A stretch of DNA of 63,923 nucleotides, filler included, from Reclinomonas americana ATCC 50394 (lineage: Eukaryota): NCBI GenBank assembly GCA_048213135.1. It is 8 parts of 8 records of this genome, joined end to end, with 100 filler letters (N's around TTAATTAATTAA, not from the genome) between each part and the next. Parts side by side here need not be neighbours in the genome. Positions count along the whole stretch, not along the records: positions 1 to 9,360 come from AFZH01017878.1; positions 9,461 to 22,512 come from AFZH01017879.1; positions 22,613 to 27,686 come from AFZH01017880.1; positions 27,787 to 52,031 come from AFZH01017882.1; positions 52,132 to 56,392 come from AFZH01017883.1; positions 56,493 to 59,086 come from AFZH01017884.1; 2 more parts are not named here. The stretch is one strand, 5' to 3'. Every line of letters begins with the position of its first letter. The stretch's first letter is position 1. The notes beneath the pieces are model-generated. The model made no database searches and had not been told where the DNA came from. It saw only the letters and a program-made list of their open reading frames with translations. Of this stretch, positions 1 through 63,923 are shown one piece after another. A program made the translations under genes and the position numbers.

Positions 1-71
1 CTGCGTGAATCGTGGGGTGCGTGGTGTGCACTGCGAACTCTGTTGGTGCTAATGCCATCTGACCGACCGCT

Positions 72-228
72 CGTCTACCCAGGCACTGTGTTCCGACCGC
101 AGAGACTACTGTCGGGCCTGCAGCGAGTGTGCGTGCACGTAATGAGTGCACTGCTGTTTCTACCCATCACGCTCCTCATTGCGGTGTACGGCCTGTGTTC
201 GTACCTGTGTTGTCGACGGTGGAGGTAA
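72..228 (+). CDS. 3' end of a gene cut by the window edge; C-terminal hydrophobic segment
   Basis: Last exon after ...cccag encodes ALLFLPITLLIAVYGLCSYLCC then TAA at 226-228; AT-rich 3' region follows. Confidence 0.4.
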
Positions 229-315
229 TAATGAGTGTAGATCTAGGACGTGTTTATTTTCATTCAGCGCACAAGGAGAAGAATCAATTACGTTTTCATT
301 CTGTGTACACGATTT

Positions 316-3300
316 TCATTCGGCGTCAACAATCGAGGTCAAGATGAGCTGCTGAGAGCGCTGACCCGTCACTGTTACCACATCTGCAACGTCGACAGCA
401 AAGGCGTGTGGCGACTCATTCAACGTGGCCTCCATCGCTCGCAGTGCCGCATCCACAGCGCGCCACTGCATTGCAATGTCCGCAGTCGGCACGCTCGTCT
501 GCTTGATTCGCTTGCGGCTCCCCTTGGCCTTGGTCGATACGGCATCGTCGGCGATATCTTGACTGCCGCTGGCGTCGTTCAAAATACGGATGAGTGACAT
601 CAACAATAATAATGCACAGGGCACATGTAACAAAGCGAACCGCAACGCGGCTGTCACAGCCTGCTCGACCTGGTCTTTGATGGTGCTCACGAGGTTCGCC
701 GAGCCGGCCACCGACTCGAGGCAAGTGAGCGCAAGGGCACTCAGCGACGGTCGCGCATCCTCGTTCACTGTACACGCGCGTATGGTAAAGAAGAAGAAAC
801 GGCAGTGAGACATAACACGTCAATGAGTGTGAAGCGACGACGCTTGCGATAGTCACCATAGACGCCATCTACACGGGTATCTCACATCTCAGTAATTACG
901 AACAAAGGGCAAGGCAGGCAGCGCGTACATGCGACTTACCCTGCACTGTCCACGGCGGCAGCTGTCCCAGTTCGTCTTCCTGTGGCCAGTGGGGTGAGAG
1001 ATTGATCGTCACATTCCAGTGCAGCAGCACAGAGCGGACGCACGTGGCCCTCCAGCAGCACGTTCAGTGACGAGCGCCACAACGGTACCAGCACCTGCAC
1101 CTCCTCTCGCCGGTTGACATCCAGTAGCGTCAAGACGAGTCCACGAACCTCCCAGCCGGGCAGCATTGCATGCTCGGCAGTCGGAGCCGCCCCACTGCCC
1201 GAGGCGACGCCCTTGCCTTTGCCGTTCTTGGCGCGCTTGGTCGGCGGCTGTTGACTGCACGTATGCACGGTGTGCATGGGTGAGCACCGAGAGAAAATAA
1301 GTACCACACGCCAGTGACGGGATGCACCACACCTTGACGATTCCCCAGCGAGATCCTCCCCCTCGGAAAGAGAACGCAACAGGGCATTGCACAAGTCGCG
1401 AAGCTCGACAAAGGACGGTTCCGCGGCCGCGTTGTCGGCCGCGCATACGGAGAGAAGAAGCAAGTCGACGTTGCTGACCACGGCGTGTACACACATGGAG
1501 CACACTTCGCCGACATACAACTGCCGTGCCCGATTGGCCAGCTCACTGCACGATGGTCAGGCACTCGATGCGCAGGCAGATTACGCACAGTCATACTCAC
1601 GAGAACATGGACAACTGGTTCGTGCCGTGCACTTCGTGGAACTTATTCAACGACGTGATGCGGTGCAAACAGGAGGGCAGCTGATACTCGGCAGCCGTCA
1701 GCGCCAGCTGCTGAATGTTGTCTTGCTCTGCACGCGTTCTTCATCAGTGGCGCCACCCACCGACAGAAGCACCGCGCAGTGCTGCCGCTCACCCGACAAA
1801 GCCGCAGCAAGTGCCTGATCGGCAGGAATGTCACCAGCATCGCCCTCATCCTCCATCTGCGAGTCGCGTTCGCGCGTGAGACTTGCGCTCATCGCACATC
1901 TCTCTCTGTGCGAACGCACCTGGCTCTCGTGCATGATCTCGACACAGCGCGACACTGTGCTCCGCAGCAGCATGCCGGTGGCCAGCAAGTTGGCTGAGTC
2001 TTGCTGCCGCAGTTCTAACAAACAACCCGCCACGGCGGCAGCGCCCCAGTCCAACCGAACACCGGTGAGCGGTTCGACACGGCTGAGCAACGCCACTCGA
2101 TCGATGCGGTCCAGCACTGTGCACATCGACAGTAGACAATGGATAGAGAGTTGATGAAGTCGGTCTGACGAATGCTGACGGCAACGTGACGCACTTGCAG
2201 CTCTCCGTCGAATGTTATCGGTCTCGTGCCGACGCCACGTGCCAATGTCGTCCGTGTTCACCGAAATATCGCAGTGCGCCAGAGAGACGATGCGAGTCAG
2301 CGAAGAACCGCGGTAAAAGCACACCGGCGCGCGGCGCTCAAACGACTCATTCGGGAAATTGCGCACGACCAGATCGGTGAACAGGTACAGTTTGCCACAC
2401 TCCATCCTGTGCACGGTCAGTTACATTCATGAACCGTGTGCGCGAGATGGGAAAGCACAAACTAAACACAACTCTTCGAGGACGCGAGCACTCGACTGCG
2501 CAAACAGCTGCACAGCAACCACACTGGTGGAACTGTGATCCATCACCAAAGCCCATCGGTACACATCGGCCGTTGCGGAGAGCACACTAAAGCAATTGTG
2601 ATGATCGATTTTAGGCGACAGGCACTTGTGCATGCACACGAGAATACGCACATTGGCTCAGCATGCCCTGCAACGGCATGCACACGCTGCGTCCGCAGCG
2701 GCGACAGCCACAGAATGACACACGCAATGGTCTCTCGTGTGCCCGTCGGCAGTGTACGCAGTGATCGAAGCGGTGATATTGGCCCAATGGCATCCGACAT
2801 GTGCTGCACGGACGACGGACAACGAATGTCGAGTTCTAGCACAACACTCAGCAACAGCAACGGACACGCAGCACGAGCGGATCGAGGGGATACCGTCCAC
2901 CACATGTAGTACGCCCGTCGGTGACTTGGCGTTGAGTGCCAGCTCGACGGCCGACTCGGGCATGTGCTCGACCACACTGTCGCGGATTACAAGAAATGAG
3001 GACACGGGGGGTGAATAAAAGAGAAGAGACACGATGCTGCACCTGGACAGATTGCGATTCTTAAGCCTCATGTTGGCCAGGTACACCAATCGCCCAACCT
3101 CCAGATCCGCAAGGTGCCGCAACGCATGCGTATTCCACAGCGTGGCGGCAATCGGCTTCGCAATCGTGTCGTCCTCTGCACTCCATCGATTGAGGGATAT
3201 CAGCGTCCGCTCACATCGCTCCTGATCGAGCACGGGCACGCAACTGATGTAGAATGTGCACGAAAACGGCTGCTTGTGTTCACGACCCGGCTTGGAGAAG

Positions 3301-4570
3301 TTGTTCAGAGGGGCGACACGAGTGATGCGGGCCACGACTCCGCGCAAATCACGTTCCTTGGGACTGTGCACACGCGCAACCAAATCAGTGTCAGTCGGGA
3401 TAGAAGCTGAAGGAGAACCTGCATCCGCTTCGTTTCGCAACTCTTGAATCGCCAGGTATTCGCGGAGCGACAGTGCTCGATCCACTAACGACTGCAGCTG
3501 CTCACGACCCACGCTGCACAGCACACACGCACACACGGTACGAAGTGAGGATGATGGTGAGTGACAGGAGGAATCATGTGGTCGTACGAAACATCACTCG
3601 GGCGCCCTCCATCGGTGCTCCGGATGGTTCTGTGTGCCTTCACAGTCAGGGACTGTACGCTGAACGGGCAAGCAGACAGGCATAGGCACGCACGAAGCCC
3701 ACGTCGAATGGCATCAGCGGCGATCTCCAACGATCGGTGCGACCACACGGGAACATACTCGGCAATGAACGATGCGCACGGTGCGCCCTGTGCAACACAG
3801 CGCCGAATGTCAACACCTGTCACCCAGTCACGCACACAAAGGCCCGTGCTCCCACCGATGCAATGGTGTTTCTGTACGAGAGCTGTGCGTGCAGTGGATA
3901 CGCCTGCGCCGGCAACGACAGCACCTCCACATCCAACAGCACTGGCACCGACGGACCCGTCAGATCGCGCTCGCGATAGCGCGTGATGAACCGCTTGACC
4001 TGCGACCGCAGTCAGCGACAGCGGGACGACGCAGACGCAGCGTTCGTGCACGCAACTCGCACAGTGCACCCGGTGAACAGCTGGCCGCTGTGCACGAGCG
4101 GACGCAGCGATGGATCCAGCACAAAGGGCATCTGCGCAGACTCGTCACGCACAGCCACACACACACGTACTCGCGCATCGCACGCCACTTGCAGCACTCT
4201 CACCTTTTGCGAGCTGGAATCCTGCAGAAGAATGTCGAACACACTGAGGTTGGTGCCAGTCGGCGCCGATCCGACCACTTGCTGGAACATCTCATCCGCC
4301 ATGTCTAACGGCGACGATGACAACGGCGAGTTAGCGATGTGTGCGCATGATTGTGTGTGCCTGTGGATGCGTGTGTGCTAAATAGAATGGGAGACGCAAC
4401 AGCGACCCATGGCCACCACACGAAAGGTGCCGTAGCCGCGCTCGGCACTGCCACCTCCTCCATCCAGCAGCAGCGCAGAGAGCAGCGATGGGCCGTCTGT
4501 GAGAGTCACACAGTCAGCAACACAGATGCGAGAAGAGCGCCAGGGGAGCGGGGGAAGTGCACTCACCCAT
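316..4570 (-). CDS. RADX: RADX (CXorf57)-like RPA-related multi-OB-fold ssDNA-binding protein, multi-exon
   Basis: Start ATG G|gtgagt at 4570. Spliced segments FRVVAMGRYMADE, FDILLQD..FVLDPSLRPLVHSGQLFTG, ARITRVAPLNNFSKPG..PFSCTFYI..ATLWNTHALRHLADLEVGRLVYLANMRLK..VELALN and YRWALVMDHSSTSVVAVQLFAQS match, in order, RADX OB motifs as recalled ([59 protein letters not shown]). Stop at 316. Confidence 0.8.
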
Positions 4571-4822
4571 CTTTCCCGCCAGATTTCGAACAGATGTGGG
4601 ACAACACCGACGGCGGGAAGTCCTTGGCTCTTCTCCTTCTCGGCAGGTGCTACGCACAAGGCACGCCACTGAAAGTGCACACAGTGGCTGCCAGTTCAGT
4701 CGCGGTCCTTTTGCCACCCCACGACGTGCACCGACAAACAATCCACTCACAGGACAACCCTCTCTTCGTTGTCCACATCACCACCGGCGACAGCGACAAG
4801 GAGGCTGCGCTGCACCCTCCTC

Positions 4823-7529
4823 ATGGGTGGCTGCTGCTCTTGTCTATGCGGGGAGCCGGAGGTGGAGCTTGTGCGCGGCAAGCCGAGCAGTGATTCGCGG
4901 CGCCAATCATCGTCGTCTTTGTCGTCATTGTCGACGGTACATCGTCCGCTGTTGCGCGAAGACTCGGCTGCACAGCACGACACACCCGGCCATCGCGCAG
5001 GCGACCGACAGATGACGGTACGCGAGAATGCATGCTGTGTGTGCGTGATATCTGTTTCACACTCAAGTACTATGCAGTCATTGTACTCGTCGCCGCAACC
5101 GCCGCCACTGAGGACGGCCTCGCAGGCGTCGGATGCAATGGAGGCGGATCTGGCGGCCACGCTGCAGTTGGCAGACGAGGTATGTGTCGAATCATCGTGC
5201 TCATGGCCGGTGATCGATTCTCATGATGTGGACCAGGTGGAGGGCGCGGTGCTGCATCGCGGCAGTGACGGCGGCGGTGAGCTGAGTCCCGAGACGCGAC
5301 AGCAGTTGGATTCCATGCTGGCGGTGAAGTTGCCGCCGATGAAGCATCGTGCTCGAGTTTCGCTGTTTTTTTCGCCGTTTGCGTCGCCGTGTTAGAAGTG
5401 CACTCACCGGCGTACTGCCTGTGTGTGAACAGGTGATTCGAGAACTGCTGGAGACCGAGCGCAAGTATGTTGACTCACTCCGCGTCGTCGACGAAGTTGA
5501 TTAGTCGAGCCGCTGCTGTCCTCAGTGTCGGCGATTTTGACAGCTGACTGCGTGTATGTGTGTGTGTGTGTGGCGCTCTGTAGGTCTTTATCGGACCCCT
5601 CCGCGCGCAACAGATTCTACCTCCCACCGTCGTGGATCAGATTTTCGGCGATCTGGCTGTGTGCGTTCCTCAGTAGTGTCGGCTGTACGTACCGCTTTGT
5701 CTGTGCTAACATTCCGCGTGCGCAGTGTGCTGCAAGTCAACGAGCGGTTCCTTGCCTCGCTGGTCGGGTTGTTGTGTGTTCTGCTTGTCATTCACCAGCT
5801 TCGTGACAGGCATGTGAAGCTGAAAACACGTACGTGCAGGCGGAGGCCGTATCAAGCACGCTGCAACTGATTCACGAGGAAGGCCACGACTTGTGCGTCC
5901 TCTCCTCCTTTCCCCGTGTTCTCTGAGCTCGCTTGCTTTCTCACACATGCACGCGCACGTAGAACTCCCTTCCAGTGGTACCAGTCGCTCAAGGAACTCG
6001 ACCCGAGCAACATTTTTCTACAAACGGCACAGACATTCAAGTTGTGTTGACTCTGTCACGTGCTCCGCACGCCGTCATCCTCGCTCACACGAGCGTGTGC
6101 ATAGATTGTACACAGACTACATTAATCGCTTCCAAGCGTCACAGACGGTGTTGACACAACGGCGAAAGTCGTCGGCGGCGTTTGCGGCGTTTTTGAGAGA
6201 GGCGGAGACGGATGCGCGTCTGCAGGGTGTCAACTTGGAGGTTTGTAGTGTATCGTGTATTGCACGCCATTGGCGCGCACGCACTTCTGACTGCATCTGC
6301 CAACCAGGGTCAACTTGTGAAGCCCATTCAACGATGTGCGTGGACGTACACATACGCCTCTTGTTTTCTTCCTCTCACGCATGCCGCGCTTGTCAGTGCC
6401 GAGATATGTGCTGCTGCTGCAAGATTATCTCAAACACATGCAGGCAGACGATCCGAGCTATTCCACTGTCGCGCACGCGTTGAAGACTGTCAAGGAGGTG
6501 TGTCATGTCGTGCTGCGATGTAGAATTGTTCTGCAGTCTGCTCACCCCGCCCTGTGTTCGTGCAGATTGTTGCGTGCAGAAACCACGATGACGTCCCTCG
6601 GTGTGCGTGAATGTGGTACTCACTTTGTGGTGCTGTACGTAGACCGAGTATTGCAACAGCAAGAAACGGTAATCGCGTGTGTCTCTCGGTTGTACGCCAC
6701 TGCATTCACATCGGCCGACACTCGTATGTGCGCACAGAGAGTACGACAACATTCAACGAGTTCGTGAGCTGGAAAAGACGCTGCGCTTGCCGGTGAGTCC
6801 CTGTTTTGGCTTGTCTCCTGAGTCTTGATGTGGTCTTCTCAACGCATCATGCAGGTGGCGTCGGTGTGGCGCCGACTGCTGCGCGAGGGCGAGATCACCA
6901 AGGTCAAGCACCGTGATTCGCACCAGGTGAAGAAATGCCGTCTGATCGTCTTCAACGACGCCATTGCGGTGGCGCGAAGCACACGGTTGTCTTTCGGTGC
7001 CAAGGTCGATGTCATCGATCTGTCCGAGTACACCGTGAACGCCGTGGCACTGCCCGCTGCTGGTGCGTTTTTTATGTGCATATTGTGTTGCAGCACTCAC
7101 TTATCTCGTATCCGTCGGCATTGTGGTGGTAGGCTCCGGTTTTCCATTCGTTGTCAGTGTGGTGGGTGGCAAGGCATACCACTTTTTGACGGACACTCTC
7201 GAGGAGGTGCGTGCTTGCTGATCACATCATGTTGTCTGTCTCTGCGTGTTGCACACTCTCACTTGCCCTGCGTGCAGTGCAATGAGTGGCTCGAAATCAT
7301 TACCAAGGCCGCCAGTGAGGTCGGCAGTCGCGAGGAAGACATGTCGGTGGCCGCCATCACCAGCATGCTGCTGACCACACGGCGATCAACAACGGGTAAC
7401 TTGGACCCGCCAGACCTCCAGTCGCACTCTGCCGAACTTGGTTCGCAGGGATCCATGTCGAGTTCGGCGCCCATGGTGTCCATGTTGGATCCGTCGGCCC
7501 GCTTCATCGACCCACCGCCACGGCGATGA
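4823..7529 (+). CDS. Dbl-family RhoGEF (DH-PH) with N-terminal myristoylation/palmitoylation motif
   Basis: Starts MGGCCSCLCG. DH motifs RARVIRELLETERKYVDSL, LYTDYINRF, LVKPIQRVPRYVLLLQDYLKH; PH motif RRLLREGEITKV..LIVFNDAIAVAR..CNEWLEIITKA. Many GT-AG introns. Confidence 0.9.
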
Positions 7530-7589
7530 TCAAGGCTCCTGAGGTGGTCGTTTGGTAATTAGCTTTTTATTATTGGCGACACGCGTAAA

Positions 7590-10500
7590 TTACACTTGCG
7601 ACTCCAACAACAATGGTCTGCGACAGAGAGAATGTCAGTCGACGACGAATGTCAAAACACGACTCAAGCCTTCGTACGTACCGTCGCTTAACATCGTCCC
7701 CAAGCAGACTCATCTCCAGCATCTGCAGCGTACGTGGACGACCCATGCGCTGCTTGTAGATGCGGTCATCGGCATCCGCTCTGGCGTCGCGCTCGAGTTC
7801 GTCGATGCGTCGCTGCTCTTCCAACTGATGCGCTCGTAGAGCGCGAAGTTGCGGATTTCGCAAGAGTGTGACGGCCAGGAACCAGCGATTGAGAATGCGC
7901 TGTCGCCTCGCCATCTCGCGCCGGCGACTGGCAATCTGCTCCTCGAGACGACGAATGACACTGGCGTCTCGTCGATTGATGTTTAGCGAGCCACAGTGCT
8001 CCTTGATGCTGTGGGGGAGAAAGAGAGTCACGCCATGTATATCGACATGAAGGAACACGCAAACGCAACTGTTCGGGGCTGTTGTCCTTGCGCCACCGTC
8101 GATCCTCTTTGATGGAGGTGAATAGCATGTCGCAGAACTGATTCACAATCGGATTGTTGTGGAGATAGGCGGTGCGCACCATGGCCAGCCTGTACACACA
8201 AGCGAGATGAGCATGACGGTGTGTGATGAGCACGGGTGCACGCACGCACCAGCCAGCATGGCCAAAGTCGATATGCAGCACGTGTGCCGGCGTCGGAATG
8301 TCCACTGCCACAAAATGGCGTGAGTGGCAACGATCGATGACTGCACGCACGGACTGACAAGGTGAACAGGCGAAACTTCGCATGTAGCCGAGGGCGCCCG
8401 AGACGAAGTTGAAGAGCAGGCGAAGCGACGAGTACAGCAAGCCGGGCACGTACGACACCAGACTGTACACGGTGTCGAAAAACAGGAAGAACCGGTGGTG
8501 CACAATGTCACCCGACTTGACCAAGAAGCCAAATCCGACGCTGCGACGAGCAATCATGTGAGCTGCGGGTTGCAAAGAAAACTAACTCTCATTTGTTAGA
8601 CGCAACACGTAGTAGAGCACGCGTAGTGCGATCTCTGCAAGTTACGCACCAAGTCAGTCACCAACAGCGACACAACAAAACACTGGTGCGGCAACTCACC
8701 AATGCTCAGCAGCGCCACCAACAACACTCGAAGACGATCCAGAATAAAGTCGCGAGATGGTCTCCAAATGAACAAGAAGAAGAAACCACCAACAACCGCC
8801 GTCAACAGCACAAAGGCCACGGCGATTCCCCTGCAGAGAGCAGCCGTCAGTAGCGATCGTACGACCCTCTGTCGCCGTTCCTCCTCACCATGTTTGCAGC
8901 GCAATGTACATGCTGGCAGGAACGGGAGTCGCATGTCGCACCTCTGGCATTGGCTTACCCTGGCGCAGTTGCATGATCTGTATCGATATCGAACGTGATT
9001 GTGAGTCGCTCGGTGGGGAGAAGGAATGCGGCGACAACGGACGAAACTGAATGGCGGAACGCCTTGAACATGATATACAGGGACAGCGTGATGCCAAAGA
9101 CAGCACAGCCGGCGCCAATGTACACCGATTGCGACAACGACTCGCTCCACGCATAGTAGCCCTGGTTGGAGGCAGCAATGAATTGCATGGCTGCCGATTT
9201 GGCGAGATGCGTGCTGTTGGTCGATTGTTGCAGCTAAGTGACGAAAAAGAGAGAGCATGAGCGTCGTAGTCACAGCAACATCCAGAAGAGCGCAATCAGT
9301 CGCACCGACGAGATTTGCGGGGTTGTCAGCGTGTGCGTCGAGAGGAAGGTGGGCACATCTNNNNNNNNNNNNNNNNNNNNNNNNNNNNNNNNNNNNNNNN
9401 NNNNTTAATTAATTAANNNNNNNNNNNNNNNNNNNNNNNNNNNNNNNNNNNNNNNNNNNNGCGACGCCTCTTGGCAGTTGGCAACTGGTAATCAAATGTC
9501 AGCATGGAGAAAAAAAGCGACTTGCAGTCTACGAGGAGACCTTGTGGAACCATGCTGGCTGCCCGGCGCGAGCGTCCTGCTCAACCTCGTTGGTCAGCAG
9601 CCGCCTTACCAACAGGCGCTGTTCGTCGGATCGCACCCTTGTGAACTGTGTGTGATCACGTAGACATCTGTCAGAAAAGATGGAAAGGCAGAAGGGATAT
9701 GCGAAGGGAGAGAGCACGCAACATCCAGCTGCTTTGCGCGCGCTTTGTTCACAAACAAAAAGTACACTTGCTGAAGAACGGCGCCCAGTGTCAAGAGCGC
9801 CACGAAGCTGTGTTGTGCCAGAGACAGAGCGAGTAAGCATGACTAATCAGTTGCGTGAAGAAGCAAAGCAACGAGGAGAAGAACTACGACGCAACGTGAC
9901 GAGAACGAAAAATGAGCCTGTGGTGAGTGAACAACAGGCAAAGTTAGTGAGGAGCATTAACTGTGACCGACCGCACAATGGCAACTCTGTTCGCACCCTG
10001 ATACTTGTCGGGCGACGAGTATAACTGAGGAAAAAATCACGCTTTGATGAACACGCAAGCACAAGTTTGTCGGCACATCACGGTCGCCTTACCAAGTGAT
10101 CGTAGTTTGCCCAGCGTGCGAGCAGCCACAGGAGGTTGGCCAGGAAGCCGAGGCAGCCAAGCAGACCTGCACGAATATACAACTATCGGCACTGCGTTCT
10201 ACGCACACAGGCGATGAAACGCACTCTCACCAATGAAAATGAAGGCAGGGAGAATCCACGCTGTACAACAGTATTATCAAGACTAGTCGAGGTCAAAGTG
10301 ACTACGACTGCTGAGAATCCACTCACCAGTGACCGACATGAAGATCGGGAGACTTGCCAGCGCCACAATGTACAGGCCATTCTGGCAAGCAGAGCAACTT
10401 TAGCCAAATACACCTCTACAACAGGAGAAAAGCACAATTTGGCGGCACAGACCTCCCACGTGTCCAGCGATTCGGTATTAATTTGCGACGGGTTGTCGAA

Positions 10501-13500
10501 CTCTATGCCTTCCGACGCCTCCGAAGCGACACCATTGCAAACTGCGATGAGCTGCACCGGACCAGTGGGGCCAGACAGAATGCTGACGCCTTCAAAGTTC
10601 GCGACGCCGTTGTCGTTGGTAGGCCACACCGTGTACCCAGAATATGGATATGGCTGTGTAAGGAAAAGGTGAGCGAGGAAACAAGAGCAATCTACCGATT
10701 CGCACCACTCGCACGCACCACATTGACAACGTGACTGGAGGTCGCCGGAATGAGACTGCAAAATGTCTGTGGCAGCGCTCCGCCTGCAAGGTTTTGCATA
10801 AGAAACGAATCGTCACACAGTCTCATACGACACAAGCTCACCAGTGGGGGACAGCGCAACAGCGGCGACCGTGAATTTCTCGCCGAGGCTGATGTTTTTC
10901 GGCACCTCGGTCACTCGCGCGCTACCGACGGGATTCGTGAGCGTGAAAGTCGGTAGCTGGTACTGACTGTTGACACCGTAGGACGCCACGATATAGTAGG
11001 AGCCTGGACGACATGTGAGTTGGACAGATGAGGATGATAGCCGCCATTGCAAGGCAAACCTGGCGCTCCCCACTGAAACACCACGCCGTCGGTGCATGCA
11101 TTACCGAGGGGTCCGGTGACAAGCACGCCATTGTTGCCGCTGAAGCCGGGGCTTGTCGGAAGCACAGTGACCGGCATGTTGGCAACCACATTCAACGCAA
11201 TAGAAGCACCGCTGACAGGAGATCCTGTTCGCAGCAGCGCTTTCACGCACACTGGCAACGCGGATGGTACACCGACTTCCACGGTCGACGGCATCGACGT
11301 GACGGTGAGTTGGTCAGGGAACACCGTCACCACGAGTATGTCAGTCAGTGCGCTGCGACGAGTGAGTAGGAGAGAAACGCTGCGTGAATGCGCGAAATCC
11401 TCGCTCACACACACCTCGTGATGCCCAGAGCACTGAACTGCAGGCGATACTGGCCAGGAGGTGCAACAATGCCCAGAGTCGAGAATGTCGCCACGCCGTT
11501 GCTACGCCAGCGAGTGAGCAAGCAAAGTCGAGACTCGACAGCGTTGTTGACTAAAATCAATATACCTGTTGGACTGGACTGTGGGATTGATAAGGGAGGC
11601 TACAGACGCCGTTCCGCTGGCGGCCAGCACAGAAGCAGTGACCGTCAGCGGCTGATACGGCGCCTGCCAACCCTGAAACTGTGTGCGCAACAGAATGAGC
11701 ACAAGAAAATATGGACGACTGTTGAGATTACTCTCGCAGACGCAACGGATATCCGCACGGTTGGTTGGTAGGAGGGTGGGAACTGCTGGCCGCTGCTGCA
11801 CACTGGTGGTACACTCCACTGTACATTGAGAGCGACAATCGGGTTCACTTGCAGCACCACGTTCGATTGCGGACTGCGAGCGGCTGTGAGTCACCAGACG
11901 ACAAAGAGTGCGGGTGTGATAACTCGCGAGTACCTCCACATTTGCGGCTCGGCAAACGGCAGAACAAACGACATGGTGTGATTACCAGTGGGACCGCCCT
12001 GATAACGTTGTGTGAGCGATGCGCATCGTTCCAAGCACCAAGAACACAGAGGCGAACTCACGGGAAACACAAAGTTTGTCAAGGTGGCCGTGCCGGAGAC
12101 ATCGGTGATGGTGTACTGCGTCGACACTACGCCGGGGGCGTAGGACACAAACACACTGTCGTACGCGAGTGAGGAACACTCGACCTTCTCCAGCAATTGT
12201 TGCTGTCGTACGTGTGTACGCAACGGAATGTGGTTCACAATGTTGCCGCCTTGCGTCGGTTGCAGAATGGCCGCAGGCGATTGAGCGAGCACCTGTGATA
12301 CGTACGGGCTGCTCGGCGACACCAGTGGCTGTTGCGCGAACGCAATCGACGACACTGTTCACGGAGGGAATGAGTGAGAGAAAAGTGAGAGAAACGAGAG
12401 CACAACGAGTCACCTGGATTCGGGCAAGCCCCCATTATCATCAGTCCGCCGGGTCGTCCACCCGAAATCGGTACGAGTGGCAGACGCTGCGCAGCACGAG
12501 TGGATGAGTGACAAGAGATGTAGCAGATGAAATGAGCACACACAAACCTGATAGACTCCGCTCCTGACTCCTAGTTGCAGCGTGGCACAACCTGTAGTAC
12601 GTGACAGTCAACAACAGTGGCAACACGTATACAGTTCGACTAGTGTTGATCTTGAGGAGACACTTACCGTTGGCGTCTGTCGGTAGCGGCGCCGTAATGA
12701 CCCTGTCAAAGGCCAATTGCAATGTCTGCTGACTGATGAGTGGTTGAATTTGCGTCTCGCCAAAGAGGAGCGCCAGGCCAAAGATGCCGGCCTGCGATGA
12801 ATGTTAGTGGCGACAGATGCAGAAGAAAGACGGACGATGCGCGCACTGCTGACCTGATTGCCGACAAAGATGTAGTCGAGCCATGTTGGAGGCATCAGAT
12901 TGGCATTGGGCATGGACGGTAGGTACACGCCAAGATAGAGCGAGCGTCCGCTCAGCGGCCCATTCTCATTGGAGATGCACACGGTCGGCTGCTGCTGCAA
13001 GTACACACCGGCCTGACCGCATATGGGTGGCTGCTGGACGACAAACTCCGTCACTGTAAAACAGAAACACAGATGTGGGGAGCTGTGCCGATGTAGTTGA
13101 CATGGTGGCGTGCATCAGAGAGCACAAACCGAGATCCGTGGTGGAAAACAGTGGCATGGTGGTAAGATCGGCACCACACTGCAGAGCACTGCGACCAATC
13201 CACAGGCCCATTGTATTCGAGTATGCTGCACACATGACGCAAACGGTGGTGAGGGAGAAGGAAGGGGAGAAAGGAAGAGAGAGGGGGAGCACGCACAGCG
13301 CACGACACGCAGGTTCGCAAAGGACACGATGCCATCGGGGCCCGTCACTGGCATCTTCGAGAGCAGCTGTGGATCATCCCATCGCACATCTGCACGCAGC
13401 GGAGGTTACATCGCAAAGTCGCATATGGCGCGGATGACGCCCACAAGCACATGCTCACCGAAATCGACGCCAGCGGTGATATTCAAGGCGTCCCACGTGA

Positions 13501-16500
13501 ATGGAAAAGGGGACTCTCCTGGAACAGCACGGAGTTGTTGATCCAGTGCCTGTGCGGAAAGCCATGAGGGAGGGAGGGAGGGAGAAAGGAAGGGAGAGAG
13601 AGAGGAAGGGAGAGAGACAAGAAGAGAGATGCATGATGCAAGCAGGCAATCACCTGGTATCGAATCGGCTCGGGCCACGTCTGATTGTAGGCCACAACCG
13701 CTGGTGGGGCATTCAACGGTACCAATATGTTGCATTGTGTGAATGTGGTGTTGTTGATGATTTGGAAGGGAGCACTGAAGCGCTGGACGCCGTCCACAGA
13801 GAAGATGACTTGATACTGTGTGAGGTGTGTGAATAAAAACACACATACAATCTCAGTGATGCGGGGGAGTGAGAGAAAAACACACCACGCCAGTCAAGGC
13901 TGCTGCGATTTGCACATTAACTGGAAGCTCACCCGTCATACTGCAACACTAGCACAGTCAGTAATTATCCGACACACACACAAAAAGCCAGTGAGTACGA
14001 GTGATACCTGGATCGACTTTCCCACGGTCGCTGTGCTCGCAACACAGCCGACGAGTTGGGGAACGGGGAGGAGTCAACGCGTTGCAACGCTAAGAAAACA
14101 CTCTTGCCACCAACACCTGCGAGTAGTTGAATGATTCGTCGGCGACTAGCGTACACATGCACACACAGCGAGAAGGAGAGGAAGAGAGAGAAATGCTGAC
14201 CCTGGGCATTGCTGGTCACTCGGAGAATGGAGAGAAAAGTCGCATCGCTCATGGTCGTCGTGTTGAACGCGACCACACTCGGTGCGTCCACCAGCACTTG
14301 CACATCGGTAATCGATGTGGTGACGTTGATCAGTTGCGACGGCAGCGTGCCCTTGCCCTCGCAAAAGAACGACAGCCGGAATGTACCAGCATCGCCGTAG
14401 GCAGTGAAAGCGAGACCAGAGAACGTGGCCCTGCAGCGCGGTGAGGACGACTTGCGATGTGGACGCCACGACAACACGCCCGCACACATACCGTCCATTG
14501 TGGTCGGTGACTGCGGTGAAGTTCCGCAAACCCTTGTCACTGCTGTAATAGGGCACGGGTAACAACTGAAAGTAGTCGATGCTGCACGGCAGAGAAGAAG
14601 CAGTTGAGTTAAACAAAAAAGAAACGAGAAGGAGGAGGACAGCTTGTGTACCCCTCTGCGAGTGGAAACGAGATGCGAGTGAGACACGGGTCATGAAGGC
14701 GCGCGAGAGGATGTGCACGCAACGAGAAGACGATATCAGAGCAAACACTTTCTTGCCAGGCATGGGATTCTGCTGCGCATCCTGCACCAGAACAATGGGC
14801 TGAACAGCCAGTGGCACACCCTCCACTGCAGACGGCGACGGCTGTTGGAACAGAATGACCGAGCCCACTGCAGCAAGACACAGCGATGAGTGCACTGGGG
14901 CCATACACATAACGCACAGCAAAGATGCTCAGGTCCACCAGTGGTAGTCATCGCCATCGGCTCCGAGTTGTTGATCAGCCAGTCGGAATCCGCGTTCTCC
15001 GACACTGCCAAATCAGTCACATAAGAGAGGAATGGAAAAGGAAGCGAGCCACGGGTGCGGCCGTACCGATGCGCAAGTAGTTGATGGGACTCGAGCTGGC
15101 GGCGAGTGTGACATTGTTGAATGTGACCATGCCGTGCGCGTCCGATGGTCCGCCGCGCGAGTTGATTATGTCAGCTGTGCTGCACGTGAGTCTCCCTTCT
15201 CCTTTACATGTCACGGCGATGGATTACGCAACTGACTACAACTCCAGGGATGCCCATTTGCTGCGACGGCAGCAACACAACATGGGTGTCAAGACGACAG
15301 CGCCGAAGCAAGTCAACTCTTTTTTTTTGCATCACGCTACCTGCGGTTTGGCAGAGGCCACGACAAAGGCGTATGCGCCGGCCACCGGGTTGCCGCTGGC
15401 ATCGAGCAGCTGCACCACTGGCTGGTTGGTGAACGGCGTGCCAAAAGGAATGAAATTGGCTCCGGGACCGCCGCTCGTCAGCACGATTTGTTGCACTGCG
15501 GTGGGAGTTTGTGAGCGGGGACTTGCAAGATGACAACATCAGCATTCCTCACCTGTGGGCGTCACCAGCACTGGACTCGGCGGTAGCTCTACCGAGCCGC
15601 CGCCAAAGTTGATGCCATACGTCGTGCCAATCGCAGCATTGATGTACCAGCCACACCCGCTGGACTCGAAGCGCAGGTCCACAAATCCCGCGTCTCCATT
15701 CTGCACGCAACGCAATCGCAATCTATATGACAGCGCAGGTGGGGCGGTGTGTGAGAAGTCATGAATGTGCGCTCACCAAACCCGTGACTGCGGTGGTGTT
15801 GCCGACCAGGCGAGGGATCGCACACTCAATGTAATTGTAGGCCTCGAATCTGCATCGTGGGTGCGCGTTGGTGCCATGATCTCTCTCCCGACGAGACACA
15901 CGCACGCGCATACGGGGAAGGGTACGCAACGAGTACCGCTCGAGTGCGTCATTCTGACCATACACCTGTGCATACGCTGTCACTGTCGTGCCGGCGACGC
16001 GATTCGTGTCCGTGCCGACGGCCAGAACCTGTGCGCCGCTCAAGTGAGACAGAGAGAATTACGCGCGCAGTGGGTGTGCTTGACGCACCGTCGGCTGCTG
16101 CTGCAGGTTCACATTGTAGTACGCCGTCCGCGAGGGAGTCTGCATCGTGTACACCACCGCCACCTTGGCGGCGGCCAGCGGTTGCCGATTGGGATCCACG
16201 TACACCGAGTGCAGGGCAATGAACAACAGGGAGGTGATGACGGTGGAGAAGATGAGCACGGAGGCTGCTCGGGTTCGAGCGCGGTCGTACACAGCGTCGA
16301 GAAAGACCTATTTTCGCATCATCATCATTTCGTCATCATCATCAATGCATGCGTGATATCGGAGAACACACACAAACACACACGCACCGGCAAGTGAATG
16401 CCCGAGTACGTGCCCGTGCGCGCATCGTACCGTGCTCCGTAGCACTTCCACGAACGGCGGCGCGGTCGGATGCAGCGGTCAATGGCGGCGGAGAGGCCGG

Positions 16501-16753
16501 CGCATCGTCTCTTGTCTTGCGACTCCACGCCCTTCTCGCCCTGGCGGATGGCGCGTACATGTGCCGACGGCAGTCGCACCATGGTGTGCGTGAGACCACT
16601 GGTCATCGACTGCCTGCCGTCATCGTCGTCGTCGCCACGGTCGTCGTCGGCAGTCTCCACGAAGCGCGTGTAGGGAGCGGTGTCTCTCGTGTGTGGAGCC
16701 GCGGCAGTGGGTGCTGCAGAGTCCCCGGGGGGGACAAGCAGTGGAGAGCGCAT
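7590..16753 (-). CDS. Giant membrane protein: N-terminal TM anchor, tandem Ig/invasin-like repeats, C-terminal STRA6/RBP-receptor-like multipass domain (spans gap 9361-9460)
   Basis: C-terminal part has STRA6-family signatures (HRFFLFFDTVYSLVSYVPGLLYSSLRLL, IDFGHAGWLAMVRTAYLHNNPIVNQFCDML, RWFLAVTLLRNPQLRALR). 10450-16200 has repeated F.QQP..G....QP.V...D..GNP..G / TD..G..TF..L units. TM exons at 9700-10380 continue in the same orientation across the gap. Start codon approximate. Confidence 0.75.
9361..9460. other. Assembly gap spacer (44 N + TTAATTAATTAA + 44 N)
   Basis: An identical six-frame-stop linker occurs at seven positions. Confidence 0.98.
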
Positions 16754-17884
16754 GTGCGCCTCGCTGTGAGAGAGTTCGATGTGTGACGGTGATTGTTGGA
16801 TTGATTGGTCAATGGATTGATCAGGCGAGCATGAGCAACAAACAGGGGAAGCGGTGGCAGCCATCGCTACTTGCCAGTAGAGCATGCCGTCGAGAAGGCA
16901 TGCAAGCCCTGTGTTAGAATTCGCGCTGTCGCGTGGATTCGGATCGATATCTGTACGCAGCGAGTCCTCGACCATGCACGCTAAGCGGCGATCTAGACAA
17001 CAGTTAGTTTGTTTGTCGACCAGTACCATGGCGAGCTTGCCTGCATGGTTTGTGCGAATTCGAATTCGTCCGCGCGCGCTGCAGCCGCGGAGCTGCATCC
17101 GTTTTTCAGCCGATCTCCGCAAACATCGAGACTCATGCAGCTGCTGGATATGCTCGGCTACTGAGCCTGCTTCTGCTGCCACCCACATGGGGCCTCTGGA
17201 GACACGACGGCACCAGCAACAATTTTCCGATGTCAAATCCGAACACGGACACAAAACCTCGTCGTCTGCCCCGCGTCGTGTTGACGGTGAAAGCTGCTAC
17301 ATATTATATTGTGTCGGGGAGACCAAGTTGCAGTGTCACTCGGCGATTCAATTAGATTGATGCTTTGCAAAAACTGGCCATCGTCTCACCACGGCCTCTG
17401 CTTTCCCCCGTGACAACTGGGCCCTGCACACCCCCCTCTCGCTCTACCTCGTTCCCGCCGACCTCCATTTCCATCCGGGCCCGCCAGGCCCCCACGGTCA
17501 GAGGGAGCCGCGCATTCCATGTGCAGTCAGAAAATCGCCGGAATTTGAGCGGAAAGTTGCACCTCGCGTGCTTCATGTTCGAATTTCCTGTGCGTGCCGA
17601 CTTGACACACAGCTCTCACACACGCCACGGCAGTTTTCCAACACACACACACGCACACATACATCACCTTCAAAAACAGCACCGGCGTGTGTGCGGGTGT
17701 TTGGTCGAGTCGCGCGCGCCAAAAGTCGCGAGCATCGCGCAAGTGTCCGACCATTGCAGTTTTTTTGATTGTGCGTTGAGAGAAGACCACTCGTCATCAT
17801 CAATTCACCCGTCATCATCTCATCATCATCATCATCAACATCCGCATCACCAACCACCTCCCCTTGCGCGCCAAAAAAAGCATC

Positions 17885-18556
17885 ATGACTGCCTACGCCA
17901 ACTCGATGGACTTGCTCGGTACGTGTCCATTCTTGTGTGTCCCGAGTGTGCAGCGTCCCAATTCGCACCCCTCACTCTCCTCTCTCTTGCCCTCCCTCTC
18001 TCCTCGCACAGACACCCAGGAAATGTCGGCACACACCGAGTCGGCGCTCTACGCCGCCCTCCGCCCACTCGTCCTGTCGACCTCGACTCGGCGAAGACCA
18101 GTGGTAGCGGCGTCTTCGTCGTCACGGCGCAGCCGCCACCACCACGTTGTTGTGCCGCGTCCCCCGTGCAACTCACCTGTGCCGGGCGACGATCTGTCGG
18201 TGGCTGCCGCCGCCGCCCGTGTTGTGTTCCCCACGGTGGAGGATCTGGCCGAGGCACTCCTGGCACACTTGTCCGTGGCCGGAATCACGCCACCACCCAA
18301 CACGCCACTGTCGCCGCCGACGGCGACTGCTGATGCCCACACTGCGTCATCATCATCGTCGTCGTCTTCGTCGCTGTCCATCTTCCCGTGTGCGGTGCCG
18401 TGTGACACGCCACCGACCGCCGCTGCAGTGGTGTCGCCGATTGCCATTTCACCCTCGTCCAAACTGACGGCAGTTGGGGACGAGTCGGCGGCCGTGGCCT
18501 CGTCGCCCCCAGCCGTTCGCATGTCGACCTTGACGGTGGCACCGCGTGCGGCATGA
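17885..18556 (+). CDS. Hypothetical Ser/Pro/Ala-rich protein, 2 exons
   Basis: ATG at 17885; intron G|gtacgt...gcacag|AC; open frame to TGA at 18556; no recognisable domain. Confidence 0.5.
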   Translation: MTAYANSMDLLGTCPFLCVPSVQRPNSHPSLSSLLPSLSPRTDTQEMSAHTESALYAALRPLVLSTSTRRRPVVAASSSSRRSRHHHVVVPRPPCNSPVPGDDLSVAAAAARVVFPTVEDLAEALLAHLSVAGITPPPNTPLSPPTATADAHTASSSSSSSSSLSIFPCAVPCDTPPTAAAVVSPIAISPSSKLTAVGDESAAVASSPPAVRMSTLTVAPRAA

Positions 18557-18756
18557 TCTTTTTGTGCCTTCTTTTTTGTATCTATATATGTTATTTGTGT
18601 CTATCAGCTGTTTAAGAGAGGTGGAAAGAGAGCGAGAGGGACGCCTGTGTACGAGTAGCCATGCATGGGAGTGAAACTGCATTGTTAACCATCACCATCG
18701 TCATCCAAGTCACAATCGACGACAACACGACGACAACACGACTATGGTACCAACAA

Positions 18757-20410
18757 CTACTTATGACTCAGCAGCTGATCCACTACGGCCTGTGCCTTGG
18801 CGGCGCTAATGCCACAGTGAATGCGAACGAAGCCAGTGTTCTTCGGCTCGTTACCCCAGAACATACTGCCGGGACACACGCCGACGCCCTTTTCGAGAGC
18901 AGCAATGGTCGCCGCCATGTCCGACTCACGGTGGTGGCGGAACATGCCGTACATGGTTCCCTCTGTCAGAGGAGAGAAGGATGAGTAGGATGAAAGGAGA
19001 CTGACAGAAAGATAGCCATACAGACACGTACCAGGCTCAATGGGCTCCCATCCGAGAGCCTCGGCAAACGCCGGTGCCATCAGCTGCCAGTTGGCACGCA
19101 TCAAGGCGCCGACAGACGTCGCATGTGCCTCCATGTCGTCGAGGTGCTCCAGGAGGTACTCACCAAAGGGGATCTGCAGCCACGGCAAGCAAATGTAGAT
19201 CGGGTCGGCCACGCGGAGAATCTGCACCGCACCACAGTCAGCCTCGTTGCGACATCGACATCAAGCGAAAAACAAAAACCTTGGTAATGGTCTCGGGATG
19301 CGAGATTAGGAACCCCACGCGCCATGATTGCACCGAGAGGCACTTGGAGAAACCGCGCGCCACCACCACATTGCGCGGCGGCATCTCCTCCTCCGAAGCG
19401 CCCTTGATGGCGCACGTGTGAGAGTGTCCGTCCCACACCAGATCGGCGTAGCACTCGTCCGCAATAATCAGGCAGTCGTAGGCGCTGCAGAGGGTCACCA
19501 GACGATCGATCTCGTCCTCGCGCCACACTCGGCACGCCGGATTGCTCGGATTGCAGTAGATCAGCACCTGCAAGCCGGCCTTCAGCTCCGTCTCGATGCG
19601 CTCAAAGTCCGGTGCAAAGTCGGCCGTCGACGGCAGGTAGATCGGGTCGGCGCCAAACACGCCGCGGATCTGCAGCAAGTGGTACGTGTAGAATGGCTCC
19701 ACCAGGCTTGCCGCGGAGAGCACGGTGAGGCACAGAGAGAGAATCGAGATTTCGTCTTGGTTCACGTACCCGACGCGCGTCTTGCCCTCGGACTTGGCAT
19801 ACAGCATGGCCGACACGCATCCGCCAGCCACACCCTGCGCGCCACACACCGACTTGCGCGGTAGACGCATGCCGTAGCGCTCGCGCAGCATGTGCAGCAC
19901 TCCCTGCAGGTACACCTCGTCGCCGGTACGCGGCCGGTACTGATGAACTGCGTGCCCCGCCACCCCCCCACCTGCAGTGAGCACACAGACACGAGCAGCT
20001 GTGAACACAGACGCAACGAGCATCGCGCAGGCAAGCCTCTGCGCGCGAGTGGTCAGTGAGTGCAGCAGTCGCCTGGGAGTGATGGATCAGTGCACTCACC
20101 GCCAGCCAACTGCCGCAGCAGCTTTGGTGGAGGCAGCTCAATGATGCCTTGCGCCACACTCGGCAGTCCCTGTGTGCACACGCGCGCGCGTGAGTGAACA
20201 TCTCCCGCTCTGTCTCTGTCTCTGTCCCCCTCACCTGCGCCGCACACCAGTCGTTGATGTCGCGCATCTACAGGTGCATGCACGTGTGTGTGAGAGAGTG
20301 GCAGAGTGGGGGGGGCACGCAGATAAGACACTCACTGTCGGGGAGGGCGGGAGCGTGGACAAGTCGAGCGCGCGCTTTTCCGACGTGGGTTCACCTGATG
20401 CCGAGGACAT
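18757..20410 (-). CDS. PLP-dependent aminotransferase class I/II
   Basis: Motifs YCNPSNPACRV, IIADECYADL, RGFSKCLSVQSWRVGF (PLP lysine), GVCPGSMF..GFVRIHC; several introns. Confidence 0.9.
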
Positions 20411-20631
20411 GGTGTGTGGCTGCAATGAAGAGTACGAGTGTGTGAAAGAGAGAGAGAGAGAGAGACAGGAAGAAAGCGGAGGGAAATGGGCGCACAATGC
20501 ACGCTTATGATATCAATGTGGGACACCGCGCGGACACACTCTATCTCTCCGTCTGTCTCTCTCACACACACGCACACACTGTCTGTCAGAGTGTGCGCGT
20601 GTCTTTGTGTGCGCATCCACACACACACATC

Positions 20632-22167
20632 ATGCGCAAGACCGCAGTGAGTGGCAATCATGCACTTGCACAGCGTGCAAGTCACGCGCGTCACACTCCT
20701 GCTCCTCCTCCTTCATCATCCTCTTCTTCCCCCACTGCATCAACTGCAACTGCAACTGAGGACGGTGCTCTGCAGCACTCACGTGCACCGCGTGTGCATG
20801 TGGTGCCGCGCGAGGCCCTCTCGCTGAGCATGTGGCTGCGTCCCACTGTGTGGTGGCTGGTGACGCGCGTGGTGGCGCTCGCCTGTGTGTACTTTGCCGT
20901 GATGTTCAGGTAAATCCCCTTCATTGTCATTTTCTCATTCTCTCTTGTCCTTGTGCATGACAATGACGACACCAACGACACAGTTTGCGGTATGTGGCCT
21001 CACGCGCGGCAATCGCTGGTGATGTGGCTTCCGTGGCATCGTGGCTGGAGTCGAGCAGCTGTGAGTATCTGTGGCCGGATCCGTGCGGAGGCATGTTGTA
21101 CTGGGCGGCGGCGATGAATCAGTCGCAGGTGATGGAGTTGTTGATTGATCAACTGCCGGCCGACGACCTGGCCGAGCGCCTCGACGCCGCCATGATCTAC
21201 GCCGGCTCGCATGGTGACCCGGCCACTGCGCTGGCTCTCATGGCGTATCTGCCGGAATCGGAGTGGGCGACTCGTGTCGACGACTACGGCAACACGTCGA
21301 TCATGTGGGCCATCCGGGCGCAGCAAACCGAGTTGGCGATCAAGCTGATTCGAAAGGCACCGCTGCCGGTGCTGTCGTCTCAGTGCCCGCACCGCTACGC
21401 CGCCATGCATCTTGCGGCGTTCTACGGTCTCGCCACGGTGCTCGACGCCCTGCTGGAGTACCAACCGGCGCCGTATGTGGGCGCCGGAACGTACGAGGGC
21501 GAGACGGTGCTGATGCACGCCTCGTATCGTGGCCACACAGCGATTGTGGAGCGGCTGCTGACGCTGCTGCGTGTGCCAATGGATATCGTGTCAAACACCG
21601 CCACCGGTCACACGGCGTTGCTGCTGGCCACGGCCGCTGGACATGCCGACATTGCATTGGCGCTGATCGATCGCACTCCCGTGATGGATCTCATCTACAC
21701 CAACATGGAGCTGAACTCGCCCGCGATTCTGGCCGCCGCCCGTGGCGACGTGGTGATTATGCGTCGTCTGCTGGAGCGCATCACACCCGAAATCATCGGC
21801 TTGCCCAACTCGAGCGGCAACACCGCCCTCATGGAGGCACTGGAGTCGCGACACATGGAGGTGGCGCACATGCTGGCCGACATGTGGCCCGGCGAGGTGC
21901 TGCGACAGATCTCCGTCAGGGGCGAGACGGCACTGTCACTGGCCGTGGCCACCGGCGACGTGGCCATGGTCATCAAGTTGTGCGAGAAGCGGGCTGCGGT
22001 GCCGCGTCACGTTGCGTGTGGAGGTAGGGGTTGCGCACAGAGTGAGAGGCACAGGCTGATTCATGTGTTTTTTTTCTGTGCAGTATGGCGAACCGCTGCC
22101 ACCGTTTGTGGAGGAGTTCCTCCTGAAGCACGCGGCGCAGCTGTTTGTCAGTGTGGAGACGACTTGA
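20632..22167 (+). CDS. Ankyrin-repeat protein with N-terminal transmembrane segment
   Basis: Exon 1 has WWLVTRVVALACVYFAVMF. The large exon has about 8 ANK repeats (GNTSIMWAIRA, GETVLMHASYRGHTAIVERLL, GHTALLLATAAGH, GNTALMEALESRH, GETALSLAVATG). Last exon ends at TGA 22165-22167. Confidence 0.85.
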
Positions 22168-22323
22168 AGAAAAGGGCAAGGGCGGGACCATCACGTATCC
22201 GTAGAGACGCACTTACACTGATCGCAGTGAAGGAGGGAGCACCAGCAGAACAGCACCGTTCGTAAAAGAGGCATTCATTTGAGGGGTTGAGGGGGGGGGG
22301 GTGGATAAAGGAAAAATTGACGC

Positions 22324-22870
22324 CTAGGCCTGTGCCGGGTGCGGTGCCACGAGAGCCACACCTGCAATGCCCGCGTGCACGATTGTGCGCACCAACATGG
22401 CCAGCGGCACCACGAGCGTGTAATCGCCATAGCCCATCTCATAACTGCGTCGCTCGCGCGTTTTAGAGGCAGAAGTAAGAGTAAAAGCCGACAATGAGTC
22501 ACGCAACATGCTNNNNNNNNNNNNNNNNNNNNNNNNNNNNNNNNNNNNNNNNNNNNTTAATTAATTAANNNNNNNNNNNNNNNNNNNNNNNNNNNNNNNN
22601 NNNNNNNNNNNNGGCACGCCGAAAACACGTGAGTGAGTATGCATGCATGCATGAAAACCAAACACGACGCAGCGGGTGCAAACGAAACGCGAAGAAGGCG
22701 ATTGGTCGCTCGCGAGAAGCACAGGAGCACACCCGCGGCCAGGCAGATCGCGCTGCACAATGGTCAGAGCGATGCAAGGAGACAAAAGAAGCAAGAGAAG
22801 AAGATGCGCGCACCCTGCCACGCGAAGAATGAAGCCGCCAATGCGAGTCTCCTGTGTGCATCAACGACGA

Positions 22871-22915
<45 letters not shown>

Positions 22916-23124
22916 CAGGAAGACTCTCAGTGGTCAGTACGTGCATGCACACAGACCTCGACGGAGAGCTGTTCCCCCAGCACCTGCACATCAGCATTCA
23001 GCCAGCCATAAGCTGCACATGCACATATGAGACAAGAGAAGAGGAATAGGGAGAAGAGAAGGGGCTCACCGCCAAGAAGGAAGAAGACGCCACTGAGCCG
23101 CACGACCTGCGCGATGTAATTCAT
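22324..23124 (-). CDS. Small multipass membrane protein of unknown function (spans gap 22513-22612)
   Basis: Spliced MNYIAQVVRLSGVFFLLGAYGWL..GGFILRVAGAICLAAGVLLCF; after the gap YEMGYGDYTLVVPLAMLVRTIVHAGIAGVALVA then stop. Confidence 0.55.
22513..22612. other. Assembly gap spacer
   Basis: N44-TTAATTAATTAA-N44. Confidence 0.98.
22873..22912. repeat. (GT)n microsatellite inside an intron
   Basis: About 20 perfect GT units; similar CA/GT/GA tracts occur in many introns. Confidence 0.9.
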
Positions 23125-23319
23125 GTTAAAATGAACAAGTCGATGTCGATGTCGACCGTCGACTCGACAGATCGACGCACGCACACACACACCGACTGAT
23201 CGCGCAGGCAGAGAGAGGTGAGACAGCACACTCACGCGTCCACGATGCACACGCGCACGTCTGCACGACATGTCGACTCACACACACACACCCGCACTTT
23301 CTCTTTCTCTCGCAGACGG

Positions 23320-25967
23320 ATGAGCGACGAGCACCAGCAAGTGTTGCACATTCTGCGGCACCCGCTGCAAGTGATAGACGCGTCCTTTGAGGAGATGGTG
23401 AGCAGTGGGGAGGAGCAGGACGCTGCTGCGTGTGAGCAGGTGTGTGCGCAGGCGCGAGAGAGTGTCGATGCGTCGGGCACGTTTCGACCAGCCGCTGTGG
23501 GCGAAGACGCCGTGCTGCAAGTGATTCACGATGAGTCGGTCTATGCCAGAGTTGCGATCAACAACAACACATGGAGATCGATCACACATTCTTTCTCACT
23601 CTCCCCGCACAGATTCCGCTGTTGAATGCGTGCCGACAGCGTGATCTGGTCGACGGGTGCATTGTGCGGTACCGGTGCATGGTGCAAGACATGTGGGATC
23701 CGGAGCTGTACGTTGGCACGTTTGTGTTGCATCACGCGGCAAGTGGAGCTGTGCGTGTTGTCCATCACAAGTACCGCGATGCGCTCGATGTGCCTGTGCG
23801 TGACTGTCCCACCTTTCCTTGTGTGCATGTGCCATCTCACTGCGTCGTGCGCCAGCCTGGATGTGACATTGACACTGATTTCACCAATCCGCTGGTGGTG
23901 ACGGCACCGCGACGATCATAGTTGCGACGCAGCAGTGTTCTTTCCCTCCCATCTGCCGTCCTTCTCATGTTTGTTTTTGTTGGCAGTTATGCGGTGCCGG
24001 TGCCGGGTCTCACCGAGTGGGCGCTGGCCTCGCAGCAGGAGGAGAATCGCGCGAATTGCTACGGATGGGGCGAGGATGTGTTTGTGGTGATGGACGACGA
24101 GAGGCAGAGGCGGAAGCGACGGGCGGTGGCCGACGAATCCGATCCGCTTGATGTGCGACTGGCTTCGGGTGCCGCGGCTGCGCAGGCGGAGAGCGACATG
24201 GCACGTGAGGGTGGTGCGCCGTCGAAGCGCAAGCGTCGACGGGGTGGTGACGACGAGGTAGATGACGACGACGACGACGATGGTGAGGAAGGAGGCGCGA
24301 GAGGGCGCATGATGGACGACGGTGACGGCGGTGAGGGAGAGGAGGATGAGCATGGCGACGACGGGGAACGTCGCAGTCGCGCAGGCCCATCGCGCTCGTC
24401 GGCGTCGTCCGGCACCGCTGCTGCGGCTGCGGCTCCCGGTGCACGGGTTCCGGTGGCGCAGATTGGCAATCGCAATCTGCCGCTGGCCTCTGCCGACCGA
24501 GCGCCTCCGTGTGTGCTGCATGTTGCGCGTGGGCGTGTTGTCGCGTTTTGCTCCGGAGCGTTGACTGAGAGAAAGAGGGTGTGCGACAGATTTACGACGA
24601 GGAGACCTCGGTGGAGAGCATGTTCAAGATCTGCGACGTGATTGAGGTGGTCGGCATTCTCGCCGTGGACGGCATCAGCGATGACCTGGTGTACACAGAC
24701 GAGTTGCGTGCAGTCGATCTCCTTGTGGTGTTGGCTTCCTTGTTGACGACGAGTGTGTGGTTCTCGTGCGCAGAGGTGCACTGATGAGCGAGTTCCCCGA
24801 AGATGTGGCCGCACACCACCCGCCGCACGCCTTTGTTCCGCGCATTCACGTGCTCGCACACCGCCCGTTGCCGACGCTGATCTCGCCGATGGCACTCTCG
24901 GCTCCCTCCATTCCCGCGGCGCTCGGCGAAGTGCGTGAACACCTGATAGACTTTCTCGCGTTCCACTTGGGCGGCGATCGGCTGGCCGCCACGTACTTGC
25001 TGCTCAACTTGATCTCCAGAGTGTTGCGTACATGTGCACATGCACAGAAGCGTATTGCTTTGTCTCACCGTCTGTCGTGTTGCTTGTGCAGAGAGGATCG
25101 TCGGTACGATCAGCCACTCGGCACATTTGCCTTGTCACTGGGCATGCTGTCGAGCGCCGACGTGGAGCGCCTTGTGCAGTGCGTGATTGCACCGCTGTTG
25201 CCGGCGTTGCATGTGGTTCGCTGCTCGCCCGAGGCTCTCGGTGCCGCGTCGATGGTGCCGTGGAAGGACCTCACCGAAAATCGCTTGAAGGCCGGCGCAC
25301 TGCAGCTGTGTGCTGGCACGCATCTGTGTGTGGACGAGACGGTGTTGCGCGAGGGCGCCGTGGGCGAGGTGGCAGCGCGCAACATGCAGGCGCTCCGCTC
25401 CGTCGCCGATCAGCAGACCCTCGAATACGATCTGGGCTTCTCACCGAAGACATTCTACACCGACATGCCAGTGCTGGCGTTCACCACACACCGCAAGTCG
25501 ATTCTCGATGTCTGTTCTCTTTGATTCCCTCCATCGTTGCACGATTGCTCACTGCGGTTTTGTGGTAGATTCGCTGCTGCGTGCCTCTCGCCGGTCGCGT
25601 CGCGCACGGCGGTGACATGACTCCATTCGACGTCAACATTCCCGATTTCCGCGCCTACATTGCTCACGTGCGCACGCTGCGTGCACGACTCGACGAGGCC
25701 ACGTCGGAACTCGTGCAGACGGACTATGCGCGGTTGCGCAGCGACGGATCGCATGGCAACGTCGATCAGGTATGTGTGTCTCTCGCTCTGTGTGCGTGTG
25801 AGGGGTGTGCTGCTCACTTGCATATTTTTGTCGTGCAGTTCAAACTGAGCATGTGGCTGGACGCGGCCAAACTGCTGGCGGCGAGCTACGGCGAAGAGGT
25901 GGTAACGGCGGAGCGATGGAGTGCAGTGCTGGGCGCTGAGCGCGATCGCTTGGATCGACTGCGATAG
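23320..25967 (+). CDS. MCMBP: Mini-chromosome maintenance complex-binding protein
   Basis: Motifs IVRYRCMVQDMWDPELYVG, ICDVIEVVGIL, VPRIHVL, LGGDRLAATYLLLNLISRV, PWKDLTENRLKAGALQL..GTHLCVDETVLREG. Eight introns of 59-71 nt: 23551-23612, 23796-23855, 23921-23986, 24522-24589, 24703-24773, 25023-25091, 25510-25568, 25770-25838. Confidence 0.93.
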
Positions 25968-26050
25968 ACCAATAATCCTTCAACAATCAACAACAACAAA
26001 CCAATGCAACACCATTTTTAATTCCACTCATCCACCACCATGGCAGCGCG

Positions 26051-27585
26051 TCACCTGCGAATGTGGTACTTTTTGTACAGACTCATGAAGCGCGCGACAA
26101 ATGCCTCGATGTGGAACACAGGCTTGGAACCGAGCTTCATCCGATGCTCCTGCCACCAAAAATGTGAGGGAGAAAAAGGAAGGGGGACGAAGTGGAGTGC
26201 AGCAACGCAACATAGTGGGCGGCCCACTTGAGCACCTCGTAGGCGAGGTACACGTCGATCTTGGTGAGCAGCGCCAACACGAGGGTCTTGATGATGGCCT
26301 CCGGCGGAATGCAGTTGACAATCAGCTCGTAGATCTTGCCGCGCACGTCCACAATGCTGTTGGTGCACGTTCAGTCAGTCAGAGTGATATGAAGGGAGAG
26401 AGAGAGAGAGAGAGATGCAGGTAGCAAGTGCACACCGTTTGGGACTCTGCTCCTGAATCATGCGGGCAGAGATAAAGTTGACAAACACCTCCCAGTGCGG
26501 TCTCTCCACCAGCTGCGCGTCGGAGAATGGATATCTGTGGCATTGGAGTGAGTCAGGGAAGATAACTTTGCTGGACCGCAGATGCTGAATGCAACTGTTG
26601 CACGCGGCACACTTCCAACTGCAGCAGCGCGCGTCGCAAGTTGCCGTCGGCCGACTCCGCAATGCGTTCTGCCAGTGCGGGTGGCAGCTGCAGCTTCTCC
26701 GCTCGCGCCACCTCGTGCAGCACTTGGGTGATCTGCGCAGAAGAGTGAGTGTGCACACAATGGGACGGCGATGGAGTTGTCAAGCATCACCTCGGCAGCA
26801 CCGGGAGCGGGCACTCGAATCGGCACACATCGACTGCGCAGTGGCTCCAACAACTTGGAGGTGGTCTGCGAGGTGGTTGTGTGGCAATGAGCGCACGACA
26901 AGGATAGAAAAACAACTTGTCGGGTGACACACACCGTCGCCACCAAGATCAAGCGGCACGTGCCCATGTACTTTTCCATGGTGCGACGCAGCGCCTGCTG
27001 CGCTTCGCGACTGAGGAGGTCCACATCACGCAGAACCACCACTGCGATCCAACAAGTCAGCACGAATTCGCGGTCAACACGCACACGTTGTGCACTCACC
27101 CTTGAAGACGTGCGTCGAAGCAGTCGTCACAATCGGAGCACTGCTGGCAATCTCCTTGATCATCTCGCGCACTACCAGGCGGTCGTAGATGCCCACATCG
27201 CTGCGTGCGTGACAAGAATGAGATCCACACACGCCATTGGAACTCTCTTGCATGCACAGTTAGCAAACCTCGGCTTGACCTCGATGTGGTGCGCACTCGA
27301 GAGCACCACCAGCTCCACATCAGCGCCGCTCGGTTTCTGCAGCACGGTACGTGATCAGCATACACTCAAAATGAAGGCACACAGCACACGAAGGCACCGA
27401 CCTTGAACGTCTTGGTCTCGGCGCGCAACTGTGCACCACACACCAACAATCAGTCTCTCGCATGCAAGCCACGAATTAAGCAACACAAACTCGCCCCATA
27501 CCTTGCGTGCACCAGGTCCAAACAACTCCACCAGCAGTGCACTCACACGCGTCTGTTTGCCGGCGCCCGAGGGACCAAAGAACAG
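26051..27585 (-). CDS. RFC3: Replication factor C subunit 3 (yeast Rfc5 ortholog); 5' end lost in gap
   Basis: Motifs [89 protein letters not shown]. Confidence 0.95.
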
Positions 27586-27686
27586 CTGCAAAATACGCAA
27601 CCAAGCGTGAGACAACTCAGATGCCCAACTGGATCCCTCTCCACTCGCTCTTCGTTCCTTCTCTGCTCTCTCTCTCTCTCTCTCTC

Positions 27687-27786
27687 NNNNNNNNNNNNNN
27701 NNNNNNNNNNNNNNNNNNNNNNNNNNNNNNTTAATTAATTAANNNNNNNNNNNNNNNNNNNNNNNNNNNNNNNNNNNNNNNNNNNN
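27687..27786. other. Assembly gap spacer
   Basis: N44-TTAATTAATTAA-N44. Confidence 0.98.
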
Positions 27787-29370
27787 GTGCTGACCTCGTT
27801 GACGCGCAGCAACAATTCACGTCGGCGAAACACTCGTTCGAGGTCAACGAGCGAACGCTGGATGCGCATGCGGTGTCGATCAAGTCGCAGCAGGATGCGT
27901 TGTACAGGAAAATGATCGAGAACAACAAGTTTATCATGGCGCTCGAGGCCAAGACGGCGCGTGCGGAGAAGAAGACGCGTGAGGAGGCCAAGTCGAACGA
28001 CCGACTGGAGCGCGAGGTGAAGCAGAAGGAGCGGCAGTTGGAGCGCATTCAGGAGAAGCGCGAGAAGATGTTGTCGACGATCCGTCTCTTCGAAAAGTAC
28101 AAGCACTTTATGTTTGCGTATCTGGAGCACGTGCAGGACCAGTCGGGTGGCGACTCGGCCGGTGGTGGCAGTTGCGTCATTCAACCCAGTTGTCGTTGCT
28201 GTTATTCTCGTCGGAGTCCTCATCCTTCGAGTGTCACAGCCGATGGCGCGGTGAGCGCCACCCCGGAGGCCATTATCGCGCGCTACCACATGCTGATGAA
28301 GCAGTTTTCGGATCTGCACGAGCGGCGTGCGGTGCTGGAGACGCGCTTGGAGGCCGCCCGGCGTCTCCTGCAGGAGGAGTCGGTGTCGCTGGTGGTGCGA
28401 CAGGCGAAGAAATCGCACGAGTGCAGCGAGTTGCAGCTGGAGCTGGAGCAGGTGGAGTCGCGGCAGGAGCTGGAGTCGCGTGGTGCACGGCGACGACGTC
28501 TGCGTGATCATTCGAACGCGGGGAACATTTATCGACTGCGCGGTGCCATCAACAACCTCTACGCTCTGTGCCTCACGCAGTCGGTGCAAATGCAGCGGCA
28601 GGCGCAGCGTGCACCACCACGCACGCTGGCCGATCGTGTGCAGATGATGGGCCGTTTCTTCATCGACCTGCAGGATATCGTGGAGGAGTACAAGCACCAG
28701 ATGACACTTCCAGTGGACCCACCGGCCTCGGGTGGCCCGGTGCGTGACGAGATGCTGCGTCATTGCCAGCCGCTGGGTGATATTCGCGAGATGGACCTGC
28801 GAGTGATGGAGGAGAAGGCCAAGCAGGAGGAACAACACCAGCAGAGGCGACGAGCGCTGGCGGCGGCGCGCAAGGGTGGTGCCAGTGCAGCGGCTGCGGC
28901 AGCAGCAGCAGCAGCAGCAGCCGCTGCCGGTGGGTCGAGTCACTCGCCGTCACCTGTGGCCGGCTCCAGTGCAAGCGGTGGCGTGCAGTTCTCGAGTTCC
29001 GCACAGGCCGCCATCCGGGCGCATCTGAGCACGGGTCCACTGTCGCACATGGTGCAGGCGGCGCGCAACTCATCGAACCACTCCTCGGCGCCCTCGTCAC
29101 GCCCGCACTCCAATGCCGGCGGCGATCACTTGGACGTGACGGCCGTAGAATACGGGTTGGCGCGTGGCAAGGCCGAAGTCAGGGCCAACTATGATCCGCC
29201 GACCTTTGTGCTGGTCAGTAGCGCCAGTGCAAGCCGGGTACGTCTTTGCTCTTGCGTCCTTGTTTGTGGAGTGCTTGCTACTGACCAAACTGTGTGTGCA
29301 GTCGCCATCGCCCGATCCCGAACCGGCCAACTTGCGCGGCCGCGCTCGACCAGGCACCGTCAAAGTGTAG
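27787..29370 (+). CDS. Coiled-coil DUF4200 protein, CCDC42/CFAP73-like; 5' end lost in gap
   Basis: Motifs NKFIMALEAKTARAEKKTREE, FEKYKHFMFAYLEH, PEAIIARYHMLMKQFSDL, LRGAINNLYALC, QMMGRFFIDLQDIV. In-frame 69-nt GTTGCG intron at 28171-28239; last exon ends at TAG 29370. Confidence 0.7.
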
Positions 29371-29765
29371 TAACAGGGGGCCAGCGACAGCGATGTACCA
29401 AAGAAAAATGTAACAACCCACAGAGCTAAGAGGAACCTCGATTCTCTTTCACACCGACGTGGAATCTTTTCCGGTGTGCATCGCATCGCGTGTTCGGATT
29501 TCAGTCGCATCACTTCATTTTCTTCTCCTTCGTTTTGCACGCGCACACCGACAGGCGACAGGGTGAGAGGTGAGCAATCCACATACCTTCCTCACTCACA
29601 AGACACCGACGCACGTGTGTCCCGGCTGCTTCCCATCGATTGTCGTTCTGTCGCGAGAAGAGAGAGAGAGAGAGTGCGAGATAGATACCCGCATCGCCCC
29701 TCATCCTCTGCTTCTGCTCAGCTCTCACCCTTGCCCCCCTTCTTTCTCTCCACCTAGTCATCATC

Positions 29766-31525
29766 ATGTGGTCCACAAGAGTATCCAGTGCATCGTCACT
29801 GCTGCGTCGATCGACTGTCGCCGCCCGCATGTCATCGCTGTCACAACCGGGGCCGCGTGTGGCCAACGATGTGGTTGTGTTGGACTACGAGGACCTGCGT
29901 AGTGGCAAGGACCTCACACAGGAGGTGTTTCGCGCGTACGGAAGCGATGGACTCGGCGCGCTGGTGATTGGCAACATTCCCGGGTACGTGTGCCAGAGGG
30001 CGGTGAGCTCGAGTGAGAGATCTCATGTGGTGTGTGGTTGACGTTGCAGATTTGCGGAGCAGCGTCGCAAGTTGATTCCCATGAGCCACCAAGTGGCGCA
30101 CTTGCCGGATCATGCAAAGCGGCAGCTGGAGCACGAGGAGTCCATGTGGAACGTCGGCTGGAGTCACGGCAAGGAGAAGGTATTCGTGTGATATATGAGA
30201 GAAGAGAGGAGGTGTGGGCGTCTGCGAGTGACTGATCTGTTGCGCAGTTTGGTGACGAGCCCGATTTTGCCAAGGGCTCGTACTACGGCAATCCGCTGTA
30301 CGACAACGCTGGCACTCCCGAGATGCGTCTCAAGTACCCCTTCTTCTACCCGTCCAACATCTGGCCCTCGAAGGATTTGCCGCAGCTGGAGCCAGCCTTC
30401 AAGGTGCGCGCGTCGATATTTTCTGAGTTCGTCTGTGTATTTGATCGCTCACTGGAGGAGGGTTCACCAGCAACTCGGACGCACCATGTTCGAGACGGTG
30501 ACGTTGCTATGCAAACAAGTGGATGCACTCACCTCGCAGCGGGTGTCGACGTACCAGAAGGGTTTGTTGTACTCGCAGATTTCCAAGACGCAAAAGGTGT
30601 GGTGCGCACTTGACTGATGTCGCAATCGTTCTACCACTCACCTGCGCCTCAGGTCAAGGGTCGCCTGCTCTACTACTATCCCACCGACAAGACCAACACC
30701 GAGGATGCATGGATCGGCTGGCACAATGATTCCGGCTTCCTCACGGCACTCTGCGGCGACATGTACTTCAACGACACCACCGGCGAGGTCAGTGACTGGC
30801 ACCGCGCATTTTCTTCTGTTTTGATTCTGCGCTGACAAGACAGCGAGAATGCAGCGCATTGAGAACCCGGATCCATTTGGCGGTTTGTGGATCACCAAGC
30901 GCACCGGCGGTGCCGTCAAGGTCAACATTCCCGAGGATCACCTGGCCGTGCAATGCGGAGAGTGCCTGCAGATTGTGACTGGCGGCCTGCTGGTGGCCAC
31001 CCCACACGCCGTGCGTGCGAGTCGCGCCCCACCCGGCCTGCGCGTTGGTCGTGGCACGGTGTGTGAGGCGTTGGAGAGTCTTTCATGATGATTGTTGTTG
31101 CTCACCTGCATGTTTTTCCGTGCCAGTTCCCGGTGTTCATTGACACGGAGATTGACTTTAGGCTGTCGGCTCCGTCGGGCGTGTCGCGTGAGCAGGTGTG
31201 TCTGGGCACCATGCCTGTGCTGTGTGCGGTTTCTTCTGTTACTCATCGCATTCGTTCCCTGCCCAGGTCTTTGATCGCACAATTCAGTCTCGTGTGCCGC
31301 CACTGGAATCGCGCTGGACGAAGGACGGTGTCATCTTTGCCGAGTTGCGTCGGCAGTGTCTCTAGCAACCGCGCTCCTGTTGCTTACACCATTTTGCTTT
31401 CATTGCTCAGCTTCCTTGGCGACACATTCCGCCAGTGCGTCAGTGTTGTTGTGTGATGAGATGACTATGAGGTGTGCTGACTGTTCGTGTGGCACAGGTA
31501 CTACGAGTGGGCCAAGCGCTCGTGA
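29766..31525 (+). CDS. 2-oxoglutarate/Fe(II)-dependent dioxygenase (IPNS/DIOX-like) with probable mitochondrial presequence
   Basis: Arg/Ser-rich N-terminus; motifs AYGSDGLGALVIGNIPG, VGWSHGKEK, KGSYYGNP, KGRLLYYYP, IGWHNDSGFLT (HxD), QCGECLQIVTGGLLVATPHAV. Confidence 0.9.
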
Positions 31526-31683
31526 ACGACATAATAAGCGACGCAAGCCGTGTGATGGCCCCCGCGCAACCCACCCGCCCCTCTCGCCCCTCAATTCAGC
31601 AAGCGAGAGAGTACTCATGCACAACCCGATAAGTTTATATGAAGAAACACAAACAATTAACAGCAAACATCTCACACGACGCG

Positions 31684-33871
31684 TTACATGCCCTGCGTGG
31701 ACCAGATCTTGCGCAGCTTGCGCTCCTTAATCTTGACGTTGTTTCGTCGGCCCGCCTGATGGCGTATTCTCTTTTGTGTGTCGCGGCTGAGAGCAGCACG
31801 AACCCGGTGCTTCACAGTCTCCGAATCCACCGCACTGGCACCGACTCCCTCCTCGTCATCACTCTCCTCCTCGTCACCAGCACTGTCACTGCCCTCTTCT
31901 CCATCCTTGTCAGCCACAACCGTGGTGGACGACGAGCCTGCATCTGCGGCGTGCGAGCGTGAGTGAACACTGGGAGTAAGACGACACTGCCAAGAAGCAC
32001 TCCGCACAAACCAGCGCTGACAGCCACCATTGCCTTCTCTTCCTCCACCGTATCCTCCTCCTCGGAAGAACTGTCTTCCTCAGTGCCGGACGCAGAATCG
32101 CTGACCTCCTCGCCGTCATCACCACCGCGTGATGCCAGCAACTTCTGCAGCCGCTTCTCGTCCTTGGTGGTGAAGCCTGACGCAGCCACCTCCTCGTCCA
32201 GCGTGTGCGACGACACAATGTCTTCGAGGCGTGGCCAGTAATCCAAATGCACGTTGAACCGCCGTGCAAAGAACGTGTGCAAACACTGCACATCACGCTC
32301 GAAATACCTAAACGAGTGCTGTAAGCGCAACAGCAGTGAAAGAGTCCTGAACAGGAAAAAGGCAACGCAACTCGGCCGCATTGAAGTGATGAGTGGAGAC
32401 CATTTGCGGAAAATCAATCACCACAATCCGTCGCTTGATGTCGGCCGGCAAGTGCTGCGCGCGGCGGTTGTGACGGAATTCGGCGGCCTCCGCGAGAGGG
32501 TTCTCCGAATCCGCGTCTGCCTCCCCTTCGTCGCTTCCACTTTCACTGGAATCCTCTGCCCCTGCGGCTGCGGCTGCTCCTGCTGCTGCCGTGGCGATAA
32601 CATGCGCATCACCAGCGTCGTCTCCCTCCTCGCAACTGTCATCATCATCATCATCATCATCGTCGTCGTCGTCCTCTTCCGCATCAACAGTGCCCGCTGG
32701 TCTCCTCGACACCTCCTCCGCGCCCACGACCCCGTCATCATCACCATCGCCCTCCTCTTCATCCTCTTCGTCGCCGGCCTTGTACTCGAGCATCAGGTTG
32801 AACTCGTTGAAATCGCAGTGAATGAGACCGTGCTCCGCCAGATGCACGATGCTGTCCAGCGACTCGCGGAACAACTCCAACGCAATGGAGGGCTTGACTG
32901 CCTTCATGTTGGCCCTGGGGAAAAGAAGGGACGCTGTCAACACGAGGGAGCGCGTCAACATTCTCATCCAAGAGAAACAACGCAACAGAGTGGTGCCAGG
33001 CACCAGATCCATGACCAAGCAGTGGCGATTGTAATCCACCGGTTCGGGCACCGGGAAGCCCTCCTTGTGCAGCGCAGCCATGAACGCGTGCTCCTTCTGC
33101 GCCGACAGACGCGACATGTAGAGCCACGAGGCACTCTTGCGTTTCCCGAGATAATCACGCTTCTTCTTCACGGCACGGAACGAGGTGCGACCGAGTCGGT
33201 GCAGCTTGAGCACACGATCGTTGCCTTCCGCATCCACCACACGGTACACGTCTGCAAAGCATGTGAGCACACGCACACACACTCTCAAAGGTATCACACA
33301 CCAGCCTCCTTGCCGACGCCAATCTGACTGCCGACAGCTGCCACAGTGCCGCGCTCCATGAACACGCGCAGCGCCAGGAAGTCGTATCCCAAGTACGTCA
33401 GGCAGTACCCATCGTCTGCACACACACACACACACACACGAGTCAGCGTTGTCACAGACAGACAGAGAGAGCGAGATTCTCACAGGCACGCAACAGTGCT
33501 TGCCATCGTGATGAATCAACTTGTGCTTCAGCAGATTGGTGATTGTGTGGAACGTGCCGCCACGCTTCAGTCGCGCAATCTGCTCAATCTGCGACGGGGT
33601 GCGCGCGCGTGTGTGTGTGAGAGGAAGGCGGTGTGAATGTGCACATGGCCAAAAGCAGGCCCACCACCACAACCACACACACGCGCGCTTACCAGTTGCA
33701 CAGGCACAAGCTCGTGGTTCTTCATGCCCACCTCCACCGCCGTGAGGACACGGAAATCCTCCTTCTGTGGAACATACAAACAGACAGTTATATATGAGCA
33801 AGGCCACCAGCGCAGGCACGTAGACGGGGACGCACCGACAAGTAGCGCAGTTGCGTCGCGTCGAGCTTCAT
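31684..33871 (-). CDS. RIOK2: RIO2 atypical kinase (pre-40S maturation)
   Basis: Motifs [97 protein letters not shown]. Confidence 0.96.
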
Positions 33872-33954
33872 GTTGTGAGTGAGTGAGCGAGTGTGTGGAC
33901 AGTCGTGTGTCGCGAGCAATATCCATCACACGCGATCGACGAGAGAAGACGACG

Positions 33955-36680
33955 AGTTGCGTTCCTTCCAAGTGTGTACCTCTCTGATCACACACGCCTA
34001 ACATGCACACACAGTGGCACATCGTCTGCCAGAGGACGTGCACGAGGCACGTCGGCAAGCGATTGCCGCAGCTGCCTCGTCCCCGACTTCTTCTTCAGCA
34101 ACTTCGCCAGTGTCGTCACCACTGGCCAGTCACGACAGAAGGCGACTGCGTGACAATGAAGTGCGCGTGGAGCCGAGTGGGAAGAACGAGGTGTCGTTGG
34201 ACAATGACGGTGATCGTGATGATGATGATGATGAAGGATGTGATGAGGCTGTGCGTGGGAAGACGCACTGGGCGGCTGTGTGGGCGTTTTTGATTGGTGT
34301 GCTCATGACGCAAGTTGCGTGCCGTGGCGCGGTGATCGTCTGTGGCGATGAAACGTGAAAGTGATTGCGCATTGGCGGTAGATCTGGAACAATGCGAATC
34401 AAGTCGTGCAGCCGCTGATTGTGTTAAAGGATACTGATGATGTGCGTGGCCTTTGTTTCTGTCGTTCCTGTGTTGTTGTCGTCGTGTTAATCCATCGTCG
34501 TGTTGGGCAGCCGTCGATCGTGGCATTCATGTTGGTGAGTTGTCTCTCCAGTCAAGATTGTGGTGAGTGTACATGTGCGATGATGTGAACGAATGCTTGC
34601 GCTTGCAGATGGCGTACGGTGTCTGCAACGCGTTCGGGAGCATGTTTGGCGGCTTTGTATATCCCTTTTTCTCGCCTCGCGTGCTTCTCGTGCTCTTCTG
34701 TCTCGCCCGGTGAGTGCTCGCATCGACGAGGAGGAGAGTGCAACGATTGAAAACGTGCTTAACCCACGCACCGCATGCACAGATCGTCGTGTCAGGTCAC
34801 TGTCGCCGTCTGTTGCGTCACGTGCTTCGTGGTATCCTTGTCTCTCTCTTTCGCGTGCTGATACCCCTTCGTTTCGCCTCTCGCTCAGTGTACTTGCTGC
34901 ACAAGGGACCGCCGTGGGTCGCGCTCACCGTGTACGCCGTCGACTCGTTCCTCATCGGTTCGTACCGCTGTACGAGGTGACGGAAGCAGTGTGTGATAAG
35001 CCGCTCATTTCGAAGAAAACAGGTTGTTTGGACACGGTGCGCACCTCGTTTCCACGATCGGCGTACGGCTCCGACAAGAAGGCGTTGAACAAGTTGAATG
35101 CGGACTATCAACTGGCGTTTGACTTGGGAACCACCATTGGTGCTGCATTTCTCCATTTGAATCGACTCGATTGCCTGCTGTACTGACTCCCATGTGCAGG
35201 CCCGCTGGCGTGTGGTCTCGTGATGACGTACACCACCGACTTGTATGTGGCCAGTTTTCTGCCGCCCGCCGGCTTTGTCGTCAGTGCACTGCTCTTTTGG
35301 TCAGTCGCTGTCCCATGATCGTGTTTAATGGTAACAATCCCACCCACAACAATGTGCCTCCCACGCAGCTTTGTGCCACCGATCCAGAGCGACGCCGCAG
35401 TGGCACGGAAGAAGAGCAAGAAGACATTGACCACGGGCGATATTATTCGCAAGCAGTCGCCATGGTCGTCCTGTCGCTACCTGTGTGGCAATCTGAAGAT
35501 GACTGTGGCCTTTGTCGCTTTCCTCATGCTGCAAGGTGCGGTGATGGTGGGAGCCTCGGGCTCGGTGCTCACTGCTGATCGCTCCACGTGCAGTGTACCG
35601 GCTGAAGAGTGTGTACTCGGCGCTCTTTGCGACTCAAGTGCTGCACGACAAGACGTACACAGCGTGGATGGTACTTGGTCGCTGCGATGGCTCTATGTAC
35701 ACTCTTTTCCATTTGTGCGTGGTTGTTCACTGCTTGGTGTGTGCCCAGATGTGTGCGTTTGGAGTCGGCGGCACACTCGGCTCGCTCATCTATCGATTGT
35801 GCGAAAAGTGCGGCAAGATCTCGTCTGTGCGATTCATGCTGCTGGGCGCCACCAGTCTCGCCGTGTTCTCGTTGATCTGGATTCCGGAGCTGTACTTTGG
35901 CAAGTGGCCACTGATGGCGCGCTTCGTTATCACGGAGGCCGCCATTGTGTTCATGCTGATCGGCAGCGTCGGCGCGCGTTTGGCTGTCAATGTTATTTTG
36001 CAGCACGAGATCAAACGTTGCGTGCACGCTGTGAAGAAGGATACCATAATGACTGCAGGGCTGACGATACAAATGCACGATACACAGGATCGCGAAACGG
36101 CGGAGTTATGGCATTGGTTGGTGCAGTATTGCCGGTCTCCCGATCAAGTGTCGTCGTCACTCGCTCACTCACTCACTCACATGCACATGCAACCGTAGCG
36201 TGGCTTCTTTGTCAAGGTGGTGGCGTCGGCGATGCGCGGTGTACTCGGTGTCGCCTTCAAATCGACGCACAACAACGGCATCCTGTCGTTCATCGTCTTC
36301 TCCTTCATGACCATGGCCTTTGCGCTCACTCAGGTGCGTGCGGCACACCCGCCGCCATCTCTCCTCCTGTCGCATCATGTACTGATTCGTCGCATCATTC
36401 GCAGTTCGTATTCTCGTGCATCCTCCGATGCGTCCACGCCGACGACGACGACACCAAGGAAGAAGAACAGCTCCTGCTGCCGTCGTCGCCGTCCTCGGGC
36501 GAGAGCGTGACAGTGGGTCGGCGAACGCCCACTGGCGAGGTCCAGAAGATCTTTGCCTGGAAAGACGAGCCAGACGACGACGACGGAGACGACGCCAAGG
36601 TGTGTTGCTCGGAACCGCTTTCCTATTCCATGCGTGCATATTAGGTGCTTGGCGGCCAGTTACGGTACTCACTGTGTTAG
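33955..36680 (+). CDS. Major facilitator superfamily-like multipass transporter (paralog A)
   Basis: Start A|TG split by intron 33956-34014. Many hydrophobic exons; LDTVRTSFPRSAYGSDKKALNKLNADYQLAFDLGTTIGP; highly similar to the gene at 47752. Confidence 0.75.
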
Positions 36681-36873
36681 TTGTCCGCGGGAATTGCATG
36701 TCTGCAGTCTCCGAACGGGGGGAAGCGCGCCGCCAGTGGCCACCGTCCACAATCGGTCCCCGCACTAGAGCGATTATATGCACAAAAAGTACAGACCGAC
36801 TCTTGATAGGTTGATCGAAAAAAAAATCCGTTTTCAATATGTCGGTCGCTTTGTGTTGTTGGATGGGTTGAGA

Positions 36874-38392
36874 ATGGGATGTGCGGCTTCCACGCGGAAC
36901 ACGGTGGCGACCGCGGCCGTGCCACCCACCAACAAGCACGTGACACGCATCACAGCTGCCTCCTCACGCACCACCACCATCACCTCCTCCACCTCCTCGT
37001 CGGCCTCCACCATTAGAACAGGGCACACGGGAGCCTCGTCGCCCTCCGCCTCGGCCTCAGCACGCACCACAACGGCCTTTCCCACAGCACTACCACTCAA
37101 CGGCGCACCACACTCACACGAACAACAGCAGCAACAACAACAGCAACAACAACAACACAACGGCGACACTCATCAACCGCTCAATCATCGTGCCTCTGCC
37201 TATCAGCAGCCTCGTCGCGGTGACTACTCTCACACTGCTGTGCATTCGAGAAAGAGACAACAAGAACACGTCTGACACACGCACGCGCGCGCGCGCACAC
37301 AGATGAAGAGGACGAGGGTGATGAGTTTATGCCACAGACGACACTGGCCAACACTGTGGCCTCGCTGATTGTGGGCGACAGTGCGGTGCCGACGACGGTG
37401 GCCACGGTGGCGATTGAGGCGCCACTGACAACGAATCGCACAGTGTTGCAGCAGCCGGCGACGGGCGAGATGAGGGAGAGACCGGCGGATCCCACAGAGG
37501 CGCACGCGTGGTTGAACAGGCACGTTGTGTGTGTGAGAGAGAGAGGGAAGGGGCGAGGGAGGCGCAAGCTGACTGTGTGTGCTTGTGTGTGTGTGTGTGT
37601 GAGCAGCACCAAGAATCCAATGGCGCTTCGATTGGGTTGCGTTGCTTTGTGGTTTCTCTCTCTTCGCGTTGTCCTTGCCGCTCATGCGCTCCCCCCCCTT
37701 TGCTGTGTAGCGCAATGGACACGCACAGCGTACTTTAGCAACGACGCGCTCTCGTTTGAGTATCCAGCAGATGTTGCGCGCGGCGATTTGTGGTGTTATT
37801 CTTCTTCTTCTCCATTGGTGTTGACGCACTTTTTTGCAGTGGGAGTGTGGGATGGACGCGGGTGGAGACACGGTGCTGGTGCAGGTTGCGTTTGGGCCGA
37901 GTTTGCGCGTGAGCCCCGACATATTCCCTGCGGAGAAGGCGCTCAGCACCGACGAGTATGCCGATGTTCGTGTGTTTTTCCCATTCCGACGTGCCCCCTC
38001 CAAATGCGTCTGACGACTTTCTCTCCCCCAATAACAGCTGGTGAACTCGCAAGTGCATTCGGCGATACCACACGAGACCGTGCTCTCCGATGAACTCGTG
38101 GAGATTGGCGATGAGGTGTGGAGGAAAGTTATCAGACAATACTGGCAACGAAACTCGGTGGACGGCACGACGGTGCGTGGCGGGCGTGCTCTCTCCTCTC
38201 CATTCCACTCCTCTGCTCACCACCAGCACGTAGATCCCACTCGAAGTGCGTCAATGCACATATTTCCGCACCGAGATCATCGACGACTACTGTGTGGCGT
38301 ACGCCCACACGTATACATGCGGGCCGCAGCTCTGGGAGCTGTACTCGCCAATCTTTGAAAAGATCCTCAGAAGCGTAGTGTACAGAAAGTAA
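36874..38392 (+). CDS. N-acylated protein with C-terminal PsbP/Mog1-like domain (paralog 1)
   Basis: MGCAAS start, long low-complexity linker, then NSTKNPMALRLAQW..FSNDALSFEYPADW and CVAYAHTYTCGPQLWELYSPIFEKILRSV; TAA at 38390-38392. Confidence 0.65.
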
Positions 38393-38426
38393 TCTCTCTT
38401 GTTGTTAACAATGACCTACTGTACAT

Positions 38427-39513
38427 TCATGTGACTCCGTAGGCGGCAGAGCGCGGCACGGGCACGGATACTCCCGCTCCCACGCCAACTCCTGCTGCCG
38501 CTGCCGCTGCTTCCTCTTGCTCCTTTTCCTGCTGTCGCTGCTGTAATCTGTGCAAGCGCATCGCCGTGTACATGGACAGGGCGCCGGCCATGAACATGGA
38601 GAACTGGTCGGCGGCGACGCGACCCGTACGGCTCGGATCGAGCACCGCCAGCCACTGCGGCAGCAGCTCGTCGAATGGCTGCGGCGCTGCAATGTCTGCT
38701 CCTCCCCGCGTGAGTTCCCAGAAACTAGAGTCGATGGGGGGGAAAGACACGCACCCTTGGCAACCAGCTCGAGCAGCGGACGCATCTCCTCCACCGTCGC
38801 CACCAGATCGCGGTCCGTGTCGACGAGCGACAGCGTGCGACGAACAAACTCCATAAACTGTGCGCCGCCGACGAACTCCTCCAGCTCTTGCGCGGAGGCT
38901 AGCCGCGGCCACTTGACTGTACGAGTGTGTGAGAGGCAAAGAAAAATGTGCATCTTAATACAGCCGCCGCAAGACTGACCTCGAAACCGCCGTGGTTTCC
39001 CGTCGCCACTGCTGACCTCGGACGCCAGGCTGTCAAACGTGCTCACCATGTACTCTGTGCTGCTATGCTGCACCGCCGACAGACGACTCCCATCGCCACT
39101 GCTCGCCCGCACCATCTCCGACGCCACCCGCTGACTCCCCGTCATTGCCGGCGGCGGTGCCAGTGCATGAGGCACACCAGCACCACCACTCGCCGTCCCC
39201 GAGCGCCTCGGCTGCACCGCACGCGACTGCGGCTCCTTTAGCCACGTCGTCGACGAGGCCAGACCGGATACTTGGCCGCCCTCCTCAATGTCCGGCCGGC
39301 GGCGACCCACTGCGCTAGACAATGTGCCGTTTCCCGATGTGCGCAGTGGCGACACTGCCACACGTCGCGCAGAGCCGAGTCGCGAGGTTTGCTGCCGTGC
39401 GCAACAACTCCTGCACACACATTGAGCGATAAGACAGGCACACACACACACACGCAGAGGGGGGAGACATGGACGCCCACACACACACGCACACGCACAC
39501 ACACGAACCCCAT
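38427..39513 (-). CDS. N-acylated protein with a degenerate EF-hand pair
   Basis: ATG GG|gttcgt...gcag|G gives MGSCCARQ; EF-like loops DTDRDLVATVEE and DPSRTGRVAADQF. Confidence 0.65.
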
Positions 39514-39883
39514 CGTGTGTGTGTGTGCACACGCGCCCACGCGGAACGGCCGTGAACTGTCGCTTCTCTTGTCTGGCTTTTGACGTGTGCAGTGTATCGG
39601 ACAAAACGCCCGCGCGCGCGCCTCCGTCTCGCAAAAAGTTGTATTGTGTGTACGTATACGTGCGAGCACACAACAAAGGAGGCAGACAATACACTCTCTC
39701 CAACAACGCCGTTCATGCTCCTAGGCCTTGTGCCGTCTCCAATGGCAGAAGCCGGCTGCTTATCGCGGACGCACGGCGCATTATTATTATTGCCCGTTTT
39801 GCGCCACCACTGCTTGGCACCACTGCTCTTCGCCCCGACGTCGATCGGGTACCGGCGCCGGGTTTTGCAAGTGACCTTATGTC

Positions 39884-40518
39884 TCACTTTCCTCGCACGG
39901 CCACAGTGTAGTTCGGCACATCATAGTCGGCCGACGACGCCAAGCGCGGCGGAGGCGGCACAACAAACGTCACTGCAAATGCCAGTCAGTCGCCACCCTG
40001 CTGCACAATCTCCCTCTCGTGCGCGCGCGCACCTGGATGCTTGGCGCCTCGCAGGTGCACGCTCACTGTCTCCAATCCATCGACCACTGCTCGCTCCAGC
40101 GACTGCAACAGCGTCGCCGTCAGAAGCCGCACCGACACCAATCGCGCCGGCAGCGTGCGTGGCGCGCAGTCTTCCTCCATGGCCACTGCGAGCGATAGAC
40201 ATGAGCAGAGAGAGTGCAAGAGAGAGAGAGACACGGAGAGCGTAACAAAGAGAATCGCCCTTGGCCACCAAACGCATGCGTTGGTACGGATTCGGAGGCG
40301 GTGGAAGGAGGTAACGCGACTCGATCGAGCGCAGCACAGAGAGGCGTCGGAAGGCGTCGATGCAGCGACGTGCGGTGCGGACCTGCAATGAGCGTGAGAT
40401 GAAGACACATTGACAACACAAGAGCGAGACACACAACTGCGTCGAGCAGCAGGTAGGCCAGCGCGGAGCTTGTGGGCACAAGCAGCCCTGTCGACACAAT
40501 GGCGCTCAGCAGCGCCAT
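39884..40518 (-). CDS. Hypothetical protein, 4 exons
   Basis: MALLSAIVSTGLLV start; consistent GT-AG splicing to ...VPNYTVAVRGK stop; no recognised domain. Confidence 0.45.
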
Positions 40519-40599
40519 CGTCGTGTGTGTTTCGAGTGCCCACTTGGTCGATCGCAGCGGCTCATTCCCGCGCAAATCGTGCTTAGAGAGAGAGAGAGA

Positions 40600-42142
40600 A
40601 TGGTGCGTCGCCGTGCATGCGTGTTCTCATCTCTGTGTGTGTATGTGTCATGACGACGGGCGTTCTCCTTTTCACGCGCGCGTGTCTTTGTGTGTTGTCT
40701 TGCCCGCGTGCTTCATGTTCGTTCATGTCGCACGCGCGCGCGCGTCGGGAATCGCACATCAGAGTGACTGGATAATGAGAGAGCTTACTTGTGTGTGTGT
40801 GTGTGTTTCGTAGTCTGGCGCTGCAAAGAAGCCATCATCGTCGTCATCATCAGGCGCGGCTGCGGCCTCGGCTGCACCCGCTGGCAAGTCGTCGGTGAGT
40901 CACACACTCGCACAGAATGACACGTGGCAGCCGTCTGTCCGCGCACATGCGCGGGCATGTCTCTTCTCCTCCTTCTACAGTTTCAATGTGTGTCGTGGGG
41001 GGGAAGAGCGAGGGGGGGCGGTGGCAGAGAGCTGGTGTGAAATGTGCACTCTTTTTTCTTGTTGTTCGCGCCATGCCCGTGCCCCCGTGCGCTCACCTTC
41101 GCTGCACACCAACAGTCGGGCAGCAAGTCGGATCGCGTGAGACGGAAGGATGCGCACGACTACTCGAAGGTGCCGCTGGAGGATCGCTTGACTGATTTGA
41201 GTTGCGCTTGTCATGCACACATACAGGTGCACACACGCACAGCATGTGTGGCTCATTCTCTCTTTTGCGGCGCAGTGTACGTGTTGTGGTACCTGGTGAT
41301 GTTCGCCGTCGTCATGCCGGTCGCTCTCATGTCGGTGACGGCGCACTACAAGAGCGTGCCGCTGGCCAACGTTGGCGAGCACCTGCCGTTCCTCGCCCCG
41401 TGCGTGATCGAGGCGGTGGCCAAGTTTGGCGAGATCGCCGACCCCGTGATGGTGTGCCAACCGAGCCCGTTCTGCTGCCTCATCATCATTGTCATCATCT
41501 AATAACGAATTTGCTGTGTGGTAGAAATTCAACCCGGGCTGGCTGGTGGCCATGCAGGGCTTCAACCTGTTGGTGTGCGGCCCCCTGTACCTGCTGACCG
41601 CATTCGGTTTCCTCTTTGGCTGGAACTGGATCCGCGTGCCGGCCACCATCAACTCGGTGTTTACCCTGTACCAGATTGCGATGCACGGATCGGAGACGTT
41701 CTTTGGTGGCGTCGCCCCGATCGAGCCCGTCACCTACCTGGTGGCCTACGCACCGGCCGTGCTCATCTCCATGGCCACGTACAAGCGCCTGTCGATGGTT
41801 GAGCCCTTCTAGTTGCGTCTGCACGCAGGCCTCCCATCACGCCGATCCTCCTCCTTACCCCCCTCCATCTGCAGCGCCAACGAGCGTGGTGTGTTCAAGG
41901 CCGTGGCGCTGAACGCCGCCTTTGTGGTGGTGATGGCCGAGGCTCTGGCGGTGGTGGCCTTCATGGCCTTCCGCTTTGCCGTGTTGCACCTCGGCTACGG
42001 CGAGGTCTGGCAGCACCCGCACCTGGTCAAGGCCCGCGACTTTGTGCTCCACGACGCGCGCGGAACGGTGACCGTGGAGGAGCTCCCCCTGACGCACAAC
42101 GCGCCGGCGGGTGGTGCCTCGATGGTGGCCGATGAGAACTAA
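40600..42142 (+). CDS. EXPERA-domain (TMEM97/EBP-like) membrane protein
   Basis: Motif ADPVMKFNPGWLVAMQGFNLLVCGPLYLLTAFGFLFGWNWIRVPA..YLVAYAPAVLI. First exon is ATG only; the apparent TAG at 41810 is a TA|gttgcg donor. Confidence 0.75.
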
Positions 42143-42336
42143 GTAGAGACAAGGCACGCGCAAGTGCCAGGAGAGCGTGGGAAAGAAAATGAGACCGCAC
42201 CCACACTCTTTGTCCCCCCCAAACACAAGTAAACGAGTAGCACAAGAATTACAACACGCGGTCGTCAATGCAGCATCGGCGTTTGCTTTCAATGCTGCAA
42301 GCGTCGGCGTTCACACTCTCGGTGTGCACGAGTGCT

Positions 42337-43905
42337 TCAACGCAGGTACTTGTTGATGATGTTGTCGATGAACCACTGCTCGGTGAAGCGCAGGTGCTGT
42401 GTCGAGTGAAGAGAGATAAGAGTGAGCTCTCTTACGGGGTACGGGAGTGGGAAGCAGTACGCAACATCGCCGACCACGGACAAAAAGTCAATCTTTCCGG
42501 CCTGATCCAACACCTTCAGACCGAGCCAGTCCTGCTGGTACACGTCGGTCTGCTGCAGCGGAATCGTCTGCTTGTCTTGTCCAGGGGCGTAGAATCCGAA
42601 CCACTCCGAGTCGCGTGGTTGCACCATGCTGTACACATGGTCAGCGATTCGCACACGAGGCAGCAGAAAGCACCAAGCGACACACGCAACGAGTCCTCCG
42701 TGAACTTGACCAGCACGAACCTGGTCATGGCAGGAGCTCAACGCGTGTGAGAGAAGGAGAGAAAAGACGGCAGCGAGTGCATCGCAACTTGTTCAGCGAC
42801 TTGAGGTTGACGGCATACGTGGAGTTCTTCTGTGCCTTCTGGTTGTTGATGTCGGCAATGAACTGCGACTTGGCAACGTACTCCTGCGACAGGGGGATGA
42901 GCAAACGCGGTAGCCGACGCTGCTGCTGCTGTCTGTCTGTGTGCCCTCGCACCTGCTGCTTGAACGGATCGTTCCAGTACTGCGCCTGCACCAGTCGGTT
43001 CTGCACAAACTCGACATACGCACCCACATCGAGCAGCTCACGCATCCACTCGCACAGCGTGTGATTCGTGGCCTCGCAGCGCGGCAGTCCGAACACGCCT
43101 GCCGCCCCCCAAAAAACCCGAATGAGCGACAACGAACGCACAGTGAGGAACACACACAAGCCGACGTCACCAAAGTGCTGGCCACCGACGGAGATCAAGT
43201 TGCGCACTGGCGGATCGTTGCAACGCTGCACGTACGCACGGAGGAACTGACCGCCCTGGGAGAAACTACCAAACAGACGGAGAGGATGATGAGCGAAAAA
43301 AACGCTGATTCCTTATCTCCTCGACGCAACCCAATGGCATTGAAGCCGCCCTGCAGCTGCGGATCGGCCTTGAGTGCGGCGCACACCATGGCGATCTGCT
43401 CGTTGACCGGCTTGAAGAAGCTGTCGATCACACGAGTCATCATGAAAAGAAAGAGAGAAGACGATTTCTGAAAAAAGAGGACGCAACCCATCGTATTGAT
43501 CCTGCTCATCTGAGCTGCCAATGCGCACCGAGTGCACATACGATCCCGTCTGCTTGGTGATGAGCTTGCCCAGGTCGGCCATTCCCTGCTCCACACAGTG
43601 AGTCACACCAACACATATCACAGACAGTGAGCGACACAAGTACCGGTGAGTTCGACCAGTCGCCCATGCCATGCCACAGCACCACCGGCAGTGAGCCGCC
43701 ACCCAGTGCCTCCTCCAAGTCTATGAGAGCGCGCGCGTGTATGTGAGTGAGAGAGAGAAAAGGAGGAGTCAATATATGTGAATGACAACACGCGCTCACC
43801 CAGAGTCGTCACATCGTCAAGTGACACCGCGTGACTGGTGCCAAGCAGCATGGCCACCGAAAGCACAGTCAAGCACGCGGCGAGGAGCAGCGCGCACTTG
43901 CTCAT
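42337..43905 (-). CDS. PPT1: Palmitoyl-protein thioesterase 1
   Basis: Signal peptide; motifs PVVLWHGMGD, FNAIGFSQGGQFLR, NLISVGGQH.GVFGLPRC, VQNRLVQAQYWNDP, FIADINN, VQPRDSEWFGFY, DWLGLKVLD, GDHLRF. Confidence 0.96.
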
Positions 43906-43995
43906 TCTTCGTGTGAGTGTACAGTGATGAATTCGACGATTCGTTGCAACGAACTGATTGTGTGTGTGTGATTGTGTGTTTGTGAGGCGAGAGAT

Positions 43996-45560
43996 ATGGG
44001 TTGCGCGTACAGCCAGACGACACGGTTGGCCAAGGCCAAGAAGCAGATGACTGACAAGATGCCTGTGGAACCAGAGCAGGCTGTCAGGTGGGGGGAATGG
44101 GATATAAACGTCTTTCTTTCTGTCTCTTCTTCTTTGTGTCACGTGGCTGTTGCTGTCTCTCTCTCTGTCTGTGTGTCTGCATTGTGTGTGCGTGTCGTGT
44201 CACATGCGAGTGCGCAGCGTGCGCGCGCGTGTGTGTTTTTCTGTCGAGTGTGTGGCGTGTGTGTGTGCCATTTCGACGTGCACTGAGGCCCTCCTCTCTC
44301 TCTGTGTGTGTGCCTCACTCGCGTGTGTCTGTGTGTGTGTGTGTGCTGCAGGTTCACAAACTCGGAGAAGAACCCGTACGCTGTGGAGCTTGGTGAGTGG
44401 GCGTTCACACACACATACACACTCACACACACGCACGCAAGCAAGTGTGAAAATGAGCGCGCGTGTGCGCGATGTGCTCTCTCTCTCTCTCTTGTGTGCG
44501 TACGAGCAGTGAGAGTGTGCATGTGAGTGAGCGCGGGAGAGAGAGTGGAAGAATTTGGCGACCATTACTCTGCGCACCGTTTGTGTGTGTCACTCTCTCT
44601 CTCCCTCTTCTCCACGCCACATGATGAGATTTTGCGTCAGACATGCACTGACTATGATGATGATGATGATGGTGTGCACACAGCCAAGTGCTGGAGGCCG
44701 GGTGCGATTCCCAAGACTTTTGAGAACGACTTTGTCAAGTTCGACTACCCACCAGGTTGGTGATACGTGTGACTGGCGAGCGTGCGCGTGTGCGTATGTG
44801 TGTGAGAGAGTTGGCTGATTTGTGTCGACACGCAGAGGAATGGTCGGCGAAGAACGAGTCGGCGTTGGAGACCAAGACGGAGACGCACTTGGGCGTCAAC
44901 ATTCGGTTGTCGGTCGAGTTGCTCGAACAGCACATGACGTCGCAGCAGTACTGCGATGTTGAGTCTGCTGCCTTCGTCGTTGTCGTTGTGTGATGATGAT
45001 GTCGCTCAAATCGCCTTTGCAGTTTGTCAACGAGCAAGTGGCCACCATTCTGCACGGCGTCAAGTACACTAATGAGCCCGCCATGCGCAAGTTGACGGGC
45101 GGCCAGGAGCTCGCCTGTGTGCGCCGCGAGTGGGAAATGCCCACCGACGTCAAGGGTGCGTTTTCTTTCCCCTTGCTGATCTCGTCGTTTTTCGTGTGCT
45201 CTGACCCATCGTGCGGAACAGGCACGCGCGTGAACATCCCGCTGAAGCAGCTGTCACTGCACGGCACCACACACGATCCCGACACGGGCGACTGCGTGGC
45301 CTACAACTGCACCATCTCGGCCGGCAGCGGCATCTGGGAGCTCTTCAAGCCGATCTTTGAAAAGTTCCTCAACAACCTGCAATTCAAGGACCCGAAGCTG
45401 GTGGCGGAGCTGTGCAAGAAGGAGGGCTTCTTGTACCCACAGAGCGACACAAACAAGCCTGACGTGCGTCCATTCCTTCCCTCCATGTCACGTCACTTGC
45501 ACTCACTCGCGTGTCGCACAACAGGATCCGGTGCAACAGAAGATTGAAAAGAGCCAGTGA
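43996..45560 (+). CDS. N-acylated protein with PsbP/Mog1-like domain (paralog 2)
   Basis: MGCAYS start; NSEKNPYAVELAKCW..FENDFVKFDYPPEEW; CVAYNCTISAGSGIWELFKPIFEKFLNNLQF. Confidence 0.7.
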
Positions 45561-45900
45561 GATCATCATTTGTTACATGTGTGTGTGTGTCGCCGTGGCT
45601 GCCTGTGCGTCCACGCCTTCTGTCTACTATACATCTCTCGCTTGTGTTGTCTTTTTTTGATGTCTGGCAGTGCACGGATCTTTTGCCTTGCCGTCCTCCT
45701 CCGTAAACCTGCACGGTGTGTTGAGTCGTCTCTTTTTTTCACCCTCTCTCCCGATTTGTATCTCTTCTTCCTCTGCTCTCGATTCTCACGCCGCCAGATG
45801 ATCTCCACCCTTTATACCACTTACCGCAACTGTAAAACTGTGCTGCATGTTTTTTTCTCTCTCCCTTGCGATACACAGCGGCGCTGTACATTTTGTTCAT

Positions 45901-47352
45901 TCACAGCTCGAATTTGCACACTGGACACGTGGGATGTGAGTTGAGCCAGCGCGACACGCATTGCTGTAGCCAGCCAGCAAGTGAGTGAGTGATGAGTGAG
46001 CAAGAGTGACGAGAAGAGTTGCATGTCGCACCTTGTGGTACTGGTGCAGACACGGCAGCGAAATCACTTCTTCGCCGGCTTGATAGTTTTCGAGGCAAAT
46101 GGGGCACTCCCGCTGCGGCGTCTTGGTGTCGTCGGCCGCAACAATGAACGACGGGAAGCGATTGATCTCGGAGGTCGTCAGACCGCCCCACGCCGGCCCA
46201 CCTGCGCCCTCGTCGAGTGCCAGCAAGGCCTCGTAGTCTGCACACAACCATCGTCAGTGACACGTTCCTCCACCCCGTCCATCCTCCACGCTACCTCGTG
46301 AATCAAAGTCGCGGTCCACCACGGCCAAGTTGAAGTGCTGCAGATCCATGCGCCCACCCGCCAGCAGGTGTCGCGCCAGGCGAAGATTACCTCGGCGCAT
46401 GCGACCTGCCATTTGATCGTCAGACAACTAACTCACTCTGCTGCACTGAGCACACACGTGTACATGCACACCATGCTCCTCATCGAATCGCTCGTCGTCC
46501 ATCCCCCGCAGCCGCCGCAACATCGCCACCTCGTCGCCATCGCCATCGTCGTCCTCCTCCGCGGCTCGTTGTTGTCTCCGCAGCACAATCAGGCGGAGGA
46601 TCGCCGACACCACAAACACACCAATCCACAGAAACATCACGCCGCCGACATTGGCCCACTGGCCGACCACAAAGAACAGCGACAGGAACACCACCGGCAG
46701 CATCACATTCACCAGCCAACTGGTGGTGGTCGAGTTCGAAATAGGTGCGCAGGCGGCACAACACTCGCCGCACCGCATCCGCGACCACAGCACACGCAGT
46801 GCCGAACGCCATCGTGACCCGCCACTGCCTGCCACTCCGGCCGCCGACAACTCCGAGCCAGCAGCGAGCAACTGTGCGCGGATCGTGTCATCTCAAAAGA
46901 ATCACAGATTCACAAAGCAGCACACACGGCGCAACTCGTTCTGTCTCTCGTCGTTGCACACCTCGCGCTCCACCTCGCTCCTCATCATCATCATCGTCAT
47001 CATCTTCGTCTTCTTCTTCTTCGCCTTCTGCCTCTCGCGGTCGCAGTTGGCCCAACTCCACCTCCTGATTCACTTCATCCCCTGCACTGCGACTCCCGCT
47101 CGCCTGCCCGCCACTCTCCTCGTGGCCCTCATCATCAACATCGGCCTGGAAGAAGCGCGGATCGCGCAGGCGTTGAAGGTGGCGGTCGTGGAAGAGTGCG
47201 TGACGATCTCGTCCGCCACTGCTCCCCGAGCCCGACACTGCTGGGGAGGCGGTCGCGGTTGGTGCCGACTGTGAGGGTGGAGGGCGAGGAGCGGGGGGCG
47301 GTGGTGCCAGCAAGAAGCCACCGCCTAGATCGACAGGCGCGCTTGCCGCCAT
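45901..47352 (-). CDS. Transmembrane RING-H2 E3 ubiquitin ligase (SDIR1-like organisation)
   Basis: Two TM segments; [56 protein letters not shown] at the C-terminus. Confidence 0.88.
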
Positions 47353-47751
47353 CTTTCTGATTGCCAATGTGCGAGCTCGAAACTGACTTGTCCCACGTGT
47401 AACGCGACGTGACCTGTCAGCTTTTTCTGTGTGCGTCTCTCTCTCTCTCCCTTGTGCTGTCCGCTTTGTGCATCGTAGAGATGCATCGTTTCTCGTCATT
47501 GCGGTGCTGCAATATGAGGCGTGCGATCGGACTGGAGTTGTCGACGTCTGATATCGCGATCGACTGTCGATCGATATTGCGATCGTTGCGAACGATCGTG
47601 GGATCGCACCACACGCGCTGTATGTCTCGTAGACGCAGTGAACAAGAATGCTCCGGTTCGCGGTGAAAAGAACGAAGCGAAAACGTGCGCGTTGCCATTT
47701 TCTTTTTTTCGCGATCGATCGAGCGGTGGTCGACTCGCAATTCTCTTGTCC
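47353..47751. promoter_or_regulatory. Putative bidirectional promoter rich in CGATCG/TCGA palindromes
   Basis: Lies between divergent start codons; contains the inverted repeat CGATCGAC-T-GTCGATCG at 47557-47573. Confidence 0.4.
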
Positions 47752-50700
47752 ATGAGCTCGGAGAAGAGCACTGCAGGCACTGTCGTCGCTGAGTCCGACA
47801 CTCCCACAGCTGTGGCGCCGCCACCACCTCCCCCACCCGTCAGTGGCAGCAGCACGCCAGCACCAGCGCCTGCGCCGCCCGTGTACTTTCCCCACATCAG
47901 TGGCGACGATCTGGTTCCCGTGATCGATGGCAATCCGCAGGAGAATCGCGCCGGCGACAGCGAACCGGCTGGTGGTGAGTGTCGTCTCGTGTGGCGATCG
48001 GGTGTGCGATCGCATGTTTGTGCGGTGCGCTCCTCTTCCAATGCGACAATCGCTTCGCGAACGCAGCACTGGAATTTGCAGAGGACGAGCCGAGTCCGGT
48101 GGAAATCGAGCTGCAACCTGTCGACCTCGCCGCTCGCCGTGCCTCTCGCTCTCACCATGTGATGCTCCCACCAGCGTCACCGCAGCGCATGACCGCTGTC
48201 CAGGTGCCGCTGTTGGACACGGGAATCGCTTTGCACGTCCCATCGGTAATGGAACCGATGACTGCGGTGATTGTGCCTGGAACCACCGCCGTGGTCGACG
48301 ACACGACGCGGCACCCGTTGCCGCAGCAACAGAGAACGCACCACCATCATCACCACCACCACCACCATGCGAACGGAGCAGCCGCCTTGAAACAGGAGCA
48401 GCAGTTGAAGCAGCCGCTAGTGCATCCACGTACCAGTCCACCTCAACAGGATCGTCTGCGATCGGTGGTCGGTCTCACCGTGGGGGCGGGCCCCGATGTG
48501 GACGCCGATCGACAGGCCCTGATCTCTGCAGGCTTCGGGTCGCCGGGCCAGTATTCGGCGTCGTCGCTGGATCCACTGACCGGCGACGATCGCGAAGACG
48601 GCGAACAGTTGCGGAGTGGTATCCTGGAGGTGCCGGGAGCCATCGATTTGCGGCGCGCCGACATGCGATCGGTGTGGGCCTTCTTGGTCGGCGTTCTCTG
48701 CACGCAGGTACTGTGTGTGCACATGAGTGAGCGTGCTTGTGTGAGTCGCATTGACACGGATGTATGCAATTGCAGGTATGGAACAACTCGTTGCAAATTG
48801 TGCAGCCACTGTTGGTGCTGTGGGTCACGAATGATGTTGCGGCAGTGCATTTGTATGCGCCTGTTGATATTCAATCGACTCACTGATGCCACGCATGCAG
48901 CCGTCGATGGTGGCCTTTATCTTGGTGCGCACGACCAACCAGTTTTGACTGTATTCCTTGATTTGTATTTTCATCAGTCTGCATCCTCTGCAGATGGGCT
49001 ATGGCGTGTGCAGTGCGCTCGGCAACACGCTTGGCGGCCTGTGCTACCCATTCTTCTCGCCCAAGAAGCTGCTCGTCACGTTTTGCGTTGTGCGGTTCGT
49101 GCGCGACTGTGAGTCCACGCTCCTTCAAACTCGAAGCTCATTCATGTTTCCGCAGATCACTCTCACAGTTTGCCACATGCATCGTGTACTTGTGGGCGTC
49201 GAGTCACGGCTGGTACATCCTGGTGTTGTACATGGTGGACTCGCTGGCGATCGGTGTGCTGGACACTGTTCGCACGGCGTTTCCGCGATCGGCTGTCGGA
49301 CCAGAGGAGGCCGCGCTGAACAAACTGAACGCCGACTTTCAGCTGTCGTTCGATGCCGGCACCACCATTGGTTGGTGGCCTCTGTTGTGAATTGAGTGCA
49401 TGGCTGCTGCTACTCCGACGTCCTCCCTCACACGAAACACAGGTCCAATCATCACCGGTGTTGTCATGACGCTGACCACGGATTTGCGCACTGTTGTCTT
49501 CCTGTCACCCTTCGGGTTCCTGTCGTGTGCCGCCATCTTCCTGTACGTGTGAATGCATAGACACACTTCTCTGCCTGTTGTTGCTCACCGCCGGCCGAAC
49601 AGGTGGGTTCCACGACTGAAGAGCGACGCCGAGGTCGCGCGCCAGCGACTGATCGCCAAGGGCAAGAGTTTGACCACGTTGCAGATTCTCAGCAAGGCGT
49701 CGCCGTGGGCATCGCTCAAGTTCGTCTTTGGCAACGTGAGACTCGTACTACCATTCGTTGGCTTCCTCATGCTGCAAGGTATCTCGTCCGCTCACATCAA
49801 CATGTTGTGCTGTTCGAATTTGCTAACTCTCTTCTGCACAGTGTACCGGCTGAAGAACACATATGCAGCACTGTATGCCACTCAAGTGCTGCACAACGCG
49901 ACGCTGACTGCCTGGATGGTAAGACGACATTCGATCCTCGTTGCTGTCAATGGTGGCACTCACTCCTCTTTCTCGGTGACACAAGATGGCCGGTTTCGGT
50001 ATTGGTGGAACGATTGGCTCTCTCCTGTTCCGCTTCATGGACAAGCACAAAAAGTTGTGTGTGTATCACTGCGCGCGTAATCGTGCGGTGAGTGGCTGAC
50101 GAGATGCGTGTACGCAGGATCAATCACGTGCGCAGCATGCTGTCTGCCGGCATCAGCCTGGCCATCTTCTCGTTCATCTGGCTGCCGGATGTGATTGACA
50201 AGAACTCCTCGGTGTGGTTCCGCTTCTCCTTCGACGAGCTAGCGATCATCATCATGGTCGTCGGCAACGTGTTTGGCCGACTGTCGATGAACGTGCTGCT
50301 GCAGAAGGAGCTGCCGTGTTGCGTGATTCTCTGCATGCTCTGTGTTTCTCATGGTCGTCCGTCACTCACTCTGCATCATCGCCTGCGAAGCCTCACGCAA
50401 CGCTGGTGTCATGGCCCTGCGTGGCTTCTTCGTGAAGCTCACTGCTGCACTGATGCGTGGACTGCTCGGCCTGGCATTCGTGGTGACTGCCAACAATGGA
50501 CTGCACGCGTTCCTCGTGTTCTCCGCGTTTACCTTCCTCCTGGCCGCCGCACAGGTACGCAACCGTATTGTTACTGCTGCTACAAGGAAGTGACCTGTCG
50601 CTGACTGCACTCGCAGATTGTTTGCAGTCTTGCGTACCGCTCCAATCGAGCAGCCACAACCTCGGCTGCCGACGCCACGGCATCCATGGTACTGTTGCAA

Positions 50701-50948
50701 GCCGACGACATTGACGAGGATGATGTGCACGGTGAGAGAGACACACATCGTCACAAGTGTGTCCCTCGCGCGAGAAACTCATCGTCTTGGCGATCAAGGC
50801 CGACTGGCGCCATACAGCAAGCTCAACGCACCTCATCCAGGCAAGTACGCCTTCCAGCGTGATGACGGCGGAGCGGCGAGTGACGATGAGTCGGCAGCTC
50901 TGGCGACCAGGATCAAGACAGGTGCGCGTGAAAATGTCTGTCCAGTGA
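47752..50948 (+). CDS. MFS-like multipass transporter (paralog B) with a long N-terminal tail containing poly-His
   Basis: Motifs SVWAFLVGVLCTQ, MGYGVCSALGNTLGGLCYPFFSP, LDTVRTAFPRSAVGPEEAALNKLNADFQLSFDAGTTIGP, YRLKNTYAALYATQVLH, SRNAGVMALRGFFVK. Confidence 0.75.
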
Positions 50949-51107
50949 GTGCCTCCACTGCTACTCACAGACACAAAACTCGCACCAGAAATGCGCCCAG
51001 AAGACCCCTCGTCCACCGCATGACACAACAAATAAAAAACCCACTGACTTTGCTGCTGCAGTTCAATTATCGTCGCAACAGTGGGGTGGCACTGGTACCG
51101 TAACTAC

Positions 51108-52375
51108 TCACGCCCTGCGTGGAATGTAATCACCGGCGGCCCAACGAGTCAGATCCGCCATCTCCTTGGTGTTGAACTGCCGTGCGTCGGCAAAGTGACG
51201 CGCCGTCTCCGCGATGCGAAGACCCGCCGCTGCGATTGATCGTGGCGGTGAATCGACAGGTGAGAGAATATCATCAATCAAAAACACGCAGTCGACTCAC
51301 CAGCGCCAAACTTGAAACCGTGACCCGAGCAGCAGCTGACGAGCAGAGTGTTGGCGTGCACTGGCTCCACCACAAACTTTTCGTCGATTGTCGTGGAGTA
51401 GAAGCACGTCATGCCGCGCTCAACCTTGTACTGATTGGCGTCGGTCAGCGCGTACTTGCAAGTCTGCATCATCGTCACACAACAGAAGTGAGTCGATATC
51501 AGTCGGCAAGTGCCAGTCGTGAGCGCCGGCCAACCTCAAAAAGCTTCTCAGCCTCCTCTGCAGACGAGGTGCGGTCGGAGTCGGGGTGGCCCTGCTGCGT
51601 GAAGGTGTGGAATCCCATCTTCAGTCCCGTTCCGGGAATGGGTGGCACCACGTACAGGCCACTCTCCGTGCCAATGTCGAGCAGCATGGGAGCCTGTACA
51701 TGCCACAGTGAACAACACAAACACGCACGCAGAGGGAAAGTGAGACATGATCGCGGCGCACCTTGGACCACGCCTCGCGGAGGTGTGGAGGAGGCTGGAC
51801 GTACACCAGCACCTGCCGTGAGGCAGTGATTCGCTTCTTGGTGCTCGGCAACAGGTCGCCGAGCCAGGCACCAGCACACACAAAGGTGAGATCGGACTTG
51901 AACGAGGCACCGCCGGCGGTCTTGATGAGACCCGATGGCGACATGTCGACAACGCGGGCATTCGGCACAAACGTGACATTCGGCTGCATCGCACGCATAG
52001 TGAGTGGCAGCACGATCTCCAGTCTGGAGAGNNNNNNNNNNNNNNNNNNNNNNNNNNNNNNNNNNNNNNNNNNNNTTAATTAATTAANNNNNNNNNNNNN
52101 NNNNNNNNNNNNNNNNNNNNNNNNNNNNNNNCGCACACCACACACACGCATGCATGGAAACACACGGCACGCAACGGATAGCGAATGAGGCGGTGCTGGT
52201 CCACGGAAGAACCCAGTGGGTTTGGCAGCGTCGGCGACGCCTCCAGCACCGTCACTCGCGTCGAGGCCGCCAGTGCACCGGCACGCACGAGTCGAGTCAG
52301 ACCCCATGCGATGCTGAGACCATACAGACCGGCACCCACAACGTGGATGTTGAGACCTGCGGCGCGGCTTGTCAT
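51108..52375 (-). CDS. FAD-dependent oxidoreductase, sarcosine oxidase/PIPOX (DAO) family (spans gap)
   Basis: Motifs IHVVGAGLYGLSIAW, PNPLGSSVDQHRLIRYP; after the gap FVCAGAWL, LYVVPPIPGTGLKMG, TCFYS, CSGHGFKFG. Confidence 0.9.
52032..52131. other. Assembly gap spacer
   Basis: N44-TTAATTAATTAA-N44, inside the FAD oxidase gene. Confidence 0.98.
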
Positions 52376-52444
52376 GGCGTTGCCGGATGACGACGGACGA
52401 GATGACTAGGACGCGGGACGGGAACAACGGCCCTTTTCTCTTTC

Positions 52445-53599
52445 ATGCTGGAGTCGCCGCTGTTGCGTGCTGTGCGTCTCGCACTGCAGACGAGGCGACA
52501 GCAACTGGAGGCGACAATGTCGAGGCCGACAATGCATGCATTTTCTCCTCTCGACAGTGCCGACGGTGGTGGTGACGACGATGATGACGACGATGACGAT
52601 GATGAAGTGGAGGCAGACGAGGAGGGAGGCGACGAGACGGCAGATCGTGAGGAATGGGATCGTCGGCGGCGGCAGGTTGCCATCCTGTTAGATCGGGCGC
52701 AGATGTTGAAACAGCCTGCGATGCGACTCTTTGCCGCACGTTTGCGCGAACTCGGTGGGGCGGTGCGTGAAGCGTCGTCCATTCAAGCATGCTGTCGTGT
52801 TGTCGTTGTCGATTCTCCTGACGATGAGTGCAGGAAAAGTACGGCTTGTCGTGGCACCCTGGTCTGCGACAGCCGCCCACGTTTCAGCCGCAGCTCGACT
52901 GCGATCCGTACGAGGGCGGTGGGTGTGTGTGTGAGATGTTCGTGGAGAGTTGCAGCTCTTGCCAGTCCGCTTGTCGCTGACACACGAGCAGCCTGTCGTG
53001 TTCCATCATGCACGTGTCAGCACTTTACGCGGTGGCCGTCGTCGTCGGGCCTGTACGTGTACAACCCAAGCATCGTGCAGCCGGAGACTGAGTTGTGCCA
53101 GACGTGTGCACATCCGCAGGCAGAGCACTCGTTGGCCAACGACGGCTTTGATCGCTCCACGCTGTCCGAGTTCTCGTTGCGTGCGCCGGCGAAGAAGTCT
53201 GTCGCGCGCTTCCTCCTCTCCACTGCCGACAATCGTAATACTGCGCAGGGCGGAAAATGTGGACACGTATGGCGTTGTGCTGCAGCCTGGTCTGCCAGCA
53301 CAGCACCCGGTGGATGTACCGACGTACCAGCTGATGGTTGGCAGTGTTTTCATCACTCGTTGACTGCACTCTGCTGCTGACAAGCGCACAGGAGTACTAT
53401 CGGCTGCATCCCGATGCACCGGGGGCACAAGGTAACTTTCCGCATGCATCGCCTTGCCGTACACACACACAGCGCCTCACACTGCAGTGCAGACCGTCCC
53501 CGTCCACTGACGCTGGCCAGCGACGCCGAGTCGGCGTCCAACAGCGGACTGAGTGCACTGATCGCGGACGACAGCACCCCGTCGGGCTCCATGTTCTAA
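52445..53599 (+). CDS. Hypothetical protein with acidic tract and Cys/His (possibly zinc-binding) motif
   Basis: Poly-Asp near the N-terminus; CRVPSCTCQHF...CQTCAHPQAEH; last exon ends at TAA 53597-53599. Internal splicing partly uncertain. Confidence 0.5.
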
Positions 53600-53611
53600 C
53601 TGTGCGTTCAT

Positions 53612-56600
53612 TCACGTGGTGCGCACGTCGACGGAGCTCATGTCGTCCGTCAACTCGTCGCCTGACACGGCAGACGGTGTGCACTTGCCGGCGATCGCCT
53701 CCGTATCGCCGTCTTCGTCGTCGCCCTCCTCGTCCTCGTAGTCATCGTCCGTCTCGCTATCGCTGACATTGTCGAGCGATGCTGCGGTGCTGGAGGCGGT
53801 GCCCTCGTCGCTGCTGCTACTCGTCCCTACTGGCTCATCCAGCGCACCGCGTAGTGCCTCCAACCAAGACGAACACTGCCACACAACGCTCGTTCGTGAG
53901 TGAACACACTCGGCAAAACGCAACACACGCACGGTACCTGAGCAGGTGTGGTGGTCGTCAGCTGGATGGATCGCTTGCCTTGAATGTGTACCACAAATGA
54001 ATCCGCTGTGCGTCGATCGACACGAGATGGGTTAGTTTTTCCTTTCGCTGCGTCGACAATCAATGGTGCATCGCTCTCACCTGTGCCCATGACTGACTCC
54101 ACACGTGGTGGCAAGTAACCGTTGCCGGCTCCACGCAGGGGGATCATGCGTACGCGGTGGCGGCCGAGCAGACGTGATGTGCGGATCACCAGCGAGTCAT
54201 TGAAGAGCACCACCAGTGCCTTCTTGCCCTTGCCGGGCGCCGAACCAGGACGCGACTTGCGTAGTTCGCCCTCCAGCAGCACTCGACGCCACACCTTGCG
54301 GTCGGAAAGACCGAGTTCTGTTTGCAGCTCGCGGACTCGTTGAATGTTCTCGTACTCGCTGTGTGCGCGCACGTGTCAGTGAGGGAACAAAATCAACGCA
54401 TGAGCGGTGGAATACGTGATACCGTCGTTTGGTGTTGCAGTACTCGGCTGCATCACATACACATATACGAGAGTGGAGATCAGCTACCAGTCACCACACG
54501 GCCGCAACGCACACACACACACATACACACCGATTTCCTTCATGCCGCCGAGTGCCTGCTCCACGACACCGTATGCCGGTTCGTCGGCATCCATGTGCTT
54601 CAGATAATCCTGACCATTCGACGTTGTCAATCTCACGTGCGGCGGTAAGACAAGGAGGCTGGTGTATGCAGCGCACCTGCAACAACAGATTGTAGCGTGG
54701 CAATCGTTGAATCGGCTTGACAAGTTGACCCTGCACGCCGAGAAACAAACATTATTCTGACAGTGGTGCATGTACAGAGTGCCCACTGTGCGCCGCACCT
54801 CAAGATTGACACCAAACAGACGCGGATCTTGCTCGGCTCGCCGCAGGAATGCGTCCAATGAACGCTGGCTCTTGCGCTTGCTCGTCAACAGTTCCATCAC
54901 CGCCTCGTACCTATCATCATCACGAAAATCAGTGCTCCCCATTCACCAGTGCGCGTGGAAGCCATTGTGCGCAACTTGTTGATGTATGCCGTGTACAGTC
55001 TGTGCAGACAAATAGTGATTAGACGAGGTCAGCAGGCGATGCCGGCGTCAGGGCGACACCGCAACTTGAATGCTTGCGAGCTCTCGAGGAATAATCGCGA
55101 CGGATCCAGCGACCGCAAACACTCATACCACTGCACGGCAGACATGTTGGCACCCTCTTGCTTCACGAGAGCAAGTGTGCGCTCGACCATGCGCGTGAGG
55201 TCCTCCAAGAAGTTGGTGTTGAGTCGGCGGATAACCTCCAAGTCGTCGAACACCTGCGAGAGCACAGCCGGCGGCAGCAGCTTTGATTCGCGAAGCGGCT
55301 CCTCAAAGATCTGCAATGTACGCGTCACACCACCCAGCGTTCGCTACGAAAAAGAAACTGCACGGAAGAGAACCTCGTGAATCAAGTTGAGCGACTCGAC
55401 ATACTTGCGCTCCGTATCCAGCAACTCTTGCACCACCTGCAACGACGCTGAGTCGGAAGTAACACACACGGGACTGGCCGTTCACGCCTCATAACGCAAC
55501 TCTAGCTCGGTGCTTCATCGGTGGCAATCGCTTCGCCAACGCTTCGTCCATGGCGGAAGTTGAATTCACCTTTTCGGCGGTTCGCAGCACGGCCGCAATG
55601 TCACCACCACGGAATGCCGGCGCAGAGACGACGCGCCGGTGAGAAGCGGCACCCGCAGATTCGTCGGCAATGGCGGCCCCGAGTGAATTGGCGGCGACCG
55701 CAGCAGCGACGGCGGCTGCTCCCTCGGGCGGCGGAACGATCTCGCCTGCGCTCTGGGGGAGCACACCATTCATGAACACGACGAGCGAAGAGAAGCCATT
55801 CATTCATTGCTCACAGACCTCGCGGACAAGCCAATCCGCAATGTGCTCCCACACGGGTGCCGAGGCGGGGTGCGTCGTAAGGCCCATGTGCGACGGGGCA
55901 CTGGGAGGGACAAGAATGTGAAACTGCAAATCCATGGTCATCGAAAACACACTGCCGACGCCAGCTTACCGCTCTGCCACGTGCTTCAAGTTCTCCGGCA
56001 AGTGTTCGTGGCCCGGTTCCAGCACCACCAGCGACACTTGGTCACGTCGCTCCTGCAGCAGCGGGTCGAGGAAGTGCAAACCGTAGCGGGTACTGATCAT
56101 GTCGTCGGGCTCGGTGAAGACAAACAGGCACGGGCAGGTGATGTGTCGCAGGTTTGCGCGATAGCACTCCTCGCCAGCACCTGCGTCACACATTACATCA
56201 AAATAATGGATGGTGGTACTGCACTTGGCGCGCTTCGTGCTCACCGTGTGCGCTGCCCCATCGATTGCGTTTCCAAAAGTCGGAAAACGCGCTGGCCAAC
56301 TCCGACTCCTCGTCAACCGATCCCAGACTGCGCAGCGACAAGACGAGGTGAGGGGGCGAGACCACTGTGAACCTTCTCCATGAGCAAACACCNNNNNNNN
56401 NNNNNNNNNNNNNNNNNNNNNNNNNNNNNNNNNNNNTTAATTAATTAANNNNNNNNNNNNNNNNNNNNNNNNNNNNNNNNNNNNNNNNNNNNAAGTGAGT
56501 GTGAGAGTGTAGGGGGGAGAGAGGAAAGTGAGGAAAGAATGGGAGCGAGAGACGCAGAATGTGACGCACCACTGCTATGATCAAGGCCAGCACGGCAGAG

Positions 56601-56620
56601 AACGCGATCCACAGAAACAT
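53612..56620 (-). CDS. Fusion protein: N-terminal TM anchor, alpha/beta-hydrolase, DH-PH RhoGEF (spans gap 56393-56492)
   Basis: MFLWIAFSAVLALIIAV; NLRHITCPCLFVFTEPDDMIS; SHMGLTTHPASAPVWEHIADWL; 66-nt phase-0 intron 55818-55753; LPPMKHRAR..VVQELLDTERKYVESL; LVKPIQRLPRYNLLLQDYLKH; RRVLLEGEL..LFNDSLVI. Confidence 0.75.
56393..56492. other. Assembly gap spacer
   Basis: N44-TTAATTAATTAA-N44. Confidence 0.98.
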
Positions 56621-58029
56621 GGTGATCGACTTAGCAACACACGCACGCACACAAACAACGACACCACACAACGAAGAAGGCTGAGATTTGGGCGCGAGGG
56701 ACAACTCCGATGCACTTCACGCGCGGGCCGACAATTACAGGCAAGGCAAACAAGTATACTAGGGCGCAGGCGATATACAGATAACAAGAAGAAGCACCGC
56801 GGATTGACGCGGTGCACGCGAAACATAACAAAGAAAGGCTGAACCGACAATCCGAACACAGACGTGATGGCGGGACGTCCTCCATCACACACACCGCCAG
56901 TGCTGGCAGTGAGCGAGTCGTTGCTGACCTCCACTTGGCGAAGTGGCAGGCTGGCAAGGGCTATATCTGGTTCCAGACGTGGGCACTCAGCACCCTTTGT
57001 GAGGAGGCTCCCTCGAGGAGATGTTGGAGGTGGGGATCCAAATGCCAGCGTTCGTGGTGGCGAAGGGTGCGTCGATAGCGGCATCCAGTTGCGGAAACTC
57101 TTGTGGTCTGCGCGCCAACAAACCACGATGAGACGGAGCTCGAGAGCGCGCGAATTCTAGAATCTTAGCATCTTCTCGCACTCACTCTAGCTTGTGGTTT
57201 GTTTCACCCTTATCCTCAAACAACACTTCACTGGACACACACGCACACATATCTTCCCATCTGTGCCCTCGTGATTCTCTCTCTGTCGCCCTCTTCACTG
57301 TTCGCGCGCGCGCGATTTGCTTGCTCTCTTGTCTGGTGAAAAGAATCGCTCGCATCGCACAAGAAAACCACGATCCTACAACTGCTGACGTCTTCGCGAG
57401 TGCGTCATGGCATCAGAGAGGCGGAAGAGACAAGAGAAGGACATGACTGAGGCGATCGGAGGTGTGACGAGGGGCGATACAACAAGGAAAACGACGACCT
57501 ACACGCGTTGGTCTCTCTCTCTACAACACACCACGCAGTAGAGAGGTACTGGCGTGTTGGGAGAGGAAAGGAAGTGGCAGGAACAGGCGCGGAGTGCCTT
57601 GAGGTGACATGACTGATCTCCCACTGGCGACACGCCTCGGAGACGCAACTCTTCGTCTGGGTTCATGGCCAGAGGGGGAGGTGGTCAGTGGAGTAGTTGG
57701 GCGCCTCTTGAGCTTCGTGCTTCGTAGCGGAGTCTTCTCCTCTCTCTCGAAAGTCAGCGAGCAATGTAAAAACAAAAGGGAGAATCAATCGCTTTTGGCA
57801 GTGCTGCCTGATTTGTTGACAGGTCTACAGTGCTGTCTCATGTCAGACAGTCGTTCCTGGCTCTCCAACGGCAGCACGATGGATATCGATGTCGATGGCG
57901 TGCTTGGGATATCGGGGCTGTATGACCGCAAATATAACGTTAAGCTGCTGCGACTCTTCATCAATTATTCATTACGTTACATTTTCACAAGTCAAAAAAC
58001 ACGCTGTGCATACTATACACACAATCTCA

Positions 58030-58596
58030 CTAGTCACACTCCATGCCCTCGGCAGGCGCCGGCCACAGCCCGAAAGAGGGTGGCGCCAGCCTCGACTGCG
58101 AAGGCACTCGCAGCGCCGACATTACTGGAATACGACGCACAGAGCCAGAGGCCACCGGAAGGGCCGGAAGCACATCCATCTCGCCGTTGCTGGCAAACTC
58201 AGCCATCTCCTCCGGCGCACTTGGCATGGTGGCACGAACCCCGTCGTCGACAAACACAAGCTGAACCAGCCGGCTGTAGTCGAAGCCGACAATCACCAAC
58301 TCCATGAGGACGGAGTAGAGGTTCTGCACGCACAGCATGCAGCATCGGTTCTCGGGGCACTCGGCGGTGGGCTTCGGGTTGTCTACCGCATGGACACCGT
58401 CCTGCGGCTGGCACCGCACAATCGCCGGCCTGTTGTCGGCGGTGATGGAGAACATGGCACCAAAGCACGTCGGGGAAGGGTACTTGTGCAAGTAGATAAT
58501 GAGGCGGTTGTTCTCGCGGTCCATCTCCAGCCGCGCCGGCCGAGAGAAGTTGCAGTAGTCCACCACGAAAATCTCTGGCTCCCAGTCTCGATACAT
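58030..58596 (-). CDS. Hypothetical intronless protein (~188 aa)
   Basis: Starts MYRDWEPEIFVVDYCNF; GC3-rich codons, CT-rich leader, globular-looking composition; no domain recognised. Confidence 0.5.
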   Translation of the reverse strand: MYRDWEPEIFVVDYCNFSRPARLEMDRENNRLIIYLHKYPSPTCFGAMFSITADNRPAIVRCQPQDGVHAVDNPKPTAECPENRCCMLCVQNLYSVLMELVIVGFDYSRLVQLVFVDDGVRATMPSAPEEMAEFASNGEMDVLPALPVASGSVRRIPVMSALRVPSQSRLAPPSFGLWPAPAEGMECD

Positions 58597-59086
58597 GGCA
58601 GAGGAGTGGAGGGCTAGGAAAGGATGAAAGAGGGGGTGGAGGGGAGGGGTGGAGGGGAGGTGGAGTGGTTGGCTCAAATCGGAGACTGCATGCCAAATGG
58701 AGAAGAAAGAGCAAAATCTGTCAGAACACTCTTTCCGTGCCCTCTCACCCTCACACACCCATACCCACGCACACGCCCAACGAGTATCGAGAGAGACACG
58801 CCCGACAAGCAGAAGAAAAGCAGAGGAACCAATCATCAAGTTGTTGTCAGAGAGCCAAAGGGTGTTGAATGATCCACGTCACGCAGACTCTCTCACACAT
58901 ACACACACTCACACACACTCAGAGAGAGAGAAAGAGAGCAAGAAACACTCTCCCACACAGTCAGAGAGAGCAAGAATGACACACGTCCATCTGCGTCAAG
59001 TTCACATCCATGACATACAACACAAAGAGTTTAAGACCGCGCCTCTGTCGAGGTTGAGCGGACACTGGCGCAGCAGCAGCAGCAGC

Positions 59087-59186
59087 NNNNNNNNNNNNNN
59101 NNNNNNNNNNNNNNNNNNNNNNNNNNNNNNTTAATTAATTAANNNNNNNNNNNNNNNNNNNNNNNNNNNNNNNNNNNNNNNNNNNN
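59087..59186. other. Assembly gap spacer
   Basis: N44-TTAATTAATTAA-N44. Confidence 0.98.
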
Positions 59187-59214
59187 TGTTTGTGTGCTTG
59201 TGTGTGCGTGTGAG

Positions 59215-60162
59215 CAGCAACTTGCCAAGGCGTTTGGTGGTGGCGCCAACCCCGGCGACCAGATGCAGATGTTTGATGGCATGAAGGGCCAGATTGCAAT
59301 GGTGCTCTCCAATGTCGCCACCTATGCCATCATCTCGCAGCTCTTTGCCGGCATTGTGGCTGGTTCGATGCGCTATCCTGTCTTCTCTTCTCCCACCACC
59401 TCACTTCCTTTCTTGTGTGTCGCACAGGCAAGCTGCCGTTCTCGCTGCTCGACAAGTTCCGACCAATGACGCAGCGCGGTGTCGATCTGCCGGGCCTGGA
59501 GATCAGCTACGTGACGTCGCTGTCGCTGTACGTGCTGGTGATGGTGGGCGTCGGTGGATGCGTGGCGCTGCTGCTCGGCGGCCAGAATGGTGCGTCGATC
59601 TTCTTTGTTGTGATTCTGCGCACCTTTTCTCAACCGCAGTGCGCAGACACGGCGATGATGACGCGCGCCATGGTGGCACCGATGCCTGGCATGGGTATGC
59701 CGGGCCAGGCGAACGCCAAGGACCCGCAGGCCATTCTCAAGGCCGAGACCGACAATCTGCACACCATCTCCTACCGCAGCGCCGTCAGTGTGTGCCACCG
59801 CAACTGGTTCTCGCCGCAGCCGTGGCTCGCCGTGGGCAGCACTGCTGCGCCCTCCGCTTCGTCAGCGGCCTCATCCGCTGCTGCTGCTGCTGTGGCGTCT
59901 TCCTCCTCTTCTTCGTCGTCATCGGCGGCGGCCGCATCCGCTGCTGGTCTGTCGTCGTCGAGCGGTTCAGCGGCTGGTGAGTTCGACACACTCGGCGTGG
60001 ACATGGACGAGTCGGGCTCGCGTCGTTCTGTTGCGTCGACGCTGTGTTTGTGCATTGCGATCAGCAGCTCTTTGTGTCTTCCGTCTCACGCATGACAACT
60101 GTGAACAGAACGCCAAGCTCGACCAGCTGCGCGACAGAATGTCAAAGCAGCGTCGCCGCTAA
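59215..60162 (+). CDS. EMC3: ER membrane protein complex subunit 3; 5' end lost in gap
   Basis: Motifs MFDGMKGQIAMVLSNV..ISQLFAGIVAGKLPFSLLDKFRPMTQRGVDLPGLEISYVTSLSLYVL and DPQAILKAETDNL. Confidence 0.88.
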
Positions 60163-60276
60163 GCAACACGAACAGCGTGCGTCCACGTGTGGAGCCCCCC
60201 TCGTGAGAAGCACAATGAATGAACTTCGTGGTAGAAACAAGAACCATCGTACGATGTCCCACACCCCTTACCTCGT

Positions 60277-60409
60277 ATGAGCAGTGGGAGCTGGCTGCCG
60301 CAACGGTGTCCGCGGCCCTCACAGCGCCTCGTATTAGGCATCGTGGCCGTGCTCCTCCTGCTCCTCTTTGTCTGGTCTGCTGCATTCATCATGCACACAC
60401 ACACACACA

Positions 60410-60442
<33 letters not shown>

Positions 60443-61427
60443 TCTCACACACAGGCGTCTCACACGCATTCCGTTTGTGCAACTCAACGGCGACGAGCAC
60501 CTCGGCCTCATCGAATCTATCGCTGCACTGCGACTGTACAGCGACGAGGCAGTGGGAACACCGTTGGTGTTGGATGTCGGGGCCAATCAGGGCGGGGTGT
60601 CAATGATTGCTGCGCTGCGTGGCTTCCAGGTGGTGGCCTTCGAGGCCATCGAGCACAACGTGAGCAGAGTGCGCGCAGCAGCAAAACGCTACGGTGTGGA
60701 GAGCAGCGTGCGAGTGGTACACGGCGCGGTGTGGGATCGCGCTGGCGACACCAAGTACTTTTTGCCGCAGCCGAGTGCCGACTACGACGGGCAGATGATC
60801 AAGCAGCAACGGAGTGGCGGAGATACAACTGGTGCTGCTGCGTCGGTGCCCGTGCAGACTGTCACCATTGACGAGGAGGCGGTGCCGGCGGATCGCGATG
60901 TCGTGCTTCTCAAAATCGATGTCGAAGGCTGCGAGTATCGTGCCCTGCTCGGTGCTCGACGACTGCTGGAGACGCGCCGTGTGCCGTTCGTCCTCGTCGA
61001 GTACTCGCCGCTCAACCTGAAAACCGTGTCGGACCTGGCCGAGCCGGAGCAGATGCTCACGTTCCTCGTTACGCAACAGCGCCGCATGAGAATGATCGCC
61101 GTAGCGCAAGTTGCTCATCGCGTTAAAACGCAGTCGGATCAAGGCTACGAGCTGTTCCTGTACTCGTGCCACTGGACGCGTGCCACCTCCGTGCCCTGGT
61201 CATGCCATCCGGACCGGTACACGCCGCAGCTCGTGCAGCAGGCGACCTCGGCCGGTGGCACCTACACGGGCGCCTTCAGACACTCGCCTCTGGCGCACGC
61301 CAAGCACATTCGCCGGAGCGACTTTGCCGAGTTCACCAACTGGATGGTCCGGCAAGGAGGACCCTTCCGCTCTCTCGCCGACATACTCGCCGTTCGCGCC
61401 AGAGACATTCCCATACCGCCAGAGTGA
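60277..61427 (+). CDS. FkbM-family SAM-dependent methyltransferase, type II membrane
   Basis: N-terminal TM LVLGIVAVLLLLLFVW; motifs VLDVGANQG, VVAFEA, VTIDE, LLKIDVEGCEYRALLGA. Confidence 0.88.
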
Positions 61428-61473
61428 ACTTCGCACAAACAAGTCCCACACTCTTCGTTGTTCCGTTTCCATC

Positions 61474-61680
61474 ATGATGGCAGAGCGCGACTTGCCGACT
61501 GTGCGTGAGTACGTTAACAACGTGTCGCGACTGGCCAAGTCCGCAGTGGAGGCCGACAAGCTGGGCGATTTGGTGTGTGTCTGTCTCTGTGTGTTTATTC
61601 TCTCTTCCTCGCACTCTCACACGTTCCTCTTGTCACGTACACGCACACAGGATGTGGCGCGTACACAGTACCGAGAAGTT
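61474..61680 (+). CDS. MIT-domain protein, N-terminal fragment
   Basis: EYVNNVSRLAKSAVEADKLGDL|DVARTQYRE fits the MIT A...D...A...Y pattern; runs into the gap. Confidence 0.6.
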
Positions 61681-61780
61681 NNNNNNNNNNNNNNNNNNNN
61701 NNNNNNNNNNNNNNNNNNNNNNNNTTAATTAATTAANNNNNNNNNNNNNNNNNNNNNNNNNNNNNNNNNNNNNNNNNNNN
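61681..61780. other. Assembly gap spacer
   Basis: N44-TTAATTAATTAA-N44. Confidence 0.98.
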
Positions 61781-63655
61781 CGAGAAGACGTCATGATACG
61801 GATTCGATGGTTGGCCGTGTCGGACACGAGAACTCGGTTGCGCGACTGCCAGAGGAGACCGCCTGGAGCAAAGAGCATGGGATCGGAGGCGCTGAGGCCT
61901 TCGGTACCGCGAGTTGACATGGTGTCCATGATTACTTGTGTCTCGTCGGCTGAAGAGGAATATATGAGAAGGGGCAAAACAGCAGCAATAACAGCCAAGA
62001 CATCATAACGCACCAGCGTAGAGCCACACGGTGTTGCTGAGCTGTTCACGAGAAGCGACGAAAGGGGATGAGCTATTGAAATCAAAGGAGAAGACTTGTG
62101 GGTCACCAACCGGTGCGGCCACGAGGACGCCACCAAAGTCGTCCGCATTGTTCCACAAGGTGGCCACATCGGACAACTACGAGAGGCACAGCAACGGTCA
62201 GAATACGAATGAAAGGTGACGGACAGCACCAGAGTGACTCACGGGATTCGGGAATGAGTGGAGCGAGGTGATGAATCCCGGTGGACTCTCTGCGAGGTAG
62301 GTGCGATGAGAACGGTAGAAACGCAGACAGCAGTGTGTTAGGGAAACGCACGAGTAATGGGGTCGCGGTACTGCAGATAGCGCAGCGATGAACTGTCGGT
62401 GGTGACGTAGGACAAGAAATACGGTGCCATGGGCGCGATAGGACCCAGGGTGGAGAACGAGCCCGCGTAGCGCGAGAGACCGTCTTGCTGCCGATTGACA
62501 CCGTCGCCGTAGTAGCTTTGTGCTTGCACTGCGGATGGGGGAGGAGAGTGAGAACCAACTTGACGTGAAACAAGTGACTGACAACGCACTATTTTGCAAG
62601 TTCACTTGGTAGACGACATGATGGGAGATCTGCGACACGCAAACCGCGATGAGCACCACCTCAACATGTGACAGAAAGGGAAACTGCAGGACTTACCGAC
62701 GTGACGTACGCATAGCTCGTGCCCGAAATGAACGAGATGCCGACAATTGTGCCCATTGAATTATCACCGCCACCGGAATCCACTGTTCTCCTCGTGGTCA
62801 CCGTACCTGTGTCGGTGGGGGCGCAGTGAGTCGTGATTGCAGGAGAGAGATCAAGACAATGAACTTCTCACCCGCGGTGGTGTCGACCTTTCGCAGCTGC
62901 CCCACTCCCTGTTGCACACAGAGGATCAGAAACAACTGAGAGCATACATCTTTCTAACACACATGCATAGACCGATGCACATGCACACGCTCTCTCTCTC
63001 TATCTCTTTCACATATGCGCGCACACACATATGCACTCTCACTCACTCTCTCTTTCTCTCTCACTCTTTCTCTCTCTCTCACGCGCACACACCTGGTCAG
63101 CGACCCACAGCTCGTTCTGTGCCACTGGGGAGAATGCGAGGCCCTTGGGAATGCCAAACAAGGCCTCCAGGCGGGGACCTGAGATTGATAAAGGAGACAG
63201 CGTGAGTGCATGCAGGCTCCGCGAATGAATCGACATCTGCTTGTTGACGCACCATCGGCGGAACCCTGCAGCTGCGGAATGCCGGCATACAGCTCAATCA
63301 TGGACTCGGTGGTCAGGCGGCGAATGGTGCGCCCAGTGGGTTCGCTAAAGTAGATGTTGCCGTAAGCATCCGTCGTCATCATCGACGGATCTTGCAACAT
63401 GGCCAGCGGTGCGTACCCGTCGGCCACCGCGTCGTCACTGGTGGACATGACAATCAATATACCGAGGCGCAAGAACAAGGCAATGCCGTGTGGACTCACC
63501 CGATACCGGCGAGGACGCAGGAGCTGACCGAGGTCATGGAGAGGGTGCCCACGGAGGTGTAGGACTCGAAAGTGTTGAATCGCACACACAGCACGTATGA
63601 TGGGTTCGTCATGGAAGTGGTATCCACGACCAGCGTGTACGAAGAAGGGCCACTG
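61781..63655 (-). CDS. NHL-repeat beta-propeller protein, internal fragment
   Basis: Motifs LQDPSMMTTDAYGNIYFSEPTGRTIRRL..YAGIPQLQGSADG, FGIPKGLAF..ELWVADQ, LFAPGGL..VLVSDTANHRIR. Both ends truncated. Confidence 0.75.
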
Positions 63656-63676
63656 TGCAGGGAGGGTGATGTGAGT

Positions 63677-63923
63677 GGGGGAAGAGAGAAGGGGGAAGGT
63701 GAAGGGGGAAGAGAAGGGGAAGACAAGGGGGAAGAGAAGGGGGAAGAGCAAAGGGGGAAGAGCGAAGGGGGAAGAGCGAAGGGGGAAGCGAAGGGGGAAG
63801 AGCAAAGGGGGAAGAGAAGGGGGAAGGTGAAGGGGAAGAGCAAGGGGAAGAGCAAGGGGAAGAGCAAGGGGAAGAGCAAGGGGAAGAGCAAGGGGAAGAG
63901 AAGGGGAAGAGAAGGGGAAGAGC
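63677..63923 (+). repeat. Purine-rich minisatellite, ~12-13 bp unit GGGGAAGAG(C/A)AA
   Basis: About 20 degenerate units, becoming near-perfect CAAGGGGAAGAG toward the window end; probably intronic in the NHL gene. Confidence 0.9.

Follow-up and report, generated by a model that had tools for sequence, protein, structure and literature searches.

GTTGCG(T) as a second class of 5' splice site in short introns of Reclinomonas americana ATCC 50394, possibly read in a shifted register

The question raised by this locus is whether introns regularly begin with GUUGCGU in the window (the whole stretch of 63,923 nucleotides, filler included, analysed here, with a composition of 58% G+C), and how such starts could be read. 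In this intron-dense eukaryote about one in five short introns is predicted to start with GUUGCGU and not with GU followed by a purine, against two rules that intron starts otherwise keep very closely, which implies an unusual way of reading them.

The hexamer GTTGCG was read, on the expected strand, at all 33 donor coordinates listed in the original prediction, and it is enriched within the window, where 100 copies were observed against 70.68±7.88 in 100 dinucleotide shuffles (maximum 88). For GTTGCGT the corresponding figures were 51 and 16.96±4.08 (maximum 28), and neither observed count was reached by any shuffle. A branch-like motif followed by YAG 45–110 nt downstream was found for 50 of 99 GTTGCG copies compared with 2371 of 8629 other GTNNNN words (p=1.4e-6), and +7 was T at 31 of the 39 donor or candidate sites compared with 20 of the 61 remaining copies, both tests giving p of about 1e-6; T at +7 appears to mark the GTTGCG sites that are used. 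The hexamer alone is not sufficient, since 18 copies lie on the sense strand within predicted exons and yet are unused as donors. A literal motif search of the literature found no description of a GUUGCGU donor.

Profiles made from homologues of RIOK2, PPT1 and MCMBP were used to rank competing intron excisions, both a GT/GC-AG set and arbitrary excisions, RFC3 being placed through Pfam coordinates. The GTTGCG…AG excision ranked first at 10 junctions, with three further ties. It was the best GT/GC-AG excision at nine junctions of RIOK2, PPT1 and MCMBP (donors 33494, 32371, 43487, 43330, 42788, 42465, 24522, 25023 and 42690), and at eight of these only 0–10 of some 900–1700 arbitrary excisions scored above it. 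Donor 42690 is absent from the original list. The introns are as follows, with rank among GT/GC-AG excisions and the arbitrary excisions scoring higher.

33416..33494, minus strand: RIOK2 intron, donor GTTGCGTG, 79 nt; top of 4, 0/1701 higher, 112.5 bits
32308..32371, minus strand: RIOK2 intron, donor GTTGCGTT, 64 nt; top of 20, 2/1316 higher
32915..32986, minus strand: RIOK2 in-frame intron, donor GTTGCGTT, 72 nt; in parse, 24-residue insertion against the RIOK2 profile
43421..43487, minus strand: PPT1 intron, donor GTTGCGTC, 67 nt; top of 4, 10/1057 higher
43266..43330, minus strand: PPT1 intron, donor GTTGCGTC, 65 nt; top of 8, 0/1061 higher, 116.9 bits
42721..42788, minus strand: PPT1 intron, donor GTTGCGAT, 68 nt; top of 11, 0/886 higher, missed by parse
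42629..42690, minus strand: PPT1 intron, donor GTTGCGTG, 62 nt; top of 11, 2/1185 higher
42397..42465, minus strand: PPT1 intron, donor GTTGCGTA, 69 nt; top of 22, 106/1294 higher
24522..24589, plus strand: MCMBP intron, donor GTTGCGCG, 68 nt; top of 49, 5/1063 higher
25023..25091, plus strand: MCMBP in-frame intron, donor GTTGCGTA, 69 nt; top of 17, 10/1478 higher
24703..24709, plus strand: MCMBP donor GTTGCGT with an uncertain acceptor; 52.2 bits, the GC 3 bases downstream reaching 52.6
23551..23612, plus strand: MCMBP intron, donor GTTGCGAT, 62 nt; in parse
23921..23986, plus strand: MCMBP intron, donor GTTGCGAC, 66 nt; parse only
26150..26211, minus strand: RFC3 intron, donor GTTGCGTT, 62 nt; Pfam RFC_C junction exact at profile 70|71

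In RFC3 the upstream exon (48/48 residues) matches RFC_C profile positions 21–70 and the next exon opens at 71. The ties, at 24703, 32986 and 23551, are compatible with GTTGCG: at 32986 two alternatives, with 112.8 and 112.7 bits, outscored the GTTGCG donor (112.4), and 23551, in the poorly conserved N-terminus, gave 57.3 against a best of 58.8. For MCMBP, GTTGCG had been claimed at five of eight introns; all five motifs are present, with first rank by homology for 24522 and 25023, ties for 24703 and 23551, and support from the gene parse only for 23921. Instead of 24703 this parse took 24730 as donor. The observation of GTTGCG at donor positions is confirmed, and protein homology together with reading frames is the sole basis for deducing that the sites are used.

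In a gene parse that was given no donor motif, GTTGCG was the commonest donor hexamer at each of three intron penalties (20/91, 23/161 and 24/219). This parse may favour the class, since GTTGCG introns make up 10 of the 15 homology-validated introns that served to train its models of the 3' end, of length and of the intron body. With a learned donor model, the final parse placed GTTGCG at 27 of 150 introns, 22 of the 27 reading GTTGCGT. GTTGCG(T) outnumbers every other donor in the window, at about 18–24% of predicted introns. The parse recovered 21 of the 33 listed sites; introns outside the genes above, by parse only unless stated, are given below.

4000..4056, minus strand: predicted intron, donor GTTGCGTG, 57 nt
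8009..8069, minus strand: STRA6-like gene intron, donor GTTGCGTT, 61 nt; in parse, flanking exons match RBP_receptor profile 522–552 and 562–605, ordered, not exact
8541..8606, minus strand: STRA6-like gene predicted intron, donor GTTGCGTC, 66 nt
14582..14723, minus strand: predicted intron, donor GTTGCGTG, 142 nt, an unusual length
15883..15930, minus strand: predicted intron, donor GTTGCGTA, 48 nt, weak GAG acceptor
19972..20017, minus strand: aminotransferase gene predicted intron, donor GTTGCGTC, 46 nt; PDB and Pfam alignments stop short of the junction
22011..22083, plus strand: ankyrin-repeat gene predicted intron, donor GTTGCGTG, 73 nt
37636..37710, plus strand: predicted intron, donor GTTGCGTT, 75 nt
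37773..37839, plus strand: predicted intron, donor GTTGCGCG, 67 nt
41201..41275, plus strand: predicted intron, donor GTTGCGCT, 75 nt
41812..41874, plus strand: predicted intron, donor GTTGCGTC, 63 nt
50318..50390, plus strand: predicted intron, donor GTTGCGTG, 73 nt, AAG acceptor
52024..52175, minus strand: donor motif GTTGCGTG present; intron spans assembly gap 52032–52131, so that donor 52175 cannot be judged
55437..55500, minus strand: predicted intron, donor GTTGCGTT, 64 nt
60030..60108, plus strand: EMC3 gene predicted intron, donor GTTGCGTC, 79 nt, beyond the original list

Twelve listed sites were missed by the parse (646, 3244, 4400, 9722, 24703, 28171, 31344, 33956, 34314, 36017, 42788 and 55065). 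Homology supports 42788 and 24703, and the other ten are plausible candidate donors. At 28171, in a CFAP73-like gene, the alignment with PDB chain 9e5c_5e is interrupted between query residues 128 (codon 28170–28172) and 169, over which the chain moves only from 139 to 141; the E-values are weak.

28171..28239, plus strand: CFAP73-like gene candidate in-frame intron, donor GTTGCGTC, 69 nt; not in parse, PDB alignment break
31344..31350, plus strand: candidate donor GTTGCGT, with branch and AG downstream; parse took 31358
33956..33962, plus strand: candidate donor GTTGCGT, with downstream AG; beyond gene models
34314..34320, plus strand: candidate donor GTTGCGT, by motif; beyond gene models
36017..36023, plus strand: candidate donor GTTGCGT, by motif; not used by parse
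55059..55065, minus strand: candidate donor GTTGCGG, by motif; not used by parse
9716..9722, minus strand: candidate donor GTTGCGT, by motif, STRA6-like gene near a gap; beyond gene models
4394..4400, minus strand: candidate donor GTTGCGT, by motif; not used by parse
3238..3244, minus strand: candidate donor GTTGCGT, by motif; not used by parse
640..646, minus strand: candidate donor GTTGCGG, by motif; beyond gene models

Ordinary donors (GTGCGT, GTACGT and GTGAGY) were found alongside GTTGCG, as had been predicted, and the following introns, ranked in the same way, provide the comparison together with one further U+3 donor.

33589..33692, minus strand: RIOK2 intron, ordinary donor GTAAGC; top excision, 0/1788 higher
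33252..33301, minus strand: RIOK2 intron, ordinary donor GTGTGT; top excision, 0/674 higher
43099..43170, minus strand: PPT1 intron, ordinary donor GTGACG; top GT/GC-AG, 1/650 higher
42884..42952, minus strand: PPT1 intron, ordinary donor GTGCGA; top GT/GC-AG, 41/1409 higher
43589..43643, minus strand: PPT1 intron, donor GTACTT; top GT/GC-AG, 18/633 higher
59363..59427, plus strand: EMC3 intron, other U+3 donor GTTCGATG, 65 nt; Pfam EMC3_TMCO1 junction (profile 87–116 in the upstream exon, 119–168 from the next exon's first residue, phase 1, no gap)

The GTTGCG sites exist, are enriched, lie at junctions required by homology and have 3' signals in common with other introns. The expected branch points and YAG acceptors were recovered, with YTVAY at a median of 20–21 nt before the 3' splice site (in 23/26 GTTGCG and 46/56 ordinary introns) and the acceptor mostly CAG; length range and CAG acceptor are alike in the two classes, which occur within the same genes. 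This likeness, the T at +7 and the rarer predicted donors GTT+GAGT, GTT+ACGC and GTT+GTGT, which mirror ordinary variants with an added U, support at the sequence level the proposal to read GTTGCG(T) as the local GTGCG(T) with one extra base. That base is specifically U, parse donors per GTNGCGT occurrence being 22/51 for T, 1/6 for A, 1/25 for G and 0/17 for C. GUUGCGU is a discrete second donor class with the consensus W|GUUGCGU (W = A/U), the ordinary class being a degenerate K|GUG(Y)GU (K = G/U). A new point is the difference at exon position -1, which is A or T in the GTTGCG class (G in just 3/38) and G or T in the ordinary class (G in 25/56, A in 0/56); at -3/-2 both classes have equal Y/R preferences, in the unshifted register. 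The near invariance of the GUUGCGU class over seven nucleotides, beside a degenerate ordinary class, would fit a dedicated reader too.

We put at about even the chances that GTTGCG(T) marks genuine 5' splice sites of short (~57–79 nt) U2-type GT-AG introns read by the same spliceosome in a shifted or bulged register. One major spliceosome would read both classes, the UGCGU core common to them pairing in one fixed way first with U1 and then with the ACAGA box of U6, and the cleaved GU would lie directly on this core in ordinary sites or one nucleotide upstream of it in the GUUGCGU class, a one-nucleotide shift or bulge thus being used routinely and not exceptionally. With RNAduplex, A|GUUGCGU pairs +1-shifted with an ACGUAC-type U1 arm, as reported for M. 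balamuthi, at -6.4 kcal/mol, and very poorly with the textbook arm (-1.8 kcal/mol). The latter value complicates a simple bulge, as does the avoidance of G at -1, a base that would make a bulged duplex more stable, while a pure +1 shift is weakened by the unshifted exon -3/-2 preferences.

The main rival, possible but rather doubtful, is a co-evolved or second U1: either a sole U1 has a complementary arm (…ACGCAAC…), to which ordinary GUGCGU sites pair by bulging out one U1 base, or GUUGCGU has a variant U1 of its own, encoded by a second gene, so that the two donor classes have two arms. The original view that U+3 sites are rare exceptions elsewhere needs qualification, since Entamoeba has GUUUGU(U) in 88–90% of introns, with U at +3 and +7 as here, and a co-evolved U1 arm ACAAAC (Roy and Bowser preprint); this and the match of M. 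balamuthi GUGCGC donors to an ACGUAC arm (same preprint) are precedents for such a change. It would also suit the poor pairing of the textbook arm, the restriction of the extra base to U, the seven-nucleotide invariance with GTTGCGT predominating among parse donors while the validated ordinary donors all differ (GTAAGC, GTGTGT, GTACTT, GTGACG, GTGCGA), and the A/T at -1, as expected if the arm went on with U or A and not with C. Against this, a search for snRNA genes in the window found none, U6, too, would have to cope with the extra base, and in T. trahens and the Mamiellales C/Y at +4 goes with a standard U1, so an odd consensus needs no changed U1.

Recognition mainly outside U1, through U6/U5 interactions strong on the intron side and weak on the exon side, or through a GUUGCGU-binding protein, seems improbable to us. 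In the normal U6 register the ACAGA box would face C at +5 and G at +6 of GUUGCGU, which calls for a one-base adjustment in U6 as well, and no candidate protein was found in the window. The very weak predicted pairing with a standard U1 arm agrees with such recognition, and a passage of PMC11732430 counts in its favour.

It is very unlikely that these are GC-AG introns, the exon ending in GTT and the intron starting with GCGT: an in-phase GC does lie three bases into GTTGCG, and at MCMBP 24703 its version scores marginally higher, but at 8 of 9 junctions it is 4.4–7.6 bits lower where listed, and in RFC_C profile position 71 follows directly on position 70, with no residue in between. Just as unlikely is a recently spread, transposon-like family of introners with its own donor, suggested by the many introns of similar length with an identical 7-nt start; all-against-all blastn of 26 GTTGCG intron bodies gave no pair at E<0.01, 8-mer sharing was 0.21 within the class against 0.23 between classes and 0.35 among other introns, and GTTGCG intron lengths match those of all others. 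That GTTGCG is merely a common word in 58% G+C sequence and the intron calls artefacts has the faintest probability, for although 33 of the 100 copies lie inside predicted exons (either strand) and 18 beyond gene models, this reading is contradicted by the shuffles, the placement of junctions by homology, the Pfam junctions and the +7 T and downstream-module tests.

The hexamer GTTGCG was found, at the position and on the strand assigned to it, for all 33 of the donors named in the original prediction, and it is enriched over background, with 100 copies counted on both strands against 70.7±7.9 in 100 dinucleotide-preserving shuffles of the window, none of which reached 100. For the heptamer GTTGCGT, 51 copies were counted against 17.0±4.1 in shuffled sequence (largest shuffle value 28), an excess of about 34 that lies near the count of sites finally called donors or candidates. 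Without the use of any gene model, a YTVAY motif followed by a YAG ending 45-110 nt downstream was detected for 50 of 99 GTTGCG copies, compared with 2371 of 8629 other GTNNNN words (p=1.4e-6); the same module accompanies 44% of GTGCGT copies and 18-25% of composition-matched words. A T at +7 is present in 31 of the 39 used GTTGCG sites (donors or candidates) and in 20 of the 61 remaining copies (p=5e-6), and the hexamer by itself is insufficient to define a donor.

The G+C content amounts to 53-59% per 4 kb across the 63,923-base window, and Pfam searches of 275 open frames, each 110 codons or longer, point to dense eukaryotic genes on both strands, among them genes for a RhoGEF, a STRA6-like receptor, an aminotransferase, ankyrin repeats, MCMBP, RFC3, a CFAP73-like protein, RIOK2, PPT1, a RING protein, EMC3 and an FkbM-type methyltransferase. 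Even in very large protein collections, the top homologues found for RIOK2, MCMBP and PPT1 share just 38-50% identity, and a homologous-protein search with the MCMBP block, restricted to longer proteins, returned no match. The sequence is interrupted by seven 100-base gaps at the following positions:

9361-9460, 22513-22612, 27687-27786, 52032-52131, 56393-56492, 59087-59186 and 61681-61780

Each gap is made up of 44 N, TTAATTAATTAA and another 44 N, this spacer having stops in all frames; at least one gap interrupts an intron, that of donor 52175, which extends into it, and one takes away part of a DAO-like gene.

Junctions were placed by homology with profile HMMs built from 60 RIOK2, 40 MCMBP and 40 PPT1 homologues, exon matches being sought in the three coding-strand frames and every frame-compatible excision near the match ends being scored, first for GT/GC…AG pairs and then for arbitrary pairs of cut points. 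At nine junctions of these three genes the GTTGCG donor gave the top GT/GC-AG excision:

Junctions of RIOK2, PPT1 and MCMBP at which the GTTGCG donor ranked first, by window position of the donor start
RIOK2, 33494: 0 of 1701 arbitrary excisions scored higher
RIOK2, 32371 (-): 2 of 1316 arbitrary excisions scored higher
PPT1, 43487: 10 of 1057 arbitrary excisions scored higher
PPT1, 43330: 0 of 1061 arbitrary excisions scored higher
PPT1, 42788: 0 of 886 arbitrary excisions scored higher
PPT1, 42690, absent from the original prediction: 2 of 1185 arbitrary excisions scored higher
PPT1, 42465: 106 of 1294 arbitrary excisions scored higher
MCMBP, 24522: 5 of 1063 arbitrary excisions scored higher
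MCMBP, 25023: 10 of 1478 arbitrary excisions scored higher

The RFC3 donor at 26211 is exact by Pfam, the upstream exon (48/48 residues) corresponding to RFC_C profile positions 21-70 and the next exon starting from 71. Removal of the GT…AG segment thus restored the conserved protein at 10 junctions, where the profile or the Pfam coordinates placed it first, and three more were tied: MCMBP 24703 (52.2 bits vs 52.6 for a GC three bases downstream), RIOK2 32986, which lies at a 24-residue insertion relative to the profile and where three donors fall within 0.4 bits, and MCMBP 23551 in the poorly conserved N-terminus (57.3 bits vs 58.8 for the best excision). An axonemal DUF4200 chain aligns, with weak E-values, up to precisely the codon at 28171, where the alignment is interrupted; Pfam and PDB alignments give rough order only at 8069 and stop short of the junctions at 20017, in the aminotransferase gene, and at 22011. 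The other introns of the RIOK2, PPT1 and MCMBP set carry varied ordinary donors (GTAAGC, GTGTGT, GTACTT, GTGACG and GTGCGA). A second kind of U+3 donor, GTTCGAT (GTTCGATG), begins the EMC3 intron at 59363-59427 (+) and is placed to the codon by Pfam coordinates (profile positions 116 and 119, with a phase-1 split codon); the GTCGAT donors predicted by the gene-model parse at 30412 and 63234 would, if real, represent the EMC3 motif minus its extra U.

Two further stretches of these genes were observed. At 32437-32781 (-), between profile positions 236 and 237, RIOK2 contains 345 nt that stay in frame and have no stop; this stretch is matched in no homologue and is either a lineage-specific kinase insertion or unresolved introns, none of the GT/GC-AG excisions within it having scored clearly above another. 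A predicted 44-nt intron, GTCGAC…CTCGCAG, at 23272-23315 (+) ends four bases ahead of the MCMBP start codon at 23320 and may be either a 5'-UTR intron or a parser artefact.

Detection of introns by codon bias alone was too weak, the bias being low and the pass rates of GTTGCG just 2-3x average, and a parser left to train itself freely did not converge sensibly (541 introns in 3 "genes", a result that was discarded); the parser models were therefore fixed. The coding model was a three-periodic Markov model trained on Pfam-supported frames, and 15 homology-validated introns, minus their first 8 bases, served to train the models of intron body, length and acceptor. In a donor-blind parse, with the donor motif uniform over all GT sites, GTTGCG was the top donor hexamer at every intron penalty (20/91, 23/161 and 24/219), a result to be read with the fact that 10 of the 15 training introns are themselves members of the GTTGCG class. 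The final parse, with a donor model learned from the strict parse, comprised 150 introns in 39 gene fragments, the predicted donors being led by GTTGCG (27), GTGTGT (20) and GTGCGT (14), followed by GTACGT, GTGAGC, GTGTCG, GTGTGC and GTTTTT (4 each). Some of the GTGTGT calls may be artefactual and due to (TG)n tracts, 33301 alone among the 20 being homology-validated; (TG)n and (CA)n tracts are frequent within introns, e.g., at 33416-33440 (-), 44257-44351 (+) and 39411-39502 (-).

The parse recovered 21 of the 33 donors originally predicted, together with six extra ones (14723, 15930, 20017, 22011, 42690 and 60030), and missed 12, two of which (42788 and 24703) are homology-supported. The 100 copies of GTTGCG are accordingly distributed among 27 parse donors, 2 donors placed by homology only, 10 candidates from the original prediction only, 9 intronic sense copies, 1 intronic antisense copy, 18 copies outside gene models, and copies in predicted exons, where 18 sense and 15 antisense occurrences give no sign of exonic avoidance. 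The class thus makes up about 18% of predicted introns (27/150), a share that would reach no more than about 24% were every candidate genuine.

In length (46-79 nt, plus one of 142 nt) the predicted GTTGCG-class introns are much like the ordinary ones, i.e., those whose donors have a purine at +3 and G at +5. YTVAY is present in 23 of 26 GTTGCG introns and 46 of 56 ordinary introns, at a median distance to the 3' splice site of 21 and 20 nt, respectively; the branch motifs CTCAC, CTCAT, TTGAC and CTGAC occur in the former and likewise in the latter, and the acceptor has C at -3 in 21/26 vs 50/56. Both classes are found within single genes, PPT1 having five GTTGCG-class and three ordinary introns. 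The ordinary consensus is GUG(C/U)GU (n=56; at +3 G 50 and A 6; at +4 T 27, C 23 and A 6; at +6 T 41), and GUUGCGU keeps the ordinary UGCGU core but has its GU displaced upstream by one base, breaking the U2-type rule of a purine at +3 and G at +5, with U at +3 and C at +5 in every class member by definition. The extra base is U: the share of GTNGCGT occurrences that serve as parse donors is 22/51 for T, 1/6 for A, 1/25 for G and 0/17 for C. Rarer donors seen in the parse only (GTT+GAGT, GTT+ACGC and GTT+GTGT) likewise appear to copy ordinary variants with an extra U after GU. The common core and the U-only extra base support the earlier interpretation of the motif as the local GTGCG(T) consensus with one U added. 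These features indicate that the GTTGCG sites belong, as judged from sequence, to GT-AG introns whose 3' signals are ordinary and whose donor is discrete and near-invariant. The donors at 26211 (-), 32371 (-) and 37636 (+) read GTTGCGTTGC, a tandem repeat of GTTGC, and that at 32986 (-) nearly so (GTTGCGTTGT); this repetition may be due to chance.

A feature absent from the original prediction is that the last exon base (-1) varies with donor class. In the GUUGCGU class (n=38) this base is A in 16, T in 12, C in 7 and G in 3 cases, whereas ordinary donors (n=56) have G in 25, T in 21, C in 10 and A in none (Fisher, p=9e-5 for G and p=4.8e-8 for A). The homology-validated subset agrees, with G at -1 in 5/5 ordinary donors vs 2/10 top-ranked GTTGCG donors. 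The preference is unexplained by codon position, because phase-0 introns of the class have A or T at -1 in 8 of 9 cases despite third codon positions being 29% A+T. The pyrimidine at -3 and the purine at -2 are alike in both classes. The observation of a GTTGCG donor class is confirmed and extended for one 64-kb window: the class is real by homology, is the commonest among the donors predicted there and has a -1 signature of its own.

As to mechanism, we give an even chance, a figure that includes the well-supported claim that the sites are real donors, to a model in which the same machinery is used and one spliceosome would read both donor classes via the common UGCGU core, the GU being allowed to sit either on that core or one base upstream of it. 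The extra base would need to be tolerated by U6 too. Pairing with U1 was calculated by RNAduplex using short arm motifs, either textbook or M. balamuthi-type, which may differ from the organism's own U1 arm: with the textbook arm A|GUUGCGU gives -1.8 kcal/mol and 4 pairs, compared with -7.9 for the local ordinary consensus and -13.2 for CAG|GUAAGU, and with an ACGUAC-type arm it gives -6.4 kcal/mol in a +1-shifted register (G+1 with C9, A-1 with U10 and U+2 opposite C8), the bulged register giving -10.0 kcal/mol if -1 were G. The shifted register is in keeping with the U-only extra base and with A being frequent at -1, the bulged one with the unshifted -3 and -2 preferences, and neither accounts well for the avoided G at -1.

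The chief competing model, which we regard as possible, if on the unlikely side, is that the class is read by U1 whose arm has changed, or by a further U1 arm, so as to be complementary to GUUGCGU. Such an arm would explain the -1 preference, the U-only rule for the extra base, and the 7-nt invariance of the class beside a degenerate ordinary class, and it has a precedent in Entamoeba as described by Roy and Bowser. Rfam searches of the whole window with E up to 1 detected no snRNA genes, the weak microRNA and snoRNA look-alikes obtained all being under their thresholds; one of these, a SNORD56-like match at 2096-2172 (+) in the RADX-like gene region (25 bits vs a gathering score of 36, E 0.87), is probably a chance match.

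More doubtful still is the existence of two parallel U1-type recognition systems inside the major spliceosome, with a dedicated U1 or U1 variant whose arm …ACGCAAC(U/A)… would form an unbroken run of seven or eight Watson-Crick pairs with W|GUUGCGU and a second arm that would read degenerate K|GUGYGU sites. The coupling of -1 to class and the strict U as extra base would then be the footprint of two arms, and GUUGCGU introns would constitute a third kind of spliceosomal intron, defined by the 5' end only. The present data are compatible both with routine use of a non-canonical register and with a co-evolved or second U1.

Three other explanations were rejected. Like U12-type introns, the class is a minority whose donor is strongly conserved next to a degenerate majority, but U12-type introns are defined by the donor RTATCCTT and a branch TCCTTAAC near the 3' splice site, while the donor here is GTTGCGT and ordinary introns have the same branch and acceptor signals. 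GC-AG introns are rejected, the GC version losing 4.4-7.6 bits in 8 of the 9 cases where it was listed and RFC_C positions 70 and 71 being contiguous, as is an introner family, since comparison of 26 intron bodies gave no pairs at E<0.01 and shared 8-mers were not elevated.

Among known systems, Entamoeba offers a parallel: according to the parts of Roy and Bowser (10.1101/2022.06.08.495308) dealing with this genus, 87.9-89.5% of introns begin with GUUUGU, U is found at +7 in 77.7-83.1%, and the U1 arm is ACAAAC instead of ACUUAC, co-evolution with the donor being proposed. As in that account, U at +3 is here regular and not exceptional, the donor is highly uniform, introns are short and U at +7 is strong (30/38). 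Unlike in Entamoeba, where G at +5 is kept, the present donor has C at +5 and G at +6, and whereas a single motif accounts there for 88-90% of a small intron set, here it accounts for about one fifth of a dense set, beside ordinary donors in the same genes. The ordinary class, GUG(C/U)GU, is comparable to the GUGCGY-type consensus of GC-rich protists; in the same preprint M. balamuthi is described as favouring GUGCGC with the U1 arm ACGUAC, and T. trahens and Mamiellales as favouring C/Y at +4 with a standard U1. No GUUGCG class is named in the text of its sections on these protists. In the genome description by Žárský et al. (PMC8136499), M. balamuthi is given a G+C content of 60.7%, with 3.4 introns per gene and an intron length of 137 bp, in contrast with the denser and shorter (about 68 nt) introns found here.

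At human 5' splice sites with shifted or bulged U1 registers, as here, there is one nucleotide too many after GU and a register shift or bulged base restores pairing; RNAduplex with an ACGUAC-type arm predicts such registers for the present class. These human sites, reportedly treated by Roca and Krainer in 2009 and Roca et al. in 2012, form a small, heterogeneous minority. That such registers are established at a minority of human sites is stated by Tan et al. 2016 (PMC4856993), whereas in the window one heptamer is the commonest donor, and its avoidance of G at -1 is unexpected from a bulge. Parker et al. (PMC11732430, PMC9803359) describe two 5' splice-site classes that differ in U5 vs U6 pairing potential, with opposite exon- and intron-side strength. 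As in those classes, a strong intron-side motif here accompanies a weak exon-side G at -1, but as described they lack the additional nucleotide and retain both R at +3 and G at +5. Searches of the literature for GTTGCG or GUUGCG, alone or with splicing terms, gave just primers and unrelated sequences among the matches listed, and the motif may be displayed in a genome paper as a logo only.

At the start of eukaryotic introns, no positions but the GU itself are better conserved than the purine at +3 and the G at +5, the presumed targets of U1 and U6 reading, and the commonest donor predicted here violates both rules while ordinary donors are present in the same genes. If confirmed by RNA data, this would be a natural system in which a register change or second U1 arm is used for about one fifth of introns and not rarely, making it possible to test how the cleavage site is fixed with U1 and U6 pairing out of register, how the co-evolution of snRNAs and donor motifs proposed for Entamoeba proceeds, and why the last exon base changes from G to A or U. 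On the basis of one 64-kb window, the GUUGCGU class falls among atypical donor consensuses and non-canonical registers and is of interest to splicing specialists. In this genome, many exon ends will be wrongly placed by gene finders whose training rests on GTRNGT.

One further observation concerns the organism itself. A long open frame with a DUF4200 domain at 27789-29237 (+) encodes a CFAP73-like ciliary protein (best PDB matches 8glv_AV and 9e5c_5e), and the organism is therefore probably flagellated.

Follow-up and report, generated by a model that had tools for sequence, protein, structure and literature searches.

The minus strand of the analysed window, a stretch of 63,923 nucleotides (filler included) from Reclinomonas americana ATCC 50394, carries an intron-rich gene whose product combines an anchor helix, an array of beta-rich modules, a multi-pass membrane domain and a STRA6-type tail helix. 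This architecture is real. As a whole, it is best explained by a single gene coding for a polytopic surface protein that would be a distant relative of STRA6, a reading to which we give a probability of about 0.55.

The GC content of the window is 0.52-0.62 and the DNA is eukaryotic. The gene lies entirely on the minus strand and is divided by a scaffold gap into a 5' and a 3' part (Table 1). Its final model was built by hand from reading the DNA, with the splice sites chosen by eye. The 5' part comprises 36 exons from the ATG at 16753 to position 9610, before the gap (4,500 nt, 1,500 aa, no in-frame stops), and the 3' part comprises seven exons from position 9359 to the stop codon (1,272 nt, 423 aa plus the stop). 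Taken together, this makes 43 exons with short GT-AG introns and ~1,923 residues, in addition to any hidden in the gap. The 3' limit proposed in the preliminary description, 7590, was slightly wrong, the stop codon being located at 7570-7572. The introns are 50-165 nt long, mostly 56-87 nt; GT opens every one of them and CAG closes 40 of the 42, which is partly so by construction, the sites having been picked by hand. The last splice junction is confirmed by a relative from another organism (P0001), whose sequence reads straight through it. A candidate mini-exon at 8634-8587 was rejected, as it would imply a 24-nt intron.

Table 1. Features of the gene and of the gap dividing it, listed in the direction of transcription (positions in the window)
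Feature	Position	Strand	Basis or content
Exon 1: start codon at 16753 and ~124-aa hydrophilic Asp/Arg-rich tail, predicted to be cytosolic	16382..16753	-	codon score
TM0, putative signal-anchor helix SVLIFSTVITSLLFIAL, residues 140-156	16212..16262	-	hydropathy peak 2.33, residues 136-161
Ten beta-rich modules, U1-U10, ~100-145 aa each, over 29 exons	10453..16169	-	unit alignment and profiles
Six short exons, first membrane helices after the ectodomain	9610..10381	-	hydropathy, splice sites, frame scores
Scaffold gap	9361..9460	none	44 N, TTAATTAATTAA, 44 N; open frames enter from both sides
Six exons, remainder of the multi-pass domain	8070..9359	-	hydropathy
Last exon, 145-aa Arg/Glu-rich tail, predicted to be cytosolic	7573..8008	-	junction supported by P0001
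STRA6-type helix ..RRQRILNRWFLAVTLLRNPQL.., putative CaMBP2 counterpart	7828..7953	-	Pfam RBP_receptor, PDB profile, CaMBP2 peptide
Hydrophobic stretch 3 residues before the C-terminus, possible extra helix or tail anchor	7582..7638	-	peak 1.62, residues 402-420 of the 423-aa part
Stop codon	7570..7572	-	gene model

The presence of one long, intron-rich coding unit is supported by codon usage, scored with a codon log-odds table trained on seven Pfam-supported ORFs located elsewhere in the window. The in-frame score of the 5' part is +176 (-395 and -312 in the other two frames) and that of the 3' part +78 (-110 and -81 in the other two), and the introns of the model score negatively in all frames. 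The model frame is the best of the three in 35 of the 36 exons of the 5' part. An automatic exon-chaining script also chose the ATG at 16753 and built a chain of 23 exons which stays open into the gap; a second chain of five exons leads from the gap to the same stop codon.

Exon 1 scores as coding by the same measure (+14.0 in frame, -23.9 and -31.6 out of frame), and the 543 nt upstream of the ATG have a negative score in every frame. The hydrophilic N-terminal tail extends over residues 1-139 (~139 aa) and is followed by the hydrophobic helix TM0, flanked by Arg residues on its N-terminal side. Since the gene model has no in-frame Met up to 80 residues upstream of TM0, this helix is probably a signal anchor and not a cleaved signal peptide. 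A tail of ~125 aa followed by one transmembrane segment had already been noticed, and the DNA does contain the start codon at 16753 and the coding sequence of the helix SVLIFSTVITSLLFIAL.

The ten modules span residues 171-1375, a typical unit having ~115 aa. All of them share one motif in the N-half (..QP.V.v.D..gnP..G..v) and another in the C-half (TD.NG.a.F..l....G.Y.l.f). Val, Ser, Ala, Pro, Thr and Gly are abundant in the region, whereas Lys, His and Glu are scarce; it contains 13 N-x-S/T sequons. When each unit of the spliced model was scored against the profile of the other nine, U1 to U10 obtained 20.1, 9.6, 30.1, 15.2, 3.1, 7.5, 12.4, 13.3, 18.5 and 17.7 bits, and for each of them 0 out of 200 shuffles reached the real score (with a thin margin for U2, U5 and U6); these repeat statistics are partly circular, as some small exons were chosen with the repeat motif in mind. 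Raw ORFs gave modest pairwise BLAST similarities (E 6e-4 to 0.02). A profile constructed from four N-halves found one further copy (E 0.003), and a profile of the short C-half motif found no copies besides its own seeds. Of the 1,444 ORFs of the window, the unit profile matches 23, every one of them a minus-strand ORF in the 10186-16307 interval, and no others. The at least six repeats recognised earlier have become ten delimited units, and the four peptides given as examples of them all belong to minus-strand ORFs in the places where they were reported.

The description of these modules as Ig/invasin-like fared less well. Their motif pattern (..v.D..GNP..G..v ... TD.NG.A.f...G.y.l) resembles the Big_1 consensus. 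A Pfam scan of 30 ORFs gave a single Big_1 match with E 0.057 and 14 bits, the cut-off being 34.9 bits. NCBIfam scanning of 18 ORFs found nothing relevant, the eight N-half pieces had no Pfam match even with the limit set at E 10, and in PDB the best matches of the N-half profile were phycocyanin and Fab light chains, none of them with E below 0.12. Two single-sequence AlphaFold2 models of unspliced stretches had mean pLDDT values of 37.1 and 39.1; the second was all-strand, at low confidence. With such a Big_1 E-value and pLDDT below 40, the Ig/invasin assignment is without significant support.

The array can nevertheless be compared to two known types of surface protein. Like bacterial invasin and intimin arrays, it consists of tandem modules of ~100 aa rich in Val, Ser, Thr, Pro and Gly, but its match to the corresponding profile (Big_1) is below significance. 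Furthermore, the gene is eukaryotic and has 29 introns in the module part, so a recent transfer from bacteria is unlikely. In polycystin-1-type receptors, tandem Ig-like PKD repeats precede a multi-pass domain. The likeness would lie in the design logic, with a long surface array of beta-modules covalently joined to a polytopic domain of the channel or transporter kind, whose tail is cytosolic and regulatory. No match to PKD, REJ, GPS or PKD_channel was obtained in any Pfam scan, and the array described here, unlike that of polycystin-1-type receptors, is predicted to be anchored at both ends.

The exons that follow the modules encode, in this order, a 45-residue hydrophobic stretch corresponding to two helices, a loop predicted to be outside, a third helix and a Lys/Arg-rich loop predicted to be cytosolic, with hydropathy peaks at residues 1382-1428 and 1444-1471. 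Beyond the gap, hydropathy peaks strongly at three places or more; this side also has hydrophobic stretches of lesser strength and an amphipathic region next to the membrane. By this Kyte-Doolittle scan, which is crude, about three helices are encoded on the 5' side of the gap, and three strong ones together with weaker ones on its 3' side. The gap hides part of the domain.

An exhaustive phmmer search with the last exon over 1,835,955,588 representative proteins gave three matches at E up to 1e-3, of which one, P0001, is a true relative. It is a fragment of 111 aa, a singleton encoded on a 2,397-nt contig, and is 56% identical to the product of the exon in this search (E 1.7e-12) and 52% identical overall, with an invariant motif core RRQR.LNRWFLAVTLLRNP.LR. 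The other two matches, P0002 and P0003, were set aside as compositional, since both have internal repeats and match through the Arg/Glu-rich tail. Word-indexed searches, which covered proteins up to 2,000 aa, found nothing for the last ORF and the 8099-8539 exon among longer proteins or for the U7 ORF among proteins of similar length; an annotated full-length copy of greater length could have escaped them. Metagenome scans gave no relatives. No full-length relative was found in any of these searches, and the architecture is known from one case.

The last exon matches the very end of the Pfam RBP_receptor profile (PF14752), positions 563-605 of 605, with E 1.2e-4 and 21.4 bits, under the cut-off of 25 bits. 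P0001 matches the same C-terminal end of the profile (E 6.7e-5, 22.2 bits, also under the cut-off of 25). Pfam scans were made on single exons or unspliced translations, ~147 sequences altogether, and the chance expectation of such a match over this number of queries is roughly 0.02. Five other membrane exons had no match in Pfam, and two membrane exons had nothing in PDB by sequence. A profile built from the last exon and P0001 placed zebrafish STRA6 (5sy1_A, residues 560-628) first among three PDB matches, with E 1, and the alignment continues upstream of the helix into a ..K..CG.. segment. STRA6 was not among the PDB matches of the last exon used alone in phmmer; the best of them, a trypanosome aspartate aminotransferase (E 0.0028), was judged to be a chance match.

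According to PMC7154012, it is at the 27-residue CaMBP2 peptide that calmodulin contacts STRA6 most extensively. This peptide, as quoted in the same article, is contained in residues 560-628 of 5sy1_A that align with the tail encoded in the window, and by this alignment our protein has a C-terminal cytosolic helix of the CaMBP2 type. The motif RW.LA.TL..NP.L, pointed out before, was located within this helix. Of the STRA6-type C-terminal domain claimed in the preliminary description, the tail helix is borne out, while the score stays under the cut-off and the other exons are unmatched. Kinship with STRA6 is therefore plausible but below threshold, and judging from the sequence we consider true homology to be likely.

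The gap at 9361-9460 requires a separate consideration. All seven gaps in the window are identical, each consisting of 100 bases (44 N, TTAATTAATTAA, 44 N). It had been assumed that, as shown by other genes, such gaps preserve order and orientation. Among the six other gaps, this could be confirmed for 52032-52131, which interrupts a minus-strand DAO gene: positions 3-48 of the Pfam DAO profile are encoded at 52133-52405, positions 155-240 at 51624-52031 and positions 301-345 at 51281-51535, i.e., the pieces are collinear on both flanks of the gap, and ~105 profile positions are absent. EMC3 is located beside the gap at 59087-59186, where its C-terminal part alone was detected, and the remaining four gaps were uninformative.

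A single gene spanning the gap is likely in our opinion. Open coding-like frames enter the gap from both sides (codon scores +3.5 for 9553-9461 and +5.3 for 9359-9274, with the other frames negative or near zero), helices adjoin it directly on either side, and strand and order are consistent. The 3' part has no in-frame ATG until the middle of a hydrophobic helix, and the combined helix count of the two sides is close to the nine transmembrane helices reported for STRA6 in PMC7154012. All this speaks against two genes meeting in the gap, one for an adhesin-like protein with a three-helix C-terminal cluster and the other a shorter STRA6-like gene whose 5' end would be placed in the unsequenced stretch, an arrangement that we consider quite unlikely. 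The DAO gene bears on both readings: its collinear passage across another gap favours one gene, and it also suggests that a gap can conceal 300 nt or more, which is what the two-gene arrangement would draw on. With one gene, the gap could account for some 100 residues or more, similar to the DAO gap; the STRA6-like region of the model has ~540 residues compared to 670 in the zebrafish protein. It is very improbable that the locus contains no functional gene at all but a pseudogene or a chance series of open frames. The weak codon bias of some exons, with slightly negative in-frame scores in six of the 36 exons of the 5' part, would fit such a locus, but the absence of stops over 4,500 + 1,272 nt in 43 exons, the frame-specific codon signal obtained with a table trained on other genes and the 56% identity to P0001 of another organism all argue for a functional gene.

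If there is one gene with the architecture described, its membrane domain may still not be homologous to STRA6, the short amphipathic helix of calmodulin-binding type being a product of convergence; the multi-pass domain would then represent an undescribed lineage-specific family, e.g., an adhesion receptor or a channel. The shortness of the match (43 profile positions, under the cut-off), the five membrane exons that remain unmatched in Pfam or PDB and a language-model protein atlas that returned no usable match for the two exons queried are all in line with this possibility, as is the hydrophobic stretch at the extreme C-terminus. STRA6 is not known to have such a stretch. On the other hand, the E-value withstands correction for the number of Pfam queries (~147), the match is positioned as in STRA6, in a cytosolic tail directly after the last helices, and STRA6 is the top PDB match of the profile, with an alignment that reaches beyond the helix. 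On balance, convergence is rather unlikely, though it deserves more weight than the two explanations considered above, and we prefer distant relationship to STRA6.

Compared to STRA6 and RBPR2 (PF14752, 5SY1), the protein has the same succession of a multi-pass domain and a cytosolic tail with a CaMBP2-aligned helix. The inferred orientation of the multi-pass domain, N-terminus outside and C-terminus inside, is also that of STRA6, and the helix count is compatible with the nine per protomer of STRA6, whose dimeric fold has in addition a long intramembrane helix in each protomer. STRA6 has ~670 aa and a short N-terminus, whereas here ~1,380 residues precede the domain, comprising the tail, the extra anchor helix and the ten modules. 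STRA6 docks a separate soluble carrier. The C-terminal tail is longer here and ends in a hydrophobic stretch, and the sequence match is limited to the last 43 profile positions.

These features suggest a topology in which the N-terminal tail would be inside, the ten modules would form a first extracellular loop of ~1,200 residues, the multi-pass domain would, like that of STRA6, enter the membrane from outside, and the protein would end with its C-terminal tail inside. The earlier statement that the ectodomain is tethered at both ends follows from this topology, but amounts merely to a very large first extracellular loop. The membrane domain, as a distant relative of STRA6, may move a lipophilic molecule, at no energy cost, from a binding surface outside the cell to the bilayer or back. 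The module array may bind a ligand, a carrier or a surface, and could, being built in, substitute for RBP4, the soluble carrier docked by animal STRA6. Through calmodulin on its tail, the protein would come under the control of Ca2+. A role in prey or ligand capture and in lipid or retinoid uptake is speculation, and nothing supports the transport of retinoids in a protist that lacks RBP4.

In PMC5977736, STRA6 is described as animal-specific and its transport mechanism as one seen in no other transporter class. A search of the full-text literature, with most subscription journals outside its reach, did not bring up any description of a protist STRA6 or of a fusion with a module array. We tentatively propose, as a possibility somewhat less probable than its opposite, that the fold of STRA6 and its calmodulin-binding tail are both older than animals, and that the protist transporter carries its own ten-module capture array, fixed between the additional anchor helix and the transporter itself, instead of docking a carrier. 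Animal STRA6 might then descend in trimmed form from a broader family of lipid-transfer receptors that are regulated by Ca2+/calmodulin and have ligand-binding ectodomains of their own, or be a cousin of that family.

If this is true, the non-animal relative would shift the origin of the STRA6 family outside animals, calmodulin control of the tail would be ancient, and the protein would constitute a natural experiment in which carrier docking is replaced by a covalently attached ectodomain. Should the homology to STRA6 fail, the gene would represent an undescribed receptor family that shares with STRA6 just the calmodulin-type helix. Even without the STRA6 link, a protein of ~2,000 residues with a ten-module first extracellular loop would be an unusual surface receptor.

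All seven gaps between the parts of the window have an identical make-up. Each is a 100-base spacer composed of 44 N, the six-frame stop linker TTAATTAATTAA in the centre and another 44 N. Several of the contig ends adjoining the gaps are CA or GA microsatellites. One of the gaps, 52032-52131, is straddled by a gene (51281-52405, minus strand) for an FAD-dependent oxidoreductase of the Pfam DAO family. The pieces of the DAO profile matched on either side of this gap are collinear, with about 105 profile positions absent, and each of them is weak when taken alone (E-values from 1.7e-4 to 1.2e-3). Positions of the gaps and of the other recognisable genes between 19241 and 61424 are listed in the table.

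Gaps and other recognisable genes of the window
Feature	Position	Strand	Remark
Gaps	9361-9460, 22513-22612, 27687-27786, 52032-52131, 56393-56492, 59087-59186, 61681-61780
Class I/II aminotransferase	19241-20086	-
Ankyrin repeats	20967-22262	+
MCM-binding protein	24685-25521	+
DUF4200 coiled coil	27789-29426	+	begins directly at a gap
RIO2 kinase	32311-34094	-
Palmitoyl-protein thioesterase	42728-43312	-
EMC3	59188-60092	+
FkbM methyltransferase	60219-61424	+

The giant gene with the STRA6-like tail (7570-16753, minus strand) has a very high intron density, with at least 41 introns within about 9 kb. These introns are very short, with little variation around a median of about 65 nt, and nearly all of them have CAG as the acceptor. 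The intron size and the GC content of about 57% are similar to those of some small protist genomes. The 104-nt intron separating exons 14 and 15 contains a purine-rich tandem repeat (13566-13629), made up on the plus strand of GAGG and of a 16-nt unit, AGGAAGGGAGAGAGAA.

A RhoGEF-like ORF (5824-7526, plus strand; E-value 2.4e-5, under the cut-off) is located on the opposite strand and is convergent toward the 3' end of the giant gene. Its open frame stops about 40 nt short of the stop codon of the latter.

With phmmer, the last exon (7573-8007, minus strand) weakly matched the mitochondrial aspartate aminotransferase of trypanosomes (E-value 0.0028; PDB 4eu1, 4w5k). This match overlaps the ..W...LL.NPQL.. 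stretch and was taken as a chance similarity. The same exon codes for a 19-residue hydrophobic stretch (7582-7638, minus strand) ending three residues ahead of the stop codon. STRA6 is not known to have a hydrophobic stretch close to its C-terminus. The one found here could be an extra helix or a tail anchor.
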